This document shows, piece after piece, positions 1 through 64,000 of a stretch of DNA of 64,000 nucleotides. The stretch is from Negativicutes bacterium (lineage in GTDB: Bacteria; Bacillota; Negativicutes; UBA1444), in assembly GCA_963665275.2 (NCBI GenBank), contig CAXXIN010000007.1, positions 608,001 through 672,000 of the forward strand, in the 5' to 3' direction. The stretch's first letter is position 1. Each line of letters opens with the position of its first letter. The notes beneath the pieces were generated by a model, which did not search any database, was not told where the DNA came from, and saw only the letters and a list, made by a program, of their open reading frames with translations. The position numbers and the translations under genes are program-made.

Positions 1-1445
<1,445 letters not shown>

Positions 1446-3665
1446 CTACACCTTTTGAATCGGCGCAAACTTGACGGATAAGGACTTGATTCCCTGATCG
1501 GGAAAGGCGATTTTCACTTCCTGATTGTCGCCATTGCCTTTGACTTCCACCACGGTCCCGATCCCCCATTTTCCATGGGAGGCTTTGTCGCCAATCTTCC
1601 ATTGCGCCCCCTGAGCTGTCGGCGTTGCGAGTTTGGCAGGTGTCACCGGGCGCAACAACGTTGATGGGCTCTGCGGAACTTGCCGGGGAGGCAAATGCAG
1701 CTGCTGCGCCGGTCCGGGTTTCATGGACCGTTTTTGTTTATTTTCGAGCAATGCTTCTGGAATCTCGGACAGGAAGCGGGATGGGCGGTTGACTTGCACT
1801 TCGCCGAAAATCATACGACTCTGCGCCCGCGTCAGGAACACATTCCGTTGTGCCCGAGTAATTCCGACATAACATAGACGGCGTTCCTCTTCCATTTCCT
1901 CAGGACTGCTCAAAGTGCGAAAATGCGGGAACAACCCTTCTTCCATCCCAATCAGGAATACCGTCGGAAACTCCAGCCCTTTGGCGGAGTGCAGAGTCAT
2001 CATCGTTACCCGGTCGGTTTCCAGGTCGGCGGAATCGATATCCGATACCAGTGCAACGTGGTTCAGGAACGCTTCCAGCGAATCCTCATCTTCTCCCGCC
2101 GTGATAAACTCCCTCGCCACTGTCAGCAATTCCTGAAGGTTCTCCACCCGGCTTTGTGCTTCTGGTGTCCCTTCCTGTTCCAGTTCGGCCAGATACCCGG
2201 TCTCCTTCATGACTCGGGTGATCAGATCAGCTATCGATTCTTTGGCCGCTGCATCACGCAGATGATCCAATAAACGGACAAGTTCAGTTAAAGCTCCCTT
2301 TGCTTTAGCTCCGATTGTACTCACAGTATGCAGACGTTTGGAAACTTCATACAGGGACAATCCGGCCCCGTCAGCGGCTGCCTGCAGATGGCCCATGGAA
2401 GTATCGCCGACCCCCCGGCGCGGTACATTGACAATCCGGCGGAAACTGACAGAATCCGCAGGGTTCTGAATTACCCTTAGATACGCCAACATGTCTTTGA
2501 CTTCCTTGCGGTCATAGAATTTAACGCCGCCAACGATGGTATAGGGAAGGCCTTGTTTAAGAAACTCCTCTTCAACAGCCCGTGATTGTGCATTGGTCCG
2601 GTACAGCACAGCCATTCCGCCGTAAGGCTGCCGCTGCACAGTATTCAGACGCACCGCCTGTTCCACGACGAAGCGCGCCTCTTCCCGCTGATCGCCGGAA
2701 ACATGCACCACCAATGAGTCACCGGCGGGATTGTCCGTCCACATTGTTTTCGGTTTTCGACCCGTATTGTTATCGATAAGCGCATTGGCCGCATCCAAAA
2801 TGATCTGTGTTGATCGATAATTTTGCTCTAGTTTGATCACTGCGGCTTCCGGATAATCCTTTTCAAAATCGAGAATATTGCTGATATCCGCGCCGCGCCA
2901 GCCGTAAATGCTCTGGTCGGCATCACCGACCACACACAGATTGCGATGTTTGGCAGCCAACATCCGAGTCAGCGTATATTGGGTATGATTGGTATCCTGA
3001 TATTCATCAACAAGCACATATTTGAAGCGTTGCTGATATTTTGCCAATACTTCCGGGTATTCTTCCAGCAAGCGGACCGCCACATTCATCAGGTCGTCAA
3101 AATCCATGGCGTTGTTCGCCAGCAATTTCTTCTGATAGAGCGAATATAGCAACGCAACCTTCTGTTGATAGTAGTTATCGGCCTGCCTGTCGAACTGCTC
3201 CGGCGTGATCAACTGATTTTTGGCATTGGATATCGTCCCGATGACGCTGCCCACGGAGAACTGCCGCTCCGGGAGATCCAGTTCCTTCAGGCACTGCCGC
3301 ACCAACAGCTTGATATCCCCTTCATCGTAAATCGTAAATTGCCGCGTATACCAGCCGGTCGCCTCAATTTCCGTCCGCAGGAACCTCGCGCAAAAAGCGT
3401 GAAACGTGCTCAGCCAGATTTGTCTGGCAACCGAACCGACAATCTTGGACACCCTTTCCTTCATTTCGCCAGCGGCTTTATTGGTAAAGGTAATAGCAAG
3501 GATCTCCCACGGTTTAACCCCCTGCTCCAGCAGATAAGCGATACGGCTCGTCAGCACGCTGGTTTTCCCCGACCCAGCCCCTGCAATGATCAGCAACGGT
3601 CCGTTGATGTGTTGCACCGCTTCTTTTTGTTTTTCATTGAGTCTATTCATATAGTCGTTGTGCAC
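1446..3665 (-). CDS. pcrA: ATP-dependent DNA helicase PcrA (UvrD/Rep family)
   Basis: AGAGSGKT Walker A, VDEYQDTN, LEQNYRS, TLHSAKGLEF, EERRLCYVGITRA; C-terminal Tudor-like H.KWG.G.V domain. Confidence 0.97.
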   Translation of the reverse strand: MHNDYMNRLNEKQKEAVQHINGPLLIIAGAGSGKTSVLTSRIAYLLEQGVKPWEILAITFTNKAAGEMKERVSKIVGSVARQIWLSTFHAFCARFLRTEIEATGWYTRQFTIYDEGDIKLLVRQCLKELDLPERQFSVGSVIGTISNAKNQLITPEQFDRQADNYYQQKVALLYSLYQKKLLANNAMDFDDLMNVAVRLLEEYPEVLAKYQQRFKYVLVDEYQDTNHTQYTLTRMLAAKHRNLCVVGDADQSIYGWRGADISNILDFEKDYPEAAVIKLEQNYRSTQIILDAANALIDNNTGRKPKTMWTDNPAGDSLVVHVSGDQREEARFVVEQAVRLNTVQRQPYGGMAVLYRTNAQSRAVEEEFLKQGLPYTIVGGVKFYDRKEVKDMLAYLRVIQNPADSVSFRRIVNVPRRGVGDTSMGHLQAAADGAGLSLYEVSKRLHTVSTIGAKAKGALTELVRLLDHLRDAAAKESIADLITRVMKETGYLAELEQEGTPEAQSRVENLQELLTVAREFITAGEDEDSLEAFLNHVALVSDIDSADLETDRVTMMTLHSAKGLEFPTVFLIGMEEGLFPHFRTLSSPEEMEEERRLCYVGITRAQRNVFLTRAQSRMIFGEVQVNRPSRFLSEIPEALLENKQKRSMKPGPAQQLHLPPRQVPQSPSTLLRPVTPAKLATPTAQGAQWKIGDKASHGKWGIGTVVEVKGNGDNQEVKIAFPDQGIKSLSVKFAPIQKV

Positions 3666-3741
3666 TTTTTCCCTCCAGCGATTCCTATCGACAGCCTCGG
3701 CTGTTCCATTTCATCCAATTTATTAACCCAACTTCATGTAG

Positions 3742-3766
3742 ATTCTCCGCGCCGTCCATTTTTCCT
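3742..3766 (-). promoter_or_regulatory. sigma-H-like promoter for pcrA-ligA
   Basis: Minus strand AGGA-N14-GGAGAAT, matching the Bacillus sigma-H consensus geometry. Confidence 0.55.
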
Positions 3767-3778
3767 GCCGAACATTTC

Positions 3779-3818
3779 AGAACATATGTTTGATTTTCTC
3801 GCGCAGGTTTCGTATAAT
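3779..3818 (+). promoter_or_regulatory. LexA (SOS/Cheo) box overlapping the -35 of a sigma-A promoter
   Basis: AGAACATATGTTTG (3779-3792) fits GAAC-N4-GTTY; TTGATT (3790-3795)-17 bp-TATAAT (3813-3818). Confidence 0.8.
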
Positions 3819-3860
3819 GGTGCCGAAAGCATTATTAGCGAGCATAAGGAGGGCTTCCTC

Positions 3861-5045
3861 GTGGACAAACTTCAAAAGTTGGCTTTGCTCGGCGAAAGCG
3901 CCAAATATGATGTGTGCGCGTCATCTTCGGCTACGCCAAAAAAATTCGCCGATGCCGCCATCGGCCGAACTGTTCCCAGCGGGATCTGCCACTCCTTTAC
4001 CCCCGATGGACGCTGTGTATCGTTATTCAAAGTACTGATGAGTAATCAATGTGAAAAAGACTGCCTTTACTGCCCCAATCGCTCGGGCCGCGATGTTCCG
4101 CGCACCCGTTTTGCCCCGGAAGAGTTGGCGGAACTGTTCATGGAATTCTACCGCCGCAATTATGTGGAAGGCTTGTTTCTGAGTTCTGGCGTCATGCATT
4201 CAACGGGTCAGACAATGCAGCAGTTATTGGAAACACTTGAAATTTTGCGGTTTCGCTATAAATTCGGCGGTTACATCCACCTGAAGATACTGCCGGGAAC
4301 TGGGGAAGCAGAGACCGAAAGGGCCGTGGAACTTGCCAACAGGGTTTCGCTGAACATGGAAGCCCCTTCAGCGCTCCACCTGTCCCGCCTCAGCACTACC
4401 AAAAATTTCGCCACCGAGATCATGGGCGGCATGAGCAGGATTCACCGCCACCTTCGGAACCAGGCCGGCGTCAGCCACTCCACTCAGTTCATCGTTGGCG
4501 CCGCCCAGGAATCCGATCGGGATATCCTCGACTCCACGGTTCGCCTCTATTCAGACTATGGATTGAAACGAGCCTATTTCAGCGCATTTCAACCGGTTCC
4601 AGGCACCCCGCTAGGCGAAATCGCCGGTGCGCCGCTAGTGCGGGAACACCGTCTTTATCAGGCCGATTTCCTGTTCCGTTACTATGGTTTTCGCATGGAA
4701 GAACTTGCCTACGATCCCGGCGGTAATCTGGACCTCGCGACTGATCCGAAACAGGCTTACGCTGCGCAGCATCCGGAACGCTTCCCTTTGGAAATCAACC
4801 GGGCTACTATCGCTGAACTGTTGCGCATCCCCGGAATCGGTCCACGCTCGGCGAAAAAGATCGTCCTGCTGCGCCGCGAATGCAGTTTCCGTTCGGTTGA
4901 AGATTTGAAGCGGATTGGCGTGGTGACGAAGCGAGCGCTGCCCTTTATCCTTGTTCAAGGGAAAAATTTCACCCCCGCCCTCTCCAGAACCGCTCGCAAT
5001 GATGTGAGACACATTCAGCCTTCATTATGGGGGGATCCGATATGA
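3861..5045 (+). CDS. Putative DNA modification/repair radical SAM protein with C-terminal HhH motif (TIGR03916-like)
   Basis: GTG 3861 after AAGGAGG; AKYDVCASS, GICHSFTPDGRCVSLFK, CxxxCxxC (CEKDCLYC), REHRLYQADFL, LLRIPGIG HhH. The ORF-track extension to 3165 is antisense to pcrA. Confidence 0.9.
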   Translation: MDKLQKLALLGESAKYDVCASSSATPKKFADAAIGRTVPSGICHSFTPDGRCVSLFKVLMSNQCEKDCLYCPNRSGRDVPRTRFAPEELAELFMEFYRRNYVEGLFLSSGVMHSTGQTMQQLLETLEILRFRYKFGGYIHLKILPGTGEAETERAVELANRVSLNMEAPSALHLSRLSTTKNFATEIMGGMSRIHRHLRNQAGVSHSTQFIVGAAQESDRDILDSTVRLYSDYGLKRAYFSAFQPVPGTPLGEIAGAPLVREHRLYQADFLFRYYGFRMEELAYDPGGNLDLATDPKQAYAAQHPERFPLEINRATIAELLRIPGIGPRSAKKIVLLRRECSFRSVEDLKRIGVVTKRALPFILVQGKNFTPALSRTARNDVRHIQPSLWGDPI

Positions 5046-5815
5046 TTCTCTGCTCACCCAATCCCGAAAGCATCCTAAAAGCATCACTGCTTGCCGAGTT
5101 AACCGGATTAGCCCCTGAGTTGCGCGAGGCAAATGAGCAGCCGAACTTGTTCGCCCACGTTGACGAAGTAGATGCCGACAGCTTCGAATTTGCCAAACTC
5201 CTTGGGGAGTTATCCTCGAAAACAGGACTCGACTATGATTGGCTCAAGCATTATCAGGGACGGCGCATAGCCCTCATGATTATTTTTAACTTGCGTAACC
5301 GTTCCCGCGATTGTATCCCTGCCATTTTTGCCGCCCTGGCAGAAGCCTTGCGCCACGGACCCGGGTACTGCATCTGCGGTCGAGGTCAGGCCGGTGCGAC
5401 GTTTCGCAGTCGTAGCCGGGAGGTTGGCAGCGAGATCCACCGCATGATGGGCCTGATCCGTTTCGAGGAAACTGCGGAGGGTGATTTTGTTGCCCACCCC
5501 AAACTTTTCCATCAGACCGCCGACATCCTGCTGCGAAAATTCCAATTGCGTTACCCCAATCGCCGTCTGGTCTTCATTTTTCCTTCGGAAGCATTATGCT
5601 GTGAAGAGGGCCGTATCCGACGCATTGAAATGCAGGAGTTGACACCCGCTTTGTTGAATCCAACAGATAACTTCGCTGCGTTATGGGAGACCTATTATCG
5701 CTCCCAATATATCCCTGCGCGAAAGAACATTCGGCTTGCCTCTCATTTCATCCCCAAAAAGTATTGGGACTGGCTGCCGGAAGGAAAAATATTGGAACAG
5801 GAAGCAAAAAAATGA
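5042..5815 (+). CDS. DUF4130 / TIGR03915-like putative DNA metabolism protein
   Basis: ATGA overlap with the radical SAM stop; EIHRMMGLIRF and LWETYYRSQYIPARKN...PKKYW..LPE motifs typical of the radical SAM partner family. Confidence 0.85.
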   Translation: MILCSPNPESILKASLLAELTGLAPELREANEQPNLFAHVDEVDADSFEFAKLLGELSSKTGLDYDWLKHYQGRRIALMIIFNLRNRSRDCIPAIFAALAEALRHGPGYCICGRGQAGATFRSRSREVGSEIHRMMGLIRFEETAEGDFVAHPKLFHQTADILLRKFQLRYPNRRLVFIFPSEALCCEEGRIRRIEMQELTPALLNPTDNFAALWETYYRSQYIPARKNIRLASHFIPKKYWDWLPEGKILEQEAKK

Positions 5816-6585
5816 AAGAAATTATGAGCCGTATTTGGCGTGCGATCATTGAATTTGACCTGATCGATACCGACGACCGCATAATGATAGGTCTCTCCGG
5901 TGGCAAAGACAGTTTGTTTCTGACGTACGCACTTTCCCACATTCGACGCCATTCAGCACGGCCCTTCACATTAGGCGCCTTTACCATCGATACCCGCTTC
6001 GATGCCGATTTCCCACGTGAGAAACTCCACAAATTTTGTGAATCACTCGATATCCCCTTCGACTCGACGGTGGTCGACATTCCGCAGGCCATCGCCGCCA
6101 ACAAGGCCCCTGATGCCTGCGCCACCTGCGCTTTTTTTCGGCGGGGCGCCCTGAACCGGATCGCCCGGGAACGCGGATATAACAAAGTCGCTCTGGCCCA
6201 TCACCATGATGACGCGGTGGAAACCTTCATGATGGGACTTTTTTATGCAGGCAGGCTCAAGACGTTCTTGCCGAAAACCCCTCAAGAACGAAGCGGCGTC
6301 ACGATCATCCGGCCACTTGTCTATTTTCGCGAAGCAGAAATCATCGCAAATGTCGATCGCCTTGGTCTGGAGCCGCTGAAAAATCCCTGCCCCTATAACG
6401 GGCATACCAAAAGGCAGGAAACCAAGGAAATGCTCTCGGATTTGGAAGCCAAAGACCCCGAATACTATCGCCGCTTTTCAGCCGCCATGCGGGGCGGGGC
6501 AACGGCCGAACTATGGCCTGCCCAGCCAGATCGTTATACGCTGAAGGGCAAATATCTCGATTTCATGGGCTATCCGCGCAAATAA
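5812..6585 (+). CDS. ttcA: tRNA 2-thiocytidine biosynthesis TtcA-family protein
   Basis: ATGA overlap; PP-loop SGGKDS, CATC, RRGAL, ALAHHHDDAVET, IIRPL, NPCP. Confidence 0.85.
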   Translation: MKEIMSRIWRAIIEFDLIDTDDRIMIGLSGGKDSLFLTYALSHIRRHSARPFTLGAFTIDTRFDADFPREKLHKFCESLDIPFDSTVVDIPQAIAANKAPDACATCAFFRRGALNRIARERGYNKVALAHHHDDAVETFMMGLFYAGRLKTFLPKTPQERSGVTIIRPLVYFREAEIIANVDRLGLEPLKNPCPYNGHTKRQETKEMLSDLEAKDPEYYRRFSAAMRGGATAELWPAQPDRYTLKGKYLDFMGYPRK

Positions 6586-6612
6586 TCCGGCTTATGCTAC
6601 TGGAGGCTCAAT

Positions 6613-9057
6613 ATGTCACTGCGGCAAAAAACGCTGCTGATCATCGGTTTGGCAATCAGCGCTCTCAGTGTTATCTTGTTTTTTTCTGCCAACGCAATCT
6701 TGCTTGGCGGCTTTCGTAGCGTTGAAAATCGGGAGATGGAGTCGAGCCTCAGCCGCGCCGTCAACGCAATCACGCTGGAGACTGGCTCGCTCGCTGCCTT
6801 TGCCGAAGACTGGGGCGCCTGGGACGACAATTATCTCTTCATCGCCGGCGAGCACACTGACTTCTTAAAGAAAAATGTCACTGCATCGACGTTCCTCTCT
6901 CAGCAATTTCATTTGATGGCCTTTTTTGACGTTAAGGGAAACTTGGTTTACGGAACCCTTTTTGACCCGGTTACCAAATTTTTTACGCCTCTTCCCGACT
7001 CAATTAAAAATCAGTTGCTGACTGAATCCGAGCTATTCCCGTATGCCTCCCCCGACAGAATTGTCCGCGGGGTGGTTGCATTGCCGGGCGCTCCGCTGCT
7101 GGTAGCCTCCAGACCGATTATCGATAGTGAAAAGAAACTGCCGCCCCGCGGCATCATGATCGTTGGCAAATTCCTCACTGCACCGGTGTTGACGCAGATG
7201 TCCGCTGCTAATCATCTCTCAATCCAAGTTCAAGAATTGCAAAACCTTACTCTTCCGGTTGATTTTTCCCTAGCAGTCCAGAATTTATCTGAAATAAATA
7301 GGACGTGGATCGAACCTCTTAACGGCCAAACCATTGCAGGCTATACGATGATCACGGACCTCAATGGACGTCCCTGTCTGATTCTGCGCGTAGATTCCCC
7401 ACGCTACAGTTATCTGCAGGGGCAAAAAACTGTTCAGTACTTTTCCTTCATGCTGATTATTCTAGGTCTACTGTTTGGCATCATCAATCTATTTCTACTT
7501 GAAAAAACCATTTTGAAGAGACTCTCCAGTCTAAGCCATCAAGTTGCCGCCGTGGGCGAAAACACTTCACCGTCCCAACGAGTTCAGATCGCGGGAAACG
7601 ATGAATTGTCCCTGCTGGCAGCGGATATCAACAAAATGCTAGGTTCATTGGCAACCACCCAAAACGAGCTAAAGGAAAGCGAGACCGCAACCCGGGTGCT
7701 GCTGGAGGGATTACCCGATTTCCTGCTGCGCCTTGATCGACGCGGGATCATCCTTGATTTCAAGACTGCAAGGGATCGTTTTCTGGCAACACCGCCCAAA
7801 TTACTGCCGGGCAACTCCATAACCGATGCTTATCCGGCTTCGTTGGCTGAAAAATTTTCAACCGCCCTTGAGCAGGCGTTCGTTACTGAAAGCACCCAAT
7901 TATTTGAGCACGAGATGCTTATCAACAACCAGACCGTCAATCAGGAGATCCGAATCACGCCGATTACCGACTCGGAGGCAATCGCAATCCTGCGTGATTT
8001 TACTGAGCGCAGACAGTTGGAGAAATCCCTGCGATTCTTCAATTTGAGAGATTCTGTGACAGGATTGTTCAATCGAACGTATTGGGAGGAAAAACTAGCT
8101 GCATTTTCGCAGCAGCCAGGTTCTACGATTGGCATCCTCCTGTTTGAAATAGATGAAATGGGTTTGATCCGGGACAGCCTTGGTCCAGAACATAGCAATA
8201 CCGTACTGGTTGCCACCGCTTCGGCTCTGCGGTCGAGCCTTCCGCTTGATGCGGTCATTGCCCGGATTGGCGCGGAAAAGTTCGCAGCACTCATCCCTGG
8301 GGCCGACGAATTTGGATTAAAAATGTTCGTACGCAAAATTCGTCAGGAAGTTGAGCTCAGCGCTAAAACTGAAGCTCAATTTCTGTTTAGCCTTTCAATC
8401 GGCTTCTCTCATGGTATTGCGACAGAATCAGGCATTGCAGAAATTTTTAAAGCTGCCAAAATGCAGCTGCACCGCGAACACCTATCTCACAGTCAGGCCT
8501 CGCGCAACAATCTTTTTTTGAGCTTGCAGACGGCCCTGGAAACGAGGGATTTTGTCACTCACCAACACGCTGCCCGCCTTTGGGCCTTGGGCAAAGCTCT
8601 GGCTGCAGCCGCCGGCTTACCCGCTAAAAGTTTAACCGGACTCAAACTTCTCGCGCAGTTTCACGATATCGGCAAAGTTGGGGTTTCGGACGAACTGATT
8701 TTCAAAGAAGGCCGGTTAACCGCTGAAGAAATGAAGCAAATGAAGCTTCATGTTGAAATCGGGCATCGTATTGCCCAGTCGATACCCGATTTATTCCCCA
8801 TCTCCGACCTGCTGCTGAAGCATCACGAATGGTGGAATGGAGAAGGGTATCCACTCGGACTGCAGGGCGAAGAGATTCCTTTAGAGTGTCGGATTTTCGC
8901 AATCGTGGACGCCTTCGATGCCATGACCAATGACCGACCCGACCGCAAGGCCCTCGCTGTAAAAGAAGCGGCTGCCGAATTGCGCAGATGCGCCGGCAGC
9001 CAATTTGATCCGAACCTAGTTGTGAAATTCCTGGCCATTATTGGTGAGGAAGACTAA
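6613..9057 (+). CDS. Membrane sensor: CHASE4-HAMP-PAS-degenerate GGDEF-HD-GYP (probable c-di-GMP phosphodiesterase)
   Basis: DWGAWDDNY.F CHASE4 motif between two TM helices; GNDELSLLA HAMP; GGDEF site reads IGAEKF; HDIGK and HHEWWNGEGYP.GL.GEEIP are intact. Confidence 0.88.
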   Translation: MSLRQKTLLIIGLAISALSVILFFSANAILLGGFRSVENREMESSLSRAVNAITLETGSLAAFAEDWGAWDDNYLFIAGEHTDFLKKNVTASTFLSQQFHLMAFFDVKGNLVYGTLFDPVTKFFTPLPDSIKNQLLTESELFPYASPDRIVRGVVALPGAPLLVASRPIIDSEKKLPPRGIMIVGKFLTAPVLTQMSAANHLSIQVQELQNLTLPVDFSLAVQNLSEINRTWIEPLNGQTIAGYTMITDLNGRPCLILRVDSPRYSYLQGQKTVQYFSFMLIILGLLFGIINLFLLEKTILKRLSSLSHQVAAVGENTSPSQRVQIAGNDELSLLAADINKMLGSLATTQNELKESETATRVLLEGLPDFLLRLDRRGIILDFKTARDRFLATPPKLLPGNSITDAYPASLAEKFSTALEQAFVTESTQLFEHEMLINNQTVNQEIRITPITDSEAIAILRDFTERRQLEKSLRFFNLRDSVTGLFNRTYWEEKLAAFSQQPGSTIGILLFEIDEMGLIRDSLGPEHSNTVLVATASALRSSLPLDAVIARIGAEKFAALIPGADEFGLKMFVRKIRQEVELSAKTEAQFLFSLSIGFSHGIATESGIAEIFKAAKMQLHREHLSHSQASRNNLFLSLQTALETRDFVTHQHAARLWALGKALAAAAGLPAKSLTGLKLLAQFHDIGKVGVSDELIFKEGRLTAEEMKQMKLHVEIGHRIAQSIPDLFPISDLLLKHHEWWNGEGYPLGLQGEEIPLECRIFAIVDAFDAMTNDRPDRKALAVKEAAAELRRCAGSQFDPNLVVKFLAIIGEED

Positions 9058-9058
9058 C

Positions 9059-9844
9059 TTAGCCTTGATGCAAATCGTGGTGCAGTTTTCGCACAGCTGC
9101 GCCAAAGATCATTCCTTCTGTAGCAATGGTCAAAAACTGCGCCCCTGCCGCTTTCCAGTAAGCGGCATCCTCTGCGTTCAGGCAGAATATCCCCGCCCAC
9201 TTATTCGTGCGGCGGGTTTTGTCTATTACGGAGTGAATCGTCTTCCTCAGTTCCGGGTCGTTGAACTGACCAGTTACGCCCATGGACTGTGATAAATCAG
9301 TTGGGCCAATGAAAATCCCGTCAATTCCTTCCACTGCCAAAATGGATTCTAAATTTTTCACCGCATCGATATGCTCCACTTGGGTAATCACAAGATTTTC
9401 GCGATTCGAACCTTGCAGATAGTCCGCCATTGGAACAAAACCGTATCTAGCGGCTCTGACAACACCGGCGACGCCCCGTTCGCCCTGCGGTGCATAGCGC
9501 GCTGCCCGGACTGCCGCTGCAGCCTCCGCCACTGTATTGACCTGCGGCACCAGCACGCCGGCAGCACCGGCATCCAAGGCCCGCAAAATCAATTCATGCG
9601 AATTAGTTGTAACGCGAACAAGCGGCGTTATCCCTGACACTTCGGCAGCTCGCACCAGATTCCCAACCTGCTCTGTGGTATTACCGGAATGTTCGGTGTC
9701 GATCAATACAAAATCTAGTCCAGCATAGCCGATCATTTCGACTAGAGCTGGTTCCCCTAGCATAGCGAAGGTTCCGAACGCCGAACCCCCTTCGGCAATG
9801 ATATGCCTTGTCTTATTCACCGGAAATTCAACTTTTTTCTGCAA
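9059..9844 (-). CDS. HpcH/HpaI (GarL-like) aldolase family protein
   Basis: DFVLIDTEH, LDAGAAGVLVPQV, QVEH, DGIFIGPTDLS. Confidence 0.9.
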   Translation of the reverse strand: MQKKVEFPVNKTRHIIAEGGSAFGTFAMLGEPALVEMIGYAGLDFVLIDTEHSGNTTEQVGNLVRAAEVSGITPLVRVTTNSHELILRALDAGAAGVLVPQVNTVAEAAAAVRAARYAPQGERGVAGVVRAARYGFVPMADYLQGSNRENLVITQVEHIDAVKNLESILAVEGIDGIFIGPTDLSQSMGVTGQFNDPELRKTIHSVIDKTRRTNKWAGIFCLNAEDAAYWKAAGAQFLTIATEGMIFGAAVRKLHHDLHQG

Positions 9845-9898
9845 TGTATTCCCGTCCCTTCCAAATGATTAAAATACGGTTCACAGTGGTCGCTACGA

Positions 9899-10567
9899 CT
9901 ATTCTTTGAGGAATTGGAGCAGTTCAGTTGGATATTGGATGATGGAACATGCGCCGGCCTGCAGCAATTCTTCGATCGGCCGAAATCCCCAGGCAACCCC
10001 TACTGCATACATTCCGGCCGAAGTAGCGGTTCGCATGTCAGTGCTCGTATCACCAACGTACAGGATCTTGTCAGGACTGATTTCCCACATGTCGGCGATT
10101 TCCAGCGCCGCTTGGGGATCAGGCTTGATAGGAACACCGGCTCTGGCTCCGAACAGCGGCTCGAAAGTCCAGAAAGGCAACAGTTCAGGAACCATCATCT
10201 TAGTGAAAAGGTCCGGCTTGTTTGACAAAACCGCCATCGGCAGTCCGGCTGCCGTTAATTGATCAAGCATCTCCTTCATGCCGGGGTAGGGGCGGGTTTT
10301 GATATTCCAGCGCTTATCATACTCGACCGACATGAGCGCGACCGTCTTGTCGACATTTTTTTCATCAAGCTTATCGGCAGGCAATACACGCCTTGCCATT
10401 TCGCGGATTCCATCACCAACAAAATAACGATACTTTTCGATTGGATGTGTTGGAAAATCAAGTTGGCCCAAAGCCGCGTTCATCGAGTCAGCCAAGTCTT
10501 CCAACGAATCGAGCAACGTACCGTCCAGATCAAAAATCACTGCTTCATATTTCACTGGATTGTCCAT
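9899..10567 (-). CDS. HAD-superfamily hydrolase (phosphoglycolate phosphatase-like)
   Basis: FDLDGTLLDS, VLSNK, KPDP, YVGD...D motifs. Confidence 0.9.
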   Translation of the reverse strand: MDNPVKYEAVIFDLDGTLLDSLEDLADSMNAALGQLDFPTHPIEKYRYFVGDGIREMARRVLPADKLDEKNVDKTVALMSVEYDKRWNIKTRPYPGMKEMLDQLTAAGLPMAVLSNKPDLFTKMMVPELLPFWTFEPLFGARAGVPIKPDPQAALEIADMWEISPDKILYVGDTSTDMRTATSAGMYAVGVAWGFRPIEELLQAGACSIIQYPTELLQFLKE

Positions 10568-10660
10568 ACCCCCGTCACTATTAATTCTTCCATTAGATAA
10601 CCTTCCTCTTAATGTCCCTGCCTAAAAGATTTGACATACAGAGAGCAACTTCCTGCTTTT

Positions 10661-12454
10661 TCAGGCCTTCGACCTCTGAGACTGCTCGGCAAGATACCGC
10701 TTGATGTCCCGCAAAAACTCGGCGCCGTAGCGAGCCAGTTTGACTTCTCCGACTCCTTTGATTGTGCGCATTTGCTGCTCATTTTCCGGCATGTGTTCAC
10801 AGAGTTCCCTTAGCGTACTGTCCGCAAACACAACATACGGAGGCACCTTCTCCCGAACGGCGATTACCCTGCGAAGTTTGCGCAATTGCTCGAAGAGGGA
10901 ATCATCAGGCTGTACTGCTGCTTTAATTACCCGGCACTTCTGCCATACCTGCTCCTGGTCTTTCAGCACAGATCCCGCTTTGGGCGACAATTTCAGCACG
11001 GGATATTCGCCTTCAGTCAAATGAAGAAAGTTCTCCGCAACAAGAAAATTGATGGTATCTTTGATCTCCTGCAGACTATTGCCTTTCAGTATGCCGTATG
11101 TAGACAACTGATCAAATCTCCATTGCAATACTTTTTTGTTTTTCGATCCCTTCAGGACTTCAGCCACCAGAACCATTCCATAGCGCTCTTTCATCCGAAG
11201 AACGCAGGAAACGATCTTTTGCGCCGTCACAGTAATATCCGTCAAATTGCTGTCGTCGTTGCAATTACTGCAGTTCCCGCATGAATCGGGCGAATCATGT
11301 TCATCAAAATATTCCAGAATGAATTTTCGCAAACAACGCGGCGTATGACAGTAATCCACCATCGCTTGCAGCTTGTGATATTCGTTGCTTTTTCGCTCAG
11401 GGGACAATTCGTTTTGCTCAATCAGAAATTTTTGCAGCAATATGTCCTGGGCTGAAAAAAGCAGGATGCATTCACTGTTCTCGCCATCCCGCCCCGCCCG
11501 ACCGGCTTCTTGATAATAGGCTTCCATGTTCTTGGGCATGTTGTAATGGATTACATAACGGACATTGGATTTATCGATGCCCATGCCAAAGGCATTCGTG
11601 GCAACGATAACACTAATTTCATCGTAAATAAACGCTTCCTGGTTTTTAGTCCGCTCCGCGCCTCCCATGCCGGCATGATATTTGCCACAGGAATAGCCAC
11701 GGGCACGCAGCAATTCATGCAGGTGATCCACTTCTTTTCGGGTGGCGGCATAAATAATCCCTGACTTGTTCGGGTTGGCAGCGACATGCTTTAGCACAAC
11801 GTCCCGTTTGTTTTCACCGCGCAACACGCTAAAGGACAGATTCTCTCTGTCAAACCCGGTTACGAATATACTAGGTTGGATCAGAGATAACAGTGCCACA
11901 ATATCTCTTTGCACATCTTCCGTGGCGGTAGCGGTAAATGCGCCAATAACGGGTCGATGGCGCAGCTCGTTAATAAACGGGGCTATATTGCAGTAACTGG
12001 GGCGAAAATCGTGTCCCCATTGTGAAACGCAGTGTGCTTCATCAATTGCCACGAACGAAATCTGCAGCTTTTGCAGCAACGACTTGCTTTCTTCTGACTC
12101 CAGCCGTTCAGGCGCTACATACAATAGTTTGTATTCACCTCTCAGGGCTGCATTGATTCTACGAGCCACTTCATGGCCGGAAAGCGAACTGTTTATAAAA
12201 GTCGCCGCTATCCCCAACGCTCCTAATGAATCGACCTGGTCTTTCATCAAAGCGATCAGCGGAGAAATCACCAGGGTCACGCCGTCAAAGATCAATGCGG
12301 GAATTTGGAAACACAAAGACTTACCTGCTCCAGTAGGCATAATGACCATTGTGTCTTTCCCCTGCAAAACGCTGAGAATGATTTGTTCCTGTCCGGGTTT
12401 AAACTCCGCATAACCATAATATTTATTTAATAAATTCCGGGCTTGTTTTATCAT
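10661..12454 (-). CDS. recQ: ATP-dependent DNA helicase RecQ
   Basis: MPTGAGKSLC, DEAHCVSQWGHDFRP, YYQEAGRAGRDG, Zn-binding C..C.NC, C-terminal HRDC (VPPYVVFADSTL). Confidence 0.96.
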   Translation of the reverse strand: MIKQARNLLNKYYGYAEFKPGQEQIILSVLQGKDTMVIMPTGAGKSLCFQIPALIFDGVTLVISPLIALMKDQVDSLGALGIAATFINSSLSGHEVARRINAALRGEYKLLYVAPERLESEESKSLLQKLQISFVAIDEAHCVSQWGHDFRPSYCNIAPFINELRHRPVIGAFTATATEDVQRDIVALLSLIQPSIFVTGFDRENLSFSVLRGENKRDVVLKHVAANPNKSGIIYAATRKEVDHLHELLRARGYSCGKYHAGMGGAERTKNQEAFIYDEISVIVATNAFGMGIDKSNVRYVIHYNMPKNMEAYYQEAGRAGRDGENSECILLFSAQDILLQKFLIEQNELSPERKSNEYHKLQAMVDYCHTPRCLRKFILEYFDEHDSPDSCGNCSNCNDDSNLTDITVTAQKIVSCVLRMKERYGMVLVAEVLKGSKNKKVLQWRFDQLSTYGILKGNSLQEIKDTINFLVAENFLHLTEGEYPVLKLSPKAGSVLKDQEQVWQKCRVIKAAVQPDDSLFEQLRKLRRVIAVREKVPPYVVFADSTLRELCEHMPENEQQMRTIKGVGEVKLARYGAEFLRDIKRYLAEQSQRSKA

Positions 12455-12494
12455 GAACGCTCCCCTTTTCCCTGCGTATTTTTAAGGAAAACAG

Positions 12495-12532
12495 CAAAGA
12501 AGAAGCAGCCATCACCCTATAGGTTGGCTGCT
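12495..12532 (-). terminator. Probable intrinsic terminator of the his operon
   Basis: AGCAGCCA...TGGCTGCT inverted repeat followed by TCTTTG on the minus strand. Confidence 0.6.
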
Positions 12533-12561
12533 CACATACCATTGCTATTTTGGAATTTGAC

Positions 12562-13221
12562 CTACTTCAGCTTCGCCGGGTCCTGCGTCTTCCCGCTACG
12601 CCGCTTGTCCAGCTCCAGCAGCAACGCCTCGATATCGATGCCATGCCATGCTAACAATACCAGACAATGGTACCATAGATCCGCCATTTCGTAAATCACT
12701 TCGCCTCGACTGTTATTTTTCGAAGCAATGATCGTTTCTGCGGCTTCCTCGCCAACTTTCTTGAGAATTTTATCCTGGCCTTTCTCAAAAAGCAGATTGG
12801 TGTAGGAACCTTCTTTCGGGTTCTGGCGGCGGTCTTCAATCACTCCATACAGTCCCTGCAGAACTCCAGCGTAAGATTTCGGTCGATCAGTCACTGTCGA
12901 TTCACTCTCGCCAAACTTCCGGCTGAAGCAGGAAAAGGTTCCTTCGTGACACGCTGCCCCCGTTTGCTCAACTTTTACCAGCAAGGTATCTCCATCGCAG
13001 TCATAGAACATTTCTCTCACCTGCTGCACATGACCGGAAGTAGCGCCCTTATTCCACAGCTCTTGCCTGCTGCGGCTGTAAAACCAGGTTGTGCCGGTTT
13101 CGATCGTCTTGTTCAGAGAATCGCGGTTCATGTATGCCAGCATCAGAACGGTTCCTGTCTCCACATCCTGAACTATCGCCGGAACCAGGCCTTTTTCATC
13201 GAAACGGATTTTATCAAGCAT
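12562..13221 (-). CDS. hisIE: Bifunctional phosphoribosyl-AMP cyclohydrolase / phosphoribosyl-ATP pyrophosphatase
   Basis: [29 protein letters not shown]; [17 protein letters not shown]. Confidence 0.96.
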
Positions 13222-13980
13222 CTATAATCGCACCTCGATTCCCTGATTTCGAAGAAATTCCTTGGTCTGCCGAATACTGAACTCGCCATAATGAAATACT
13301 GAAGCTGCCAATACCGCATCAGCTTTGCCCTGCGTTAAGGCATCAGCAAAATGTCGGAGCGTTCCCGCTCCGCCGGAAGCGATAACCGGCACCTCGACCA
13401 TTTCGGACACAGCCCGGTTCAGTTCATTGTCATAGCCGTCCTTCGTCCCGTCACAGTCCATGCTTGTCAACAAAATTTCTCCTGCGCCGAGATCTACACC
13501 CCGACGAATCCATTCCAATACATCAAGGCCGGTGGGAGTTCTTCCGCCATTGATGAATACTTCCCATTTTCCTGCCCCGCTGCGTTTCGCGTCAACCGCC
13601 AGTACGATGCACTGCCGGCCAAAACTCTTGGCACCTTCAGTGATCAGTCCCGGGTCTTTTACAGCTGCCGTATTTAGCGAAACCTTGTCCGCTCCCGCAT
13701 GCAGCATGGTCCGAATATCATCAACCGTTCGAATTCCGCCGCCGACAGTAAACGGAATGAATACCTGACTGGCAGTGCGCCTCACCACATCCACCATCGT
13801 GTTACGACCATCCGACGAAGCCGTAATATCAAGGAAAACCAGTTCATCCGCCATTTCAGCATCGTAGAACGCTGCCAGTTCCACGGGGTCACCAGCATCC
13901 CTGAGCGACACAAAATTGGTCCCCTTGACGACTCGCCCATTCTTCACATCCAAACAAGGAATGATACGCTTCGTATGCAT
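13222..13980 (-). CDS. hisF: Imidazole glycerol phosphate synthase cyclase subunit
   Basis: [34 protein letters not shown]. Confidence 0.97.
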
Positions 13981-14714
13981 TATACCGTTCCCTCCCGTGC
14001 TGCCCGCAGCGCGTCCGGCAGCGATATCGCTCCCGCATAAAGCGCCTTGCCGATGATGACTCCTTCGATGCCCTTCTGTGCCAGCGGTTGCAACGCCAAT
14101 ATATCTTCCATCCCCTTGACCCCGCCGGAAGCGATGACTGCCAACCCGGATTTTTCCGCCAGCTGCACAGTTGCGGGAATATTGACGCCGGTCAACATAC
14201 CGTCCCGTGAAATATCCGTGTAAATTATGCGTACCGCGCCAACTTCCTTCATTCGAAGCGCCAGTTCGTCGACCTGCATCAGACCCGACGTCTCCCAGCC
14301 ATCAACCGCTACTTCGCCGCCGCGTGCGTCGATACCGATGACGATCCGTTCCCCATATTCGGAGCAGACCTGCCGCACCAATTCAGGCGATCTGACTGCA
14401 ACCGAACCGAGAATCACGCGATGGATTCCAGATGCCAACACTTCCGCGACATTTTCTACCGTTCTGATTCCGCCGCCCAGTTGAATCTTAACCCCGAACG
14501 TCTTTGCAATTTCACTGACGACTTCCAGATTGACCGGCTTTCCAGCGCGTGCGCCGTCAAGATCTACGATGTGCAACCATTCGGTTCCTGCTTCAACCCA
14601 GCGGCGCGCTGCATCCATCGGTTTCTCTGCAAAAACAGTTTCCCGGTCAAAGCGGCCTTCTTCGAGGCGTACACACTTGCCGCCGCGTATATCAATCGCT
14701 GGAAAAATAATCAT
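13980..14714 (-). CDS. hisA: ProFAR isomerase
   Basis: [33 protein letters not shown]. Confidence 0.97.
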
Positions 14715-15325
14715 GCTGACATCTCCCTGAAATTCGCCAAAATTTTCAAACCCACTGTACTTGATTTTTCCGGGTGAAACTGCACTGCCTGCACCAACCC
14801 TCTGCCCACAGCCGCCGTAACCGGTCCGCCGTAGTCGGTAACAGCGGTTACGAGTGTGGGATCCGTCGGCACTGCATGAAAACTGTGAACAAAATAAACG
14901 AACGCCGGATTGGGCAGACCTTCAAACAAAGGGCTTCCACCCCCGTATTCCAGGCTATTCCAGCCCATGTGGGGAATCTTGAGACCCGGCGCAATGATCT
15001 TGCGCACCATCCCCTTGAAAACGCCGAGTCCAGGAACTCCGGGGTCCTCCTCGCTGCCTTCGAACAAAAGCTGCAATCCCACACAGATACCCAGAAAAGG
15101 TTTCCCTGCGCCAATGACTTCGTGAATCACCGGAGCCAGCCCCCGATCGTTGAGATTCTTCATACAGTCACCAAAAGCGCCAACTCCCGGTAAAACGACT
15201 TTATCCGCCTGTAGGACTTCCTTCGGGTCGCGGGTCACTGTTACACAGGCGCCGATTTTTTCAAAGGCTTTGGCGGCGCTGTGCAAGTTTCCCATTCCAT
15301 AATCAATGATTGCAATTTTCACCAT
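14711..15325 (-). CDS. hisH: Imidazole glycerol phosphate synthase glutaminase subunit
   Basis: DYGMGNL, LGICVG, PHMGWN, QFHPEKS. Confidence 0.97.
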   Translation of the reverse strand: MVKIAIIDYGMGNLHSAAKAFEKIGACVTVTRDPKEVLQADKVVLPGVGAFGDCMKNLNDRGLAPVIHEVIGAGKPFLGICVGLQLLFEGSEEDPGVPGLGVFKGMVRKIIAPGLKIPHMGWNSLEYGGGSPLFEGLPNPAFVYFVHSFHAVPTDPTLVTAVTDYGGPVTAAVGRGLVQAVQFHPEKSSTVGLKILANFREMSA

Positions 15326-15337
15326 CGTATCGACTCC

Positions 15338-15949
15338 TTACAATGACCCTTTGCTTGAGGGAACTCCCAGCACCCGTGGGTCCTTTTCCAACGATTCCGC
15401 TATGGCGCGGCCCAGTGCTTTGAAAATCGCTTCCACAATATGATGGCGATTTTTGCCAGCCAGCATCCGCACATGCAGTGTCAACCCGGCATTCACTGCC
15501 AGGGCCCGCAAAAATTCCTCAACCATCTCAACGTCAAAATCCCCCAGGCGTCCCTGTCCGAGCTCGGCCTCGAAAGCGAGATAAGGACGTCCGCTGAAAT
15601 CCACCACGACCAACACCAGCGCTTCATCCATCGGTACATAAAACTGCCCATAACGCCGAATCCCCGCCTTGTCGCCTGTAGCCTGCGCCAGAACTTGACC
15701 CAGAACGATCCCTACATCTTCCGCCGTATGGTGACAATCAACTTCGAGATCGCCGCTCGCTTTGACCTCCAGCGTGAACAGCCCATGCTTGGCAAACAGC
15801 GTCAACATATGGTCTAAGAAGCCAATGCCCGTATTGATCCGAGATTCGCCGTCTCCATCGATATCGATCGAAACCTCCACATTGGTTTCCCGAGTCTGAC
15901 GTTTCACCAGTGCAGTCCGGCGTTGGGTCAAAGTGTCGATTTTCTCCAC
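15338..15949 (-). CDS. hisB: Imidazoleglycerol-phosphate dehydratase
   Basis: TGIGFLDHML, HHTAED, NRHHIVEAIFK, PSSKG. Confidence 0.97.
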   Translation of the reverse strand: MEKIDTLTQRRTALVKRQTRETNVEVSIDIDGDGESRINTGIGFLDHMLTLFAKHGLFTLEVKASGDLEVDCHHTAEDVGIVLGQVLAQATGDKAGIRRYGQFYVPMDEALVLVVVDFSGRPYLAFEAELGQGRLGDFDVEMVEEFLRALAVNAGLTLHVRMLAGKNRHHIVEAIFKALGRAIAESLEKDPRVLGVPSSKGSL

Positions 15950-15950
15950 G

Positions 15951-17024
15951 TTATCGCACCTCCTCTCCAGCTTTCAACTCATCATAATCCTTCAAACAAT
16001 CGTACACGCACATGGTTTCAACCGGATTGCCGATTGTGATCCGCAGGCATCCCTTCAACTCTGGGACATGCGAAAAGTTTCGTACGCCGATACTTTTGTT
16101 GATAAATAGTTTGTGCAACACATCCGGATCTGTTACCTTAACCATCAAAAAATTGGTTGCCGAAGGAAAAACCTGCACCGATCGCAGTTTGGCAACACGT
16201 TTTGACAAGCGATCCCGTCGTTGTACTGCTCTGCGCACTTCGATCATGACTTCGTCTCTTCCTGCAAAACACGCCTCGGCAGCCGCGAGCGAAAACGAAT
16301 TCATGTGATAAGGCAACAGTCGCTTGCCGATAGCCCTGTTGATTTCGGCTGATGCCAACAAGTAGCCCACTCGCGCTGTTGCCAGGCCGTAAGCTTTGGA
16401 AAAAGTCCTGACCACCATAAGATTCGGAAATTCGGCCAGCCAAGGGATGCAGGATTCCCCGTAATATTCCATATAGGCTTCATCCACTAGAACTGGACAA
16501 GGCGACTGTTCGATGATTTGCCGCAGATCCGCGGAAGGTGTTACTCCGCCTGTAGGATTGTTGGGATTGCACAAAATCAGCAACTTGGCGCCATTGTTCT
16601 TTGCAGCCTTTACCACCGTATCAACTGACAATTGAAACTTCTCATCCATTGGAATGGCTATCGTCGGCGAGTCAGCTATTGCCGCATAAATCGGGTACAT
16701 GGAAAAAGACGGCCATTGGTAGGCGATCAACCGCCCTGGTCCGCCAAAAGTGGCGCAAATAGCAGCGATTAACTCACTGGAGCCATTGCCGATAGAAACT
16801 TGGTCCACAGAAACTCCATATTCTTTCGCCAGCATTGCGCGCAGTTCAGTTGCTCCCATATCCGGATAGCGATGGGTTTCAATCTCGCACAACCGTTTTT
16901 GGATATTCTGTCTGACGGAACGCGGCAATTTTACCGAACGCTCATTCGCATCCAGCTTACTGATCCAGCGGGGCTCTTCACCGACCGAATAGGAAGGCAA
17001 TGCCTCCATTCCCAACCTATACAT
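15951..17024 (-). CDS. hisC: Histidinol-phosphate aminotransferase
   Basis: KLDANE, RYPD, CNPNNPTG, VDEAY, RTFSKAYGLA (PLP lysine); ATG 17024 after AGGAGG. Confidence 0.95.
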   Translation of the reverse strand: MYRLGMEALPSYSVGEEPRWISKLDANERSVKLPRSVRQNIQKRLCEIETHRYPDMGATELRAMLAKEYGVSVDQVSIGNGSSELIAAICATFGGPGRLIAYQWPSFSMYPIYAAIADSPTIAIPMDEKFQLSVDTVVKAAKNNGAKLLILCNPNNPTGGVTPSADLRQIIEQSPCPVLVDEAYMEYYGESCIPWLAEFPNLMVVRTFSKAYGLATARVGYLLASAEINRAIGKRLLPYHMNSFSLAAAEACFAGRDEVMIEVRRAVQRRDRLSKRVAKLRSVQVFPSATNFLMVKVTDPDVLHKLFINKSIGVRNFSHVPELKGCLRITIGNPVETMCVYDCLKDYDELKAGEEVR

Positions 17025-18372
17025 TCCATTCCCTCCTTGCATCTACAGCTCGCGCATGGGCTGTCAGCCCTTCCGCCTCTGCCAGCCTGATGATATCGGC
17101 GGCTACTGGAACCAGGTCCTCCGCAGTGTAGCAAATCACACTCGTTGTTTTCATGAACGTATCCACATTCAGCACGGAGGCATAGCGCGCAGTGCCGCCA
17201 GTCGGAAGCACATGACTCGGTCCGGCGAAATAATCTCCGAGCGGCTCTGGTGAAAAAGCTCCCAAAAAAATCGCCCCAGCGTGCCGAATCCTGGGCAGCA
17301 GGGCTTCAGGCGAAGCAGTCAGAATCTCCAGGTGTTCTGGCGCTGCGGCATTGACACAGCACACAGCCTGTTCCAAATCGCTGACAAGGAGGATCATTCC
17401 CTGCCGGTCAAGGGCAGTCTGCGCGGTTGCCGCCCGCGGTAGTTCCAATAGCTGGTTTTGCAGTTCTCTTTCCACCTGGGCCGCCAATTCGCCGCTGGCT
17501 GTTACCAATATGCTTGAAGCCAATTCATCGTGCTCCGCCTGGCTCAGCATGTCGGCCGCTATATAGGAGGCATCAGCTCTCGCGTCGGCAATAATCATGA
17601 TTTCACTCGGCCCGGCCAGCATGTCGATGTCGCAATACCCGTAAACGGCTTTCTTGGCCAAAGTCACGAAAAGATTGCCGGGACCGACTATTTTATCGAC
17701 CTTCGGTATGGTATCCGTCCCAAATGCCAGCGCGGCTATGGCCTGCGCGCCGCCAATCCTGAAAATACGGCTCACACCGGCGACTTCGGCTGCCGCCAGC
17801 ACCAGTGGATTGACCGAGCCATCCGGAGAAGGAGGAACCATCATCACGACTTCCCCCACCCCGGCCACTATCGCCGGAATTGCCGTCATCAAGACGGAGG
17901 AAGGGTAGGCGGCCGTTCCTCCCGGAACATAGATTCCCGCACGGTCCATTGGGGTACGTCGTTGCCCGACCCAGGAGTTTTTTCCACGTGAACTCGTCCA
18001 GGGCCGATCATTCTCTTTTTGTTCCTGGTGAAACCGGCGGACATTCTCCGCGGCTTTTTTCAAGGCACCTAACAATTCAGGCTGGATGCACGATATCGCA
18101 TGTTTTTTTTCCGCCAGAGTTACTTCCAGGCCAGATGGCGCGAGCGACACCCCGTCGATCTTTGCCATATATTCCAGAACCGCAGCGTCACCCCGCGTAC
18201 GGACATCACCAACAATTTTCTCCACCAGCTTGAGTGGTGACAACGCCTCCCCGAAGGTACGGAAGATCCGTTCACGGATCTTTTCACTGATGAGGACTTC
18301 ATCAAAAGCAGGTTTGGATAGGATTTCAATGATCTCTGCCTCGCCTGCAGCTCGCAGATCAATTCTCTTCAA
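17017..18372 (-). CDS. hisD: Histidinol dehydrogenase
   Basis: YVPGG, GGAQAIAALA.G, IDMLAGPSE, SQAEHD, PEHLE, HVLPTGG. Confidence 0.97.
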   Translation of the reverse strand: MKRIDLRAAGEAEIIEILSKPAFDEVLISEKIRERIFRTFGEALSPLKLVEKIVGDVRTRGDAAVLEYMAKIDGVSLAPSGLEVTLAEKKHAISCIQPELLGALKKAAENVRRFHQEQKENDRPWTSSRGKNSWVGQRRTPMDRAGIYVPGGTAAYPSSVLMTAIPAIVAGVGEVVMMVPPSPDGSVNPLVLAAAEVAGVSRIFRIGGAQAIAALAFGTDTIPKVDKIVGPGNLFVTLAKKAVYGYCDIDMLAGPSEIMIIADARADASYIAADMLSQAEHDELASSILVTASGELAAQVERELQNQLLELPRAATAQTALDRQGMILLVSDLEQAVCCVNAAAPEHLEILTASPEALLPRIRHAGAIFLGAFSPEPLGDYFAGPSHVLPTGGTARYASVLNVDTFMKTTSVICYTAEDLVPVAADIIRLAEAEGLTAHARAVDARREWNV

Positions 18373-19040
18373 GCGGGTTCCTCCCCTTTCAGCAACGTCC
18401 GTAATTCTTCCACCATCGTGTGGATGCGGTCAAATTTCATTTTGAAACTGACCCGATTGGCAATAAAACGGGCTGTGGCCCGATGCAGATGCGCCACTTC
18501 AATCAACCGGTTTTCTTTCAACGTCCGCCCGGTTTCGACGATATCCACAATCATCTCGGCCAACCCGACCATCGGCGCCAACTCGATCGAACCGTTAAGC
18601 TTGATGATCTCCATTTGGATTCCGTTGTCGAGAAAAAACTGTTCCGCCACACGCGGATATTTCGTCGCCACCCGCAAATGAGCATAGTCGCTCAGTTTCT
18701 CCCTGCGCAATGCTTCCGGAACCGCCAGCATCAGACGACAGAGCCCATAATTCAAGTCCAGCAATTCATAGACATTCTTCGATTCTTCCAGCAGAACATC
18801 CTTGCCGATGATGCCAATATCAGCAGCGCCGTATTCGACATAGGTCGGCAAATCCATCGGCTTGGTTATGACAAATTGAATTTTCTTTGCCGCGTTGACG
18901 ATCACCAGCTTGCGGGAATTTTCCGAAAGTCCCTCTGCAGCGTATCCAAAGCGCGCCAACATATCGGCCGATGGTTGGAAGAGTTTCCCTTTAGGCAAAG
19001 CGATGGTCAGCATATCTTTGTCGGGAGAAGTCACTTTCAT
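18369..19040 (-). CDS. hisG: ATP phosphoribosyltransferase, short form
   Basis: IALPKGKL, ATKYP, GSIELAP..GLA..IVDIVETGRTL; short form that needs HisZ. Confidence 0.96.
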   Translation of the reverse strand: MKVTSPDKDMLTIALPKGKLFQPSADMLARFGYAAEGLSENSRKLVIVNAAKKIQFVITKPMDLPTYVEYGAADIGIIGKDVLLEESKNVYELLDLNYGLCRLMLAVPEALRREKLSDYAHLRVATKYPRVAEQFFLDNGIQMEIIKLNGSIELAPMVGLAEMIVDIVETGRTLKENRLIEVAHLHRATARFIANRVSFKMKFDRIHTMVEELRTLLKGEEPA

Positions 19041-19062
19041 TCCTCCTGTATTCGAAGTAAAT

Positions 19063-19125
19063 TACTTTAGTTATTTAAAGCATTAACACGTTAATTATCG
19101 TATCATATTTTTTTTCGAGCGTCAA
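19063..19125 (-). promoter_or_regulatory. hisG promoter with HisR (YerC/TrpR-like) operator(s)
   Basis: Minus strand TTGACG (19125-19120)-17 bp-TACGAT with extended TG; palindrome TACTTTA-GTTATT-TAAAGCA (19063-19082) fits YACTTTA-N6-TAAAGTR; weaker second copy at 19079-19098. Confidence 0.8.
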
Positions 19126-19203
19126 TTATAGAATTCTTGTTCGCTGGCGTGGATCGATGCTTGGCGCGTGTCTCTTATTTTATGCTTTGCTTGTCAGTTT
19201 GGT

Positions 19204-19228
19204 AGGATTTTTCTTGCGCCTGAAGAAT
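19204..19228 (+). promoter_or_regulatory. sigma-H-like promoter
   Basis: AGGA-N14-GAAGAAT upstream of the dehydrogenase gene. Confidence 0.55.
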
Positions 19229-19270
19229 AGTATATTGGTAGTAATCATCCGTAAAAATAGGAGGAATATC

Positions 19271-20233
19271 ATGTCAGTTTCACCCAAAATTCTCATTCTC
19301 AATCCATTATCAGACCGGCAAAAAGGGTTCATCACTGCGGTCACACCGGATGCAACGATAGTTAGCACCGATATGGATCACATAGCAGACCAAATTAGCG
19401 ACGCAGAGATTCTGGTTGCTTGGGGAATGGACAACATCCAGCCTTTCTATGCGCAAGCCGGGAAGTTGCGCTGGATTCACGCGCTGACTGCAGGCGTGGA
19501 ATCTATCATCTTCCCCGAAACGCAAAACAGCTCCGTTCTGATCAGCAATTCCAAGGGTATCCATGGCATTCCCATGGCCGAACACGTCCTCGGCCTAATG
19601 CTCAGTTTCAGTCGGCGGCTGAATCTTTTCTATCGACAGCAGGCGCAACACCTCTGGAAGCGCCCGGCGATCCAAGATCTGCATGAAATCAATGGGAAAA
19701 CGTTGGCAATCGTCGGTCTTGGCTCCATCGGGCACGAAATCGCCAAAAAAGCCAAGGCTATGGATATGCATGTAATCGCTGCCAAACGGGAAATGACGCA
19801 GGAGCCATTCGTAGACCGTCTATATCGTCCCGAACAGCTCCTGGAAATGTTATCTCAGGCTGATTTTGTCGTTGTCACATTACCACTCACAGATGCAACC
19901 AGAAACCTCTTTGGCCGCGAACAGTTTGCAGCCATGAAACCAACGGCTTATTTTATCAACGTTTCCCGCGGCGGGGTCGTCCAGGAAGATCAGCTGGTTG
20001 CGGCATTGAAGGAGAATATAATTGCCGGCGCCGGACTGGATGTGTTCGTGCAGGAACCGTTGCCCGAATCCAGTCCATTCTGGGATTTACCCAACGTCAT
20101 CGTCACGCCGCACTTGTCCGCCATTTCTCCCGTCTATCTAGACCGCGCCCTGCAACTCTTCGCCAAGAATCTCGCCCATTATCTTGAAGGTACCCCCCTG
20201 CCGACTCTAATCGACAAGGAACGGGGCTACTAA
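19271..20233 (+). CDS. D-2-hydroxyacid dehydrogenase (NAD(P)-binding)
   Basis: ATG 19271 after AGGAGG; GLGSIG Rossmann motif, INVSRG, GLDVF..EPLP, TPH. Confidence 0.92.
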   Translation: MSVSPKILILNPLSDRQKGFITAVTPDATIVSTDMDHIADQISDAEILVAWGMDNIQPFYAQAGKLRWIHALTAGVESIIFPETQNSSVLISNSKGIHGIPMAEHVLGLMLSFSRRLNLFYRQQAQHLWKRPAIQDLHEINGKTLAIVGLGSIGHEIAKKAKAMDMHVIAAKREMTQEPFVDRLYRPEQLLEMLSQADFVVVTLPLTDATRNLFGREQFAAMKPTAYFINVSRGGVVQEDQLVAALKENIIAGAGLDVFVQEPLPESSPFWDLPNVIVTPHLSAISPVYLDRALQLFAKNLAHYLEGTPLPTLIDKERGY

Positions 20234-21414
20234 GAAATATATATGCACCGGCTGCAGTCCCGCTGTTTGCTAGATGCTTCCGCTTCTGCCGACGTTTGGG
20301 GCTGCAGCCCGATTTCGGCAACCTGACCGAGAGCGCGCAGGCGTTTGACTTCGGCGATTGCATTCGTCAGTTTTCCTTCTGCCCATCCAATATACAGGCT
20401 GCGGGAAGGTTCAACGGCATCCAGCCCTTGTCTTTCCAACGCCAGCAAGACTCGCTCAATCCCCATTGCAAAACCGGTTGCTGGCTGCTCCCGGCCAAAG
20501 GCTCCCGCCATTCTGTCGTAGCGACCGCCGCCGCAGATCGGGTATCCCAGACCGGAAGTATACGTTTCAAACACCATCCCGGTGTAATAATCAAAATCGC
20601 GGATGATTCCCAGATCAAACATAACGTAACGATCGATTCCGTAGTTTTCTAGCAAACTATAAATTTCAGCCAGGTTGTCCAAAGCGGCCTGGCTGATTTT
20701 ATTTTTTACCCGACTCCGTACTTCCTGCAACATGTCCATTTTTCCGTGCAGCATCGGCAGCTGCTGCAGCAGCTCACGAATCCCCGCCTCCATCTGGCAT
20801 TCCTCAAGCAACTCCGCCAGTCCGACCATATTCCGTGCAATCAGCGCCTGCTTGACCTTGCGCCCCATCGCGTCATCCAATCCAGCCTCGGCCATAATGC
20901 CGCTGATGAAATCCACCTGCCCCAGGCAGACCTGGAAATCAACCAATCCGGCTGCGAGCTGCGATTCCACAGATAATGCCACCACTTCAGCGTCAGCAGC
21001 CACGCCACCGGCGCCAAGCAGTTCGACCCCGGCCTGATAAAATTCACACTGGCGGCCCGTCTGGGCATCTTCCTGCCGGAACACGTTGGCCAAATAGAAC
21101 AGCCGCAGCGGCAGAGGACTGTCCTTCATTCGCATCACCGCCACCCGGGCGATGGGCGTTGTCATATCAGGCCGCAGCGCCAGCATACGCCCATTCCGAT
21201 CGAAGAAGCGAAAGGCGGAGTCGTCAGCCGCTTCCGGCGCTCCGGCCTTGAGAGTCTCATGGTATTCAAAAGTCGGAGTTACAACTTCCCGATATCCCCA
21301 ATTCAAAAATAGTCTGGCCAGCTCGTTCTCCACGGTCCGCTTCCGAGCCGCGTCCACCGGCAATATGTCCTTGGTCCCGTAAGGGACCTGCGGAATGAAC
21401 TCTTGTCGTGCCAT
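20230..21414 (-). CDS. hisZ: ATP phosphoribosyltransferase regulatory subunit
   Basis: HisRS-like: PYGTKD, LRPDMTTPIAR, EFYQAGVEL, YYTG..F, GGGRYD. Confidence 0.95.
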   Translation of the reverse strand: MARQEFIPQVPYGTKDILPVDAARKRTVENELARLFLNWGYREVVTPTFEYHETLKAGAPEAADDSAFRFFDRNGRMLALRPDMTTPIARVAVMRMKDSPLPLRLFYLANVFRQEDAQTGRQCEFYQAGVELLGAGGVAADAEVVALSVESQLAAGLVDFQVCLGQVDFISGIMAEAGLDDAMGRKVKQALIARNMVGLAELLEECQMEAGIRELLQQLPMLHGKMDMLQEVRSRVKNKISQAALDNLAEIYSLLENYGIDRYVMFDLGIIRDFDYYTGMVFETYTSGLGYPICGGGRYDRMAGAFGREQPATGFAMGIERVLLALERQGLDAVEPSRSLYIGWAEGKLTNAIAEVKRLRALGQVAEIGLQPQTSAEAEASSKQRDCSRCIYIS

Positions 21415-21417
21415 GGT

Positions 21418-21753
21418 TTATTTTCCCGCCTTTATTTTTTCTTTTTTCACAACCACCTCGGATGCGCCAAACCGGTCCAATGCGATTTTGTAGCCATCGG
21501 CTCCGTAAAGCAGACACCGCTTCACCCGACTAATGGTCGCAGTGCTGGCGCCAGTCCGCTCCACAATGTCATCATAAATATAACCAGCCTGTACCATGCG
21601 CGCAACTTCAAGCCGTTGGGCCAACGCCTTGATTTCTCCAATGGTGCAGATATCTTCAAAAAACTGGTAGCATTCTTCTTCGTTTTCCATGAGCATAATA
21701 GCTTTGAATAGCTGATCTGTTAGTGGATCCTTCAGTTTTGGATTTGCCGGCAT
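21418..21753 (-). CDS. yerC: TrpR-like YerC/YecD regulator (probable HisR)
   Basis: FFEDICT..E..ALAQRLEVA, TGASTATISRVKRCL.YG.DGY signature. Confidence 0.92.
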   Translation of the reverse strand: MPANPKLKDPLTDQLFKAIMLMENEEECYQFFEDICTIGEIKALAQRLEVARMVQAGYIYDDIVERTGASTATISRVKRCLLYGADGYKIALDRFGASEVVVKKEKIKAGK

Positions 21754-21784
21754 ATTTTCGCCCCCCTGTCGCATTGTGAAATGA

Positions 21785-21810
21785 ATTCGTCATCCTGACC
21801 GGCAGTTCCT
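21785..21810 (-). promoter_or_regulatory. sigma-H-like promoter for yerC-hisZ
   Basis: Minus strand AGGA-N15-GACGAAT. Confidence 0.5.
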
Positions 21811-21927
21811 GCTTCAATCCTGTATTTCTTTATTTCGCGAAAACCTCCTGGTGTCTGCAAAATTCATCCTTGACACTTTCTCATCACTTATGTTAGCATA
21901 CGATACAATAGAATAAAATACTGACGT

Positions 21928-22095
21928 ATTTTTCATCCAGAGTTGGCGGAGGGACGGGCCCGATGATGCTACGGCAACCACTCGCATTATGCGAAACGGT
22001 GCCAATTCCTGCAGGGGCATGACCCCGGCAGATGAAAGAACGGCTTGTCTTAAACGCAATGCCTCTTCCATCTGTGAAGAGGTATTTATTTTTTT
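21928..22095 (+). ncRNA. SAM-I (S-box) riboswitch with terminator
   Basis: TTCATCCAGAG..GGCGGAGGGACGGGCCCGATGA..GGCAACC..GGTGCCAATTCCTGCAG..GATGAA core; CCTCTTC/GAAGAGG hairpin plus T tract at 22062-22095; upstream TTGACA-18-TAGCAT; precedes metNIQ. Confidence 0.96.
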
Positions 22096-22114
22096 GGGGA
22101 AAGGAGTATCGACG

Positions 22115-23173
22115 TTGATTAGACTTGAGCATCTTCAAAAAACCTATCAAGGAGACACGGGTTCGCTGGAAGCCCTTCGGGGAGTGAGCGCTCACATAAG
22201 CGAAGGTGAGATATTCGGCGTCATCGGCAAAAGTGGCGCCGGCAAGAGCACTCTCATCCGTTGCATTAATATGCTTGAACGCCCCACCGCCGGGTCAGTC
22301 ATCGTAGACGGCGAGGAACTTACGACTATGCCCGAACGACAACTACGGGATGTTCGCAAAAAAATCGGCATGATCTTTCAACACTTTAATTTGCTTTCAT
22401 CCAGGACTGTTTATGGCAACGTCGCCTTCCCCCTTGAGCTCGCCGGCAAAAGCGCCGCCGAGATTGCAGCCGCTGTTGATCCACTTCTTGAATTAGTCGG
22501 CCTTGCGGATAAGAAACATCAGTACCCGGCACAGCTGTCCGGTGGACAAAAACAGCGGGTGGGTATTGCGCGCGCGCTAGCCAACCGGCCGAAGGTATTG
22601 CTTTGTGACGAGGCAACATCCGCCCTCGACCCGCAAACCACCCATTCGATCCTCACCTTACTAAAAGATATCAACCAGCGTTTCGGGCTAACCATCGTCA
22701 TCATCACGCACGAAATGCAGGTCATCAAGGAAATTTGTGACCGGGTCGCCGTCATTGAAAATGGGTTGATCATTGAAGAAGGCTCCGTGGTTGACTTGTT
22801 CGTACGACCCCAGACTCCGACGACCCGCGAATTCATCCGCACCATCATCAATCATGATATGCCTGATATATTTTCGGACATCAAGTTTTCACCCGTTCCT
22901 ATTTCCGGCAGTTCCCTGATGCTGCGGCTGTCCTTCATTGGAGCCAGTGCCAATGAACCGGTCATCGCCGGCTTGGTGAGACGGTTCAATGTTGAAGTGA
23001 ATATCCTGTTCGGCAACATTGATCATCTGAAGAGCACCCCTTTCGGTACCCTGCTCGTTGAGCTGTCCGGTGAAGACGCCGCCATTCAGCAGGCATTAAA
23101 CTACCTGAATGCAAAAGAACTAGGAATCGAGGTGATTGGTTATGTCGCCAGAAATGATCGCGTTGCTGGTTGA
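22115..23173 (+). CDS. metN: Methionine ABC transporter ATP-binding protein
   Basis: TTG after AAGGAG; GKSGAGKS, LSGGQKQRVGIARAL, CDEATSALDP, C-terminal NIL domain. Confidence 0.95.
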   Translation: MIRLEHLQKTYQGDTGSLEALRGVSAHISEGEIFGVIGKSGAGKSTLIRCINMLERPTAGSVIVDGEELTTMPERQLRDVRKKIGMIFQHFNLLSSRTVYGNVAFPLELAGKSAAEIAAAVDPLLELVGLADKKHQYPAQLSGGQKQRVGIARALANRPKVLLCDEATSALDPQTTHSILTLLKDINQRFGLTIVIITHEMQVIKEICDRVAVIENGLIIEEGSVVDLFVRPQTPTTREFIRTIINHDMPDIFSDIKFSPVPISGSSLMLRLSFIGASANEPVIAGLVRRFNVEVNILFGNIDHLKSTPFGTLLVELSGEDAAIQQALNYLNAKELGIEVIGYVARNDRVAG

Positions 23174-23795
23174 ATCTTTGGGCGAAACCTTGTACATGGT
23201 TGGTGTTTCGGCAGCCATCTCCACTATCATTGGTGTTCCGCTCGGTGTCATTCTCGTCACCACCAGTCGCGGCCACATCCTGGAGAACCTTCCCGTTAAC
23301 CGGGTACTCGGCGCCATTGCAAATGCTACTCGCTCCACGCCGTTTATTATTCTAATGGTCGCAATTATCCCAGTGACCCGGGTGCTGGCTGGAACCTCCA
23401 TTGGCACCAACGCCGCCATCGTTCCCTTGTCCATCGCCGCCATTCCTTTCGTCGGACGCATCGTCGAAGCATCGCTCCGTGAAGTGGATTTTGGCCTGAT
23501 TGAGGCCGCACAGGCCATGGGAGCTTCCCCGTTTCAAATCATCAGTCGGGTTCTGATTCCAGAAGCTATGCCGTCCATAGTTCTCGGCGTGACGCTCTCA
23601 GTCATCAGCCTTATCGGTTACTCTGCCATGGCCGGCGCCATTGGCGGCGGTGGATTGGGAGACTTGGCCATCCGTTTCGGATATCAGCGCTTCCGTGTGG
23701 ACGTCATGATCGCCACCGTCGTTATCCTCATTGCACTCGTCCAGCTTGTCCAGTCTGCTGGCGACATGGTTTCACACAGATTGAATAAAAAATAA
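23142..23795 (+). CDS. metI: Methionine ABC transporter permease
   Basis: RSTPFIIL, EAAQAMGAS (EAA motif), GGGGLGDLAIRFGYQRF. Confidence 0.95.
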   Translation: MSPEMIALLVESLGETLYMVGVSAAISTIIGVPLGVILVTTSRGHILENLPVNRVLGAIANATRSTPFIILMVAIIPVTRVLAGTSIGTNAAIVPLSIAAIPFVGRIVEASLREVDFGLIEAAQAMGASPFQIISRVLIPEAMPSIVLGVTLSVISLIGYSAMAGAIGGGGLGDLAIRFGYQRFRVDVMIATVVILIALVQLVQSAGDMVSHRLNKK

Positions 23796-23814
23796 AACAC
23801 AAGGAGAGATTATC

Positions 23815-24654
23815 ATGCATATTGCCCGAAAAACTCTAGCCCTCATTTTGTGCCTCATCTTCATTCTTGCGCTTGCGGCGGCGGGATGCGGTGGAAAAAC
23901 CGAACCAGCCAAACCCGCAGCAGCTCCGGCAGCGGATAAAGTTCTTAAGGTTGGCGTAACCCCTGGCCCACACGCGCAGATTATGGAAGTCGTTAAAAAG
24001 GTTGCCGAAAAAGATGGACTCAAGATCCAGATCGTCGAATTCAGCGACTATATCCAGCCAAACGTCGCTCTCAACCAAGGAGACATTGATATTAACAGCT
24101 TTCAGCACCTTCCCTACCTCGAAAACATGGTGAAAGACCGCAAATATGAACTCGTCATGCTGGCTAAAACCTTCACCTTCCCGATGGGGATATACTCCAA
24201 AAAAATCAAAACTCTAAAAGACCTCAAGGATGGCGCTACCATCGCCATTCCCAACGATCCAACCAATGGCGGCAGGGCTCTGGCTCTGTTCGAAAAAGCC
24301 GGGCTGATCAAACTCAAACCCGGACTGGGTCATAAAGCGTCGGTCGTCGACATCGTGGAGAACTCCAGGAAATTCAAGATTCGCGAACTCGAGGCCGCTC
24401 AAATCCCGAGAACTCTCGAAGACATGGAACTCGCCGCGATCAATACAAACTATGCCATGTCCGCCGGCCTGGTTCCCGCCAAGGATGCATTGGTTCTGGA
24501 GGACGCCAACTCTCCTTATGCCAATATTTTAGCAGTCCGCACCAAAGACAAAGAGAATCCTCTCTACCAAAAATTCGTCAAGGCTTATCAATCTGACGAA
24601 GTCAAAAAATTCGTCACTGAACAATTCCAAGGTTCTGTAATCGTTGCCTGGTAA
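23815..24654 (+). CDS. metQ: Methionine ABC transporter lipoprotein (MetQ/NlpA)
   Basis: Lipobox AAGC; FSDYIQPN.AL, NSFQH.PYL, IPNDPTNGGRAL. Confidence 0.95.
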   Translation: MHIARKTLALILCLIFILALAAAGCGGKTEPAKPAAAPAADKVLKVGVTPGPHAQIMEVVKKVAEKDGLKIQIVEFSDYIQPNVALNQGDIDINSFQHLPYLENMVKDRKYELVMLAKTFTFPMGIYSKKIKTLKDLKDGATIAIPNDPTNGGRALALFEKAGLIKLKPGLGHKASVVDIVENSRKFKIRELEAAQIPRTLEDMELAAINTNYAMSAGLVPAKDALVLEDANSPYANILAVRTKDKENPLYQKFVKAYQSDEVKKFVTEQFQGSVIVAW

Positions 24655-24678
24655 TTTGTAAATATTTTGCGCAGAATA

Positions 24679-24707
24679 TTGCAAAAATTTAAATTCTGAT
24701 CTATAAT
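24679..24707 (+). promoter_or_regulatory. sigma-A promoter of an orphan transcript
   Basis: TTGCAA-17 bp-TATAAT; near-palindrome AATATTTTGCGCAGAATATT (24661-24680) touches the -35. Confidence 0.7.
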
Positions 24708-24713
24708 GTAACC

Positions 24714-24975
24714 AAAGGGTAGATGGGGATGAAGAAAAGAAACGGTAGTTCCCAGACAAGGCTACCTGAAGACCGGTTAATTCCGGAATGGGGTGATTCC
24801 ATTGAAAGACCCAATGGAAAACGAACCACAACAGCATATCGGCATAGGACGGTGCATCAAGGCACTGTAAGGTACAAAACGAATTTGTACCAGCGGGGTT
24901 CAGTGGTTGAGACCCTGACTCTGCAATAGAAAGTTTGAAATGGACGGTTTCTTAAGGAAACCGTCCATTTCTATT
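24714..24975 (+). ncRNA. Candidate structured non-coding RNA (or small-protein gene 24723/24729-24929)
   Basis: Lies between its own promoter and a strong terminator; at least six hairpins plus possible pseudoknot pairings; family not identified. Confidence 0.55.
24937..24975. terminator. Strong (likely bidirectional) terminator
   Basis: Perfect 15-bp inverted repeat GAAATGGACGGTTTC/GAAACCGTCCATTTC. Confidence 0.85.
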
Positions 24976-25011
24976 CTCATCATATTCAATTCAACTATCC
25001 GGTGTGCCTTC

Positions 25012-25431
25012 TCAGCTTCCTTTATGAGGTTCTGCTCCGCAACGCCGGCAATACCCATAAATCTCGAACTGATGATTCACGGGGGTAAAACCGCATTCGG
25101 TCATAAAAGTCGATACTTCCTCCCCAATAGGACACCACGGAACTTCAGCCGTCTCACCGCAAGTCATGCATATCAGGTGATGGTGATGGACATTTCCAGC
25201 CAGCTCAAAGCGGGCTTTCCCATCAGCCAAAAGCGTTCGCCGTACCCTCCCCTGCTGAGAGTAACATTGTAGATTACGATATACCGTACCCAGGCTGACG
25301 TTGGGATATTTCTCCCTCACACGTCCGTATACTTCTTCCGCCGTCATCAATTTAGGATTGAACTGCAAAGCGTCGAGGATCGCCTGCTTTTGAAGCGTCA
25401 GGCGGGTTCCCGGTATTTTTTCATTTGTCAC
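25012..25431 (-). CDS. zur: Fur-family regulator (probable Zur)
   Basis: GTG 25431 after AGGAGG; SLGTVYRNL, HHHHLICMTCG, GYCRRC; last gene of a metal ABC operon. Confidence 0.8.
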   Translation of the reverse strand: MTNEKIPGTRLTLQKQAILDALQFNPKLMTAEEVYGRVREKYPNVSLGTVYRNLQCYSQQGRVRRTLLADGKARFELAGNVHHHHLICMTCGETAEVPWCPIGEEVSTFMTECGFTPVNHQFEIYGYCRRCGAEPHKGS

Positions 25432-25432
25432 G

Positions 25433-26257
25433 TCACTGACTGCCTCCTTTCGGCCGCAGCCCAAAACGCAGCAGAGACACCACCGCATACGTGCCGACGG
25501 CAATCAGGACAATGGAGGCTCCAGAAGCCAAACGGACCGTGTAGGAAAACCAAAGACCCGTGAGACAGAATGCGATACCCAACAATACCGACAAGCCCAT
25601 GATTTTTTTCATGTCATAGGAAAACTGCTTTGCAATGGCAGGTGGAGCAGTCAGTAGAGCAATCACCAATATGATCCCCACGACCCTGATCAACATCACG
25701 ACGGTTATCGCCACCAACACAAACAGCAAATTCTCAAGGAACCGGACTGGCACGCCAACCACACTGGCAAACTCTTCATCAAAAATATAAGCCTTAAACA
25801 CTTGGAAGAAAGCGGCCACTGCCGCCACAACCAAAATATCCAATCCCAAAATCAGCCGCAAATCAGATTTGGACACCGATAGGATATTCCCAAAGAGATA
25901 AGAAGCCATATCCGGTGGATATCCTGGTGTCAGCGCGATAAAGATGACGCCGAGAGCCATGCCCAACGACCAAAACATCCCAATCAACAGGTCTGAATCC
26001 GTCATCGCCTTGCGTTTCACCGCCGCCACCGAGATTGCCGCGAGAATCGATACGCCAAGAGCAGTTAGAATCGGTTCCACCTTTAAAAAGTACCCCAGCC
26101 CGATGCCACCGAAAGCGGTATGGGCGATTCCGCCGCTCATCATCACCAGTTTTTTTTCCATGATATAAGTTCCAATGACTCCACAGGCGACACTGGCTAA
26201 AACCGCCGCCAGGATGGCATTCTGCAGGAAATTGTATTTTAATATTGCTTCCATCAC
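25433..26257 (-). CDS. znuB: Metal (Zn/Mn) ABC transporter permease
   Basis: GIAHTAFGG, YLFGNIL, FDEEFA, VGIILVIALL..P. Confidence 0.88.
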   Translation of the reverse strand: MMEAILKYNFLQNAILAAVLASVACGVIGTYIMEKKLVMMSGGIAHTAFGGIGLGYFLKVEPILTALGVSILAAISVAAVKRKAMTDSDLLIGMFWSLGMALGVIFIALTPGYPPDMASYLFGNILSVSKSDLRLILGLDILVVAAVAAFFQVFKAYIFDEEFASVVGVPVRFLENLLFVLVAITVVMLIRVVGIILVIALLTAPPAIAKQFSYDMKKIMGLSVLLGIAFCLTGLWFSYTVRLASGASIVLIAVGTYAVVSLLRFGLRPKGGSQ

Positions 26258-27027
26258 AGAGTTCCTCCCTCATCATCATGGCCCTGCAACACTCTATGCG
26301 GTACACCGTGTGCGATGAGATCCACCGGGCAACCGTAAACTTTTTCGACCAAACCGGCTTCCAGCTCGGTCCGGCCGTGATAAAACAGTTGCTGGTTCAG
26401 GCAGGCAATCTTATCAATATTGGACGAAACCGCACTCAAATCATGAGTCACTATCAGAATCGTCATCTCTTTGTTCAATTCCTTGAGAATCTCGTAGATA
26501 CGGGTTTTGGAAGCCGAATCTACGCTGGCGGTTGGTTCGTCCAGAATGAGGATGCGTGGTTCCACTGCCAACGCCCTGGCGATCAATACACGCTGTAATT
26601 GGCCCCCTGAAAGCTGGCCGATCTGACGATGTTTGAGATCAGCGATCTCCAGCCTTGCCAGCAGCGATTCGACCAAGATCCTATCTTTGTCGGCGAATCG
26701 GACAAACCAGGGACTGCGTCCCGCCAACCGGCCCATCAGCACCACTTCTTCCACGCTGATAGGAAAGCGTCGGTCAAAGCGTGAAAATTGCGGAACGTAT
26801 CCAATGTGGCGGCGCCCTTTTGCGCCGCTCTGCCCGAAAATCCGGATTGTACCCGCCTGCGGTTCTACCAGCCCCAGAATGGCCTTCAACAAAGTCGTCT
26901 TTCCCCCGCCGTTAGGGCCGATGATCCCCAGAAATTCGTTTTCCTGCACGTTCAGACTGATCTTTGACAGCGCGCAGTCCTCACCGTAAAATACGCTTAG
27001 ATTGTTAATTTCAAGCGCTAAACTCAT
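26254..27027 (-). CDS. znuC: Metal ABC transporter ATP-binding protein
   Basis: GPNGGGKT, IGYVPQ, LSGGQLQR, LDEPT, CLN...YHG. Confidence 0.9.
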   Translation of the reverse strand: MSLALEINNLSVFYGEDCALSKISLNVQENEFLGIIGPNGGGKTTLLKAILGLVEPQAGTIRIFGQSGAKGRRHIGYVPQFSRFDRRFPISVEEVVLMGRLAGRSPWFVRFADKDRILVESLLARLEIADLKHRQIGQLSGGQLQRVLIARALAVEPRILILDEPTASVDSASKTRIYEILKELNKEMTILIVTHDLSAVSSNIDKIACLNQQLFYHGRTELEAGLVEKVYGCPVDLIAHGVPHRVLQGHDDEGGTL

Positions 27028-27045
27028 TTCATACCCGTCCGTCTC

Positions 27046-27930
27046 TTACTTCAATCCTGCGGCAAAGGATCGCGCCATCCGCTTGATATTATCAATGTAG
27101 TCCGTCGCCATCGGCGATACTTTTTCAGCGCTGCCGCCCAGCTCTTCGGCAAAAGTCCGCGACTGGCGGCCATCGATGTCTTCCTGATAGAAAATAATCT
27201 TGATTCCCTTCGCGCGGGCCATATCGATGATATCCCGTATCCGACGGGGGTCGGCTTCTTTTCCCTCTTCTTCCAGCGCCACCATCGTCAGGTTGTAATC
27301 ATCGGCAAAATACCCGAACGCCGGATGGTATACGATGAAAGACCGCTTTGACATGCCCTTGAGCAGCTCCATCAGCTCGCGGTCCACTGCTTCAATCTGT
27401 CCGGTATACCGTTGTGCATTGGTCTCATAAGTTCCGCGATTGGCGGGGTCCAGAACTGACAATTCCCTTGCGGTCAATTGCACCATTTCTACCGCACGCT
27501 TCGGCGATAGCCAGATATGGGGATCCTGATCATCCGGCGCAAAATAACGGGGCGCATACTTTTTCGCAACTTCATTCTGAACGTCGATGATTTTCAGGTT
27601 ACGATTCATTTCCGCCGCTTTGGGCAAAATATTGCCTCGTTCGGGAGGCAGTCCCAACGCTAAATATAAACTGGCGTTGCCGATTTTCTCCATGTCCTGC
27701 GGCGGTGGCGAATACGTCTCATGATTGGCGCCTGGCGGCAAAACCGTCACGATGTTTACCAGATCACCCGCCACTTCCCTTACAAATGTCGCTTGCGGTG
27801 CGACAGTCACGACGACCGTCGGCTTCGTACGGGCTTCCGGCAAAGCCGGCTTGCTTGTTGTGAAAACAGACACAGCAATAAACAAAATCGCAATAGTTCC
27901 GATAATAATCCATTGAGTTTTAAATCGCAT
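27046..27930 (-). CDS. znuA: Zinc ABC transporter substrate-binding protein
   Basis: N-terminal anchor; HETYSP, DPHIWLSP and YHPAFGYF metal-ligand motifs. Confidence 0.88.
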   Translation of the reverse strand: MRFKTQWIIIGTIAILFIAVSVFTTSKPALPEARTKPTVVVTVAPQATFVREVAGDLVNIVTVLPPGANHETYSPPPQDMEKIGNASLYLALGLPPERGNILPKAAEMNRNLKIIDVQNEVAKKYAPRYFAPDDQDPHIWLSPKRAVEMVQLTARELSVLDPANRGTYETNAQRYTGQIEAVDRELMELLKGMSKRSFIVYHPAFGYFADDYNLTMVALEEEGKEADPRRIRDIIDMARAKGIKIIFYQEDIDGRQSRTFAEELGGSAEKVSPMATDYIDNIKRMARSFAAGLK

Positions 27931-27950
27931 CCTTGACCCCTCCACTTGAC

Positions 27951-27998
27951 GATAATAATTACTATTATTACTTTACCATTGAAGGAGTTATTCGTCAA
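27951..27998 (-). promoter_or_regulatory. znu promoter with Fur/Zur-type operator
   Basis: Minus strand TTGACG-17-TAAAGT (extended TG); GATAATAATTACTATTATTAC (27951-27971) directly downstream of the -10. Confidence 0.75.
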
Positions 27999-28104
27999 TC
28001 AGCAGCCGTGGGTGCCGTTGATCTGAATGCGGGTGCCCGCCGATTATTTGACGGCCCGTGTGCGTCGGGATACAATGTCAGCAGGAATTTCTTTGGGTAT
28101 ATGC

Positions 28105-29717
28105 CTACGGTTCCAGATAAGCTTCCTTCAAATATGGAACACCCAGGATTGAACGCAGTACCCCTTTAACCTGGGAGCGTATCAGTACCGGATTTGTCTG
28201 GAAAAACACCGGAGATATGACGGCTTCATCCATGAGAATTTTTTCTGCGGCATGCAGCGCCTGCATGCGACGGCTCGGATCAATACCATTCTGCGCCTCA
28301 GCGATCAATTTGTCATAGGCGGGATTCCGATAATCAGGCGCATTGTTGCTGCCACCGGAAACAAACAGATCGAGGAATGTCAGCGGATCAGGGTAGTCGC
28401 CGCTCCAACTCTCCCGCGCCATCTGAAAATTATGCCGGTCAAGCGAGTCCCAGTAGACTTTCCATTCCTGGTTGGATACTTCGACCTGAACGCCGAGAGT
28501 CTTCTTCCACATTTCTTGTAACGCTTCCGCGACCATTTTGTTGGACTCACTGGTATTATACAGGAAGGTGACGGGGGGGAAGCCCCTGCCTTCGGGGAAT
28601 CCGGCTTCCGCCAGCAGGATGCGGGCCGTGGCAACATCATTGTCTTTCAGCAAAGAGCCGCCTTTAGCGCGAAAATCTTCATCCGGAACTCCGTTGGCAA
28701 TTCCCGGCGGCACAAAGGCAAGCGCAGGCGCCTGGCCTCCCGCAATAACTTATCAGTGATTGCGGTGCGATCAATCGCCAGCGAAAAAGCCCGACGAATC
28801 TTCGGATTGTCGAAAGGCGGTTTCGCTGTCTGGAAAGATACATAAAACGTGGCTAGGAACGGATAAATTTTTACCTTTCCTTCTTTCATCAACCGCGGAA
28901 CCTCCGACGGCGGAATGCTATCCCCCATATCGAGCTGCCCGCTCTCGAACATCGACAAGGCTGTCGATGAATTATCAAGCAGAAACAATTCCATCTTTGC
29001 AGATTTCACTTTTGCCGCATCCCAGTATTGATCGTTTTTAGCTAGCTCCATCCGGCTGGACTTCACCCAGGTCGTCAGTTTGAACGGACCATTTCCAATG
29101 ACTGTTTGCGGTTGACTGGCCCACTTGCTGTTGGCTGCGACCGTTTTTGCGTGTAAAGGGTAGTAGGCATGAAATGCCGTCAACGAGAGGAAGTAGGCAG
29201 TAGGACGCTCCAACTCGACTTCTAGCGTTCTGTCATCTTTGGCTCTAACCCCCACCTGTGACGCATCCGCTTTTTTGGTGGCGTAGGCTTCACCGTTTTT
29301 CAGACAATAGAGCATATAGGCATTAGGACTGGCCAACTCGGGGTCCAGCCCCGTCTTCCAGGCATATTCAAAATCACGGGCAGTTACAGGATCGCCGTTA
29401 GACCATTTCAGTCCAGCCCGCAAAGTAAAAATATATGTGCGGCCATCGGCTGACACTTCCCATTTTTCGGCAGCCGCTGCAACAGGAAGATTTTTTTCAT
29501 CCAACGTCATCAGCCCTTCAAACAATTGAGCTTGAACCGTTGCCGCAGAAAGACTGGTTGACATGCGCGGATCAATCGATTCTGGCTCAGCCGACAATGC
29601 ATAGCGGATGTGGCTGCCGGCAACTGTTTTTTTGCCTGTGCTACAGCCTCCAATTGCAACAGTCATTGTGGCAAGCAGCAAAATCAATAGAACTACTGAA
29701 GATTGTCTGATACGCAA
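28105..29717 (-). CDS. oppA: Oligopeptide ABC transporter substrate-binding lipoprotein, split by one frameshift near 28740
   Basis: Lipobox IGGC; LFEGL, WSNGDPVTA.DF, GNGPF, IRRAFSLAIDR; frames 28647-29717 and 28105-28713 join as LLRGGQAPA if one G is added to a G run. Confidence 0.88.
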
Positions 29718-29784
29718 GTTAATTCACTCCTTTTTCTGATAACCACCATTATATCTGCACAAGTTTAATGAAGGGAAAGTAAAA

Positions 29785-30585
29785 ATGAATAAAGATAACG
29801 CCGCACTGAAATCACGAATTGAATCCGTGCTAAAAATGGAATCAGGAATTTTTGCCATTGCAGTTCTCAATCCCCTGACCGGCCAGGAACTTAGTATCAA
29901 TTCACAACCGATGCGTTCCGCCAGCTTGATCAAGTTGTTTATTATGGCCGAAGCCTTTGCCAGAATTTCAGAGGGCACGCTCCAAGCCGATGCAACTCTC
30001 TCCTTCATGGAATCGCATCGGGTTGGAGGGGCCGGGATACTGCAAAACCTGCCAGCAGGTACATACCACAGTATCCTTGAGCTAGTCGAACTGATGATAA
30101 CAGAAAGCGACAACATCGCGACCAACTTGCTAATTGAACATTTAGGCCAAGAGGCTATCAATGCAAGGATTCAAAAAATGGACTGCGCCGATAGTCGTCT
30201 TCGTCGCCATATGATGGACTTTGCCGCTGCGTCAGAAGGTAGGGAAAATATGACCAGTGTGCTGGATACAGCTCGCGCCCTGCAGCAAATTTTTCACAAC
30301 CAGTGCGTAGATATTGCCGCAGACTGCGCCATGCGCGAGATTCTGGGACGGCAGACAGATCGATGCAAAATTCCACTTCACCTGCCACCGGGCACGATCT
30401 GCCAACATAAGACCGGCGAACTGCCTGGAGCAGAGCATGACGCAGGAATTGTTTACAGCCCGGCCGGGCCTTATGTCATTGCGATCATGAGTGACAACCT
30501 GCCCGATCCTGAGCAGGGTCGCCAGGTAATCGCCAGATTATCACGCGAGATCTATGACTTCTTTATTGATGTGGATATGCCATGA
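29785..30585 (+). CDS. Class A beta-lactamase-like serine hydrolase
   Basis: SxxK (SLIK), SDN and KTG motifs; no signal peptide. Confidence 0.88.
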   Translation: MNKDNAALKSRIESVLKMESGIFAIAVLNPLTGQELSINSQPMRSASLIKLFIMAEAFARISEGTLQADATLSFMESHRVGGAGILQNLPAGTYHSILELVELMITESDNIATNLLIEHLGQEAINARIQKMDCADSRLRRHMMDFAAASEGRENMTSVLDTARALQQIFHNQCVDIAADCAMREILGRQTDRCKIPLHLPPGTICQHKTGELPGAEHDAGIVYSPAGPYVIAIMSDNLPDPEQGRQVIARLSREIYDFFIDVDMP

Positions 30586-30613
30586 AAACTATTTAAGTTG
30601 GGATGTGTTATTG

Positions 30614-31297
30614 GTGCTTGGAACGATTGCCAATGTTGCCGCCATCGTCATCGGCGGAATTGTAGGGACCCTCATCAAAGGAGGATTGCCGGGAAAAATT
30701 GCCGCCACGGTAATAAAAGGACTCGCGCTCACGGTATTTTTAGTTGGCGCCGCCAACGCTCTGAAAGTGAACAATTTGCTGTTGGTAATGCTATCGATGG
30801 CAATTGGCGGCATCGTTGGCGAATCCCTGGACATTGATCAGCGTCTGAAAAACTTGGGTGATGCTGTGGAACGACGATTCAAGGGCAGGGGCGGGAAAAT
30901 CTCCGACGGTTTTGTTACCGGCACGCTTTTATATTGCGTCGGCGCTATGGCAATCGTCGGCTCCCTGGAAAGCGGCTTATCAGGCAATCATCAAATATTA
31001 TACGCTAAATCTGTTTTAGATGGCATTGTTTCTTTAATTTTCGCATCAACGCTGGGAATCGGTATTGTCCTCTCCGCCTTCTCCGTATTGCTCTACCAAG
31101 GCTCCATCACCCTGGCGGCTTCTTCGCTTCAACCCCTGCTTTCAGAAACAATAAAGGCTGACACCTCGGCGATAGGTGGACTGTTAATTATTGGCATGAG
31201 CCTCAACATGTTGGAAATGAATAACATAAAGGTTGCCAACCTATTGCCTGCCATATTCATTCCTGTTATCTATCAGTGGCTTTCACTATTTTTCTGA
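30614..31297 (+). CDS. DUF554 (YdfK-like) membrane protein
   Basis: MLGTIAN..AI..GG, CVGAMAIVGS, KSVLDG, YQG, IKVANLLPA. Confidence 0.85.
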   Translation: MLGTIANVAAIVIGGIVGTLIKGGLPGKIAATVIKGLALTVFLVGAANALKVNNLLLVMLSMAIGGIVGESLDIDQRLKNLGDAVERRFKGRGGKISDGFVTGTLLYCVGAMAIVGSLESGLSGNHQILYAKSVLDGIVSLIFASTLGIGIVLSAFSVLLYQGSITLAASSLQPLLSETIKADTSAIGGLLIIGMSLNMLEMNNIKVANLLPAIFIPVIYQWLSLFF

Positions 31298-31353
31298 ACA
31301 GCTGACACATTGGACACTTTCGTTCCATTATAATAGCTTCAAGGCAAGATGTT

Positions 31354-31403
31354 CAAAAGACAAGGGAAGCCATCTTTATTCAAGAGGCTTCCCTTGTCTT
31401 TTG
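31354..31403. terminator. Bidirectional terminator between convergent genes
   Basis: 18-bp inverted repeat CAAAAGACAAGGGAAGCC/GGCTTCCCTTGTCTTTTG. Confidence 0.8.
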
Positions 31404-31414
31404 CGACGAATATC

Positions 31415-32132
31415 TTAAACCCCTGTCAGTATCAACCTCGGATTATCCCTGTCAACCAGCCCAACCTGTACGGAAGCGCCAAATATTTGCCCGAGAAAGG
31501 CCGCCAGTTCGTCGCGTGCTGCAATGACGCTTGCCAAATTTACATGTCGGAAAATCCATCGATCGGGAAAAAATATATTCCGGCTCCCCTCCGTCACTTT
31601 GCCTTCTTCACTCTGCCGCCAGATCCAACGACGTGTCTTTACCCGTTCACCGGCTGAATAGATAAGCTCGCCCGCTTCCATCTGTTCTGCCTCGGACTCG
31701 CCAAATGGCGTAAAAATATCGCCCTGCCTGGGAAAACCGTACCTGAATATCGCCGGATGCCGCGTCGATGTCATGCGCGCCCATCGGCAATAGATATTTC
31801 AAGGACAGGGCATTCCCCAAATCAACTATAGGATTGATCGAGGGAAATCCTTTCTTCTTTTCAATTCGTGACGCCATCGCTTCAATGGAGCTTCAAGAAA
31901 CTTATTGGGATTTATTCCCAACGCGGCAAAAGCTTCACGATAGGGAGCAATTTCCAAAGACTCTTTCGCTTTTTGGGCAGCGAACCTTGTTTCCACTGCC
32001 TGAATACTTTGCGCTAGCAATTCTGCCGGTCGGCAATCCTTTGACTGGTTGTCTACGCCACGTGCCACGACTACTCCAAAACAGGCGGTTTGGCAATAGA
32101 GAGAACACTTTTTCTTCTACAATGAAATCCAT
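31415..32132 (-). CDS. B3/4-domain (PheRS-beta editing-like) protein, broken by several frameshifts
   Basis: Fragments in different frames read YREAFAALGINPNKF, SINPIVDLGNALSLKY.LP.GAHD and TRRWIWRQ; frameshifted gene or sequencing errors. Confidence 0.75.
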
Positions 32133-32231
32133 TTTTCTGCTCCTTCCATCTTACCATGCTGCTTATTCCCCATATTATACTGAACAGGCGCCGATAATCA
32201 ACAGATTATCGGCGCCTGTTCATAAGGTTGC

Positions 32232-32815
32232 TTATTTTGCCAATGCGGCCACACCGGCCCTGAATGCCTCAATGTTCAACTTCAGGGTTGCCGGTTTTAC
32301 ATTTTTGGCAATCTCCGCTTCAAAAATCGATATGAGTCAATTCCATTCCCTTGACCAATGCTCCCAACAGAACCAGGTTCATACCGCGGGCATTGCCGAT
32401 TTGAGCTGCAATTTCGCCCGCCTGGATCACTGTTGTATGTGCTTTGGTCGCGAGGCTTTCCAATATATTTTCTGGATAATCACAGCTGCCGATCAAAATC
32501 GGGCCGGAGGGAATTTGAAAATCATTAACGACGACTTTGCCGGATGGCTTGAGATATTCCAGCCAGCGCATGGCTTCCATTTTTTCAAAAGCCACCAAGA
32601 TATCAGCCTGGCCTTTACCAATGATGGGTGAAAACACTTTTTCACCGAACCGGACTTGGTTGCTGACGCTTCCGCCGCGTTGAGCCATTCCGTGAACTTC
32701 TGACATTTTGACGTCAAATCCCGCTGTCATCAATCCCATAGAAAGAATTTTACCGGCAAGAATGGTGCCTTGTCCGCCCACTCCTACCATCAATATGCTT
32801 TTTACCTTCTGTCAT
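32232..32815 (-). CDS. iorB: Indolepyruvate ferredoxin oxidoreductase beta subunit (frameshifts near 32800 and 32322)
   Basis: GVGGQG.IL, SEVHGMAQRGGSV, NLVLLG; C-terminus N.EAF..G lies in a shifted frame. Confidence 0.88.
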
Positions 32816-32816
32816 A

Positions 32817-34597
32817 TTATTCACCCACCTTGCTGATTGCCTTGACCGGGCATACTTGCAGACAAATCTTGCAGCCAACGCACTGTCCGGCATCAATGGA
32901 TACCTTTTTGGCAGCCTTGTCAAAACGGGAGCGCCGGGACAACCGGTTTTCACGCACATTTTGCAGCCGATACATTTGGCTTCGTCCACTCGGCAAGTGC
33001 CCATGTAATCGCCGAACTCTTCCTTGTCAGCCGCCGAATGCTTCTTGAGTACGCATGGCCAGCGGGTGATGATGACAGCGGGCTCATCCAGCGACAACGC
33101 CCAGGCCAACGCTTCCCGCACTTCCTTCAGGTTCAGCGGATTAACGACCCGTAGCGCATCAATTCCCAAAGCCCTGACAATGGCAGGAATATCCGCTTCC
33201 TTGGTGGGCATGCCTTGCAACGTGAATCCGGTGCCCGGATTTTCCTGATGCCCGGTCATGCCTGTGATCCGGTTGTCCATGATACACATAACCGTATTGC
33301 TGCGGTTGTAGGCAACATGCAGCAGACTGGTCATGCCGGAGTGGAAAAAGGTCGAATCGCCGATCACTGCCACCGTTCGGGTTTCGGAACCGATTCGGTT
33401 GAGAATTTTTTGCGTGCCATGTCCCATGCTGATGCTGGCGCCCATGCAGATGCAGGTATCTTTGGCATTGAGCGGAGCATTGCCACCTAGCGAGTAACAC
33501 CCTATGTCACCCGTAATCATCAGATTCTTCACCTTGCTGAGTTCATAGAAAAATCCTCGATGGGGGCACCCTGCACACAGTAACGGCGGACGTCCGACAA
33601 CCAGCGCCATGTCCGGCTCGGCAGAGGGAATATGTTCCCCCTTGAGAGCGATAGCTACGATATCGGGAGTCAGTTCGCCGATCGCGGGAATCTTTTCTTT
33701 GCCGATACAAGCGATACCGGCAGCTTTGATCTGTTCTTCCATATAGGGTTCTAATTCTTCGACTACATAAAGAGTTCCCACCTGGGCGGCAAAGGCCCTG
33801 ATTTTTTCAATCGGCAGTGGATAGGTAAAGCCGAGCTTCAAGTAGGATGCACTTGTGCCGAACACTTCCTGAGCATATTGGTAGGCAATGCCCGAAGTCA
33901 CGATACCCACTTTCTTATCGTTCCATTCGATGCGGTTCAATTCCGTTGTTTCCGTAAAGGCCTTTAGTTTGTTAATTCGCTCTTCAACTGCAACCCTGCG
34001 TTTGCGTGCCGTTGCCGGCACCAGATCATATTTTTGAACATCGCGTTCGTACGATTTTTTTGCTACGTCTTCCCGCTCGCCGATTTCAACGATACTCTTG
34101 CTGTGACAAATACGGGTTGTAATTCGCATCAGCACCGGCGTATCGAATTGCTCGCTGATCTCCAGAGCCGATTTCACCATGTCTTTGGCTTCCTGACTGT
34201 CACTGGGCTCTACCATCGCAATTTTGGCGAATTTCGCATAGTTCCGGTTATCCTGTTCATTCTGAGACGAGTGACATCCAGGATCATCGCCGCTTACCAG
34301 TACCATTCCGCCATTCACGCCAGAATAAGCGAAACTGAACAAGGGATCGGCCGCTACGTTAACACCCACCATCTTCATGGCAGCCAAGGAGCGGGCCCCG
34401 ATGACCGATGCGCCGATAGCAGTCTCCAGTGCCACTTTCTCATTGGGAGCCCATTCGGCAATGATATCCGCCTTGAATTCCGCGATATTTTCCAGAATCT
34501 CCGTGCTGGGGGTTCCCGGATATGCCGATGCGTATGATACTCCAGCTTCCCACGCGCCCTGCGCTATGGCTTCATTCCCGGTCAAAAGTTTTTTCAT
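32817..34597 (-). CDS. iorA: Indolepyruvate ferredoxin oxidoreductase alpha subunit (frameshift near 32930)
   Basis: GNEAIA, YPGTPSTE, SSQNEQDNR, CAGCPHR, GDSTF.HSG; second ferredoxin motif CVGCKICLQVCP is in another frame ending TAA at 32817. Confidence 0.92.
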
Positions 34598-34643
34598 GCG
34601 GTAGCCTCCTCATCTGTTTCCCATTATGGGTCAGAACTTCAAT

Positions 34644-35228
34644 TTATTTATTTTTTCGCTTCGCATAGGCCAGGATAGCCCCTAAAGCGATGGACAACGA
34701 TGCGGCCACTAAAATTCGATACTCCGGCGGCAACAAAAAGGTTACTGCATGAGCAGGAATCCAAAAGAAAGGAATCGTTTTCAATACTACGAAACTTACA
34801 AATCCCTGCCAGTCAATCCTGTTGGTCACCTCAGCCAAGCTGATATCGCCAATTTTTCTGCCCTCACCGCAGACCATATCGATCGCTGTGTCTGTGAAGC
34901 GGTGGAAAGCCATAAAGGTAGGAGCAAAGGTCAGGTTCATGATGGCACTCGTAAATACAGCCAGCCAAATCGGCTTTAGCGCGCTATTTCCGCCATAGAG
35001 CAACCCCTTTGACAAGGCGCTGGTGGTTCCGGTGAAAAATATCTCGAACATCAGAACGATACCCATGCCGAGAACACCCCATACAGCAGAGCGATAGACA
35101 AGGCCCGGCGGCGTTTTCCAGTGACCGCCCACGATACGGATAGCGATCAATTCACCAATCGTAGCTAATACGGCAAACTTGGCGAATCCCATGAGATAGG
35201 GGTGTGCGAGGGTGAGTTCGGCAAACAA
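34644..35228 (-). CDS. Membrane protein resembling the Mpv17/PMP22 family
   Basis: TTG 35228 after GAGGAG; several TM helices; C-terminal FW.PAH..TF.LPPEYRIL resembles the Mpv17/PMP22 W.P.Q..NF..VP...R motif. Confidence 0.65.
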   Translation of the reverse strand: MFAELTLAHPYLMGFAKFAVLATIGELIAIRIVGGHWKTPPGLVYRSAVWGVLGMGIVLMFEIFFTGTTSALSKGLLYGGNSALKPIWLAVFTSAIMNLTFAPTFMAFHRFTDTAIDMVCGEGRKIGDISLAEVTNRIDWQGFVSFVVLKTIPFFWIPAHAVTFLLPPEYRILVAASLSIALGAILAYAKRKNK

Positions 35229-35229
35229 G

Positions 35230-36144
35230 TTATGCTCCTCTCGCACCGGAAGCGATGCAACAGGCAAGGGCAATCGAATTCAGTTTCGCTGCGGCCGAGT
35301 CGGCGCGAGATACCATCACGACCGGGTGGGTAGCTCCCAGAATCACGCCAGCGCTTTTTGCTTTTGCACAATGAATAAGCGCTTTCCCCAGAAGGTTTCC
35401 AGCTTCGATACCAGGCACCATGAATAAGTCCACCTGACCAGAAATTTCGCTTTTCAAGCCTTTATGCACTGCTGCCTCCGGGCTCAGTGCTACATCCATG
35501 GCGATCGGACCTTCCATCCGCGCGCCCCCGAATTCACCCTGCCGGTTCATCTCAACCAAGGCCTGTGCGTCCACTGTCGCTGGCATCTTGGGATTGACCA
35601 CTTCGTTGGCAGTCAGGATCGCTACATTCGGTCGCGCAATCCCCAAGGCCCGTAACGCCGGCAATGTGCTGAGCAGAATATCCTTTTTCTCTGCCAGAGT
35701 GGGAGCAATATTCATGCCTCCATCCGTATGAAAAACAAGTTTTTCATCACCTGGAACTTCGAAGGCGGCCAAATGGCAAAGCAACCGTCCTGTCCGCAGT
35801 CCAAATTCCGGATTAAGAACCGCTCTCAGAAAGTCACTGCTATTGACCAGCCCCTTCATCAATATGCCTGCGGGGATTTCCTTCACGATGCTTGCGGCTT
35901 TCAGCGCAGCCTGAGCGACATCCTTCTCATCAACGATTCTTGTATCGGACGGCAATCCAACAATAGCTAACATGGGTCGGATGAGAGACGCATCTCCCAC
36001 AAGTATCGTTTCCGCCAAGCCTCCATCATAAGCCGCTTTCACGGCGCGCAGCGCTTCTTCGTCCTGCGCTGCCGCGACAACAAGCTGAACCGGCCCGTTT
36101 TGTTTGGCGCGATCCATTAGTTCTTCAAATTTGCGCAACACCAT
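35230..36144 (-). CDS. ptb: Phosphate butyryl/acyltransferase
   Basis: VAAAQD, LMKG, TDGGMNIAP, GPIAMDVA, EAGN, SRADS. Confidence 0.92.
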   Translation of the reverse strand: MVLRKFEELMDRAKQNGPVQLVVAAAQDEEALRAVKAAYDGGLAETILVGDASLIRPMLAIVGLPSDTRIVDEKDVAQAALKAASIVKEIPAGILMKGLVNSSDFLRAVLNPEFGLRTGRLLCHLAAFEVPGDEKLVFHTDGGMNIAPTLAEKKDILLSTLPALRALGIARPNVAILTANEVVNPKMPATVDAQALVEMNRQGEFGGARMEGPIAMDVALSPEAAVHKGLKSEISGQVDLFMVPGIEAGNLLGKALIHCAKAKSAGVILGATHPVVMVSRADSAAAKLNSIALACCIASGARGA

Positions 36145-36158
36145 TATCTCCACCGTCC

Positions 36159-37223
36159 CTATTTATATTCATGAGGTTCCTCTTGATGGCGGAGAACCCT
36201 CAATGCTCCGGCAGCTAATGATTCCAGTTCTTCTTCGCCAGGAACGACGGTAACGGGAGCGATGAATTCCACACGCTCAACGATCGCCTCTACCAAATAC
36301 GGCGCATAGGCCATGCCACCGGTCAGCACGATACGATCGACTTTTCCCTTGAGCACACTCGCCATGGCAGCAATGTATTTTGCCACCTGATAAGATAGCG
36401 CCTCCAGCAGCAATGCTGCCTTTTCATTTCCTTCATCCGCCATCTTTTTGACTTGCCGGATGTCTTTCGTCCCCAGATATCCGTACAACCCACCCGAACC
36501 GAACAATCCGTCACGAACTTCCTGCAACGTATATTTGCCGGAAAAACACAATTTCACCAATTGGCTGCTGGGAACGCCACCGCAGCGATCCGGCGCGAAG
36601 GGCCCTTCATCCTTGCCATCCACCATATCGATCATTCGACCGCCGCTGTGGACCGATAGGGAAACCCCGGTGCCGAGATGGGCAACCACGAGATTGGCCT
36701 CAGTATATTTTTTCCCCAGTTCTGTTGCAACGTTACGGGCCACTGCCTTCATATTCAAGGCATGTGTCATGCTCACCCTTTCAAACCAAGGTGAACCGGA
36801 AATGCGGGCCACCGGTTCAAGCTCATCTACCGATACTGGATCGACAATGAAAGCGGGAATATTCAGTTGCCCCGCCAACTCAAAGGCAATAACCGGCCCC
36901 AGATTGGATGCATGCTCACCGCGTTCCGCCTTTTGCATATCGTGTTCCATGGCTTCATTAACGCGATAAGTTCCGCCAGGCAAAGGCTTGAGCAGCCCGC
37001 CGCGTCCTACGACCGCAGACAGTGATTCTAAAGGAATCCCTGCTTCCATCAGCTCACGCCTGATTAATTCTATACGGTAGGGATACTGGTCAAAGACGCG
37101 GGCAAACCCTTTTAATTCAGTTCCTTGATGTTCCAAAGTCTTTTTCATCACCACAGCGTCCCCGTCAAAGACGGCGATCTTCGTTGAGGTAGCGCCGGGA
37201 TTGATGGCCAGTATTCTTTCCAC
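36159..37223 (-). CDS. buk: Butyrate (branched-chain carboxylate) kinase
   Basis: INPGATSTK, GRGGLL, HASNLG, VDPVSVDE, HALN, LTGG.A, PGEEE. Confidence 0.95.
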   Translation of the reverse strand: MERILAINPGATSTKIAVFDGDAVVMKKTLEHQGTELKGFARVFDQYPYRIELIRRELMEAGIPLESLSAVVGRGGLLKPLPGGTYRVNEAMEHDMQKAERGEHASNLGPVIAFELAGQLNIPAFIVDPVSVDELEPVARISGSPWFERVSMTHALNMKAVARNVATELGKKYTEANLVVAHLGTGVSLSVHSGGRMIDMVDGKDEGPFAPDRCGGVPSSQLVKLCFSGKYTLQEVRDGLFGSGGLYGYLGTKDIRQVKKMADEGNEKAALLLEALSYQVAKYIAAMASVLKGKVDRIVLTGGMAYAPYLVEAIVERVEFIAPVTVVPGEEELESLAAGALRVLRHQEEPHEYK

Positions 37224-37275
37224 GTGTATCCCCCTCTAACATTTGACGACAGCATTTTGCTGTCCCATTAAGTAT

Positions 37276-37306
37276 AGAATAAACCCTCCAGCAACAGGAG
37301 AGTCAA
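37276..37306 (-). promoter_or_regulatory. MerR-type promoter (19-bp spacer) with BmrR-like dyad
   Basis: TTGACT-19 bp-TATTCT; dyad ACTCTCC-N7-GGAGGGT starts in the -35 and spans the spacer. Confidence 0.8.
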
Positions 37307-37316
37307 TATTGAAATG

Positions 37317-37340
37317 AAAAAACCTCCGGGAGGCCGGAGG
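37317..37340 (-). terminator. Terminator of the MerR-family gene
   Basis: CCTCCGG/CCGGAGG stem followed by TTTTTT on the minus strand. Confidence 0.8.
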
Positions 37341-37357
37341 CAAAGGATTTATCTCTG

Positions 37358-38185
37358 TCACCTTTTGGGTTTCACAGGAATTTGAATCTCCGTTACGAAC
37401 CGCCCTGAATCACGGGAAATAAATTCATCAACGATAGCGCGCTCAATCGATTCACCCGTGATCTGGTAGTTTTGTCGGCCAATGAACTCCAACAGCTCAC
37501 GGTACGGTTCTGGGGAATCATTATGACCGCCTTGAAAGAGCAGACAAGCATATTTTCCCGCCGGTAATACAACAGATAACGCCGAATTATCGATTGGGTC
37601 TTCAACTAAAATAAAAACAGAATTATATTCCTGGAAATTTTCTTCGCATAAATTTTCTTCGGATACTGTCAGGCCAACTTTCCCGATAAAAATAGGAGAA
37701 TGCGTGGCTCCGATGAGTTTTTCCAGCTTCCGCACCGACATTTCCAAGCTGGGACCCCGCTGTACGCTTGCCTGCAAACGGATAATCCTTCGGGCCGGAA
37801 ATTGTTTAAGGGATGGCACTCCGACCTCTGTTGAGTTCAATACCGATTCCAGTTCCTCAATCCTACTGCCGAACTTGCGGCGGGTCAGCTCCAGCTCACG
37901 AATTTTCTCATCGATGGCTTCTTCCTGCCTTTTCAGCAGCTGCAAAAAATGTTCAACCCGTCGATGTGTAAAGTGGGCCGTTATTTCACTCAGTGGCACT
38001 CCCAACAACCGGAGATACTTGATAATGTCCAGCTGTTCAAACTGTTCTGTGGAATAGTAACGATAACCGGTATGCCTATTGACCTCAATGGGCTTGAACA
38101 AACCGATTTCATCATAATACCGCAATGTTTTAACCGGGACATTCATTAAACGCGACATTTCACCGATCGAAAATCTGTTTTGCAT
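37358..38185 (-). CDS. MerR-family activator with GyrI-like ligand domain (BltR/BmrR-like)
   Basis: FSIGE...TLRYYD.IGLF.P....GYRYY; C-terminal LPAGKYA...TEIQIPV. Confidence 0.92.
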   Translation of the reverse strand: MQNRFSIGEMSRLMNVPVKTLRYYDEIGLFKPIEVNRHTGYRYYSTEQFEQLDIIKYLRLLGVPLSEITAHFTHRRVEHFLQLLKRQEEAIDEKIRELELTRRKFGSRIEELESVLNSTEVGVPSLKQFPARRIIRLQASVQRGPSLEMSVRKLEKLIGATHSPIFIGKVGLTVSEENLCEENFQEYNSVFILVEDPIDNSALSVVLPAGKYACLLFQGGHNDSPEPYRELLEFIGRQNYQITGESIERAIVDEFISRDSGRFVTEIQIPVKPKR

Positions 38186-38222
38186 CAGAGTTGCACCTCC
38201 GAGGAGCTGTTGGCCGAAAATC

Positions 38223-38267
38223 TATAAACCCCCTGCAGATACCCATTGAGACTGCAAGGGGTTTATA
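38223..38267. terminator. Stem-loop/terminator downstream of bfr
   Basis: TATAAACCCC.TGCAG / CTGCA.GGGGTTTATA inverted repeat. Confidence 0.65.
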
Positions 38268-38291
38268 TTCACAAAGCGTTTTTAGAATAAC

Positions 38292-38762
38292 CTACGCATC
38301 GACCTTGGTAGTCAGATAGATCCCAAGTGTCATGTGACCAATCTGGTCCTGATTCTCTTCAATTGCATCAATATGAGCATCTTCATCATTGAGGATATGC
38401 TCCAGAATCTCGCGCGTGGCAAAGTCCTTGACTTCTCCCGCCAGTTTGATTGCTTCGTTATAGCCAGCAATGGCCACTTCCTCAGCCTCATGATCGTACT
38501 GGAACATCTTCGGCACTTCGCTGCCGATGTGAATCGGATTGAGTTTCGTCACCACAGGGATTCCTTCCAGGAAAAGAATCCTCGAAATCAACATTCCAGT
38601 ATGCTTCATCTCATCAATGGCCCGTTTTTCAAAATGGTCGTGGAGTTTGCCATAACCCCAGTTATCGCACATTTCCGCATGAACAATATACTGGTTAATG
38701 GCGGTTAATTCGTCGGCAAGCAACGCATTCAGCGTCTCAATAAGTTTCGGATTTCCTTTCAT
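38292..38762 (-). CDS. bfr: Bacterioferritin
   Basis: MKG..K.I..LN..L..ELTAINQY..H, DEMKH, RILFLEG.P, EDAH. Confidence 0.95.
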   Translation of the reverse strand: MKGNPKLIETLNALLADELTAINQYIVHAEMCDNWGYGKLHDHFEKRAIDEMKHTGMLISRILFLEGIPVVTKLNPIHIGSEVPKMFQYDHEAEEVAIAGYNEAIKLAGEVKDFATREILEHILNDEDAHIDAIEENQDQIGHMTLGIYLTTKVDA

Positions 38763-38820
38763 CAGCGTAGCACCCCTTTCATCAAATAATAGTGGGCCTC
38801 ACAACCCCGCATTAAAAAGT

Positions 38821-38845
38821 ATTCGACATCATGGTGAACATTCCT
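38821..38845 (-). promoter_or_regulatory. sigma-H-like promoter for bfr
   Basis: AGGA-N14-GTCGAAT. Confidence 0.6.
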
Positions 38846-38846
38846 C

Positions 38847-39587
38847 TTAGCGTGCGGGTAATTTCCCGACAACAGCAGCATATACCGCAAACTGGTTTTC
38901 TCCATCAACTCCCAAGAGCGCATTCAATTTTTCATCGTCAAATGCAGCAATAGCGCAAACACCACATTCTAGGGGCGTCGCCCCCAGGTAAAGATTCTGG
39001 CAGACGTGGCCGGCATCCAGAAATATATAGCGCCAAGCCCGTTCGCTATAGCGCCAGGCGCTACGGTACACATCGGCTACCCAAAAGAATGTCATGGCAG
39101 CCGTAGTCACCATGTCCTGTCCCAAACAGGCATCTTGAAGCAACACACCAATTTTCGCATCCGTACGGACGGGTGCAATAGCATGTTCCAATGCAATATA
39201 TCGATAGAGTCCGGCAGTTAATCCTTTTTCCCGGTTGAGTAAAATATAGGTATCCAAAGGATGCCTGGCTCCAGCGGAAGGTACGGTGCGAATCGTCGAA
39301 GCGGGCATGACCTTCTGTACCCCCTGGGTACACCAAAGCAACCACGAAAGTTCCTCCAAAGTCACTGGCGCATGAGAAAATCGACGAATACTTCGTCTGC
39401 CGGCAATCGTATTTTCCAGCAAGGAAGAAGCCGGTTTCAGGGTCTCAGGCTTGGGCAGGTGAATAGTCGGCCCGCTGCCATTGTAGTGAGTCTCGAGGGC
39501 AGGCGCCGCAGTTCCCTGACTCTGCTCCGATGGCGTCAGGTTTTCATAATAGGTCAGGCGGATAAAATCTGTGCCAGTCTGCTTCAT
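38847..39587 (-). CDS. SagB/ThcOx-family nitroreductase-like protein
   Basis: RRSIRRF, RTVPSAGARHP, GLYRY, LDAGHVCQNLYL. Confidence 0.9.
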   Translation of the reverse strand: MKQTGTDFIRLTYYENLTPSEQSQGTAAPALETHYNGSGPTIHLPKPETLKPASSLLENTIAGRRSIRRFSHAPVTLEELSWLLWCTQGVQKVMPASTIRTVPSAGARHPLDTYILLNREKGLTAGLYRYIALEHAIAPVRTDAKIGVLLQDACLGQDMVTTAAMTFFWVADVYRSAWRYSERAWRYIFLDAGHVCQNLYLGATPLECGVCAIAAFDDEKLNALLGVDGENQFAVYAAVVGKLPAR

Positions 39588-39694
39588 GGCTACCTCCCTG
39601 TAAATTAACGCAATATTTTATATATTTATTTATTCAACACCAACCTTTGTTTTTCCCCCTTCCTATTGTCTTTTCTTCCAGATAATCTTAGAAA

Positions 39695-39729
39695 AGACAG
39701 CAGTCACCCGAATACGGTGGCTGCTGTCT
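39695..39729. terminator. Probable terminator hairpin
   Basis: AGACAGCAGTCACC / GGTGGCTGCTGTCT inverted repeat with an upstream A run. Confidence 0.65.
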
Positions 39730-39821
39730 AAGGGTAAATCGTCAATTCTCATTAACCTTGATTTCGCCGCAATACTGCCCAATAATCTAACGCCTTGATC
39801 ATGTACTTTGCATGCCGGTCA

Positions 39822-40367
39822 CTAAACTATCTTTTCGCCGTGGTATCGCTCGCCGCCCGCGTCCGGCATAACCCCGTAGCGTTCTGTCCATAAAGATTTA
39901 TACTTCAGCGCCTGGGCATGGATACTGCCCCATTCGTCCGGGATCGACCGAACCACTTTTGCCGGCACTCCAACGACCAGCGAGTTCGGCGGTATAATCT
40001 GCCCTTCCCTCACCAGTGCTCCAGCTGCCACAATACTTCCGCGTCCAACCACCGCTCCCGTCAAAACAATAGCGCCGATACCAATCAGGCAATGATCTTC
40101 AATAACGGCGCCATGAACTACCGCACTGTGCCCCACCGTCACAAAGTCGCCGATAATACAAGGGTTGTGGTCCGCCACATGTAGCACGCTATTATCCTGC
40201 ACATTACTATAGTGTCCAATTTCGATGCGATTCACGTCGCCCCGTGCCACCGCATTACACCACATACTGCTGTATTCCTTCATTGCAACAGCACCAATAA
40301 CCTTGGCGCCATCTGCCAAAAAAGATTTCGGATCAAGTTCCGGGCTTTTCCCTTCGAATTCTTTCAT
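39822..40367 (-). CDS. Gamma carbonic anhydrase / hexapeptide-repeat protein
   Basis: RGDVN.I.IG..SNVQD..VLH, TVGH.A.VHG, G.PAK. Confidence 0.9.
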   Translation of the reverse strand: MKEFEGKSPELDPKSFLADGAKVIGAVAMKEYSSMWCNAVARGDVNRIEIGHYSNVQDNSVLHVADHNPCIIGDFVTVGHSAVVHGAVIEDHCLIGIGAIVLTGAVVGRGSIVAAGALVREGQIIPPNSLVVGVPAKVVRSIPDEWGSIHAQALKYKSLWTERYGVMPDAGGERYHGEKIV

Positions 40368-40421
40368 TTTTCTATACCCCTCTCATTAGAATATGCGTTA
40401 CTATATAGTATAAACCAAAGC

Positions 40422-40450
40422 AAAAAAAATGGAACCCTCCATGGTTCCAG
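40422..40450 (-). terminator. Intrinsic terminator
   Basis: TGGAACC/GGTTCCA stem followed by a run of 8 T on the minus strand. Confidence 0.75.
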
Positions 40451-40512
40451 TTGCTATCCGTATATGATATCGGCAGAGGAAAGGGGTTGTCACCCTGGCA
40501 GTAACGTAATAT

Positions 40513-41067
40513 TTATGAGGCTTGTACGTCTTTGTGATATTGCTGCGTCTGCTGCATTTGCTGCAGATAGGCTTGCATGGTCTGCAGATCGGAATCAGTG
40601 GCTGTGCCGGCAGCAATTTTATCCAGGAAATCCTTCAGATAGTCTTCCTTTGTGGTGCTTCCAGTATTACTGGAGGCGCTGGCATCACTGATGAAAGACT
40701 GTTGGATCTGCTGCAAAAAGCTTTGCATATCCGATAGATCCGAATCCGTTGCCGTCCCCGACGCTACTTTGTCCAGAAAGCTCTTAATGGGATCTTTGCT
40801 GCCACTCGTTCCCGAGCCCGAAGCCGATCCCGTTTCAGCGCCATTCGTCGGTGGCGGTCCCTGCGGCGGAGGAGGCGGTGGCGCACTGCCCGACAATTCG
40901 AACGTGTCACCATCACTATTGCTAGTCACATTAGTCCGAGTAGTCGCCGCTGTTGTTGCCGTGGCAGAAGCGCCAGCGCTGGTAGCCGCGCTTGACGTCG
41001 CGTTGCTGTTTTTCAATGCATTCAGCAGGTACCACCAGTCATTTCCTCCTACGGATGATACATTCAC
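40513..41067 (-). CDS. Hypothetical Ser/Thr/Pro-rich protein with two C-terminal helical repeats
   Basis: GTG after AGGAGG; PPPPPPQGPPP tract; repeat FLDK(V/I)A.GTATDSDL..MQ..LQQ occurs twice; has its own terminator. Confidence 0.8.
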   Translation of the reverse strand: MNVSSVGGNDWWYLLNALKNSNATSSAATSAGASATATTAATTRTNVTSNSDGDTFELSGSAPPPPPPQGPPPTNGAETGSASGSGTSGSKDPIKSFLDKVASGTATDSDLSDMQSFLQQIQQSFISDASASSNTGSTTKEDYLKDFLDKIAAGTATDSDLQTMQAYLQQMQQTQQYHKDVQAS

Positions 41068-41233
41068 CTTACTTCCTCCTTGTTGTTATGTGTTTCGCTA
41101 GATACAATAATCCTCTACCTTATTTCTATATCGTAGAATTTCCTTTGATTTAGCTTTGTTTACAAATCTTTTTCAAAGAATTTTTGAATACAATTTGAAA
41201 TAGGATTTAAAACTGCAAATTACGAGGTGGCAT

Positions 41234-41920
41234 ATGAAATTATTGCTGGTTGACGATGAGATAAAACTCCTGGAAGCACTTTCACATACATTGAAAAAAT
41301 CCGGTTATGTAACAGATACCGCTGCTGACGGAGATACCGGCCTGGAACTGGCAATGAGCGGAATATACGACATTATCATCCTTGATCGTATGTTGCCTGG
41401 GCGGACCGGCATGGATATACTGAGGGAAATTCGACAACATTCCATTAACACGCCGGTACTGTTCCTGACCGCACGGGATTCGTCCGAAGATCGTGTAACG
41501 GGGCTGGATGCGGGCGCCGATGATTATCTGGTGAAGCCGTTTTCCAAAGAAGAACTGTTGGCCCGTCTGCGGGCTCTGACCAGACGGCAAACCAAAGACC
41601 TTACTGAAAATACCATAACCGCCAACAATTTGACGCTCAATCCGATGCATTGCGAAGTAACTCACAACGGGGAGACGATCAGGCTCACGGTTAAAGAGTC
41701 ATTACTGCTCGAATTGCTGATGCGAAATGCCGGCCAAGTTATCACAAAAGAGCGAATCCTGTATAAAGTCTGGAGTTTTTCTTCGGACATAGAGATTGCC
41801 AACGTCGATTTATATATCCACTATCTGAGGAAAAAATTACCGGGTCATTGCATCCGAACCATTCGCGGCGTCGGATACTGTCTGCAGGAGGACGATAATG
41901 TTTCGCAAACTGTTACTTAA
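41234..41920 (+). CDS. OmpR-family response regulator (RR1)
   Basis: LLVDDE, IILDRMLP, FLTA, GADDYLVKPF, VDLYIHYLRKK, RGVGY. Confidence 0.95.
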   Translation: MKLLLVDDEIKLLEALSHTLKKSGYVTDTAADGDTGLELAMSGIYDIIILDRMLPGRTGMDILREIRQHSINTPVLFLTARDSSEDRVTGLDAGADDYLVKPFSKEELLARLRALTRRQTKDLTENTITANNLTLNPMHCEVTHNGETIRLTVKESLLLELLMRNAGQVITKERILYKVWSFSSDIEIANVDLYIHYLRKKLPGHCIRTIRGVGYCLQEDDNVSQTVT

Positions 41921-43265
41921 ACTGACAGTGCTAAATGCCAGTGTCATAGGGATCCTGTTTTGCGCCCTGATTACCGGAGCCTACCTGTTTGCCCAGTATG
42001 ACTTAAACCGACACGTAGAATTCTTTCTTTCAAAAGTTGCAGCCGACATCAACGCCGGTCGACGTCCGCCAATGTTTCCCGGGCCTCCTGGTAGCGGCCC
42101 GACCAAGGACAGCTCTTTGGATTCAAGTTCAGGTTTCCCGCCTGATTCACCTGATCCATCCGGTCCTCCGCCACCGGGACTGCCGTTCGGCCCCCCGGAA
42201 GAACCCCGTGAAGGAGAAATGCCTCGGCCAACACTATTTTATGCCAAGCTGGATTCAACTGGCGCCATTGTCTCCACCTCGGCATCGTTGCCGCTTGCCA
42301 AGGACCAACTTGAAGAATTGGCGCAAGTGGTTGTCCAGAGACCTAAACCCAGTGGTCAGGTAACTTTTCAAAATATCGTATATTTTTATCATGTCACTGC
42401 ACGAACGGACTCTCCCGGACAACTGCTGTTGTTCCAAAACTTCGAGAGGGAGCGGGATGTCTTCCGCACAATAATGACCGCCCTGGTAGTCATCGGCGTG
42501 GTTTGTTTTATCGCCTCCTTGTTCGGCAGCCTATTTCTTGCGCGCCGGGCCATGAAACCGATTCAAAAATCCTGGACGCAGCAACGCGATTTTTTGGCGG
42601 ATGCCTCTCACGAACTTCGCACTCCGTTGGCTGTAATTCAGGCCAATCTGGATGTGATTCAAAGCAATTCCGACGAACTCGTCGCAGAGCAAACCCAGTG
42701 GATGAATAACATTGATGAAAGCGTCAAAGCGATGGCTTCTCTGGTTGAATCTCTGCTTTTTCTTGCGCGGATTGACTCACAGCAACACCCTCTCGACAAG
42801 AAACTGTTTTCACTGGACCAGGCAATCGCCACTGCGGTAGGGCCCTATAAACTCCTGGCCGCAACAAAAAAAGTCAGCCTTACGACTGACTTGGAGCAAA
42901 GCTTGGATTTTTATGGCGACGAAGGACGAATCAAGCAGGTTGTCGGCATTTTGCTCGACAATGCCATACGTCACACAACCGAAGGTGGCAGTGTCAATGT
43001 TGTGCTAAAACAAATCAACAAAAGTGTGCAACTCTCAGTATCCGATACGGGCGAAGGGATTCCATTGGATCAACTGAACAAAATATTCGAACGTTTTTAT
43101 CAAGTCGATCCCGCACGTAACAAAGGGGGCACAGGACTCGGACTGTCCATTGCAAAATGCATCGTGGAAAACCATGATGGGGGCATTCAGGCAAGTAGCA
43201 GCCCCGGCTCCGGCGCCAGTTTTTTTGTCCGCTTGCCCCTCGCAGTTCAACATCCGCTCAAATGA
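41898..43265 (+). CDS. Sensor histidine kinase with proline-rich extracytoplasmic segment (HK1)
   Basis: Two TM helices; DASHELRTPL, LLDNA, DTGEGI, GTGLGL. Confidence 0.95.
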   Translation: MFRKLLLKLTVLNASVIGILFCALITGAYLFAQYDLNRHVEFFLSKVAADINAGRRPPMFPGPPGSGPTKDSSLDSSSGFPPDSPDPSGPPPPGLPFGPPEEPREGEMPRPTLFYAKLDSTGAIVSTSASLPLAKDQLEELAQVVVQRPKPSGQVTFQNIVYFYHVTARTDSPGQLLLFQNFERERDVFRTIMTALVVIGVVCFIASLFGSLFLARRAMKPIQKSWTQQRDFLADASHELRTPLAVIQANLDVIQSNSDELVAEQTQWMNNIDESVKAMASLVESLLFLARIDSQQHPLDKKLFSLDQAIATAVGPYKLLAATKKVSLTTDLEQSLDFYGDEGRIKQVVGILLDNAIRHTTEGGSVNVVLKQINKSVQLSVSDTGEGIPLDQLNKIFERFYQVDPARNKGGTGLGLSIAKCIVENHDGGIQASSSPGSGASFFVRLPLAVQHPLK

Positions 43266-43292
43266 TCCACTGGCAAAATTCATTCAAGCCCA

Positions 43293-44036
43293 CTATCGCA
43301 AGTATCCGTAAGGAATGCTTCGGGTCATAACACAAAATAGTCGTTGCTCTGATTTGTCCGCCAAGTGTTGTGTTCCAAACAACGCTACTTGCAATAAGGG
43401 ATTCTCCTCGTGATCGGCGCCCTTACGCAATTTATCCAGCAATTCTTTACCGCTCTTTGTGGGTCCAGACATCTCATACAAAATGATTCGGCGTCCTAAA
43501 ACCGCCAGCAGAGGAACGGTCAGCACCAATAGCCATTTTTCTGTTCCCTCATAGTAATTCATGAACCTCAGACTGCCTGCCACGATTAAGCAAGGAGCTA
43601 TTACCGACATTACCCACTGCCAGCGGGCCGGTGTTTTCCACCAGCCCGCTTGTTGCATGTTTTCTTCGATAGCCCGCAAGCTTTCAACCAACCGGCGCCG
43701 AGTTCCCCGCAGCGTTCGCACATTGCCCTGGATCGCCATGAATGCCTGCACAGCATCAGCTTCCATTTGCGAAAGTCCTACTCCTTGCACCGGCAATACC
43801 TGCACCAACAGCTTTCGACTCGGCCCGCCAGGTTTCAGTTCTATGATTTTTCGTTCGTGCAACTCGAAAATCACCGTCTCGACAACCGCGCCCAGCCCAC
43901 CTCTGAGCAAGGCTACTTCCAGGGCTTTAGGACAAAAAGAGTCCGTCCGCCGCCTTCGGCGACTTCGTCGAAGCAGTAGAACGGCAAACCCAATAATAGC
44001 TCCCACATAAAACAAATACATAATATACGGGTACAT
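43293..44036 (-). CDS. Membrane protein, TIGR04222-domain-like
   Basis: N-terminal TM, ALLRGG...L....I, two TMs, PT..G..LL and VALFG pattern. Confidence 0.55.
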   Translation of the reverse strand: MYPYIMYLFYVGAIIGFAVLLLRRSRRRRRTDSFCPKALEVALLRGGLGAVVETVIFELHERKIIELKPGGPSRKLLVQVLPVQGVGLSQMEADAVQAFMAIQGNVRTLRGTRRRLVESLRAIEENMQQAGWWKTPARWQWVMSVIAPCLIVAGSLRFMNYYEGTEKWLLVLTVPLLAVLGRRIILYEMSGPTKSGKELLDKLRKGADHEENPLLQVALFGTQHLADKSEQRLFCVMTRSIPYGYLR

Positions 44037-44066
44037 GCTTAAATTAAACCATCCTGAAAATTCGCC

Positions 44067-44948
44067 TTATTTTATGTCGTAACTACCCAACACACTGATC
44101 TTCAAAGCGGAGGCATGCTTGGACAGCACCTCGCCAAGCGCTTCGCGCCGCCCATCGCCATCCAGTTCCACAACAAATATATATTCACCCAGCAGTGTCT
44201 TGGCCGGCCGATCGTGCACCGAAACCAGTTTGTAACCTGCTTTTTCCACATCGCGCAAAAATCCAGGAAAAGCAGCGGCAGGCCCCTGCGCGGTCAATGC
44301 GGTCCGCGTTTGGCCGAACTTTTGAAAAGGCTTAAGGGTCACGATCCAAAACCGGGTAACATTCGTTTTGGTCACTTCGATCTGTTTGGCCATCACGTCC
44401 AGTTTATAAGTAACCGCAGCCTGAGGCGACGCAATGGCCGCGACAGATTTATCGCCGGTTTCCGCGACTTTCCGAGCACCTTCAGCCGTGCTGGAAACTT
44501 CAATCAGTTTTGCTTCCGGCAGATTTACCTTCAGCCAGTCTTTTCCCTGCGCGATCCCTTGCGGGTGAGACAAAATTGTTTTAATGTCACTCAGTACAGT
44601 CCCTGGAACCACCATCAAGGTCTGCCTGATTGGCAAATTGACTTCACCGACCACCACAAATGCCGGATCGCTGATGACCCCGTCCAAATAATTGTACACC
44701 GGGCCGCCGACCGTATTTTCGATGGGCACAACTGCATACTGAAACTCACCTGATTTCACGCCAGCCAATGTTTCCGGCACCGTTTTCATCGGTACGAAAG
44801 TCTCTTTGTCACCAAAAAATAATATGGACGCCTCTTCAGTATAGGTTGCCGCAGGCCCCAGATAACCAACACTCGCGGAAACCGTGCCTGAAAGCAGTAG
44901 GATCATCGCTGCAAGAACCGCGAACACTTGAACGGAAACTTTTTTCAT
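44067..44948 (-). CDS. PheA-type prephenate dehydratase domain protein with N-terminal signal peptide
   Basis: YLGP..TYTEEA, VVPIENTVGG, SHPQ, SSTA, NVTRF; degenerate ACT domain; leader MKK-hydrophobic-VSA. Confidence 0.85.
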   Translation of the reverse strand: MKKVSVQVFAVLAAMILLLSGTVSASVGYLGPAATYTEEASILFFGDKETFVPMKTVPETLAGVKSGEFQYAVVPIENTVGGPVYNYLDGVISDPAFVVVGEVNLPIRQTLMVVPGTVLSDIKTILSHPQGIAQGKDWLKVNLPEAKLIEVSSTAEGARKVAETGDKSVAAIASPQAAVTYKLDVMAKQIEVTKTNVTRFWIVTLKPFQKFGQTRTALTAQGPAAAFPGFLRDVEKAGYKLVSVHDRPAKTLLGEYIFVVELDGDGRREALGEVLSKHASALKISVLGSYDIK

Positions 44949-44995
44949 CTGATTAATCCCTTCCTTTTCTACTTTTCTACCGGATTATCTTGAGA

Positions 44996-45634
44996 TCATT
45001 CGCCGCCTGCCCAAAGTCTTTTTAAATCCCTTGCTGCAGCCGACGGATCAGAACTGTCCATGATCGCACTAACCACTGCCACCCCATCTACTCCAGCTTG
45101 TCGAACAAACGCTATATTTCCGGCCGTTATCCCGCCGATCGCAACAACCGGAATGCGAACCGCATTTTTGATTTGCATCAATATTTCCATTGGCAGCAAA
45201 GCTTTACCCGGTTTGGTTCCTGTTGGGTACACAGCTCCGCTCCCTAGATAATCGGCTCCAGCTTTCTGAGCCGCAAGCGCATCCGCCACCGTTGCCGCTG
45301 TGGCGCCCAAGATTTTATCCGGTCCCAGCAACCGCCGTGCTACTTCAACCGGCAAGTCCTCCTGTCCAACATGCAGGCCATCCGCATCCACAGCCAACGC
45401 AATATCCAGACGATCGTTGATAATCAAAGGAACTCGAACCTTGCGAGCGATCTCCTTGACCCGCAGCGCCAGTTCATAAAACTCTCTCGATGTAGCCGTC
45501 TTCTCGCGCAGTTGCACCAGTGTCACTCCGCCATCAATAGCGCGCGCCACTTTCTTGCAAAACCCTTCAATATCTCTGGTTCCGCCATCCGTCACCAGGT
45601 ACAGCGAATACTCAATCTTTGATTTATTCAACAC
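44996..45634 (-). CDS. thiE: Thiamine-phosphate synthase
   Basis: VQLREK, IINDRLD, HVGQED, PTGTK, VAIGGI, AVVSAI. Confidence 0.96.
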   Translation of the reverse strand: MLNKSKIEYSLYLVTDGGTRDIEGFCKKVARAIDGGVTLVQLREKTATSREFYELALRVKEIARKVRVPLIINDRLDIALAVDADGLHVGQEDLPVEVARRLLGPDKILGATAATVADALAAQKAGADYLGSGAVYPTGTKPGKALLPMEILMQIKNAVRIPVVAIGGITAGNIAFVRQAGVDGVAVVSAIMDSSDPSAAARDLKRLWAGGE

Positions 45635-46439
45635 TACATCTCCCCTGCCTCAACACATCTTCTGCAGTCAAAATTGAAATGGCATCCACCAACCGGATCC
45701 GGAACGATCCAGTCCCTTCTCCCGGCAGCAAAGATGCGCAAGCCATCTCGCCCGCAATTCCCATAAACATCACGCCAGCTGTCACCGCGCTCAGCGATGC
45801 CCCCATCGCCGCACAACAGGAAGCAACGAGCGAAGTCGTCATACAGCCGGTCCCTGTGACCCGCGACATCATGGCATCCCCATTGTCTATCCGGCAGACA
45901 GTCCGCCCGTCACTAACAAAGTCGGTTGGCCCGGTTGCCGCTACCAAACATCCCATTTGTTGCGCCGCCTGACGGACTGTTTCGGCCGCATTGTCAGCCG
46001 ATGCCAGCGAGTCGATTCCGCGCATCGCCGCGTATACTCCCGTCATACGCTGAATCTCCGCCAAATTCCCCCGCACCGCCGTCAATCGGATACACAGAGC
46101 GATCTGCTCGACAGTTCGGGTTCGGACCTGAGTAAAACCGACACCAACGGGATCAAGTATAACCGGGATTCCCATTGCATTGGCCTTTTTACCGGCAAGC
46201 AGCATGGATTCAAGCATGCGGGTATTCGGAGTGCCCAGATTCAATATCAAGGCTGCCGACTGGGCTACAACCTCCTCCACCTCGACCGGATCATTAGCCA
46301 TGATCGGGGAGGCTCCAATAGCCAGAGTAACGTTGGCGCAATCGTTGATGCTGATATAGTTGGTGATATGATGGACGATCGGCTTCCGAATCCTGACCTG
46401 CTCAATGCCAGAGGCAATCTGTTCCATCAGGCTCATCAT
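45624..46439 (-). CDS. thiM: Hydroxyethylthiazole kinase
   Basis: HHITNY, GASPIMA, LDPVG, RGN..EI, TGTGC. Confidence 0.95.
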   Translation of the reverse strand: MMSLMEQIASGIEQVRIRKPIVHHITNYISINDCANVTLAIGASPIMANDPVEVEEVVAQSAALILNLGTPNTRMLESMLLAGKKANAMGIPVILDPVGVGFTQVRTRTVEQIALCIRLTAVRGNLAEIQRMTGVYAAMRGIDSLASADNAAETVRQAAQQMGCLVAATGPTDFVSDGRTVCRIDNGDAMMSRVTGTGCMTTSLVASCCAAMGASLSAVTAGVMFMGIAGEMACASLLPGEGTGSFRIRLVDAISILTAEDVLRQGRCSVE

Positions 46440-46475
46440 ACAGCCACCGGCTCTATCGTAAGCACCCTAATGTTT

Positions 46476-47282
46476 TTATTCATCAAGCAACCCTGCTTTT
46501 TGATAAAGCTCATAGAAATGGTGCGTCGGTCCCACGCCTTTGCCGATCGCCAAGGCATGTTCGATCGCAATGGTAATATATTTTTTCGCTGCGGCAACTG
46601 CTTGTTCCACTGGCAATCCTTTCGCCAAATTCGCCGCAATAGCCGAAGACAATGTACAGCCGGTTCCATGGGTATTTTGCGTCGGAACGCGTGGTGCTTC
46701 AAACCTCACAAAACGGTGTCCATCAAACAATATATCGGTTGCATCTTCCGTTCGGTGTCCGCCCTTCAAAAGAACATTTTTCGGGCCCATCGCATGAATG
46801 GCCCGAGCGGCCTCTTCCATGTCGGCAATGGTTTCGATTTTTCGATGCACCAGAACCTCGGCTTCGGGAATATTCGGTGTGACCACTGTGGCCAACGGCA
46901 GCAGCTCAGAAATCAGGACGGCTTCCGCATCGGGTTGCAACAGGTGATAGCCGCTTTTGGAGATCATCACAGGATCGACTACAATCAAGTCCGGTGTATA
47001 TTTTTTCAATCCGGCAGCAATCACGCGAATGGTTTCCGGTTGTGACACCATCCCCACTTTGACCGCATCAGCCCCTATATCGTCAAAAATCGCTTCGATC
47101 TGTTTGGTTATAATCTCTGGCCAAACATCCTGAACAGCAGTTACGCCCAACGTATTTTGGGCCGTTATTGCCGTAATAACACTCATGCCAAAAACGCCAT
47201 GCGCCGCAAAAGTTTTCAGATCCGCCTGAATCCCCGCACCGCCGCTCGAATCCGATCCAGCGATCGTTAACGCCTTTTTCAT
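46476..47282 (-). CDS. thiD: Hydroxymethylpyrimidine/phosphomethylpyrimidine kinase
   Basis: ATG 47282; TIAGSDSSGGAGIQADLK, TPN..EA, KGGH, HGTGCTLS. Confidence 0.96.
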   Translation of the reverse strand: MKKALTIAGSDSSGGAGIQADLKTFAAHGVFGMSVITAITAQNTLGVTAVQDVWPEIITKQIEAIFDDIGADAVKVGMVSQPETIRVIAAGLKKYTPDLIVVDPVMISKSGYHLLQPDAEAVLISELLPLATVVTPNIPEAEVLVHRKIETIADMEEAARAIHAMGPKNVLLKGGHRTEDATDILFDGHRFVRFEAPRVPTQNTHGTGCTLSSAIAANLAKGLPVEQAVAAAKKYITIAIEHALAIGKGVGPTHHFYELYQKAGLLDE

Positions 47283-47391
47283 GCTCCCAATCCTCTTTTC
47301 TCCTTGCTTATCTTTCAATACCAGCGTATATTCTTCGCTTTTTCCGGCCAAAATCCCTGCCCGCTTCGGCGGTAGGTTCAATTGTTCTATG

Positions 47392-47431
47392 AAAAAATCA
47401 CTGCAAGTCAGGCGGTTTCCTGCAGCAGTGA
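47392..47431 (-). terminator. Terminator of the exporter operon
   Basis: TCACTGC...GCAGTGA stem followed by TTTTTT on the minus strand. Confidence 0.65.
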
Positions 47432-47458
47432 AATGAGACTGGATTGATTCAGTTTGAG

Positions 47459-48685
47459 TTACTCATATCGTAGTGCATCGATTGGATCAAGCATAGCGGC
47501 CTTGCGGGCTGGATAAACGCCAAAGAACAGCCCTATCACGACCGATACTCCAAAGGCTCCTACAATAGCCCACCACGATACTACCGTATTCCAACCGGCG
47601 ACCAAAGAAATCACCCTGGCGCCGAGAACCCCAACGACAATGCCAAACAACCCGCCAGTTACACTGATGGCAACTGCTTCAATAATGAACTGCATGAGCA
47701 CGTTTCGGAAAGTTGCTCCCAGCGCCTTCCGAATGCCGATTTCCCTCGTTCGCTCCGTCACCGATACCAACATGATGTTCATGATGCCGATGCCGCCAAC
47801 CAAGAGTGAAATGGCTGCAACATTGCCCAGAAGCAGCGTGATCGTATCAGTCGTTTCAGTCATCGTCGCCATAAGCGCCGTCATATTTCGCACGGTAAAA
47901 TCGTTTTCAACGGCGGGCGCCAACCTGTGCCGGCTTCTCAGCAATGAAGTCGCCTCATCCTGAACTTTATTAATAACTTCTGCGTTCTTCGCCTGAATGC
48001 TTATATTGTTGAGATAGGTAATTCCCATTAGGCGATCCTGGGCCGTTGCCAACGGCACGATGACCATATCGTCCTGATCCTGACCCATTGCCGATTGTCC
48101 TTTGCTGCCCAGTACACCAACCACTCGAAAGGGAGCCTGGTTGATGCGAATTGTTTTCCCAATAGGGCTGGCAGCCCCAAACAAATTGGTCGCCACCGTC
48201 TGCCCGAGGACTGCTACGCGCGCGCGCGAATTATCGTCACTATTGCTAAAAAATGCTCCAGAAGCCATTTTGAAATTCCGTACAGCCAGAAAATCCGGTG
48301 TGGTTCCCTGTACAGAGGTCTTCCAATTTTGGTTGCCGTAAATGACCTGATATTGTGAACTGACCGACGGCAACACATAATTAACGCCGGAAATCTGCTT
48401 TGAAATTGCCTTGGCGTCTTGATTGGTCAGGGTTATATTCGAACCGGCAGCCAGGCGAACCGTTCCGGGAGGAGCGTTGGAACCCGGCATGACTATGAGC
48501 AGATTGCTGCCCAGACTGGCAATGGAACTCTGAACTTTTTGCTGCACCCCCATCCCGATCGACACCATCGCAATGACGGCGCCAACACCGATAATGATTC
48601 CCAGCATCGTTAATATTGACCGCATTTTATTGGACCGAAGCCCTTCCAATGCTATACTTATGCTTTCCCTGAACACGGGTCCCAC
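47459..48685 (-). CDS. MacB/YknZ-like ABC permease (start may be GTG 48676)
   Basis: RSILTMLGIIIGV, VGGIGIMNIMLVSVTERTREIGIRKALGA, PARKAA.LDPI.ALRYE. Confidence 0.93.
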   Translation of the reverse strand: MGPVFRESISIALEGLRSNKMRSILTMLGIIIGVGAVIAMVSIGMGVQQKVQSSIASLGSNLLIVMPGSNAPPGTVRLAAGSNITLTNQDAKAISKQISGVNYVLPSVSSQYQVIYGNQNWKTSVQGTTPDFLAVRNFKMASGAFFSNSDDNSRARVAVLGQTVATNLFGAASPIGKTIRINQAPFRVVGVLGSKGQSAMGQDQDDMVIVPLATAQDRLMGITYLNNISIQAKNAEVINKVQDEATSLLRSRHRLAPAVENDFTVRNMTALMATMTETTDTITLLLGNVAAISLLVGGIGIMNIMLVSVTERTREIGIRKALGATFRNVLMQFIIEAVAISVTGGLFGIVVGVLGARVISLVAGWNTVVSWWAIVGAFGVSVVIGLFFGVYPARKAAMLDPIDALRYE

Positions 48686-48694
48686 CGCCCTTCC

Positions 48695-49387
48695 CTATAT
48701 GGCAAGTTTATCTGCATTGCGCTGGTCGCTGAGAATTTTTCCATCCCGAACATGGACGACCCGCTGTGCGTATGCCGCAATATCCGCTTCATGTGTAACC
48801 ATGATGATCGTTCGCCCTTGCGCATGCAAGTTGCAAAAAACATCCATGATCTCGATGCTGGACTTCGTATCCAGATTGCCAGTCGGTTCATCGGCGATCA
48901 ATATCGCCGGATCTGTGACCAGCGCTCTCGCAATGGCTACTCGCTGCCGTTGACCGCCAGAGAGTTCATTAGGCCGATGATCTTTCCGCTCAACAATTCC
49001 TACCATAGCCAACGTTGAAAGCGCCCGATTCATTCGCTCGTCATTATCTACGCCAGAGTATACCAATGGCAAGGCAATATTTTTCACGGCTGAAATCCGC
49101 GGCAACAAATTAAAGTTTTGAAATACAAACCCTATTTTTCGGTTGCGAGTCAACGCCAGTTGATCATCATTTAGCAGTGCAACTTCATCACCGTCCAACC
49201 GATAGGAACCGGAAGTCGGTCGGTCCAGGCAACCAATAATGTTCATCAACGTTGATTTACCGGAACCTGACGGACCGGTGATGGCTACAAACTCGCCCCG
49301 ATTGATGGACAAGTTCACTCCATCCAGCGCATGGACCGCCGTATCTCCCATCTGGTAAATTTTCTTTATTGCTTTGAGTGTAATCAT
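48695..49387 (-). CDS. ABC ATP-binding protein (MacB/LolD/YknY-like)
   Basis: GPSGSGKST, LSGGQRQR, ADEPTGNLD. Confidence 0.95.
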   Translation of the reverse strand: MITLKAIKKIYQMGDTAVHALDGVNLSINRGEFVAITGPSGSGKSTLMNIIGCLDRPTSGSYRLDGDEVALLNDDQLALTRNRKIGFVFQNFNLLPRISAVKNIALPLVYSGVDNDERMNRALSTLAMVGIVERKDHRPNELSGGQRQRVAIARALVTDPAILIADEPTGNLDTKSSIEIMDVFCNLHAQGRTIIMVTHEADIAAYAQRVVHVRDGKILSDQRNADKLAI

Positions 49388-49408
49388 TATTTTGAGTCTC
49401 CACTTCTT

Positions 49409-50494
49409 CTAAATTGCGGGCGGCGGTCCCTGATTCTGCTTGGTTGTGGCAGCGCCGGTCGGCGCCGCTCCCGGCACAATCACCTGATCGCCGATATTCA
49501 GACCCGTGGTGATCTCCACATTATCGTCGTCGTTAAGTCCTGTTTCCACCGTTATGTTCTGTGCTTTTCCATTTACCATGACCTGAACGTATTTCTTGCC
49601 CTTTTCTTCTTTAACGGAGGATACTGGAACAACCATGACATTTTTGCTTTCGCCGACACGAATCGTTGTCCGCGCGGTCATCGTTGGAAACAACAGCCCT
49701 TCGGAGGAGTCGACGTCCACATATACAGGATAATACACTACATTGGAGGACGTCGTGGCACTCCGGGAAATAGTCGTCACTTTACCGGTAAAAGTTTTAT
49801 TCGGATAAGTATCCACCGTGAAGGACACCGTTTGCCCCAGCTTTACCCGGCCGATATCGGTCTCGTCAACCAATACTTTAATCTGCATTTTTGACATATC
49901 GGCAATATACATAATGACCTGTGGGCTGGAAATCCCCTGGGCCACCGTCTGACCCGCAGGTGTCGGTTTGCCGATCACCACGCCGTCTATCGGCGATGCA
50001 ATCACATAATATTGAAGCTGCGAGACATAGTTGTTGTAATTGGCCTGCGCAACCTTTAAATTGGTCCGGTCAGTGTCAAGTTGCTGGAGCGACTGACCGC
50101 CGGCCGCCGTCAGCCTGCTGCTTCTTTCATAAGTAGTCGCATAATTGTCCAGCTGCGCCTTATATTGAGCCACCTGCGTCTGCAACGTGGTATCATCCAA
50201 GACCAACAAAACCTGTCCAGCTTTCACCACATCATTTTCCTTCACGCGCAACTCTGTGATTAGACCAGTCACCCGCGAGCTGATTTCTACCGTATTGACG
50301 GCGGAAATCGTTCCCGTGGCCGAAATTGCCGCCTGCACATCGCCTCTCGTCACGGCAACCGTTACCTCTTGGCTGACTACCACATTGCGATGCTGCATGT
50401 AATACATTCCACCGCCGATGCCACCCGCCACTACCAGTACTGTTAATGCAGCCGCAATTTTATGTTTCATCAGATTTTGCCATATCTTGCCCAT
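49409..50494 (-). CDS. Membrane fusion protein (MacA/YknX-like)
   Basis: N-terminal TM; V.AGQ.L, SPIDGVV, VDETDIG.V..GQ, GL.PGMT-like, TGLND. Confidence 0.92.
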   Translation of the reverse strand: MGKIWQNLMKHKIAAALTVLVVAGGIGGGMYYMQHRNVVVSQEVTVAVTRGDVQAAISATGTISAVNTVEISSRVTGLITELRVKENDVVKAGQVLLVLDDTTLQTQVAQYKAQLDNYATTYERSSRLTAAGGQSLQQLDTDRTNLKVAQANYNNYVSQLQYYVIASPIDGVVIGKPTPAGQTVAQGISSPQVIMYIADMSKMQIKVLVDETDIGRVKLGQTVSFTVDTYPNKTFTGKVTTISRSATTSSNVVYYPVYVDVDSSEGLLFPTMTARTTIRVGESKNVMVVPVSSVKEEKGKKYVQVMVNGKAQNITVETGLNDDDNVEITTGLNIGDQVIVPGAAPTGAATTKQNQGPPPAI

Positions 50495-50521
50495 TTCGAA
50501 CCCTCACTTATCCCTTCACTT

Positions 50522-50572
50522 ATCTTAAGTATGCCTTTGAATTGTTACAGCTTTGTTACAGCTTGTTATACA
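50522..50572 (-). promoter_or_regulatory. Response-regulator box (TGTAAC repeats, 11-bp period) and -10 for the exporter operon
   Basis: TGTATAACAAGCTGTAACAAAGCTGTAACAA-N8-CATACT; close copy at 52840-52890. Confidence 0.75.
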
Positions 50573-50684
50573 TCAGATGAAATTTTCCTTTTCAATGCAA
50601 TTCACGCCTATAACGGATTGACTTCCAGCTCAAAGCTCATTATTCTAAAGTTGAGACTGATGCTGTACGAATTAGGGGGCAACG

Positions 50685-51353
50685 ATGCAAAATAGAACAA
50701 TATTGATTACCGACGATGAGCTGCGTATTCGCAAACTAGTCGCAGATTTTCTTCTTCATGAAGGGTACACGGTATTAGAAGCAGAAAATGGGCGAATTGC
50801 ACTGGAGATTTTAGAAAAAGAAAAAGTCGACCTCGTGATACTCGATGTTATGATGCCTGAACAGGATGGCCTCAGTGTATGTCGCGAAATACGCAAAAAG
50901 AGTTCCATCCCGGTAATCATGCTCACAGCCAAAAGCGAAGAAATCGATCAGCTCTTTGCTTTCGAGTTGGGAGCTGACGAGTATGTCACCAAACCCTTCA
51001 GCCCCAAAATACTAACGGCGAGAGTCAATGCCTTGCTGCGACGTCTGGAAACCGAAACGCCGCTTAACACCAATGGACTGGTGATTGATACTGAATCCAG
51101 ACAGGTATCCATTGACGCGCAGCCACTGGAACTAAGTCCCAAAGAATATGACTTGCTCGCCTATTTATTCGATAACAAAGGAAAAGCGCTCAGCCGTCAA
51201 CAAATTTTGAATCAGGTTTGGAACTATGATTATTTTGGCGATCTTCGAACAGTTGACACCCACATCAATCGGTTGCGAACCAAGCTGGGCGAAAAAAGCT
51301 CCTTGGTTCAGACGATTCGTGGATATGGTTATCGTTTCGAGGTAGAAAAATGA
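50685..51353 (+). CDS. OmpR-family response regulator (RR2)
   Basis: TDDE, ILDVMMP, MLTA, GADEYVTKPF, RTVDTHI..LR, RGYGY. Confidence 0.95.
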   Translation: MQNRTILITDDELRIRKLVADFLLHEGYTVLEAENGRIALEILEKEKVDLVILDVMMPEQDGLSVCREIRKKSSIPVIMLTAKSEEIDQLFAFELGADEYVTKPFSPKILTARVNALLRRLETETPLNTNGLVIDTESRQVSIDAQPLELSPKEYDLLAYLFDNKGKALSRQQILNQVWNYDYFGDLRTVDTHINRLRTKLGEKSSLVQTIRGYGYRFEVEK

Positions 51354-52837
51354 AGTTCTCGATTCGAACCCGACTTTTTCTGACCCTAAGCGCACTACTC
51401 CTGTTTTTTGTGCTGATGTCGTTGAGCCTGACCCGGCTCGGTCTGGAAAAATACTATATGTGGCAGAAGGAGGACCTCCTGATTGCGACCAGCACTGCCA
51501 TAGACGATCTATACCGCGGCAACCCTGCCGACATCGCAATCGAACTTAAGCGAGCCGCCAATGCGTTGGGGGCCGGCATCATCATTTCCGACCGCAACGG
51601 GCAGCTGAAATATACTTCGTTCGGCCCCTTCATTCATCAAAGTTCCCCGGGGAATGGCCCTGCTTCTTTTCAGTTTCCTCCCCCGCCGCCCCATATCACC
51701 AAAAGCAGAAAGACGATTGACGACCGGACTGTATTGGAAATGCAGAGCGATCCCGATATCAAAATCGACTTTATGGTCATTGACCGACGACTGAACAACG
51801 GAGACACTTTGCACATGCGCCAGACCGTTGCGCCGATTTCCGAGAGCGCGGCTGTCGCTTCCCATTTCATGGTTTTCACCGGCTTGCTGTCTATCCTTGC
51901 CGGATGTATTTGGGCGTTCTTTTTTGCAAAAAGGTTTACCCTGCCGATCCAAAATCTCAACCGCCTCGCTCAACGCATGGCCTTGCTGGATTTTTCGCAA
52001 AAAGCTTCCATTGAGCGTAATGATGAGATCGGTGCTCTTGGTCAGAGTATCAATCATCTCTCCGACCAGCTGGATACGGCCATATCCGAACTCAACCAAA
52101 AAAACCGCCAATTACTGGCGGATGTGGAAAAAGAACGTCAGCTGGACAAAATGCGAAAGGACTTTATCTCCAGCGTTTCGCATGAACTAAAAACACCGCT
52201 TTCCCTTATTCTCGGTTATGCAGAAGGACTGAAGGAAAATGTGGCGCAAGATCAACAAAGCAAAGATTACTATTGTTCCATCATTATGGATGAAGCAGGA
52301 AAAATGGACCGCTTGGTGCATGATCTATTGAACTTGTCCCAAATCGAATCGGGGGGATTTCAACTGAATCGTGAGACCTTCAATTTGGAAGTTTTGCTTG
52401 GCGAATTGGCCCAAAAATATCAGCCCATATTGACGGACAAAGGGGTTGTCTTGGACCTACAATGCTCGACTGATTTGTTCGTTTCTGGCGACCGATTGCG
52501 CATTGAGCAGATTTTGTCCAATTATTTGAACAATGCCATCGAACATGCTACCGGTGAAAAAAAGATTAGTTTGTCGGTTGCCGCTGCAGAAGATCCTGAA
52601 CACGTCCGCGTCACTGTATTTAACTCAGGCTTCCCCATTCCGCAAGACAGTCTGGAAAAAATCTGGACCAGTTTTTATAAAGTTGACAAATCCCGAACGC
52701 GCGCCCGCGGTGGTCAAGGGTTGGGACTATCGATTGTCCGCGCGATTCAGGAGCTGCATGACAATCGCTACGGTGTGGACAACCTGGAATCAGGAGTTCG
52801 ATTTTGGTTTGACATTGATAAGGCAAAAACTATATAA
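51350..52837 (+). CDS. Sensor histidine kinase with HAMP domain (HK2)
   Basis: Two TMs, RNDEIG HAMP, VSHELKTPL, NNA, FYKVDKSR, GLGL; PPPPP in the sensor loop. Confidence 0.95.
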   Translation: MKFSIRTRLFLTLSALLLFFVLMSLSLTRLGLEKYYMWQKEDLLIATSTAIDDLYRGNPADIAIELKRAANALGAGIIISDRNGQLKYTSFGPFIHQSSPGNGPASFQFPPPPPHITKSRKTIDDRTVLEMQSDPDIKIDFMVIDRRLNNGDTLHMRQTVAPISESAAVASHFMVFTGLLSILAGCIWAFFFAKRFTLPIQNLNRLAQRMALLDFSQKASIERNDEIGALGQSINHLSDQLDTAISELNQKNRQLLADVEKERQLDKMRKDFISSVSHELKTPLSLILGYAEGLKENVAQDQQSKDYYCSIIMDEAGKMDRLVHDLLNLSQIESGGFQLNRETFNLEVLLGELAQKYQPILTDKGVVLDLQCSTDLFVSGDRLRIEQILSNYLNNAIEHATGEKKISLSVAAAEDPEHVRVTVFNSGFPIPQDSLEKIWTSFYKVDKSRTRARGGQGLGLSIVRAIQELHDNRYGVDNLESGVRFWFDIDKAKTI

Positions 52838-52839
52838 AG

Positions 52840-52890
52840 TGTATACAAACCTGTAATAATCCTGTAACAAATTCCCTTCATAATAAAGAT
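52840..52890 (+). promoter_or_regulatory. Second copy of the TGTAAC-repeat promoter
   Basis: TGTATACAAACCTGTAATAATCCTGTAACAA-N8-CATAAT. Confidence 0.75.
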
Positions 52891-52925
52891 GGAGTAAGAA
52901 ATCCATCCAGAAGGGAGATTGAATC

Positions 52926-53450
52926 ATGAACATCAATTGGAACAAAAAACTCGCAAGCGGCTTGGTACTCAGCAGCCTTCTACTATCGCTGGCTGTCGCC
53001 ATGGCGGCAGAGCCGCCAAACGCCCCTCCCGGACCCAACCCGGACGCCGTCCAGACCGGGAAGCCACGCCCAGAGGATCATGCCCAACGCCTACGCGCCA
53101 CACTGAAAAAACTGGTCGAAAAAAAGATTATAGAAGCCGACCAGGCGCATCGTGTAATATTGTTCTTTCACCAAAAAGATACCGAACGCAAAGCCGAATG
53201 GGATAAAATCCAAGCGTTAAGCGCAGACGAACGGGAAACTTATATGCAGCAACAATGCATACAACGGTGCCAGAAACGACCAGATTTGGTCAAGGACCTC
53301 ATGGAGGGAACCGGGTTGACTCAGGATCAGGCAAAAGCAATAGCCGATGAAATGCGTCCCCCACATGGTCCTGTTCCTGGCGGCCCTGGCGGCCCCGGCG
53401 GACCTGGCGGACCCGGACCCGAAAAACCTGACAACCCCACCGCGCCCTGA
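52926..53450 (+). CDS. Exported helical protein with Pro/Gly-rich termini
   Basis: Signal peptide ending AMA; GGP x4 tail encoded by a 9-bp tandem repeat at ~53379-53420. Confidence 0.8.
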   Translation: MNINWNKKLASGLVLSSLLLSLAVAMAAEPPNAPPGPNPDAVQTGKPRPEDHAQRLRATLKKLVEKKIIEADQAHRVILFFHQKDTERKAEWDKIQALSADERETYMQQQCIQRCQKRPDLVKDLMEGTGLTQDQAKAIADEMRPPHGPVPGGPGGPGGPGGPGPEKPDNPTAP

Positions 53451-53511
53451 TTGTTCAAAAAATAGCAAGGATCACCTCCGCATGCTACGGATGGTGATCC
53501 TTGTTATTTTG

Positions 53512-53940
53512 TCATACAGTCCTGCTGAAACCACGAGATACCCCTTGGTACCAACGGCCGATATAGGCATTTCGAATATTCCGTGTAACCCGGTTGCCTC
53601 CCAAATGAACTGCAATTTCGTTTTTCTTTTCTTTCGCCGTTTGAACAAGCTGCATTTGAAGCTCTTTGATTTGATTTTGAAGTTCTTGAACCGCCTTGAA
53701 CCTTGCCTGAACAACAGCGCATCCTTGCCATTCCTGTTCGTCCATCTCCTTTTGCGCCATTATTGTTAAATCCTTCAACAGTTGTCCTCGTATTTGCAAT
53801 AGCCGCTTCAGTCCGCGCAATGATTTATGTTCGCCTTGAAGGAAACGAATCTGCCGTTCCGTATTATCCGCAATGGCTTCCAAAAGAACTATTTTTCTAT
53901 TCAACAGGTTCATATACTCGACTTGTGTCATCATAATCAC
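53512..53940 (-). CDS. Flagellar export chaperone-like protein (FlgN/FliT-like)
   Basis: Coiled-coil, basic; overlaps the fliD stop (ATGA); C-terminal AY.......G. Confidence 0.6.
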   Translation of the reverse strand: MIMMTQVEYMNLLNRKIVLLEAIADNTERQIRFLQGEHKSLRGLKRLLQIRGQLLKDLTIMAQKEMDEQEWQGCAVVQARFKAVQELQNQIKELQMQLVQTAKEKKNEIAVHLGGNRVTRNIRNAYIGRWYQGVSRGFSRTV

Positions 53941-55871
53941 TCATCCGAACTCATTAAAGAGTCAATATAGGAACTTTGTGAATTCATCTCTTCGATCGCT
54001 TCTTCCATTGCAGAGAACTTTGCTTCCCATCGTTCCCGCAATGCATCCAAGCGATCTTCTTCTTTTTCAATTCGTTCTTCATAATCAGTGATTTTAGTAG
54101 TTAATGAATTATCGGTATCACTGCCGTCGCTATCCATTCCTGCCAACTCCAATAACCGTCCCTTATTTCCCGCTGAATCAGTAGATGTGGAAACATAATC
54201 GGATAAAATATCATAGAATCGTAGGGCGATCCCTTCTTCTTCGTAACGCGTTTCTCGTTCAGCACTGGTCATAGTCCTCACTGCCGAGTTGGTGGAATAT
54301 GAGGTCGACTTTTGCGCAAACAGCGCCTGTACTGCGGAAGCGTCTTCTTCAATTGCCGCCGTCAGTGCATCCTCGTCAATGTATAATTTGCCATTTTCAT
54401 CATACGTGCCTGAAGTAATACCAATTGCTGATAGCGACAACGAAGAATCCGATACCGAATCCATTAAGGCAAGTCGAAAATTGCGGAGCATATCACTCAG
54501 CGTATCATCTCCCTCAAGTAATCCTGTTTTTGCTTTCGCATTCCATTTTTCGATCTCGGTGTCGCTCATTTCCGCTTCCTCATCGTCAGTCAACGGAAGA
54601 TAATCGCTGTCATAATTTTCATCTAGTGTGTCGTTGATTGATTCAATCAATGTATTATACGCAACAACAAAATTGTCAATCAAATCATAAACGGCATCCG
54701 TATCTTGCTCAACATCCACCGTGACTTCTTCGGTTGTCACATCGGCAAGTTTATAAGTTACGCCATCCAGTTCAATCGAATTGGAGCTGCGAGTAACTTT
54801 CGTCCCATCGTAGACCATGATCGCGTCAGTTCCCTCTGCGGCCGTCCCACCTAACAAACTGGAGATAAACGAACTGCTGTCGCTATCCGCTACCGTCAGC
54901 ATCTCGCCGGCTCCCGTGTCATCAGATGTCAAAACCAGCATATCCGTCAGTTCATCATATTTGAGCGTTGCGCCACAATCCGAATCATTAACCGCATCAA
55001 TAACATCACCCAATGTTTCATCTTCCGCGAAAGTAAAAGAGGTGCCATTGATGGTAAACGTTACTTCATTATCGCCACTCGTTGAATTCGCAACGAAAGT
55101 CATTGCCGTATCTAATTGCGCAGAGATTTCCGCCAGTGTCGAATCCTCGGTAACTCTATTCGAAGTAACATCCGTTGAAGCAAATCCTAAATTTGTCAGC
55201 GCTCCATCCGATGTGCTATCCGCAATCGAAATCGACGACACCCCGCTGTCTGTAGCGGCAGTAAAAGTCAAAACACTTGCGCCATCAACCGTAGTAGTTC
55301 CGACCGTCACTTTGCCGTTACCGACTGCAGTGTCAACTGCATCCTGCAAAGAATCTGCATCGGTTACGGAAGAATCAATCGTTACCGTATAATCAGTTCC
55401 ATCCACCGTAATAACAAAGCTTTCTCCCACAGCGCTGGTATAATCCGCTGCGCTGCTGGCCGTGATGTCTTCGGATAACGTTGAGCTGCTGCTGATTGTC
55501 TCCGCCGTCGCCAACTGAGTCACTTCAATCGTGTGGGAACCAGCCTCCGCATCCACACCGGCAGTAGCCGTCACAGCCGAAGTATCGGAACTGGTTGTAT
55601 CAAATTGCAAATAGTTTGCTTGTTTGATCAGGCTGGATGAGGATGTGGATGAAAAATAGGTATCGACGAACTCCGACAAGTCGTCAATGATATCCCGATA
55701 CGCTTCCTGCTTCCATTCTGTCAGCTGCAATTGCTGATTTAACGAATCCAGTTTTGAACTTTCGGCATCGACCAGTTCATCAACAAGTGAAGCGGTGTCG
55801 ATTCCCGAAGCAAGTCCCGATATGGCAGTACTGCCGCTGCTGGTAGTGTAGGTGGTAATGCTGCTTGACAT
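53937..55871 (-). CDS. fliD: Flagellar filament cap protein (acidic, Ser/Thr-rich variant)
   Basis: ISGLASGIDT..LV..L, V.QLA, SN.I..DGVT, F...YN, PLTD.....M...EIEKW..KAK.GLL, KF.AME. Confidence 0.92.
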   Translation of the reverse strand: MSSSITTYTTSSGSTAISGLASGIDTASLVDELVDAESSKLDSLNQQLQLTEWKQEAYRDIIDDLSEFVDTYFSSTSSSSLIKQANYLQFDTTSSDTSAVTATAGVDAEAGSHTIEVTQLATAETISSSSTLSEDITASSAADYTSAVGESFVITVDGTDYTVTIDSSVTDADSLQDAVDTAVGNGKVTVGTTTVDGASVLTFTAATDSGVSSISIADSTSDGALTNLGFASTDVTSNRVTEDSTLAEISAQLDTAMTFVANSTSGDNEVTFTINGTSFTFAEDETLGDVIDAVNDSDCGATLKYDELTDMLVLTSDDTGAGEMLTVADSDSSSFISSLLGGTAAEGTDAIMVYDGTKVTRSSNSIELDGVTYKLADVTTEEVTVDVEQDTDAVYDLIDNFVVAYNTLIESINDTLDENYDSDYLPLTDDEEAEMSDTEIEKWNAKAKTGLLEGDDTLSDMLRNFRLALMDSVSDSSLSLSAIGITSGTYDENGKLYIDEDALTAAIEEDASAVQALFAQKSTSYSTNSAVRTMTSAERETRYEEEGIALRFYDILSDYVSTSTDSAGNKGRLLELAGMDSDGSDTDNSLTTKITDYEERIEKEEDRLDALRERWEAKFSAMEEAIEEMNSQSSYIDSLMSSDE

Positions 55872-55892
55872 TGTCGGTTCCCTCCTTTAATG

Positions 55893-57008
55893 TCAGGATA
55901 AGTAATCGACCAGAGATTTGGTGATGACTTTCGCACCGACCGATAATGATGCGTCATAAATCGTTTGGGCTGTGGCATATTCCGTCGTAGCCACGGAAAG
56001 ATCCGAATCGATATTTGAGCTAAGCAATCCAGTATAGGTTGTGTAGTCACTGGTTAAGCGTGACGAACAAGTCTCCACATAATTCATGCGCGCTCCCAAA
56101 TCCGACGTTTCCGTGGAAATCGACGCCAAATTGGCATCAATCTCATCCAACAATCCATCCATAGTGAATGTTGTCGTAGTGGTTCCTGTTGCCAAGCCGG
56201 TAGTCGAGTCAACCACGACCGACTGATAACTGGTTTCACCACTCAGTCCGAGTAGCAGTTTGTCAATCGTATCAAATAAATTACCGTTTCCCGTCCCTGT
56301 CACACTCTGGCCTTCCACATTGACAGCCGTCTCACTGCTGTACCCGGTATTGTACTTGATTTCCTGCGCGGTTGTACTGGTGTAGATATTACTGGTCGTC
56401 GTTGACCCGCTCGTTGTCGAAGCATAGGTATTGTAGGCATCCACTAACCCTGTTGAGTCAACCGAACTTGATACCACACTATATAAACTGAGATAGCTTC
56501 CTTTAAATGTCGTTTGTTCCAGCTCTGTTGCATCTCCAGTAGTAGAATCCGTTACAGTAGTCGTCGCTGAATCATATGGTGCCTCATCCGTGGAGTATCC
56601 GCCGAAAATATAGCGTCCTGCATACTGTGTATTCATCAATTCAACGATACTGTCTTTTATTTCGGATACTTCCGCCGAGATGGCCGCAAGTTCAGTATCA
56701 TCCAAAATATCGCTGGAAGCTTGTGATGTTAGATCACGAATTTGCTGCATTGCATCTGTCAGAGAATCCAGTGTACTCGACGTCACTTTCATCCATGAAG
56801 TAGCATCAGTGGCGTTCGACTGATACTGCTCAATTTTCGCTATGACACTGCGATATTGCAACGTCTTGGTCGCCGCAACCGGATCATCCGAAGCTTCCTG
56901 AAACTTCACGCCGGTCGACGTTTCTTCTTGCGCATCACTCAAACGCCCCATATTATCATTAATATTTCGGATTACACTTTGGGTCATCATGGTGTTTGTG
57001 ATCCGCAT
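55893..57008 (-). CDS. flgL: Flagellar hook-filament junction protein FlgL
   Basis: MRITN.M, SDDP, MNT.YAGRYIFGG, LGARMN, SLVDYL. Confidence 0.92.
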   Translation of the reverse strand: MRITNTMMTQSVIRNINDNMGRLSDAQEETSTGVKFQEASDDPVAATKTLQYRSVIAKIEQYQSNATDATSWMKVTSSTLDSLTDAMQQIRDLTSQASSDILDDTELAAISAEVSEIKDSIVELMNTQYAGRYIFGGYSTDEAPYDSATTTVTDSTTGDATELEQTTFKGSYLSLYSVVSSSVDSTGLVDAYNTYASTTSGSTTTSNIYTSTTAQEIKYNTGYSSETAVNVEGQSVTGTGNGNLFDTIDKLLLGLSGETSYQSVVVDSTTGLATGTTTTTFTMDGLLDEIDANLASISTETSDLGARMNYVETCSSRLTSDYTTYTGLLSSNIDSDLSVATTEYATAQTIYDASLSVGAKVITKSLVDYLS

Positions 57009-57037
57009 CATTGTCTCCACCCTCTTTCGTTCATCTT

Positions 57038-58588
57038 TTAACCGTCGACCATATCCAGCATGGTCTGATACACTTCTTGCCACATACTAACGGCTTTGGC
57101 CGAAGCGGCAAAAGATTCTTGGTACAGAACTAAATTGGTAGTTTCTTCAGTGGTTGACACGCTGGATACAGATGCACGCCTGGTATCTATCGCACTCAAA
57201 ATTGTGTCATGTCTATCTGTTTGCGTTGTTGCATAGGAATTGGCTGTGCCTAGCGTTGCCGTCATGGATTCCAAATAATCGCTCAAGCTGCAATTGCCGA
57301 AAACCTCTTGCGAGTCGCAAAGATCAATCAACTCCAGCATATTTTCCGCATTCTCCGTCTCTGTCGTATCAGATGACGAAGAGGCTGCAATATTGGATAC
57401 ATCACTTAGCACCTCATATGACAGTGAAATATTCGCCGCCGTTATCTTGGAGTAAGCTGCGGCAGTTTCTTCATCGGTGGGAGTTGTCGTTCGATCCAGG
57501 AAACTTGTGGAACTCGTTTCATCGTAAGTGAAAAAGCAAATTCCTGTATCGCCATCGGAATCATACCCGTCGGCATGACCGGAATAACTGCTGGTTCCTT
57601 CATTAAAGGCTTCAGCCAAAGTTTGGGCGTACTCATCCAGTTGATCCATATAATAAACGATGCCCTTATAGTCTCCATTTTCTCCCGTACCATCGCGCAG
57701 TTCCAGCAATGCCCCCAGTTGCCCGCTTTCCGGAGTTACTGAATCGCCGGTATCACTCCACACCACCTCATACATACCGTTGTCTGTACTGGTGGAATCG
57801 ACCACTTCATTGCATTCCAGCGTCCGATAGTTACTGCCGTTGACCAACGTGCCGCCATCAAGTGTAATAACCAGCGTTGTAACTTTTTCTCCCGAAACGG
57901 ACGTACCTGCCGAAGTTTCCGTTACTTCAACATTCACTAAACTTGATAACTTATCGATCAAGAGATCTCTCTGATCTTCCAGATCACTGGCGTCACTACC
58001 GCCGACCTGCGCTTTCTGAATCTGTTGATTCAAAGCGGCAATCCGTTCACTATAGGAATTGATCTCCGATACGGAAGTTTTGACGTCTTCGTTCAAAGAA
58101 TCCCGTTCACTTGACAGAGATGTCGCCATACTGTTCAAATAATCGCAAACCGCTTGCCCGGCCTGTTGCAAACAAGTCCGGGCATCCGTGCTGTTGGGGT
58201 CGGTAGAAACGTCTTCCAATGCGGCGGAGAAGTCACTCATAACCGTGTCGAACCCATCTTCGCTGCTGATGTCTTCCAGTACGTCTTCCAACTCACCCAG
58301 CGTCGTCGACTTGGTTTCCCATGCTATCGCCACACTGTTTTCGTCCCGGTACTCGGCATCAATCAACGCATCTCGTTCTCGAGAAATCGAAGTAATTTCA
58401 GTTCCAGAACCGGTGCTGGCGCTTGAAATATATATAGCTGCCGGGCCTATCGCCGACTGAGTAACCGTTTTGCGGGAATAACCGTCCGTATTGGCATTAC
58501 TAATATTATTGGTCGCAACCGACATCGCCGCCTGACTGGCATATAATCCAGTCGTGGCCGAATATAATCCGGTAAAAGTCGAAGACAT
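57038..58588 (-). CDS. flgK: Flagellar hook-associated protein FlgK (copy 2)
   Basis: STF.GL..A.TGL.ASQ, NNISNANT.GYSR, LEDQRDLLIDKLS, SVSSVS..EE..NL..YQ. Confidence 0.92.
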   Translation of the reverse strand: MSSTFTGLYSATTGLYASQAAMSVATNNISNANTDGYSRKTVTQSAIGPAAIYISSASTGSGTEITSISRERDALIDAEYRDENSVAIAWETKSTTLGELEDVLEDISSEDGFDTVMSDFSAALEDVSTDPNSTDARTCLQQAGQAVCDYLNSMATSLSSERDSLNEDVKTSVSEINSYSERIAALNQQIQKAQVGGSDASDLEDQRDLLIDKLSSLVNVEVTETSAGTSVSGEKVTTLVITLDGGTLVNGSNYRTLECNEVVDSTSTDNGMYEVVWSDTGDSVTPESGQLGALLELRDGTGENGDYKGIVYYMDQLDEYAQTLAEAFNEGTSSYSGHADGYDSDGDTGICFFTYDETSSTSFLDRTTTPTDEETAAAYSKITAANISLSYEVLSDVSNIAASSSSDTTETENAENMLELIDLCDSQEVFGNCSLSDYLESMTATLGTANSYATTQTDRHDTILSAIDTRRASVSSVSTTEETTNLVLYQESFAASAKAVSMWQEVYQTMLDMVDG

Positions 58589-58611
58589 AATTCACCTCCA
58601 GAAGCTACGCA

Positions 58612-60111
58612 TCACCTTATCAGTGAAATAATATCCGATACCAGGCCGTCCACAAGACTTAGATATTTCGAGGATGCACTATAGGCGGTTTGGTACTCAA
58701 TCATTTTAGACAATTCATCCTCCATAGAAACACTCGATACTGACAATCGATCGGTGTTGGTTTGCGTGGTCAGACTTTCCTGCGTCGTCACCAGTCCTGC
58801 CGTCGTTTCGTTTTCCGTCGCCAGCCAGGAAACAACGGCTGTATAATAATCGTCGACACTCTTGGAAAGCCCATCGACCTCCAACAGATCCGAATCTTGC
58901 AGCCCGGCAATCGCAGTCGCGATTCCCCCGTCACTGGCCTCGCCGGTCGCAGATACCGCCAACAAGGACGAGTCTGAAGACAAGGCTGAATTGACCTGGA
59001 TATTGCTGATGTTTAATCCTGTTCCGTCGCCTGTTCCGCTGTTGATGAAGAACACCGTCGTATTGGTGTTGGTTGTGTCGGTTTCACCAAGTTCAACGCC
59101 GGAACTAAAAAGATCATTCACTTTGTAGGCAATCGTCGTGATCAAAGCATTCAATCCTTGTCGCAGTTCTCCGATCGAACTGGCGGATGAGGGGTCGAAA
59201 TCATACGGAAGATCTGTACTGGAAATAGTCAGCACGGCGCTCTGATCAGCGTCTTCCATCTGGGCCAAAATACTGCCGGAAGAAAAGCCCACAGTTTTGC
59301 CCGTTTCCGCCCAAGTCACCGTCAACGGATCGTTCGCTGATCCGTCTCCAGACGCAACCAATGTATGTGTCTTATCATCACTGACCAGGTACACGCCGCC
59401 GATCAAAACTTGATATGTTCCATCAGTCTGTACGTTGACTGTAACGTCTGCCAAATCAGACATTTGATCAACCAAGGTGTCACGCTGATCCTCCAGATCG
59501 TTGGCTGTATATCCTTTGGTTTCTGCAAGTTTGATTTGCGAATTCAAATCAGCTACCTGTGTCGCCAAGTCGTTTAACGTATCCACCGATTCGTAAACAT
59601 TCGCCGCACATTCTTCCTGCAGTTGCTGCAACTGAGAATCCATTTCCGACACTAAATCCACCAAGCTGGTTGCCGATTCCAGAACCGTATCCTGTGCACT
59701 CGTACTGGAAAGATCTTTCGCGAGCTCTTCCCAACTGGAAAAAAAATCTTCCATGGCCAATTGTACGCCTGTTTCCTCTGCTGAGTCATCCGATGTAGAG
59801 GTTGAAAAATCGCCCAGCAAAGCCTCCGCGCTGCTCAAAGTATCGCTCTTGGCTTCATAGTAATACAGGTCCGCATTTTCACTGCGATAGGTCCGATCCA
59901 GCATTGTGCTTCGCAGGCGCGTAACCGAATCCAAAGCAACGCCTGTCCCCAGAACCGCCGACGAAGTGACAATTTCGGAAGTATTCGTCCGTTGCCTGGA
60001 ATATCCCGTTGTATTGACATTCGCCAAATTATGGCTGATCGTCTCCAAAGCTGTTTGGTTGACGGACATTCCTGTATAACCCAGACTATATGAGCCGATT
60101 GTAGAAGACAT
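58612..60111 (-). CDS. flgK: Flagellar hook-associated protein FlgK (copy 1)
   Basis: HNLANVNT.GYSRQ, NDLEDQRD.LVD, SVSSVSMEDE...MI.YQ.AY. Confidence 0.92.
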   Translation of the reverse strand: MSSTIGSYSLGYTGMSVNQTALETISHNLANVNTTGYSRQRTNTSEIVTSSAVLGTGVALDSVTRLRSTMLDRTYRSENADLYYYEAKSDTLSSAEALLGDFSTSTSDDSAEETGVQLAMEDFFSSWEELAKDLSSTSAQDTVLESATSLVDLVSEMDSQLQQLQEECAANVYESVDTLNDLATQVADLNSQIKLAETKGYTANDLEDQRDTLVDQMSDLADVTVNVQTDGTYQVLIGGVYLVSDDKTHTLVASGDGSANDPLTVTWAETGKTVGFSSGSILAQMEDADQSAVLTISSTDLPYDFDPSSASSIGELRQGLNALITTIAYKVNDLFSSGVELGETDTTNTNTTVFFINSGTGDGTGLNISNIQVNSALSSDSSLLAVSATGEASDGGIATAIAGLQDSDLLEVDGLSKSVDDYYTAVVSWLATENETTAGLVTTQESLTTQTNTDRLSVSSVSMEDELSKMIEYQTAYSASSKYLSLVDGLVSDIISLIR

Positions 60112-61517
60112 CAGCTCACCATATTGATGACAGTTTGCATCATGTCATCAGACACAGTAATCAGTTTGCTTGCCGCCTGATACGCCCGCTCCGCTACCAT
60201 CATCTCCGCGAATTGAGATGATAAGTCCACATTCGATGCTTCCAGCGCCCCGGCGGTCAGGGAACCCGTACCTCCACTTCCTGCGACCACTGCGCCATCG
60301 TACGAACCGGAATTCGCACTTGCGGCATACAGACTGGTCCCGACTTTATCGAGACCACCGGCATTGTTGAAACTAGCCAACCCGATCTGAGCCAGCACCT
60401 GTGTTTGATTATTACTGTAGACCCCGGTAATCGTACCATCGGAGCCGATAGAGTAACTCGACAGAGTACCGCTTGCGTACCCGTCGCTGGAATCTACGGC
60501 AATAGAACCCTCCGTATAGAGACTAACGGCAGAAACATCCATGGAAACTGTGAAATCATCGATGTTAACCAGCTTGTTGCCACTGGCGTCCGTAGCGGCT
60601 GCCATGCTGATGTCATAGGTCTTAGAAAAAGTATAAGTTTCAGGAGTTGATCCCGTTACTGTCGGATCCGAACTGTAATAAGTCCCTGTCAGCAATTTCC
60701 CCGTTGAGTCAAATGCCAGATAGCCGCTGCCGGAAGCGTTGACATTATCGGCTGAATCAGACGCCTCCCAATATACGGTCGTAACAGTCGTTGCCGTGCC
60801 ATCCTCGTCATAAACTGCAGCTGAATAGCATTTTGTAAAATCCACATCCACATCATATTCATTGCCGAGCGCATCATACACCGATATCGTGGCCGAAGTG
60901 TCCGCGTCCAAATCAGTTGTAGCGCCGATATCAAAAACACTGTCCCCCTGCGCCTCTGCCGTCGAATCCAGTGTGCCATCCATCGTCGCCGTGGTTGTTT
61001 TTTCAGGCGCGATCACCTGCTTGCTGGATCCGTCGGCATTATAAAAAAGATTAATGCCTGAAACCGCGGCCTCCGTATCGATCACCTGATCCGCATCCGG
61101 TTCCCAACCGCAGACTTTATATCCGTTCACATTCAGGTTCCCCTCCGCATCCACGCCGAAATTACCGGCCCGCGTGAAATAGTAACTTCCTGTGGTGTCG
61201 CCTTCCACAATGAAGTACCCGCCCCCGTTGATCGCCACATCAGTGTCGACTCCGGTACTGGTAATGCTGCCACTCGTCACATTTGTCGATATTGCGGCCA
61301 CGGATACGCCGAGGCCGATCTGCTTGGCATTGGTGCCGCCGGTGTTGGAAGTTGTGCTTGCTCCCGAAGACGAGCTAAGGGTCTGACTAAGCAAATCAGA
61401 AAAAGTGGCGGTCTGACTTTTATAGGCCACGGTGCTCACATTGGCTAAGTTGTTCCCGATGACATCCAGTTTGGTCTGTTGCGCGTTCAGCGCCGTTAGT
61501 GCCGCATAAACCGACAT
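60111..61517 (-). CDS. flgE: Flagellar hook protein
   Basis: DVIGNNLANV.T.AYK, D.AI.G.GYF, TRAGNF, YDALG, LEASNVDL..QF..M...RAYQA. Confidence 0.93.
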   Translation of the reverse strand: MSVYAALTALNAQQTKLDVIGNNLANVSTVAYKSQTATFSDLLSQTLSSSSGASTTSNTGGTNAKQIGLGVSVAAISTNVTSGSITSTGVDTDVAINGGGYFIVEGDTTGSYYFTRAGNFGVDAEGNLNVNGYKVCGWEPDADQVIDTEAAVSGINLFYNADGSSKQVIAPEKTTTATMDGTLDSTAEAQGDSVFDIGATTDLDADTSATISVYDALGNEYDVDVDFTKCYSAAVYDEDGTATTVTTVYWEASDSADNVNASGSGYLAFDSTGKLLTGTYYSSDPTVTGSTPETYTFSKTYDISMAAATDASGNKLVNIDDFTVSMDVSAVSLYTEGSIAVDSSDGYASGTLSSYSIGSDGTITGVYSNNQTQVLAQIGLASFNNAGGLDKVGTSLYAASANSGSYDGAVVAGSGGTGSLTAGALEASNVDLSSQFAEMMVAERAYQAASKLITVSDDMMQTVINMVS

Positions 61518-61628
61518 CTTTCTTCATCCTCCCGACAACTCTATTTCCTTATTGATTTCCGAAACAGAAGCCGGCCTCCCTGTAAGGGTCCAGCCGAGTT
61601 CTCGGTATCCCTTGTTTTGACGAACACT

Positions 61629-62045
61629 TTAAGTTGCCGTCCCGTTGACGGAGGTAATGTCGCTATAACTTACCGACGTACTGCCGATCGTAAGAGAAGC
61701 TTTCCCGCTGCTGACAGTCACCGCCGACACCGTTCCGCTGCCCGTGGTCGTCGTTCCTGAGTCATCTGTAGTGCTGTAGGATACATCCTGTCCTATCAGA
61801 CTAAAGGCCGAAGTTGCTTCTGCTGTGCTGCTCATGGAGGATAGCTGTTCGAGTGTGCTCATCTGCGCCAATTGAGAAACCAGTTCCGTGTTTTCTACCG
61901 GATTCGTCGGGTCCTGATTTTGCAATTGTGCGCACAGAAGCGTAATGAAGGATTCAAAACTGGCCAGACTGCTAGTGGCTGTAGTGCTGCTAAGAGTGCT
62001 GGACGAGGCCGTAACCGTACCTGTACTTGAAATGCTTGTACTCAC
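61629..62045 (-). CDS. flgD: Flagellar hook capping protein
   Basis: F.TLL.AQLQNQDPTNP....E.VSQLAQ.S.LEQ; GTG 62045 after AAGGAG. Confidence 0.92.
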   Translation of the reverse strand: MSTSISSTGTVTASSSTLSSTTATSSLASFESFITLLCAQLQNQDPTNPVENTELVSQLAQMSTLEQLSSMSSTAEATSAFSLIGQDVSYSTTDDSGTTTTGSGTVSAVTVSSGKASLTIGSTSVSYSDITSVNGTAT

Positions 62046-62401
62046 CTTACTCACTCCTTATCTTTTTCGCTCTTGTTTTTTGGAGGATCAGTCATGCTTT
62101 CCCGATGACTATAACTTTCAGATATTTTTCTTCATTTGGTATTTCCACATCTCATATTAGATTTTTGTTTGATTATTTGCTGGAATAGATTTATATTCTC
62201 TTTGAAAATAAAAATATGCTCCGCAATAAGACCCAAAGCCCTATTCTACAGCTTGTTCTCGAACATTATAAATTTTGAATGATTTTTTCATAGCTAATAA
62301 AAATTAAATGATTTTCTAATATATTCCCCCTATAATTCAAATGGAAAGCTAAGATGGCAAATTTTACTACATGGACGTAGCCACACTTGGGGGAGACTCT
62401 C

Positions 62402-63058
62402 GTGAAACTTCTTTTGGCGGAAGACGAGCCGAAACTTGCCAGTGCCTTGTCTTATCTGATGAAGAAAAACGGATACATCGCCGATGTTGCTTCCAATGGA
62501 GAAACGGCCCTGGAAATGGCTGCTACCGGAGTCCATGACATGTTAGTTTTAGACCGGGCATTGCCGCTCCGTGATGGGCTATCGGTTCTCAAAGAATACC
62601 GGTCTTTGGGTTTTGATAACCCAGTCCTCTTTCTGACCGCCCTCGACTCCCTTCAGGATCGCGTCGAAGGCTTGGATGCCGGCGCTGACGATTATATGGT
62701 CAAACCCTTTTCGTCGAACGAGTTACTCGCACGAATGCGCGCTCTGACCCGCCGAATTGCTCCTGCAGATAAAATCAATTTTGTTATGGCGGCTGGCATC
62801 ATCCTTGATCCTTCACGCAGTGAAGCAAAAATCAGTGATTCCTGGATAAAACTGACGGTGAAAGAATCTATGATTTTGGAATTGTTGATGCGCAACTTTG
62901 GGCAAGTCATCCCGACTGATCGTATCCTGGAAAAAGTTTGGGGAGAACAGTCCGCCGTATATCGGCCTTATGTACACTTGTACATTCATTATCTGCGAAA
63001 AAAGCTCCCAGCCATTTGTTTAAAAACCATTCACGATGTTGGCTATTCTCTGCAATAA
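62402..63058 (+). CDS. Orphan OmpR-family response regulator (RR3), paralog of RR1
   Basis: GTG 62402; LLAEDE, VLDR, GADDYMVKPF, LTVKES..LELLMRN.GQVI and V.LYIHYLRKKLP shared with RR1. Confidence 0.93.
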   Translation: MKLLLAEDEPKLASALSYLMKKNGYIADVASNGETALEMAATGVHDMLVLDRALPLRDGLSVLKEYRSLGFDNPVLFLTALDSLQDRVEGLDAGADDYMVKPFSSNELLARMRALTRRIAPADKINFVMAAGIILDPSRSEAKISDSWIKLTVKESMILELLMRNFGQVIPTDRILEKVWGEQSAVYRPYVHLYIHYLRKKLPAICLKTIHDVGYSLQ

Positions 63059-63081
63059 TCATTCACCGAACCGCGTGTGCC

Positions 63082-63111
63082 GCGCAGAATTTTTTCTGCG
63101 CATTTTTTTTT
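63082..63111 (+). terminator. Intrinsic terminator of RR3
   Basis: GCGCAGAA/TTCTGCGC stem plus T9. Confidence 0.8.
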
Positions 63112-63286
63112 ACCACCAATATTTTTTGATAAAAATTTTTATGGGTATTCGATTTCAAATATTCTTCTAATTTTTTACATCGAACAAATAATTAGCCGGG
63201 GAAGGTTGAGGTGATTCCAGTGAACTAAGCAGCAGAAAACACCAGGGTAAGCCACCGACTCATGAGCTGGGGTAAGCTCAAAAAGG

Positions 63287-63322
63287 GGAGTAAGGATACT
63301 CCACCTAAAAATTCAAGGAGGA
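63287..63322 (+). promoter_or_regulatory. CsrA-type binding sites in the flagellin leader
   Basis: Hairpin GGAGTA-AGGA-TACTCC, and ATTCAAGGAGG over the SD, as in Bacillota hag leaders. Confidence 0.7.
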
Positions 63323-63329
63323 AAAAATC

Positions 63330-64000
63330 ATGATTATCAATCACAACATGGCGTCTTTGAACACATTGAACTCCTTAAACGCCAACAGTACGACCATGCA
63401 GAAATCCTTAGCCAAACTGTCTTCCGGTCTGCGGATCAACAGTGCAGCCGATGATGCTGCCGGACTCGCGATTTCAGAAAAAATGCGCGGTCAGATCAGC
63501 GGCCTCGACACCGCCAGTTCCAACGCCCAGAATGGTATATCGCTCCTGCAGACAGCGGAAGGTGCGCTCGATGAAACCACCAGCATTCTACAACGTATGC
63601 GTGAGTTGGCGGTAGAATCTGCTAGCGATACCATTACCGACGATGATCGAGATGATATCCAGTCTGAGTTCTCGGAACTAACCGAAGAAATTGACCGAAT
63701 TGCCTCTACCACGCAATTCAACACCAAAAACCTGCTCGACGGCTCGATGAGTAGTGATAATACCACCGTTACTGCGAACGTATCTGAAAACACTTCTTTC
63801 GCATCTGCAACCACATCCGGCACTCTCGCGACCGCTTTGACGGACTCCAGCGGCAATTCGTTGGGAATTACCGAAGGCGATACCATTTCACTCAGTTATG
63901 TCAAAGATGGTGCTCTGCAAACGACCTCATTCACAGTCACTTCCGCTACCACCGTTGCAGATCTCGATACAGGAGATTTTGCAATAACAACCGCTACGAC
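63330..64000 (+). CDS. fliC: Flagellin (5' part; runs off the window end)
   Basis: Hand translation MIINHNMASLN...KLSSGLRINSAADDAAGLAISEKMRGQI...QTAEGAL.E...ILQRMRELAV...FNTKNLLDGS. Confidence 0.97.
   Translation, partial: MIINHNMASLNTLNSLNANSTTMQKSLAKLSSGLRINSAADDAAGLAISEKMRGQISGLDTASSNAQNGISLLQTAEGALDETTSILQRMRELAVESASDTITDDDRDDIQSEFSELTEEIDRIASTTQFNTKNLLDGSMSSDNTTVTANVSENTSFASATTSGTLATALTDSSGNSLGITEGDTISLSYVKDGALQTTSFTVTSATTVADLDTGDFAITTAT

What the first reader, a model, noticed from the sequence alone, without database searches (positions are those of the whole stretch)
24661..24975. Orphan ~250-nt transcription unit: candidate novel structured ncRNA (or dual-function small ORF)
Seen: TTGCAA-17-TATAAT promoter and a 15-bp terminator enclose dense hairpins: GGTAG/CTACC (24744-66), CCGG/CCGG (24773-86), TTCCATTG/CAATGGAA (24797-819), GGTGC/GCACT (24851-66), GGTACAAA/TTTGTACC (24871-91) and GGGGTT/GACCCT (24895-916). 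A closing GTAGA/TCTGC helix is possible, and AACCAC (24824-29) can pair with GTGGTT (24903-08) as a pseudoknot. No downstream gene lies on this strand, so it is not a cis riboswitch. It lacks the hallmarks I know for 6S, SRP, tmRNA, RNase P or T-box RNAs. AAAACGA.CCAC...GGTGC...GTGG loosely recalls the raiA-motif RNA (from memory, unverified). A 66-68 codon ORF also fills the unit exactly, so a small protein is not excluded.
Basis: partly seen in the sequence, partly recalled or inferred. Interest (0 to 1): 0.75.

Follow-up and report, generated by a model that had tools for sequence, protein, structure and literature searches.

The report
New structured small RNA after metQ
This is a real, separately transcribed small RNA gene of about 230-260 bases from a previously undescribed family in spore-forming Negativicutes; it has a conserved fold and carries a tiny, possibly translated reading frame, and its function is still unknown.

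Summary
A conserved sigma-70 promoter (24679-24707) and a strong terminator (24937-24971) enclose a hairpin-rich unit. Its + strand folds better than shuffles (z -3.35); the - strand does not (z -0.67). It matches no Rfam family. It is not raiA: the genome has a true raiA RNA elsewhere, and neither model hits the other's locus.

Covariance models found the unit in 9 of 11 other genomes of the genus, plus a diverged paralog in the same genome. Related units occur in 33 of 151 class genomes, including Pelosinus. Only 1 weak, false hit came from 150 other phylum genomes. Helices P4, P5 and P6 covary (87% of cells paired, against 35-50% for slid controls).

The conserved core is a Shine-Dalgarno-like box, GGGGUGAUUC, paired to GAACCAC. 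In the window it is followed by UUG and a 22-codon frame. That frame stays open in 11 of 11 unique relatives but shows no third-position bias.

Some relatives carry the module in tandem or sit as 5' leaders. RNA-library contigs from four studies cover the unit.

Best reading: a new structured regulatory sRNA, possibly dual-function. The mechanism is unproven.

The parts
24679..24707 (+). Sigma-70-type promoter, TTGCAA (24679-84), 17-nt spacer, TATAAT (24702-07). The transcription start is inferred at about 24711-24715.
   Evidence: scan (10 of 12 matches). The -35 box is invariant in 10 of 10 genus homologs and the -10 box is kept in 9 of 10. Paralogs and distant relatives have their own promoters at the same distance.
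24711..24926 (+). Body of the RNA as matched by the covariance models R1 and R2 (P1 to P6).
   Evidence: G000:C7:632711-632926 equals window 24711-24926, at 217 bits (R1) and 203 bits (R2).
24717..24767 (+). P1 (GGGUAG 24717-22 with CUACCU 24762-67), enclosing P1a (GGGG 24725-28 with UCCC 24749-52) and a purine-rich loop. This 5' domain is specific to the window-like (A) type.
   Evidence: P1 is invariant in 10 of 10. P1a varies only by G-C/G-U changes. The loop has indels that are not multiples of 3.
24773..24786 (+). P2, a short hairpin CCGG/CCGG.
   Evidence: It is weakly conserved (72% of cells paired across the family).
24790..24799 (+). Conserved G-rich Shine-Dalgarno-like box GGGGUGAUUC. 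It is the hallmark of the family.
   Evidence: Invariant in all A-type sequences. GGGGUG(A/G)UUC or GGAGGUGAU occurs in relatives. It is complementary to the 16S 3' end ...GGAUCACCUCCUUU of this genome; the pairing of 10 nt with 2 wobbles was worked out by hand.
24793..24829 (+). P3. The closing helix is GUGAUUC (24793-99) with GAACCAC (24823-29), with one A.C mismatch in this genome. The inner helix is UUCCAUUG (24797-804) with CAAUGGAA (24812-19). The two overlap in part and cannot both form fully.
   Evidence: the closing helix has 7 of 7 pairs in 13 of 13 C/D/E-type rows. The mismatched position is G-C there and A-U in L053 and the long forms. L050 has matching one-base insertions on both strands.
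24802..24870 (+). A 22-codon small ORF (UUG start, UAA stop) reading LKDPMENEPQQHIGIGRCIKAL. Whether it is translated is not shown.
   Evidence: open in 12 of 12 A-type sequences (11 unique). The stop is TAA, TGA or TAG. Variable columns by codon position are 9/9/11; only 82 of 20000 column permutations keep the frame open. BLOSUM of differing codons is 0.62, against -0.47 and -0.79 in the other frames.
24830..24848 (+). J3/4 linker of fixed length and variable sequence in the genus. It is an AU-rich ..AAUU..AUAUAUA.. in relatives.
24849..24868 (+). P4 hairpin, ACGGUGC with GCACUGU.
   Evidence: 6 of 7 pairs show changes on both sides across the family; 90% of cells are paired.
24871..24891 (+). 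P5 hairpin, GGUACAAA with UUUGUACC. GUACAA/UUGUAC is nearly invariant in the whole family.
   Evidence: 98.3% of cells paired. The seventh pair reads C-G 16, A-U 8 and U-A 5.
24894..24923 (+). P6, a two-part hairpin. The outer stem is CGGGGU (24894-99) with ACUCUG (24918-23). The inner stem is GUGGU (24903-07) with ACCCU (24912-16).
   Evidence: all 11 pairs show changes on both sides; 86-88% of cells are paired.
24937..24977 (+). Intrinsic terminator (stem 24937-51 with 24956-71, then a U-rich tail). It could also serve the convergent zur-like gene.
   Evidence: about -25 kcal/mol. (compensatory changes in 4 pairs). (the inverted repeat matches itself on the - strand).
23815..24654 (+). metQ (methionine ABC transporter lipoprotein), last gene of the SAM-riboswitch-controlled metNIQ operon. 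It ends 57 nt before the RNA body, and no terminator was seen in between.
   Evidence: A metQ homolog lies upstream on the same strand in all 10 A-type loci and in relatives of three other families.

Best explanation
The unit is an independent small-RNA gene. Its own sigma-70 promoter starts transcription near 24711-24715, and its own intrinsic terminator ends it near 24975. The product is an RNA of about 230-260 nt.

It belongs to an undescribed family of structured RNAs. In my samples the family is confined to part of the class Negativicutes: the window's genus of uncultured MAGs, Pelosinus and some neighbouring families.

Shown: the RNA folds into a variable 5' domain (P1, P1a, P2) and a conserved core. 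The core consists of a G-rich Shine-Dalgarno-like box held in helix P3 against a GAAYCAC strand, a linker, a variable hairpin P4, a sequence-invariant hairpin P5 (GUACAAN/NUUGUAC) and a covarying two-part hairpin P6.

Inferred: it acts as a regulatory RNA, and the P3 helix that hides or exposes the SD-like box is the working part. Exposure could let ribosomes translate the embedded 22-codon frame, making it a dual-function sRNA or a translation-coupled switch that melts P4 and P5. Alternatively, exposure could let the box bind the 16S 3' end or another partner. The 3' domain (P4 to P6) carries an RNA-level function of its own, because it is conserved where no reading frame covers it.

No target, ligand or partner was identified.
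For: Transcription unit:
- The promoter is found and conserved.
- The terminator shows compensatory changes.
- Every paralog and relative inspected has its own promoter about 7 nt before the 5' end, and most have their own terminator.
- 4 of 4 RNA-library runs laid, from 4 studies, hold contigs of 158-208 nt lying within 24729-24945 at 95-99% identity (5 records, one at depth 120).

Conservation:
- 9 of 11 other genomes of the genus have the unit at 78-81% identity.
- A second diverged copy lies in the same genome at C16:209791-209983 (57 bits with R1, 126 bits with R2).
- 33 of 151 class genomes match R2. By family: f1 10/12, f7 14/15, f9 2/2, f11 1/4, f14 1/2, f25 2/8, f27 2/7, and 0 in f13 (22), f17 (21) and f4 (10).
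- 1 weak hit came from 150 other phylum genomes, and it lies inside a coding region.
- 17 of 29 pattern hits in 185,579 species genomes were confirmed by the model. All 17 carry Negativicutes-type or unassigned labels, and 5 are Pelosinus.

Structure:
- Strand-specific fold z-scores are -3.35 (+) and -0.67 (-).
- On 30 sequences, 87.1% of cells are paired, against 35-50% for slid partners. 35 pairs change on both sides, against 11-23. 0 of 500 shuffles reach any of the five measures.
- The P5 closing pair reads C-G, A-U and U-A.
- The P3 closing helix reads G-C, A-U or A.C at one position, and L050 has matched insertions.

No known family:
- Rfam gathering and E<=10 scans of the window unit, the paralog, Pelosinus units and the tandem array found nothing.

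sORF:
- An SD-like box, 4 nt and a UUG start precede a frame that is open in 11 of 11 unique A-type sequences. The other two frames carry stops in 11 and 10 of them.
- Only 82 of 20000 column permutations keep the frame open.
- Amino-acid changes are milder in this frame (0 of 500 null permutations reach the observed score).
Against: - No function, target or partner is shown. The mechanism is inference.
- The alignment used for the pair counts (A6) was fitted to the model's structure, which favours that structure (caveat). The sequences are related, so the shuffle control overstates significance.
- Within the genus most helices are invariant and therefore uninformative.
- Against translation: variable columns fall 9/9/11 on codon positions 1/2/3. 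In the long-form relatives the counts are 23/20/17, and the synonymous share is the same in all three frames (40/203, 41/210, 43/209). Their BLOSUM signal is not significant (102 of 500).
- The B, C and E types have no canonical start codon at the matching place. In the Pelosinus clade the distance from the box to CACAA is 32, 33, 34 or 36 nt, with in-frame stops in some sequences, so no single frame is conserved (and hand counts).
- L053 has only 3 codons after UUG.
- The 22-aa, 38-aa and 68-aa peptides match no Pfam or NCBIfam family.
- The RNA-library contigs cannot show strand, ends or level, and DNA carry-over is not excluded (notes).
- No terminator was seen between metQ and the unit, so part of the RNA could also arise as the metNIQ 3' end.
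Confidence: 0.6

Rival explanations
1. It is mainly a small mRNA. The unit exists to express the 22-residue peptide (24802-24870) from a strong ribosome-binding site. The flanking hairpins are untranslated regions that tune stability and translation.
For: - GGGGUGAU plus 4 nt plus UUG is a near-ideal ribosome-binding site for this genome's 16S 3' end.
- The frame is open in 11 of 11 unique A-type sequences, with stops TAA, TGA or TAG at the same place.
- Permutation tests give 82 of 20000 (A type) and 52 of 20000 (long forms).
- BLOSUM is 0.62 against -0.47 and -0.79 in the other frames.
- 9 of the 10 long-form units scanned have 26-33-codon frames behind UUG or GVG-type starts (UUG or GUG). 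The tenth (L203) has a 43-codon frame.
- In-frame indels occur: +9 nt in L204 and +3 nt in L032.
Against: - There is no third-position excess and no synonymous bias.
- The peptide is poorly conserved outside the segments that are RNA helices.
- The start codon is missing in the B, C and E types, and frames shift in the Pelosinus clade.
- P4 to P6 are conserved and covary outside any ORF in the C type.
- No protein family matches.
Confidence: 0.2
2. It is a cis-acting 3' end of the metNIQ operon, either a stability or processing element or an sRNA released from the 3'UTR, rather than a gene of its own.
For: - No terminator-like site was found between the metQ stop (24654) and the unit.
- A metQ homolog lies upstream on the same strand in 10 of 10 A-type loci, in L053 (f11) and in L051 (f27). 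It lies 1.1-1.3 kb upstream in L204, L205, L207 and L052.
- An analogous case is RsaC downstream of mntABC. I saw the search listing and the start of the abstract of PMC6765141.
Against: - The unit's own promoter is conserved.
- B- and C-type copies, with their own promoters, lie far from any metQ.
- In Pelosinus, metQ has its own terminator, and an opposite-strand gene separates it from the RNA.
Confidence: 0.1
3. It is a cis-regulatory leader (riboswitch or attenuator type) that has lost its downstream gene here, and so has no present function in this genome.
For: In Pelosinus the long form is followed, with no terminator, by an SD and the AUG of a 56-residue two-helix membrane ORF. L053 ends with AGGAGG just after P6.
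Against: The stand-alone form is conserved at about 80% identity, with long invariant blocks, in 10 species of the genus. It appears in RNA libraries. The 56-aa ORF has no homolog in this genome.
Confidence: 0.05
4. It is a diverged raiA-motif RNA.
For: The length is similar (about 200 nt) and it occurs in Firmicutes.
Against: RF03072 hits C19:152097-152304 of the same genome at 198 bits and reports nothing else at E<=10. Rfam scans of the unit at E<=10 do not list raiA. Model R1 with filters off scores at most 7 bits on the raiA locus. The sequences are unalike.
Confidence: 0.01

Closest known systems
raiA motif RNA (Rfam RF03072)
   Same: A structured orphan RNA of about 200 nt in Firmicutes with its own promoter and terminator. 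Its function is also unresolved.
   Different: There is no sequence or structure match in either direction. The true raiA RNA is a separate gene in the same genome. The distribution is far narrower.
Dual-function sRNAs such as B. subtilis SR1/SR1P (PMC5013986, seen as search listing and start of abstract)
   Same: An independently transcribed sRNA of about 200 nt that carries a short ORF with its own ribosome-binding site as well as RNA-level conserved structure.
   Different: There is no sequence relation. The peptide here is shorter (22 aa) and poorly conserved. Neither translation nor base-pairing activity has been shown.
RsaC of Staphylococcus aureus, downstream of the mntABC transporter operon (PMC6765141, seen as search listing and start of abstract; the operon linkage is partly recalled)
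   Same: An sRNA placed after the last gene of an ABC-transporter operon. It has a conserved 3' domain, and some members have a 5' part made of a variable number of repeats (compare the four tandem modules in L206).
   Different: It is unrelated in sequence and has its own promoter here. No link to metal or methionine physiology has been shown.
Riboswitch or leader RNAs that also occur as terminated stand-alone transcripts (e.g. Listeria SreA/SreB; recalled, not checked)
   Same: One RNA module is found both as a 5' leader (Pelosinus long form before a 56-aa ORF) and as a stand-alone terminated unit (the window).
   Different: No ligand, aptamer class or expression platform was identified, and no Rfam riboswitch family matches.
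Protein- or ribosome-titrating RNAs with repeated purine-rich motifs (CsrB/RsmZ type; recalled)
   Same: SD-like GGA- and GGGG-containing motifs are repeated within one RNA and, in some genomes, in tandem arrays.
   Different: GGA motifs are few (about 4-6) and mostly not in hairpin loops. No CsrA link was tested.

Membership tests
raiA motif RNA (RF03072) | Score at or above the Rfam gathering threshold (101.3 bits) for the raiA covariance model | tested here: not met
   the only hit in the genome at E<=10 is C19:152097-152304 (198 bits); raiA is not among the E<=10 matches for 24600-25020.
raiA motif RNA (RF03072) | Shared architecture, so that a model of this RNA recognises a bona fide raiA RNA | tested here: not met
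   R1 with filters off gives at most 7 bits on the raiA locus L037, and only on a stray hairpin.
Any Rfam 15 family (6S, SRP, tmRNA, RNase P, T-box, riboswitches, listed sRNAs) | A match at gathering score, or a convincing sub-threshold match | tested here: not met
   (the whole window gives only the SAM riboswitch at 21930-22038). (E<=10 or E<=5 scans give only chance hits of at most 20 bits, mostly on terminators)..
Independent bacterial sRNA gene | Own promoter and own intrinsic terminator, conserved among relatives | tested here: met
Independent bacterial sRNA gene | A discrete transcript of the predicted size and strand | tested here: inconclusive
   RNA-library contigs of 4 studies cover 24729-24945, but contigs cannot give ends, strand or level.
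Structured ncRNA | Base pairs kept through compensatory changes, more than in controls | tested here: met
   (87.1% paired against 35-50% for slid partners; 35 against 11-23 pairs with double changes; 0 of 500 shuffles). The caveat is that the alignment was fitted to the model. (7 pairs with double changes within the genus).
Dual-function sRNA | A short ORF with a ribosome-binding site and start codon, kept open among relatives | tested here: met
   for the A type (11 of 11 unique sequences open). Not met in the B, C and E types.
Dual-function sRNA | Coding-type substitution pattern (third-position or synonymous excess) | tested here: not met
   (9/9/11). (23/20/17; synonymous share equal in the 3 frames). 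One search gives a mild amino-acid signal for the A type only.
Dual-function sRNA | Demonstrated translation and demonstrated RNA-level regulatory activity | not testable with these tools
   This needs Ribo-seq, a tagged fusion, and target identification.
3'UTR-derived sRNA of an ABC-transporter operon (RsaC-like) | Co-transcription with, and processing from, the upstream operon | not testable with these tools
   Only the layout is known: no terminator between metQ and the unit, and metQ synteny.
Cis-regulatory leader / riboswitch | A regulated gene immediately downstream on the same strand | tested here: not met
   nothing lies on the + strand before the convergent gene. It is met only in the Pelosinus long-form relatives.

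The most novel reading that the evidence does not exclude
The family is a new class of modular 'SD-box' riboregulators. A near-perfect complement of the 16S rRNA 3' end is held in a helix with an anti-SD-like strand (GAAYCAC). When the helix opens, the box captures 30S subunits. That either starts translation of a throw-away short frame whose ribosome remodels P4 and P5, or titrates ribosomes or another SD-binding factor. The module can be used in cis (as a leader of a small membrane protein), in trans (as stand-alone copies) and in tandem arrays of up to four units. It may be wired to methionine or SAM status through its ancestral position after metNIQ.
Probability: 0.15. Interest if true: 0.8.

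Novelty: new member of a known kind. Interest (0 to 1): 0.55.

Why it matters
Structured RNAs of about 200 nt that are conserved with covariation and have no assigned family are rare, and they have often led to new biology (raiA, OLE and riboswitch classes are examples). This one adds a family for the diderm, spore-forming Negativicutes, a group with almost no described regulatory RNAs: my searches for Pelosinus, Sporomusa or Negativicutes with sRNA terms found none. Its core hides a ribosome-binding-site-like box in a conserved helix. The same module occurs as stand-alone genes, as tandem arrays and as a leader. That makes it a tractable system for asking how an RNA module moves between cis and trans use, and whether very short frames inside sRNAs are translated for the peptide or for the act of translation. 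Pelosinus is cultivable and carries both forms, so these questions can be tested directly.

Tried and rejected
1. The 68-codon ORF (24723-24929) as a gene: rejected. Stops or frameshifts occur in 9 of 9 genus homologs, and there is no Pfam or NCBIfam hit.

2. raiA membership: rejected.

3. The pseudoknot AACCAC/GTGGTT and the closing helix GTAGA/TCTGC: not conserved.

4. A GGU/ACC pairing (24792-94 with 24825-27) taken from RNAalifold. It is paired in most rows but never covaries. I preferred the 7-bp helix GUGRUUC/GAAYCAC, though the two are not cleanly separated.

5. A repeat or mobile element: only 2 copies in the genome.

6. The metagenome pattern scan was low-yield. 119 stretches were found, 80 were listed and scored, and only 4 were true by R2.

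7. In the genome-collection scan, 12 of 29 hits (Flavobacteriales, Myxococcales, Pseudarthrobacter and others) had no model match and are chance.

8. The phylum hit G219 (24 bits) lies inside a LacI-type coding region and is false.

9. The weak class hits G099, G046 and G074 (22-30 bits) were not inspected.

10. RNA-library contigs do not cover 24300-24728 or 24946-25100. Following the tool's own caution, this lack of cover is not used as evidence, and no DNA run was laid for comparison.

11. The small word shares (0.09-0.10) of the RNA runs are not used to name a habitat.

12. I considered target prediction by duplex energy and a CsrA-sponge reading (4-6 GGA motifs, counted by eye) but did not compute either. 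Neither is supported.

13. The 56-aa membrane ORF of Pelosinus has no Pfam family and no homolog in this genome.

15. Supplementary files of papers were not consulted. Tables of candidate motifs in PMC6429828 and PMC8632094 might list this RNA under another name. I read only passages found by term search.
Full report
**What is in the window.**
The region 24655-24980 follows metQ (23815-24654). metQ is the last gene of a metN-metI-metQ operon that is preceded by a SAM riboswitch at 21930-22038. Downstream, on the opposite strand, lie a Fur/Zur-like gene (25012-25503) and znuB-, znuC- and znuA-like genes. I named these genes from their translations and did not check them against a family library.

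The promoter scan finds TTGCAA-17-TATAAT at 24679-24707. A 15-bp stem at 24937-24971 with a U-rich tail adds about 25 kcal/mol to the predicted fold. The simple terminator scan did not list it. Without the terminator, the + strand (24712-24935) folds with z = -3.35 (0 of 200 shuffles as stable). The - strand gives z = -0.67.

**It belongs to no known family.**
Rfam 15 at gathering thresholds reports only the SAM riboswitch in the 64-kb window. A permissive scan of 24600-25020 (E<=10) gives only chance hits of at most 18 bits, mostly on the terminator.

RF03072 finds one locus in this genome, on another contig (C19:152097-152304, 198 bits), and nothing else at E<=10. That RNA looks nothing like this one, and my model of the unit does not recognise it.

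Literature searches for Pelosinus, Sporomusa or Negativicutes with sRNA or ncRNA terms found no description of such an RNA. The two Breaker-lab surveys mention Negativicutes only for other motifs; I read only the passages found by term search. Supplements were not available.

**Conservation and the large ORF.**
BLASTN finds the unit in 9 of 11 other genomes of the genus at 78-81% identity. The two genomes without it are 84% and 90% complete and highly fragmented. In the alignment the -35 box is invariant, the -10 box is kept in 9 of 10, and long blocks of the RNA are invariant.

The 5' purine-rich loop has indels that are not multiples of three. The 68-codon ORF that fills the unit in this genome is interrupted in all 9 homologs. 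That ORF is an accident of this genome.

**A wider family.**
A covariance model of the ten genus sequences (R1) found a second, diverged copy in the same genome (C16:209791-209983, 57 bits). This copy has its own extended -10 promoter and its own terminator. It lies between an ECF-transporter-like gene and a flavodoxin-like gene.

R1 also found weaker copies in Pelosinus. A second model including these (R2) matches 33 of 151 genomes sampled from the class:
- Families with hits: f1 10/12, f7 14/15, f9 2/2, f11 1/4, f14 1/2, f25 2/8, f27 2/7.
- Families without hits: f13 (22 genomes), f17 (21), f4 (10) and f24 (9).

Only one weak match came from 150 other genomes of the phylum. It lies inside a coding region and is false.

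A motif scan of one genome for each of 185,579 species gave 29 stretches. Of these, 17 are confirmed by R2. They carry labels such as Pelosinus baikalensis, P. fermentans, 'uncultured Veillonellaceae bacterium', 'Negativicutes bacterium UBA1444' and 'Sporomusaceae bacterium'. The other 12, from unrelated phyla, do not match the model.

Every copy I inspected has a sigma-70-type promoter ending about 7 nt before its 5' end, and most have their own terminator. Several Pelosinus-family genomes carry two or more copies.

**Structure.**
Within the genus, RNAalifold recovers P1, P1a, P2, P3, P4, P5, P6 and the terminator. Double compensatory changes occur in P6 and the terminator.

Across 30 family members aligned to R2:
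- 87.1% of cells form standard pairs, against 35-50% when partners are slid by 1-3 columns.
- 35 of 52 pairs show changes on both sides, against 11-23 for slid partners.
- 0 of 500 shuffles reach any of the five measures.

This alignment is fitted to the model and the sequences are related, so these numbers are supportive rather than a formal test.

The clearest cases:
- P5: GUACAA/UUGUAC is almost invariant, but the next pair reads C-G 16 times, A-U 8 times and U-A 5 times.
- P6: all 11 pairs covary.
- P4: 6 of 7 pairs covary.

The conserved box GGGGUG(A/G)UUC pairs with GAA(Y)CAC. The helix is 7 of 7 in 13 of 13 C-, D- and E-type rows of a MAFFT alignment that was not fitted to structure. 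The position that is an A.C mismatch in the window is G-C there and A-U in L053 and the long forms. L050 has one extra base on each strand.

**The Shine-Dalgarno-like box and a short frame.**
The 16S rRNA of this genome ends in ...GGAUCACCUCCUUU. GGGGUGAUUC (24790-24799) can pair with it over ten positions, two of them wobbles (worked out by hand). Four bases later comes UUG (24802), followed by a 22-codon frame that ends at UAA (24868-70), just before P5.

For translation:
- The frame is open in all 12 A-type sequences (11 unique). The stop appears as TAA, TGA or TAG.
- The other two frames carry stops in 11 and 10 of the 11 unique sequences.
- Only 82 of 20000 permutations of the variable columns keep the frame open.
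- Replacements are milder in this frame than in the others (BLOSUM 0.62 against -0.47 and -0.79) or in permuted controls (0 of 500).

Against a functional peptide:
- Variable columns fall 9/9/11 on the three codon positions.
- The residues that are conserved are the ones that lie in RNA helices.
- No protein family matches.
- Relatives of types B, C and E lack a canonical start at that place.
- In the Pelosinus clade the spacing between the box and the CACAA motif is 32, 33, 34 or 36 nt, with in-frame stops in some sequences, so no single frame is conserved (and hand counts).

I therefore treat translation as possible and unproven. If it occurs, the act of translation may matter more than the peptide.

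**Modular relatives.**
'Long-form' members in Pelosinus and a sister genus carry the box twice per unit. One locus (L206) has four such units in tandem behind a single promoter, ending in one P4-P5. The frames behind their boxes are open (26-43 codons), and only 52 of 20000 permutations keep them open. They show no coding-type substitution bias: 23/20/17 by codon position, equal synonymous shares in the three frames, and a non-significant BLOSUM signal.

In three Pelosinus loci the long form is followed, with no terminator, by an SD and the AUG of a 56-residue two-helix membrane ORF. That ORF has no Pfam family and no homolog in this genome. So the same module occurs both as a leader and as a stand-alone gene.

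**Gene neighbourhood.**
A metQ homolog lies upstream on the same strand in the following loci:
- all 10 A-type loci,
- L053 (family f11) and L051 (f27),
- the long-form loci L204, L205, L207 and L052, where it lies 1.1-1.3 kb upstream.

In the long-form loci, metQ has its own terminator, and an opposite-strand gene intervenes. The B- and C-type copies sit elsewhere. The metQ link may be ancestral synteny or may be functional. I cannot tell which.

**Expression.**
Six metatranscriptome runs hold about a tenth of the sampled words of a query spanning 24300-25100. I laid four of them, from four studies. All four hold contigs of 158-208 nt that lie within 24729-24945 at 95-99% identity. One of these runs also holds a 167-nt contig of depth 120 from a relative with a different middle part.

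Contigs cannot give strand, ends or level, and DNA carry-over is possible. I use this only as evidence that the unit, or close relatives of it, is present in RNA libraries.

**Verdict.**
The finding is a real, conserved, independently promoted and terminated small RNA gene of an undescribed family, with good comparative support for its 3' helices and for a helix that sequesters an SD-like box.

My best reading (confidence 0.6) is a structured regulatory sRNA, possibly dual-function.

The rivals are:
- a small mRNA (0.2),
- a metNIQ 3'-end element (0.1),
- a decayed leader (0.05),
- raiA (0.01, refuted).

What it regulates, and how, remains unknown.

Noticed in passing
window 21930-22038: A SAM (S-box) riboswitch at 81.7 bits sits upstream of the metN-metI-metQ operon whose 3' end abuts the finding.
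   Followed up: partly
window 25012-27945 (- strand): A convergent Fur/Zur-like regulator is followed by znuB-, znuC- and znuA-like genes. This arrangement with the RNA is conserved in all 10 genus loci (zur tblastn). The RNA's terminator is a near-perfect inverted repeat and could terminate both directions.
   Followed up: partly
G000:C19:152097-152304 (L037:1501-1708, - strand): A bona fide raiA motif RNA (RF03072, 198 bits) lies in the same genome and is unrelated to the finding.
   Followed up: yes
G000:C16:209791-209983 (L029:1501-1693, - strand): A diverged paralog of the finding has its own extended -10 promoter and terminator. It lies between an ECF-transporter-like ORF and a flavodoxin/ferredoxin-like ORF. 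Its frame is open along the whole RNA but has no good start codon.
   Followed up: partly
L206:1500-2200 (- strand; genome G116): Four tandem repeats of a roughly 150-nt module, each carrying two GGGGUGAUUCCAUUG-like boxes and an open 29-33-codon frame. They sit behind one promoter and end in a single P4-P5 and a distant terminator.
   Followed up: partly
L207:1690-1857, with matching places in L205 and L204: A 56-residue ORF with two hydrophobic helices (MARERISDLF...) directly follows the long-form RNA in Pelosinus. It has no Pfam family and no homolog in the window's genome.
   Followed up: partly
L013 (G034) and L015 (G060), near position 1505: The 24-nt core GGGGTGATTCCATTGAAAGAG... also occurs in two genomes of family f23, followed by 10-11-codon frames. 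R2 reported no full-length match there, so these may be partial or decayed modules.
   Followed up: no
L032:16-220 (G119, family f25): A unit keeps the 5' half (box, P3, a CCACCACAA strand with a 3-nt insertion) but continues into a second SD-like box (AGAGGUGA) and a second short frame instead of P4 to P6.
   Followed up: no
L209, L210, L211 (G000 contigs C7, C8, C14): There are three copies of the 16S 3' end motif. L209 holds a 16S gene, two tRNAs and a 23S gene, so the genome has at least three rRNA operons. One of them is on the window's contig, about 134 kb upstream.
   Followed up: partly

Follow-up and report, generated by a model that had tools for sequence, protein, structure and literature searches.

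Paired direct-repeat boxes at two OmpR-family regulator genes and a spare flagellar gene set: a putative PhoB-like control

Paired hexamers precede five genes in the window, the whole stretch of 64,000 nucleotides that was analysed: the regulator genes RR1 and RR3, the small-protein gene rep, a spare flagellin gene and a spare flgD operon. They are conserved at all five genes and lie N10 to N11 from the -10 element, with no -35 called, in agreement with their initial annotation as promoter elements. Direct repeats of 10-11 bp period, placed about 10 bp before the -10 in the absence of a -35, are the layout of class II promoters. The whole is fairly probably explained by RR1 and RR3 as PhoB-like activators of themselves and of the spare flagellar set, the latter with sigma-28-type -10 elements. 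Such a PhoB-like mechanism is conventional; its target, the spare hook and filament genes, and the sigma pairing would be new.

Regulators and paired boxes

RR1 (41234..41920, plus strand; Response_reg 3e-30, Trans_reg_C 4.7e-21) and the orphan RR3 (62402..63058, plus strand, 218 aa from GTG; Response_reg 5.9e-23, Trans_reg_C 1.9e-17) belong to the OmpR/PhoB family, each with an N-terminal receiver and a C-terminal winged-helix Trans_reg_C domain. TTG 62387 was replaced as RR3 start by GTG 62402 after orthologue alignment. When the two are aligned with BasR and with DNA-binding response regulator D and read by eye, the receiver pocket keeps its phospho-acceptor Asp, T/S and K in register (ILDRMLP/VLDRALP, LFLTA, VKPF). 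BasR and PhoP (E about 1e-44) are the closest solved structures, as generic family members only. The paralogues are identical at 121 of 218 positions (56%) and have LYIHYLRKKL in common, which bears out the near-identical recognition helix claimed at first; the aligned helices read VDLYIHYLRKKLP in RR1 and VHLYIHYLRKKLP in RR3. The helix type (A/S)N(V/I)DLYIHYLRKKL is common to all regulators of the set, and comparison supports placing RR1 and RR3 together in one subfamily, marked by a distinctive recognition helix. The neighbouring RR2 is unrelated and has its own, different 11-bp repeats. The host of these genes is a Bacillota bacterium.

The gene of the histidine kinase HK1 (41898..43265, plus; HisKA, HATPase_c; Pro-rich extracytoplasmic loop) overlaps the RR1 gene. 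A gene for a DUF2207_C-like membrane protein (43293..44036, minus; below the Pfam cut-off) stays adjacent to HK1 in relatives. RR3 is followed by an intrinsic terminator (63082..63110, plus). Phosphotransfer from HK1 to RR3 may occur, the one hint being that orphan regulator and kinase pair adjoin each other in two distant relatives.

All five motif instances of the initial annotation were re-read with the same coordinates and letters. The RR1 promoter, TACAAA-N5-TTCAAA-N11-TACAAT (41161..41194, plus; hexamers at 41161-66, 41172-77 and 41189-94), has no -35 and was left uncalled by a sigma-70 scan. An extra exact box pair overlaps its -10 on the opposite strand (41183..41199, minus) and is only partly conserved in orthologues. 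The RR3 promoter, ATTAAA-N5-TTCTAA-N11-TATAAT (62303..62336, plus; 62303-08, 62314-19 and 62331-36), contains the runs TTTTCTAA and CTATAATTCAAA, invariant in four species. No sigma-70-type -35 was called at the RR1 and RR3 promoters.

The rep gene (40513..41067, minus; PF19954 EAD10, 1.1e-07) encodes a small protein whose N-terminal module (MNVSSV...SNSDGDTFELS) is accompanied by a Pro-rich linker and by two EAD10-like repeats. On C20 and in G004 and G011, its homologues stand in divergent orientation to RR1-type genes. The rep promoter, AACAAA-N5-ATCAAA-N10-CGATAT (41128..41160, minus; 41160-55, 41149-44 and 41133-28), has a third in-phase word, TTCTAC (41138-41133). Its geometry recurs with (c)CGATAT in G004 and G018, and with CGATGC/CGATAC at N10-11 on C20 and in G011.

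The strict pattern WWCAAA-N5-WTCWAA has six exact matches in the window; 100 dinucleotide shuffles averaged 0.24 matches and gave at most 2. Four of the five annotated sites are exact, and the RR3 site has one mismatch. Allowing at most one mismatch gave 14 matches in the window versus 6.95 expected, a number reached in one of 100 shuffles. The genome (3.97 Mb) contains 23 exact matches, including the six in the window. AT-matched control DNA (GC <=0.36, 152,491 bases) yielded a rate of 4.6e-5 strict matches per base outside candidate promoters. Six candidate promoter regions (1,182 bases) contained seven matches versus 0.055 predicted, a figure that overstates significance because four of these sites had served to define the pattern. 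This count and the conservation of the boxes answer the early caveat of an AT artefact. Conservation across species is the independent evidence; the strict pattern was defined post hoc from the very sites scored. The inter-box spacing control was not sharp (N4 = 5, N5 = 7, N6 = 7). In the four-species alignments no more than 33% and 39% of the intergenic columns are invariant, and the boxes themselves make up the longest unchanged intergenic stretches; invariant runs of at least five columns include TTAGATTT, TCTTTGAAA, TTTTCTAA, CTATAATTCAAA, TTTCAAA and TTCTAA.

Spare flagellar genes and the CGA promoter class

The spare hook/filament operon (53512..62054, minus) comprises flgD (61629-62054), flgE (60111-61517), two flgK genes (58612-60111 and 57038-58588), flgL (55893-57083), fliD (53937-55871) and an unnamed 142-aa ORF (53512-53940). 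The genome has only one FlhA, so the spare set consists of external flagellar parts only. The spare flagellin (63330..64000, plus; 407 aa) continues beyond the window end and is followed by glycosyltransferase/TPR genes.

The flgD-operon promoter reads ATCAAA-N5-ATCTAA-N10-GGAAAT (62141..62173, minus; 62173-68, 62162-57 and 62146-41). Four of four species conserve WTCWAA-N5-ATCTAA, and the -10 within the genus is GGAAAT or AGAAAC, without CGA. The distant G022 and G039 carry box-N5-box-N10-CGAAAA/CGATAC upstream of flgD. The run TCTTTGAAA, invariant in four species, holds an upstream TTCAAAG word (62199..62207, minus). Three turns, or 33 bp, separate this word from the proximal boxes; counted by eye, the gap measures 33 bp in both G000 and G001, and 44 bp in both G005 and G009. 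The spare-flagellin promoter, TTCAAA-N5-TTCTAA-N10-CGAACA (63154..63186, plus; 63154-59, 63165-70 and 63181-86), has TTTCAAA, TTCTAA and TCGA invariant in all four species. L044, G022 and G039 have its geometry in common; boxes are absent at the G031 flagellin and G023 flgD.

The spare-flagellin leader (63287..63329, plus) forms a hairpin, GGAGTA-AGGA-TACTCC, followed by the Shine-Dalgarno CAAGGAGGAA, a CsrA-type pair with GGA both in the hairpin loop and at the Shine-Dalgarno. The leader of the main flagellin is arranged in the same way, and the single csrA of the genome lies beside the main flagellin. The RR3 leader (62337..62401, plus) combines the hairpin CTAC-ATGGAC-GTAG (62367-62380) with a G-rich Shine-Dalgarno. 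A two-hairpin leader occurs at constant distance in 11 regulator genes of relatives; the second hairpin carries GGA in this genus and GGT or GGC in L044, G022 and G039.

The box-N5-box-N10-CGA class precedes the flagellin, the small rep proteins, an EF-hand paralogue and a FlxA-like gene. At the N10 box-to-CGA spacing the genome has seven matches, and 13 other spacings gave one to four each (mean 1.7). The composite pattern matched 14 times in 433,402 bases of loci: flagellin five, rep family six, and one each at a regulator gene, a glycosyltransferase and an unclear site. In 12 genomes of the genus it matched eight times (flagellin four, rep two, FlxA-like two), with zero matches in the five members without the RR subfamily. 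The backward control of the pattern gave four matches.

Sigma-28 recognizes a GCCGATAA-type -10 whose core is CGA. The structural genes have CGA-type, sigma-28-like -10 elements, and the regulators' own genes TAnAAT. The elements read taCGATAT at rep, ttCGATAA at the FlxA-like gene and atCGAACA at the spare flagellin. Only 4-6 of the 8 positions of the sigma-28 8-mer are matched by the spare-flagellin -10. The CGA elements may fit the proposed sigma-28-type pairing; flgD has no CGA in this genus. A single fliA is present in the genome (C9:81971-82612; TIGR02479, 252 bits versus a cut-off of 189.6). The main late operons have sigma-28 promoters at flaG (TAAA-N16-GCCGATAC), flgM (TAAT-N15-tGCGATAT) and the main flagellin (TAAG-N14-tTCGATAT). 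A sigma-28 -35, with TAAA at 14-16 nt ahead of the -10 8-mer, is absent at the spare flagellin (spacer TATTC) and the FlxA-like gene (GGTTT) of this genome; the TAAA of the rep promoter is two bases too close. TAAA stands at the sigma-28 -35 place in L044, G018, G022 flagellin and G039 flgD.

In the proposed mechanism, RR1, working with HK1, and the orphan RR3, its paralogue, would be PhoB-like class II activators. Phosphorylated head-to-tail dimers would occupy the two hexamers (WWCAAA/TTCHAA), one DNA turn apart, and the boxes, ending 10-11 bp ahead of the -10, would substitute for the -35. A sigma-A-type -10 at the regulators' own genes (TACAAT, TATAAT) would allow positive autoregulation. 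The CGA-type group would comprise the spare flagellin, the flgD-flgE-flgK-flgK-flgL-fliD operon, rep/EF-hand proteins and the FlxA-like gene, with the -10 type presumably used by the organism's single FliA/sigma-28. At the spare promoters of this genome the boxes flank the place of the missing sigma-28 -35. With a CGA -10 and boxes flanking the TAAA place, the spare external parts would need both FliA activity, coming from the one basal body, and the HK1 signal. On our reading, the spare set has -10 elements of sigma-28 type that depend on RR1/RR3; boxes and flagellar sigma factor may work together. Sequence comparison establishes the motifs with their conservation and geometry, as well as the synteny and the co-occurrence; the identity of the binder, activation rather than repression, the sigma factor acting and HK1-to-RR3 signalling are what we infer.

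Relatives and alternative readings

Among class-level relatives, 19 of 30 upstream regions of the RR subfamily carry the own-gene motif WWCAAA-N5-TTCHAA-N11-TAnnnT. With TTCHAA-N11-TAnnnT as sole anchor, the unconstrained upstream hexamer was nnCAAA or nTAAA in 19 of 19 anchored regions. The anchor is missing in the other 11 of 30 (L010, L011, L015, L039, both L044, L127:9555, L139 and L140-L143); some of these look like coding sequence, so the regulator may not be the first gene there. A second module, flgD-flgE-flgK-flgK-flgL-fliD-flagellin, is syntenic with the RR/HK genes in L044, G011, G022, G023, G031 and G039, which span several families. Spare-type FliD (>=48% identity) occurs in eight genomes, all eight with the RR subfamily. 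The subfamily was also present in genomes where no spare FliD was found (e.g. the complete G018) and is therefore not dedicated to flagella.

A position weight matrix (PWM) of autoregulatory sites from foreign genomes, run over 7.9 million positions, ranked RR1' first, RR1 second, the EF-hand rep paralogue outside the window fourth and RR3 tenth; flagellin came only 633rd, and flgD and rep fell below threshold (<6 bits). A matrix of distant flagellar-type sites, with 34 matches in this genome, recovered only RR3 and gave none at the flagellin, flgD and rep sites. The RR1/RR3 regulon of the initial annotation is partly upheld, in its conserved boxes, its subfamily and the spare-module synteny; that it is a single regulon is a possibility only, since transfer between the classes failed. 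Because it failed both ways, two related site classes, perhaps two regulons, would fit better than one box.

Two separate regulons, in which HK1 need not signal to RR3, are a rather unlikely alternative. RR1 (ANVDLY...) would control only itself, HK1 and rep-type genes via CAAAG-type boxes, and RR3 (PYVHLY...) itself, the spare flagellin and the flgD operon via TCTAA-type boxes. Besides the failed transfer, the second box speaks for such a division, with TTCTAA/ATCTAA at RR3, flagellin and flgD and T/ATCAAAG at RR1 and rep in four of four species, as does the helix change from D to N or H in flagellin-adjoining orphans versus kinase-linked regulators of distant relatives. However, the remainder of the helix is identical in RR1 and RR3, and the FlxA-like and G018 promoters combine TTCAAA boxes with CGATAA/CGATAT -10 elements. 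Moreover, the kinase-linked regulators of G013, G016 and G035 putatively autoregulate through TTCTAAG/TTCCAAT, so the fourth box base is not a clean discriminator.

It is improbable that the boxes at CGA promoters belong to an extended sigma-28 promoter or to another AT-box protein (CodY-like, nucleoid), with RR operators only at the regulators' own genes. The inter-box spacer of several relatives, TTAAA/TAAAA, places TAAA 14-15 nt ahead of the -10 8-mer, where a canonical sigma-28 promoter has its -35, and the failed transfer would fit here too. The spare promoters of this genome, however, have no TAAA at that place, and the main flagellar operons have canonical sigma-28 promoters that lack boxes. 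Hexamer word, 11-bp period and N10 distance match those at the RR genes, and the composite pattern disappears from the five genus members without the subfamily.

Chance likeness in AT-rich intergenic DNA, favoured by a low-information motif, its post hoc definition and a control flat from N4 to N6, is very improbable and already contradicted by the conservation data: the boxes stand out as invariant islands when four species are aligned, are found again at analogous genes of other families, exceed the AT-matched expectation, and all eight genus-wide composite matches fall at flagellin, rep or FlxA-like genes.

Comparison with known systems

RR1 and RR3 as PhoB-like activators, the preferred reading, would follow the E. 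coli PhoB/pho box, which has two direct repeats of 11-bp period about 10 bp upstream of the -10 and no usable -35. PhoB activates its own operon. Repeat geometry and predicted own-gene activation are alike; the repeat word (WWCAAA/TTCHAA), the two paralogous regulators and the CGA-type rather than sigma-70-type -10 at half of the target promoters differ.

Clostridioides difficile CmrRST consists of a kinase and two OmpR-family regulators, of which CmrR autoactivates and influences swimming, while CmrT has E53 in place of the phospho-acceptor Asp; the CmrR site, as reported, is an inverted repeat, lying 40-102 bases ahead of its start site (available part of PMC12548384). One kinase with two OmpR-family regulators is found here as well, and G022 has the order RR-HK-RR beside a flagellin. 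Compared by description only, RR3 keeps its Asp (VLDRALP), unlike the pseudo-receiver of CmrT with Glu for Asp. Direct repeats adjoining the -10 occur here instead of the inverted repeat described for CmrR in that part of the source. A link to a second hook/filament gene set is not described in the available part of PMC12548384.

The B. subtilis hag leader has a GGA hairpin and a GGA at the Shine-Dalgarno, in the Hag-FliW-CsrA checkpoint (available part of PMC7652899). Like hag, a Sigma-D (sigma-28) gene, the spare flagellin has a CGA-type -10 and, as far as that source describes hag, a two-GGA leader. Unlike in B. subtilis, a possibly similar leader also precedes a transcription-factor gene, RR3, and the -35 TAAA of late promoters is replaced or flanked by boxes in the spare set. 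The B. subtilis flgM promoter is sigma-D-dependent. DegU~P acts positively at this late flagellar gene (Hsueh et al. 2011, cited in the available part of PMC4793158). A response regulator is likewise proposed here as positive at late flagellar genes, judged by that part of the source; DegU differs from RR1/RR3 in belonging to the NarL family, in its motif and in controlling an anti-sigma factor rather than structural genes.

CtrA governs the second (fla2) flagellar system of Rhodobacter sphaeroides, and Rem/FtcR act in Rhizobiales. These Proteobacteria have complete second systems, or master regulators at sigma-70 promoters. An OmpR-family regulator over an alternative or complete flagellar gene set would be the common trait; unlike there, only external parts are duplicated here (one FlhA), and the promoters look sigma-28-like.

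Spare flagellar cluster and linked response regulators

The genome of the Negativicutes bacterium (G000; 3.97 Mb, Bacillota, about 50% GC), whose contig C7 contains the window (608001-672000), encodes a single FlhA, a single FliA and a single CsrA, and its complete main flagellar locus lies outside the window. The window cluster therefore represents spare external flagellar parts only. A Pfam search bore out the gene calls of the initial annotation. The regulator RR1 (41234-41920) and the histidine kinase HK1 (41898-43265) are divergent from the small-protein gene rep (40513-41067). An operon on the minus strand, 62054 down to 53512, comprises flgD, flgE, flgK, flgK, flgL, fliD and an ORF of 142 aa. 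The orphan regulator RR3 (62402-63058) is located between this operon and a spare flagellin gene, which extends past the window end; glycosyltransferase/TPR, radical-SAM and methyltransferase genes come after it. RR1 and RR3 have 56% identity and a recognition helix in common, as had been proposed. In a scan of genome contigs with RR1 (generic peptides), 79 of the 80 loci were rejected as unspecific OmpR-family genes; the only close relative was locus L044 (62% identity). Comparison of the regulators with solved structures yielded generic family matches only.

The spare filament proteins are very rich in Ser, Thr and Asp. Just past the window, three large genes behind the spare flagellin (L001 2656-8503; C7:672656-678503) encode GT2 and TPR; SPASM, GT2 and TPR; and GT2, methyltransferase and TPR, respectively, which points to a system for glycosylating the spare filament specifically. 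A second pair, RR2/HK2 (50685-52837), is unrelated to RR1/HK1, RR2 having 34% identity with RR1. It has its own repeats upstream of RR2 (50542-50572): TTGTTACAGC starting at 50542 and 50553, and TTGTTAT starting at 50563. CCTGTAA starts at 52850 and 52861 (region 52850-52867), before the gene for a secreted-looking, Pro/Gly-rich protein of 174 aa (52926-53450). G039 and G001 also have a homologue of this protein close to the spare flagellar module.

Spare-type FliD (at least 48% identity) occurs in eight genomes (G000, G001, G005, G011, G022, G023, G031 and G039), all of which contain the RR subfamily. In six loci (L044, G011, G022, G023, G031 and G039), a few kb at most separate the regulator and kinase genes from the spare module, and the orphan regulator adjoins the kinase pair in L044 and G022. 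The converse fails. G018, a complete genome, and others possess the RR/HK pair and no spare FliD by this query, so the subfamily is broader than a flagellar role.

Contig C20 (L002; 17,484 bases) carries counterparts in the order rep', RR1', HK1', membrane protein, fliD', flgL', flgK', and its locus is similar to that of G011. In three public runs it was covered by short contigs only, at a depth of about 2, while the contigs of the main genome were long and deep. A stretch of 294 nt common to C20 and another sequence had a depth of 25-65, in long contigs whose ends were loose at either side. C20 is probably a minor related organism from the same samples, binned with G000, and was therefore counted as a relative rather than as a second, paralogous copy.

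Direct-repeat boxes: occurrence and conservation

The box is a direct-repeat hexamer (WWCAAA or TTCHAA type), placed twice with N5 between, upstream of the -10. Five instances, before RR1, RR3, rep, the spare flagellin and flgD, had been described, and all were located where they had been placed. The strict pattern WWCAAA-N5-WTCWAA matched exactly six times in the window (0.24 expected) and 23 times in the whole genome. An initial caveat concerned the AT-richness of the motif; against an AT-matched background, candidate promoters gave 7 matches, with 0.055 expected. Conservation was weighted above these chance figures, since the strict pattern was read off the sites it scores. Three other sites were noted. 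The 142-aa ORF past fliD contains an exact pair, TTCAAA-N5-ATCAAA (53665-53681, minus strand), which may have arisen by chance or may be an internal site. At C14:58250-58288, four tandem 11-bp units (ATCAAAGTAGT) precede an ORF with a phage-like N-terminus, judged by look; the units probably form an unrelated operator array that by coincidence matches the strict pattern three times. Three boxes in phase with one another (TGAAAA, TTCAAA, ATCTAA) occur at C19:218408-218435 (minus strand), about 85 nt upstream of a subtilisin-like ORF of 948 aa, with no CGA at N10. This ORF is a possible further target.

Conservation of the motif, which the initial annotation had named as a test, was confirmed within the genus. 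RR3 orthologues occur in the layout flgD, RR3, flagellin in G001, G005 and G009. In the two intergenic alignments of these species with G000, identity across all species is limited to 142 of 424 and 136 of 348 columns, and the boxes are among the invariant runs of at least five columns. The runs comprise the flgD box TTAGATTT (as read on the plus strand) with the word TCTTTGAAA upstream of it, the RR3 box TTTTCTAA and the RR3 -10 CTATAATTCAAA, and the flagellin boxes TTTCAAA and TTCTAA. Other runs belong to the leader and start regions (GCTAAG and TGAAA on the RR3 side; AAGGA, TTCAAGGAGGAA, CATGAT and ATCAA on the flagellin side) or to the RR3 stop codon and terminator T-run (TGCAAT, TTTTTT). 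TCGA at N10 past the flagellin boxes is kept in all four species. By an eye count, the distance between an upstream TTCAAAG word and the proximal flgD boxes is 33 bp in two of the species and 44 bp in the others, an 11-nt indel that preserves the helical phase.

Beyond the genus, 30 upstream regions of RR1/RR3 homologues were searched with TTCHAA-N11-TAnnnT as sole anchor. The anchor was found in 19, and the unconstrained hexamer 11 bp upstream of it was nnCAAA or nTAAA in every one of them (consensus WWCAAATGnWTTCHAAGAAT). The anchor was absent from the 11 regions of L010, L011, L015, L039, both L044 genes, L127:9555, L139 and L140-L143, several of which have GC-rich, coding-like upstream DNA. 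The regulators of this set have a distinctive helix, (A/S)N(V/I)DLYIHYLRKKL, with the variants PYVHLY in RR3 orthologues and xT(V/I)N(L/I)Y in orphans beside flagellins of distant relatives. As a non-circular test, a PWM built from other genomes only was scanned over 7.9 million G000 positions. It ranked RR1' of C20 first, RR1 second and RR3 tenth; fourth was a site 7 kb past the window, before an EF-hand protein with a rep-type N-terminal module. RR1 and RR3 are predicted to bind the boxes.

The proposal of one box shared by regulators and structural genes stood in part. Geometry and related words are common to both classes, but the two do not constitute one statistical motif. The PWM of autoregulatory sites ranked the flagellin only 633rd in G000 and gave flgD and rep less than 6 bits, and a 35-column PWM built on eight distant sites of flagellar type recovered RR3 alone.

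Structural-gene promoters, sigma factor and leaders

A second promoter class, box-N5-box-N10-CGA, precedes rep, the spare flagellin, an EF-hand paralogue and a FlxA-like gene (PF14282, 5.9e-10) located 255 kb away on the contig of the window. The box-to-CGA spacing N10 gave 7 genome matches, versus 1-4 at each of 13 other spacings. For the spacing between the two boxes, the control was flat from N4 to N6. In 433,402 bases of related loci, the composite pattern matched 14 times (flagellin 5, rep family 6, orphan regulator 1, glycosyltransferase 1, unclear 1). Twelve genus genomes gave 8 matches, all before flagellin, rep or FlxA-like genes, and 4 for the pattern read backwards. The five of these genomes without the RR subfamily gave zero. 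The same geometry with CGAAAA, CGATCT or CGATAC occurs in the flagellin promoters of L044, G022 and G039 and the flgD promoters of G022 and G039; it is absent at the G031 flagellin and G023 flgD. Spo0A and CodY boxes have established consensus sequences, which were compared by eye with the CGAA and TTCAAAGAAT words; both readings were dropped, as neither the CGAT variants nor the 11-bp periodicity is explained by them.

The small-protein family behind box promoters (40513-41067 in the window, L002 9909-10580, L001 8669-9295) has the N-terminus M(N/S)(V/I)SSV...SN(S/V)DGDTF(E/Q)LS and a Pro-rich linker. The C-termini differ, with EAD10-like repeats in some and four EF-hands in another. The sensor loop of HK1 is Pro-rich like this linker. 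Speculatively, the rep-type proteins may be flagellar-export substrates or HK1 signals.

Searching the AT-rich DNA of the genome for TAAA-N13-16-YCGATAW yielded 16 sites, none followed by clear motility genes, and was unhelpful for the sigma-28 regulon, so the main flagellar operons were read directly and compared with the sigma-28 consensus. The main late operons have near-canonical sigma-28 promoters and no boxes: TAAA-N16-GCCGATAC (flaG-fliD), TAAT-N15-tGCGATAT (flgM) and TAAG-N14-tTCGATAT (flagellin). The spare-set promoters have the same CGA(T/A)A core, but no TAAA at the sigma-28 -35 distance in G000. That position is the N5 spacer between the boxes, which reads TTAAA or TAAAA in several relatives. 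GGAAAT/AGAAAC, the flgD -10 in this genus, departs from the sigma-28 type. Judged from these sequences, the chance is about even that the spare-set promoters are sigma-28 -10 elements made activator-dependent.

A conserved leader precedes RR3 (62337-62401) and 10 related regulator genes (L127, L128, L139, L140, L141, L044 and L041-L043). It comprises a first hairpin, CCARGGAnGG, about 51-54 nt upstream of the start, and a second, ACAnGGnnGT, at about 31-37 nt, followed by the Shine-Dalgarno sequence AAAGGrG. In this genus the second hairpin fits the CsrA SELEX word RUACARGGAUGU (11 of 11 core letters in G001); its loop is GGT or GGC in L044, G022 and G039. One stem pair covaries (U-A to C-G). 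An Rfam search of 40900-64000 at E <= 1 returned nothing relevant, and whole-leader folding was not better than shuffles (RR3 z = +0.73, flagellin z = -0.88). The leader may be a CsrA target or another RNA element.

Proposed system and comparison with known systems

In the mechanism judged more likely than not, RR1 and RR3 would act as activators at the boxes, and HK1 would signal to RR3 as well; the motifs and their conservation are what the sequences themselves show. A combined reading is advanced tentatively and, taken as a whole, is rather unlikely. It would join two-input promoters, in which an OmpR-family regulator replaces the sigma-28 -35 contact, with a two-component choice of external parts on one basal body (hook cap, hook, junctions, cap, glycosylated filament) and with translation of the orphan regulator tied to flagellin export by a CsrA/FliW-type leader. 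If true, this would be a signal-controlled module for hook and filament exchange, conserved across several Bacillota families.

Three features of the wiring are unusual. A kinase with two paralogous regulators is linked to a second copy of the external flagellar parts alone: hook cap, hook, two junction proteins, FlgL, cap, and flagellin with glycosyltransferases. The tie between regulators and spare module occurs in at least eight genomes of several families. Putative regulator boxes are paired with a sigma-28-like -10, a geometry also found before uncharacterised small proteins (rep family, EF-hand paralogue, FlxA-like protein). Confirmation would provide a clear example of an activator that replaces a group-3 sigma factor's contact with the -35 and show a route for signal-driven rebuilding of hook and filament on one motor.

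A literature search of limited coverage found no such system described. Direct repeats are common as operators of OmpR/PhoB regulators, and the operator logic here is textbook PhoB-like. Within the literature covered, the closest motility-related analogue is CmrRST (PMC12548384). Unlike the system proposed here, CmrRST is described there with a pseudo-receiver and an inverted-repeat operator, and with no linked set of spare flagellar genes. New here would be the spare hook/filament module as target, the sigma-28-like -10 and the CsrA-like leader of the regulator.

Follow-up and report, generated by a model that had tools for sequence, protein, structure and literature searches.

The cluster at positions 53512-64000 of the window (the whole stretch of 64,000 nucleotides analysed here) codes for flagellar parts that lie outside the basal body, together with a putative chaperone and a regulator, and raises the question of what such a partial set could build. 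The sequence-only reading had proposed a swappable hook-filament kit for the normal basal body. Our best explanation, which we regard as probable when taken as a whole, is a separately regulated alternative flagellar exterior, here called the kit, on an ordinary basal body. A literature search found no description of such a kit in print.

Gene content of the cluster

Matches to Pfam and NCBIfam profiles bear out the gene list first drawn up by eye. Besides FlgD, FlgE, two FlgK, FlgL, FliD and a flagellin, the cluster codes for an OmpR-type regulator and for a small helical protein of basic character:

53512..53940, minus strand: p142, a basic three-helix protein of 142 aa, no Pfam family
53937..55871, minus strand: kit fliD (filament cap), 644 aa; PF07195 and PF02465, both over cut-off
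55893..57011, minus strand: kit flgL (junction HAP3); TIGR02550, 208.9 bits (cut-off 127.2)
57038..58588, minus strand: kit flgK2 (junction paralog 2), 516 aa; TIGR02492, 294.5 bits
58612..60111, minus strand: kit flgK1 (hook-filament junction paralog 1), 499 aa; TIGR02492, 268 bits (cut-off 170.75)
60111..61517, minus strand: kit flgE (hook), 468 aa; TIGR03506, 257 bits (cut-off 70), and solved FlgE chains at E 2e-48
61629..62054, minus strand: kit flgD (hook cap/scaffold), 141 aa; PF03963 (74 bits) and PF13861, both over cut-off
62387..63058, plus strand: OmpR/PhoB-family response regulator; PF00072 and PF00486
63330..64000, plus strand, with 553 nt more past the window end: kit flagellin, 407 aa in full; PF00669 and PF00700

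The flgL ORF was listed as 55893-57083, with its start at 57083; the true start is likely to be the ATG at 57011, which lies downstream of the ribosome-binding site AGAGGGTGGAG. The flagellin gene is followed by a gene for a GT2+TPR glycosyltransferase, and an EF-hand protein and glycosyltransferases are encoded close to the kit. The cluster had also been said to hold no rod, motor, export, fliK or flgM genes. This was corroborated by a tblastn search of the 64-kb window with all minus-strand ORFs of the canonical flagellar regions, which matched only the kit genes and receiver domains and found no paralogs of these five kinds.

Kit FlgD consists of 44% Ser+Thr and shares 35% identity with the canonical FlgD on contig C9. 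Orthologs of FlgK1 (35-48% identity) occupy the equivalent position in every kit, while FlgK2 is 28-32% identical to FlgK1 and 30% identical to the canonical FlgK. The kit FliDs form one clade in a tree (SH-aLRT 95). With regard to cysteines, Cys136 of the kit FlgE is found in 15 of 15 kits, where canonical FlgEs have M, A, Q or L, and FlgK2 has three conserved Cys columns in the alignment.

A complete primary set in the same genome

The window's genome (G000) encodes a single FlhA and holds a complete primary set of flagellar genes on other contigs, so that the cluster is not its sole set of hook, junction, cap and filament genes. The primary flgD-flgE lie on contig C9 within the basal-body operon, and the late genes on contig C19 in the order flgM-flgN-flgK-flgL-fliW-csrA-hag...flaG-fliD-fliS, with a Maf/NeuB glycosylation island among them. 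The primary fliD first looked like a frameshifted gene; this was rejected as the product of assembly errors, since independent contigs (X1 and X2, which lack 7 letters) carry an intact ORF of 498 aa. An apparent third copy, on contig C20, was likewise rejected, and this contig most likely belongs to a second congeneric species.

The presence of both sets allows for another reading, which we consider rather unlikely, namely that the kit is additive: subunits of both sets would be produced at the same time and, like the minor flagellins of multi-flagellin species, be built into shared hooks, junctions and filaments, either mixed or in segments. In this way the kit would adjust the mechanics or the surface of a single type of flagellum. 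Several observations agree with it. The primary flgD-flgE, embedded as they are in the basal-body operon, would be expressed whenever basal bodies are built, and the two flagellins are 62% identical in the core-forming N-terminal region. Moreover, the kit of G000 has no fliS of its own, so both flagellins must use the single FliS of this genome. However, tuning would need less than a full set, inherited together, that runs from the hook cap to the filament cap, and the identity of FlgK, FlgL, FliD and FlgE to their primary counterparts, just 27-44% over aligned regions, argues for separate, co-evolved interfaces.

Amino-acid composition of the exported proteins

Counts made by hand had suggested that the exported kit proteins are acidic, hydroxyl-rich and poor in proline. 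They proved correct for FliD (1 Pro; Lys+Arg 30 of 644 residues, 4.7%), which also has 19.9% Asp+Glu, and for FlgL (2 Pro); the putative chaperone, described as basic, has a computed pI of 10.06. The kit pI of 4.05 is the floor of the calculator and should be read as at most 4.05. In G000, the kit and the canonical set differ in Pro (0.55 vs 2.27%), Lys (2.25 vs 4.50%), Asn (4.49 vs 7.26%), Asp+Glu (14.9 vs 9.2%) and Ser+Thr (27.6 vs 22.0%). The net charge per 100 residues is about -8 in the kit vs -2 in the canonical set. Overall, kit proteins are lower in Lys, Arg, His, Asn, Gln and Pro and higher in Ser, Thr, Asp and Glu; Gly, Met and Phe are also lower, and Tyr and Cys higher.

The same direction is seen in 13,497 aligned kit/canonical columns from five genomes. 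Basic residues were found in 671 columns of the canonical proteins only and in 308 of the kit proteins only, amide residues in 1170 and 680, and Pro in 191 and 58, while acidic (644 and 981) and hydroxyl residues (1255 and 2001) show the opposite; counts over related genomes are not independent, and the p-values of this comparison are overstated because the five genomes are related. The shift is present in 5 of 5 genomes that hold both sets, and the FliDs of a Clostridia outgroup resemble the canonical ones. The bias sets the kit apart from both its primary set and the outgroup FliDs; it exceeds chance and is family-wide and directional.

The motif changes offered as examples of a purge of conserved prolines are only partly specific to the kit when the genome's own primary proteins serve as reference, and two of five hold. 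FlgL has changed from RPSDDP to EASDDP, and FlgE has lost a proline (NNPGGL to NNAGGL). The primary FlgK and FliD already lack it (NTAGY and ADSDAV), so there was no proline to lose at these sites, and in the flagellin, where AVQ.AN to AVESAS had been proposed, the primary protein reads AVQSAS and the Q to E change is the sole difference.

A candidate chaperone for the filament cap

The start of p142 overlaps the fliD stop by 4 nt. Its predicted structure (pLDDT 81.6) was compared with 48,161 chains, and the top match was the FlgN structure 2fup (Z 11.5, rmsd 2.5 over 98 residues), although helical-bundle matches with Z under about 13 can be generic. A complex model of p142 with FliD residues 608-642 scored 0.71, against 0.00 for the best control. 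Among solved complexes, 58 of 80 reach this mark, as do 2 of 110 mismatched pairs. The model runs had at least 69% of contacts in common, with a partner pLDDT of at least 76. Since a FliT-FliD complex has already been solved, the pass may reflect likeness to it. These models make p142 a probable export chaperone of the FlgN/FliT type, with the C-terminus of FliD as its predicted binding site.

Regulation

The gene of the kit regulator is divergent from the flgD operon, has no kinase gene adjoining it and is followed by a terminator-like hairpin at 63082-63101. The phospho-acceptor Asp and the Thr and Lys residues are all present in the protein. Most of the kit loci examined contain or adjoin a regulator of this OmpR-type lineage, in some cases together with a matching kinase, in line with the expected co-occurrence of kits and two-component genes across many genomes. 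A further pair is found outside the cluster:

41234..43265, plus strand: response regulator (41234-41920) and histidine kinase (41898-43265)

The regulator of this pair is 55% identical to the kit regulator, which makes the pair a candidate cognate two-component system, and its homologs directly adjoin kits in G161, G073 and G069 and on C20. The adjacent OmpR-type regulator probably controls the kit. Three elements bear on its expression:

62142..62171, minus strand: candidate promoter element of the flgD operon, CAAACAA-N4-CTAATAT-N8-GGAAAT, kept in G005 and G009
63153..63190, plus strand: candidate promoter element of the flagellin gene, TCAAATA-N4-TCTAATT-N7-TCGAAC, a conserved block in G000, G005 and G009
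63287..63321, plus strand: flagellin 5' leader with an inverted repeat, a GGAGTA-AGGA-TACTCC hairpin with GGA in the loop, followed by the Shine-Dalgarno sequence AAGGAGG

The flgD-operon element consists of tandem boxes 11 bp apart and a -10-like hexamer, and its promoter function is putative. The same architecture, CTAAAYA-N4-CTAAATA-N7-8-GCGATA, occurs upstream of kit flgD and fliC in other genera. The boxes of G000 are degenerate: they failed a stricter pattern and came to light only when aligned with those of G005 and G009, while a loose box pattern has its sole genome match at this element. OmpR/PhoB-family regulators use tandem direct-repeat boxes. Sigma-28-like promoters precede the primary hag and flaG-fliD, and none was found in the kit regions at up to 1 mismatch per half-site. 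Since the -10-like GCGATA is similar to the -10 of sigma-28 promoters, this sigma factor may be used with an unusual spacing.

The flagellin leader looks like a CsrA-type two-site arrangement. Leader sites of this kind bind CsrA in B. subtilis hag. In other genera, kit fliC is preceded by an equivalent hairpin, GCAC-GGA-AGC, and in G000, where csrA and fliW are on C19, the leaders of both the kit and the primary flagellins carry such a hairpin, which again fits co-assembly of the two sets.

Alternatively, swimming may not be the main role of the kit filament: the flagellar apparatus could export it as a polymer that is secreted, serves adhesion or binds cations or minerals. We judge this to be improbable. 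The extreme negative charge, the conserved Cys of the hook and FlgK2 (unusual among axial proteins), the predicted two-component instead of sigma-28 control, and the EF-hand protein and glycosyltransferases close by would suit such a role. Nevertheless, hook, junction and cap are retained and the D0-type termini are intact, the architecture that torque transmission requires.

Distribution and selection

The kit gene order recurs in Sporomusa, Pelosinus, Anaerospora, Propionispora and other genomes. FlgK2 orthologs were detected in 49 of the 301 sampled genomes of the class Negativicutes and in 21 of 93 genera; 44 of these 49 genomes have two or more FlgD matches. There are up to three kits per genome, and a single FlhA in each of the 11 kit genomes tested (G000 and 10 others).

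In the genus g13, FlgD is of kit type only in 3 of 3 genomes (at least 99% complete), and the FlgKs are all kit-type in G049, the one g13 genome searched for them. These genomes keep FlhA and a cap gene. As the kit-type FlgD and FlgK are the only ones detected, these parts can be built on an ordinary basal body. That a genus runs on the kit-type hook and junction alone speaks against a merely additive kit, and that the kit-type hook is the only hook found beside FlhA and a cap gene speaks against a non-swimming polymer.

The exterior-only gene content and the patchy distribution within the host's genus, where the kit FliD type is present in 4 of 12 genomes, could also mean that the kit is what is left, now decaying, of a second flagellar system since lost, or that it arose as an inert duplication; drift or a foreign-DNA signature would then account for its composition. 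This is strongly disfavoured and, in our estimate, barely credible. The kit ORFs are all intact in G000 and in every kit read. Between the kits of G000 and G005, dN is far under dS (dN/dS at most 0.06 where defined, with dS saturated), which indicates that the kit genes are under purifying selection. Furthermore, the same composition shift recurs across families at any local G+C (0.29 to 0.55 in kit upstream regions), and the window's G+C of 0.44-0.51 is near the genome's 0.50.

Relation to known systems

Multi-flagellin filaments occur in Caulobacter, Shewanella and Campylobacter, and the hook paralog FlgE2 in Helicobacter and Campylobacter. As in the kit, paralogous axial proteins pass through one export apparatus; however, these are single-gene duplications, whereas in the kit seven structural genes are duplicated jointly, in a syntenic module that also carries a chaperone and a regulator. 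With regard to chemistry, the sulfur-depleted phycobiliproteins of cyanobacteria are an alternative protein set with shifted elemental composition, and the surface proteins of alkaliphiles and halophiles are acidic, Lys-poor and rich in small and hydroxyl residues, as is typical of adaptation to high pH and high salt. Acidic proteomes are the subject of a review (PMC3817357). The kit resembles both in being a second structural set with a systematic amino-acid shift, but its falls in Pro, Gly, Met and Phe and its rises in Tyr and Cys are predicted by none of these composition models. To our knowledge, the named kit carriers are not halophiles or alkaliphiles.

Vibrio parahaemolyticus and Aeromonas have polar and lateral flagellar sets that are regulated separately and used in different conditions, and Fla1 and Fla2 of Rhodobacter sphaeroides are described as dual flagellar systems (PMC7277832). 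Kit genomes likewise have two paralogous hook, junction, cap and filament gene sets; dual systems, however, duplicate the whole machine, including export gate, rotor, rod and stators, and kit genomes only the parts beyond the rod.

A further comparison is the rpoE6 cluster of Azospirillum brasilense, flgK-flgL-fliD-fliS-fliC2 with its own ECF sigma and anti-sigma factors (PMC12826043). As outlined in its abstract, this cluster is also partial and exterior-only, has a dedicated non-canonical regulator and encodes a second flagellin that is probably glycosylated, a likeness to the kit. It differs in lacking genes for the hook and its cap and in having one FlgK, where the kit has FlgD, FlgE and two FlgK, and in its regulator, an ECF sigma factor instead of a two-component system; the abstract mentions no composition shift. 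FliC2 is described there as a minor component of the same polar filament (PMC12826043), a precedent for an additive kit.

A probable alternative exterior on an ordinary basal body

In the preferred reading, that of an alternative exterior, the kit would supply paralogs of every flagellar part assembled past the rod: the hook cap FlgD, the hook FlgE, a junction of two FlgK and FlgL, and the cap FliD with its FlgN/FliT-like chaperone, while its flagellin would have its own GT2-TPR glycosyltransferase. These parts would be exported via the cell's single flagellar type III apparatus and polymerise on the ordinary basal body. Transcription would start from the kit's own promoter type, with tandem direct-repeat boxes, and not from the sigma-28 promoters of the primary late genes. 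Control by the adjacent OmpR-type regulator is probable, possibly with the paralogous kinase pair 19 kb off, and the shared FliW-CsrA checkpoint probably still governs translation of the kit flagellin. Such a hook and filament would have a strongly polyanionic, hydroxyl-rich surface with few Lys, Arg, His, Asn, Gln and Pro residues.

As for the original idea of a swappable kit, a second, exterior-only set beside one FlhA and a complete primary set, its differing composition and the same-lineage regulators adjoining kits all agree with it. We infer that the kit exchanges with the primary exterior rather than mixing in; but since the primary flgD-flgE lie in the basal-body operon, silencing them would cost the basal body, and hooks that are mixed or compete with each other are no less plausible than a clean swap.

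Among reasons for the chemistry, we rank a charge-, pH- or ion-adapted surface first, followed by O-glycosylation load, nitrogen sparing and, last, evasion of phages or predators. If the preferred reading is true, it suggests that a chemically different flagellum could be put on the same motor.

Gene content of the exterior-only flagellar set

The cluster at window positions 53512-64000 in this Negativicutes genome, termed the kit in what follows, contains exterior flagellar genes only, as the sequence-only reading had stated, and further flagellar paralogs were not found within the window. Its components are as follows.

Features of the kit (window coordinates, strand, description; profile scores in bits against the family cut-off)
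53512-62054, minus strand: operon of seven closely spaced or slightly overlapping genes, transcribed in the order flgD, flgE, flgK1, flgK2, flgL, fliD and p142
within the operon, minus strand: flgD, 141 aa; PF03963, 74 against 27
60111-61517, minus strand: flgE, 468 aa; TIGR03506, 257 against 70, with PF00460 and PF06429 at the ends
within the operon, minus strand: flgK1, 499 aa; TIGR02492, 268 against 171
57038-58588, minus strand: flgK2, 516 aa; TIGR02492, 294 against 171
likely start at ATG 57011, minus strand: flgL; TIGR02550, 209 against 127
within the operon, minus strand: fliD, 644 aa; PF07195, 159 against 25, and PF02465, 88 against 25
within the operon, minus strand: p142, 142 aa, its start overlapping the fliD stop by 4 nt; no family
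62387-63058, plus strand: OmpR-type response regulator, divergent from the operon and followed by a terminator-like hairpin and then the flagellin gene
from 63330, plus strand: flagellin, 407 aa in full, running past the window end; PF00669, 165, and PF00700, 94

The curated cut-offs were passed by all axial proteins, conserved terminal (D0-type) segments included, while the species-level equivalog models for FlgE and FliD gave scores below their cut-offs. For FlgL, the most likely start is ATG 57011, which has a good ribosome-binding site and is preferred over the GTG at 57083 of the ORF list. By sequence, all kit proteins belong to known families except p142, a small basic protein without a sequence family.

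Downstream of the flagellin gene lie a GT2 and TPR glycosyltransferase, further glycosyl- and methyltransferases and an EF-hand protein. The latter has 238 aa and several calcium-binding motifs, and is encoded at the distal end of the glycosyltransferase genes (L001:8669-9385, a locus of this genome, G000:C7:678669-679385). On the other side of the kit, a gene at 52926-53450 (plus strand) encodes a secreted protein of 174 aa whose ends are rich in Pro and Gly; it is situated between the kit and a regulator-kinase pair and MacB-type ABC/HlyD exporter (50685-52837 and 47459-50494), an arrangement kept in the relatives G001 and G005.

The primary set and the rest of the genome

The assembly (3.97 Mb in 20 contigs, 92.6% complete), in which the window spans C7:608001-672000, holds a single FlhA, the one FHIPEP match, on contig C9, where the primary flgD and flgE form part of the basal-body operon about 8-10 kb from flhA. 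A late locus of the classical Firmicute type on contig C19 carries flgM, flgN, flgK, flgL, DUF6470, fliW, csrA and hag, followed by a Maf-type transferase with NeuB, an epimerase and a cytidylyltransferase, and then by an ORF that is a candidate flaG, fliD and fliS. Since a full ordinary set is present elsewhere and there is one FlhA, the cluster in the window represents a second set restricted to exterior parts, as had been proposed from the sequence.

Two apparent irregularities in the assembly could be resolved. The primary fliD on C19 shows three apparent frameshifts, which would suggest a broken gene. Contigs independently assembled from two public runs have seven single letters fewer in the 1.5-kb fliD stretch and are otherwise identical; without those letters the primary fliD is one 498-aa ORF, and thus the frameshifts are assembly errors. 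The inserted bases fall within 1.5 kb at L003:3291-4756 (G000:C19:155291-156756), disrupting a neighbouring ORF as well as fliD, and similar local errors could lead to wrong gene calls in other parts of the genome. The second irregularity is contig C20 (L002, 17.5 kb), where part of the kit and its neighbouring genes are present as a copy of 60% identity, syntenic with window 37-44 kb and with p142-fliD-flgL-flgK2; its fliD and p142 homologs have one frameshift each. It was not counted as a third kit. Its DNA is 78-83% identical to that of six relatives (G011, G010, G002, G007, G004 and G003), against 63-76% to the syntenic genes on the genome's own contig C7, and since it is closer to the congeners it is probably a mis-binned contig from a second congeneric species.

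Conservation and distribution across the Negativicutes

The arrangement flgD-flgE-flgK1-flgK2-flgL-fliD-(p142 or fliS)-fliC-regulator is shared by Anaerospora, Sporomusa, Pelosinus, Propionispora and many other genomes. An ortholog of FlgK2 (42-81% identity) was found in 49 of 301 genomes sampled from the class, representing 21 of 93 genera. Such orthologs cluster in few families, and none was found in the three largest families among these genomes. FlgD is present in 144 of the 301, and at least two FlgD matches were found in 44 of the 49 kit genomes. With regard to the five with one match, two are incomplete and three belong to a single genus, g13, with genomes at least 99% complete, in which the kit FlgD is the only FlgD found (G049:C1, G070 and G023). 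G049, the sole genome of this genus searched for FlgK, yielded only kit-type FlgKs and has one FlhA; a canonical-type fliD-fliS pair is kept elsewhere, and the 15 kb beside flhA contain neither flgD nor flgE. Because these genomes have kit parts together with an ordinary basal body, they show, at the level of gene content, that the pairing is viable. A single FlhA was also found in each of 10 further kit genomes tested, closed ones among them.

Some genomes carry two or three kits. A subtype without fliD and flagellin, found in genomes that also hold full kits (L078, G161:C1:76001-96000; L081, G073:C1:50001-70000), comprises a long FlgD (268-270 aa), FlgE, FlgK1, FlgK2, FlgL and a different OmpR-type regulator.

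Between this genome and a congener, the dN of the kit genes is 0.10-0.30, and 0.58 for p142, and their dN/dS is at most 0.06 where defined, lower than that of neighbouring non-flagellar genes, with dS saturated. In a quick tree, which composition bias may affect, the kit FliDs form one clade (SH-aLRT 95) apart from the canonical Negativicutes FliDs, and Clostridia FliDs fall in between, so that the split appears to be old. The length of the kit FlgE is more variable, at 468 aa in the window and 603 aa in two congeners (L085:5918-7729 and L086:4068-5879); since the shared parts are ~78% identical, an outer hook domain has been gained or lost within the genus.

Amino acid composition of the exported proteins

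The composition counts made in the sequence-only reading proved correct on recount, and the claim that the kit differs from the primary set also held: the shift is present in all five genomes that have both sets.

Amino acid composition of kit and primary proteins (percentage in this genome, kit against primary, where given; mean kit/primary ratio in five genomes). Primary FliD entered the totals of this genome as two fragments of the uncorrected reference.
Pro: 0.55 against 2.27; 0.40x
Lys: 2.25 against 4.50; 0.58x
Arg: 2.12 against 2.96; 0.71x
His: 0.36x
Asn: 4.49 against 7.26; 0.73x
Gln: 3.45 against 5.03; 0.75x
Trp: 0.80x
Asp: 8.95 against 5.64; 1.26x
Glu: 5.93 against 3.53; 1.46x
Ser: 14.1 against 11.1; 1.34x
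Thr: 13.5 against 10.9; 1.22x
Tyr: 1.48x
Cys: 5.7x

The net charge per 100 residues is about -8.2 in the kit and -2.2 in the primary set. The shift is also seen at aligned kit/primary columns, beyond the variable domains, and it is confined to exported subunits, as had been suggested earlier, the cytoplasmic p142 (pI 10.06) and the regulator (pI 6.1) being free of it. Of the five substitutions in conserved motifs quoted in the sequence-only reading, two are kit-specific when compared with the primary counterparts in the same genome; the remaining three lack this specificity. Clostridia FliDs (n=15) have a composition like that of the primary type, so that the composition of the kit is the derived condition. 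Propionispora shows the weakest bias, together with g13, the genus with a kit-type hook and junction only, whose kit proteins (in G049, and also in G070 and G023) are the least acidic among all kits.

That all six nitrogen-bearing side chains decrease is consistent with nitrogen sparing. Notwithstanding, Arg (0.71x) falls less than Lys (0.58x), only about 7% of nitrogen is saved per residue, and the losses of Pro, Gly, Met and Phe are left unexplained; nitrogen sparing was thus rejected as the sole cause and is retained as a minor candidate. The surface chemistry fits an exposed polymer adapted to high pH or to ionic conditions, or to the avoidance or binding of charged surfaces: the decrease is larger for Lys than for Arg, His is scarce, acids and hydroxyls take the place of amides, and small residues increase. 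Furthermore, the kit proteins have more potential O-glycosylation sites and stand beside a dedicated glycosyltransferase, the primary flagellin being flanked by a different, nonulosonic-acid system.

Conserved cysteines occur in two kit proteins, Cys136 and Cys230 in FlgE (60111-61517) and Cys148, Cys259 and Cys424 in FlgK2 (57038-58588), whereas primary axial proteins contain at most one Cys. Cys136 of FlgE, in the motif KVCGW, is found in 15 of 15 kits, while canonical FlgEs have Met, Ala, Gln or Leu there and solved FlgEs have Gln. A lysinoalanine-type hook crosslink was considered. The kit FlgE cysteines align with a Gln and a Val, and with no Cys, of 6ndx_B, entitled 'Flagellar hook protein FlgE', which we take to be the FlgE of Treponema, a spirochete; no correspondence between the kit FlgE and the crosslink site was recognised, and the parallel is not claimed.

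p142 as a candidate chaperone

At E<=0.001, p142 matched no Pfam family, and hence neither FlgN (PF05130) nor the FliT family; at E<=10 nothing significant appeared, with a faint FlgN match (E 0.83) for the ortholog in G001 only. The 32 homologs found are metagenome proteins without a name or a Pfam domain. The structural model is a three-helix bundle (pLDDT 81.6), for which Foldseek gave no match in the PDB at E<=0.001, FliT and FlgN being among the weak ones. In a VIA-align comparison with 48,161 chains, the top match was FlgN 2fup (Z 11.5, rmsd 2.5 over 98 residues), and other flagellar chaperone entries were also among the matches, although Z values below about 13 can arise from generic helical bundles. 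When modelled in complex with the C-terminal helix of the kit FliD (residues 608-642), p142 scored 0.71, the best control scoring 0.00. The mark thus passed was also attained by 58 of 80 solved complexes, and by 2 of 110 mismatched pairs. Agreement between the model runs covers at least 69% of contacts, with a partner pLDDT of at least 76. This pass may reflect likeness, because a FliT-FliD complex has already been solved.

Promoters, regulator and flagellin leader

Promoters resembling those of sigma-28 precede the primary hag (TAAG-N15-TCGATA) and flaG-fliD (TAAA-N16-GCCGATA). In both kit intergenic regions, consensus matching with the pattern TAAA-N15-(G)CCGATA found no site within one mismatch per half-site, although the -10-like GCGATA/TCGAAC of the kit is similar to the sigma-28 -10. 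Upstream of kit flgD and fliC, two CTAAAYA-like boxes lie 11 bp apart and are followed by this GCGATA/TCGAAC hexamer; OmpR/PhoB regulators usually bind direct repeats spaced by one helical turn. The tandem boxes are clear in several genera, and degenerate yet recognisable in this genome, where they are conserved in comparison with the relatives G005 and G009. A strict box pattern missed the promoters of this genome, and with a looser one the flgD promoter was the sole match in the whole genome, so no regulon could be defined.

The kit regulator belongs to the OmpR/PhoB family, with a receiver (PF00072, 81.6 bits) and a winged-helix Trans_reg_C domain (PF00486, 63.5 bits). The phospho-acceptor Asp56, the Thr and the Lys are kept, and the first acidic-pocket residue is Glu, not Asp. 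There is no adjoining kinase in this genome; a regulator 55% identical to it, paired with a kinase, lies at window 41234-43265, and homologs of that pair directly adjoin kits in other genomes. Among NCBIfam models for the two-component system, RppA/RppB, PhoR and heavy-metal types scored best, all under their cut-offs, the best equivalog for the kit regulator being RppA at 159 of the 250 bits required.

With regard to the flagellin, its leader contains a perfect hairpin (63287-63302) with an AGGA loop, 12 nt 5' of the Shine-Dalgarno sequence (63315-63321), and equivalent hairpins precede the flagellins of other kits and the primary hag. CsrA-controlled flagellins, such as hag in B. subtilis, have a GGA hairpin and a GGA-containing Shine-Dalgarno sequence in the leader. 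The kit flagellin leader appears to have this layout, and csrA and fliW are both present on C19.

Proposed working and significance

The kit is a complete, selected and syntenic exterior set, with an apparently distinct promoter type and a conserved chemical shift limited to its exported proteins. In the working proposed here, a two-component signal would switch on the flgD-to-p142 operon and the flagellin gene, and the kit subunits would pass through the shared export gate, with shared FliK, FlhB switching and, in this genome, FliS. The kit hook, the junction of two FlgK layers, the filament and the cap would then be assembled on the ordinary rod. The primary hook genes are not separately switchable, which favours competition or mixing between kit and primary parts, at least at the hook.

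Dual (lateral-type) flagellar systems have a second FlhA and second basal-body and motor genes. A single FlhA was found in each of the 11 kit genomes tested, and the kit is not such a system, as it lacks the second basal body that would define one. The nearest described case found is the flgK-flgL-fliD-fliS-fliC2 cluster of Azospirillum, which has its own ECF sigma factor (PMC12826043). That cluster is without hook genes and contributes a minor flagellin to a single filament (PMC12826043), whereas the kit has hook genes. A literature search of open-access papers returned no account of such a module in Negativicutes, nor in Sporomusa or Pelosinus.

As a genuine and conserved feature, the kit is specific enough to be put to the test. 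Flagellar diversity is usually framed as multiple flagellins per filament or as whole second machines, and a module that duplicates everything past the rod, hook included, on one export apparatus would stand between these two. How two hook proteins, junctions and caps would be sorted on one basal body then becomes a direct question, as does how hook-length control and substrate switching would cope with them. The uniform shift in seven exported proteins, which spares the cytoplasmic chaperone candidate and the regulator, is a clean natural experiment on the demands of the outside medium on a flagellum, and can be tested in cultured carriers such as Sporomusa, Pelosinus and Propionispora. On a broader reading, which we consider possible while leaning towards doubt, many free-living Negativicutes would hold a 'wardrobe' of 1-3 exchangeable hook-to-cap exteriors that re-dress one type of basal body on an external signal. 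Each exterior would have its own two-component switch, two FlgKs in the junction, a hook cysteine that does not vary and a surface both polyanionic and rich in hydroxyls. If true, this would be a mode of flagellar plasticity undescribed in any bacterium, in which the identity of the hook is exchangeable as a module on a fixed rod.
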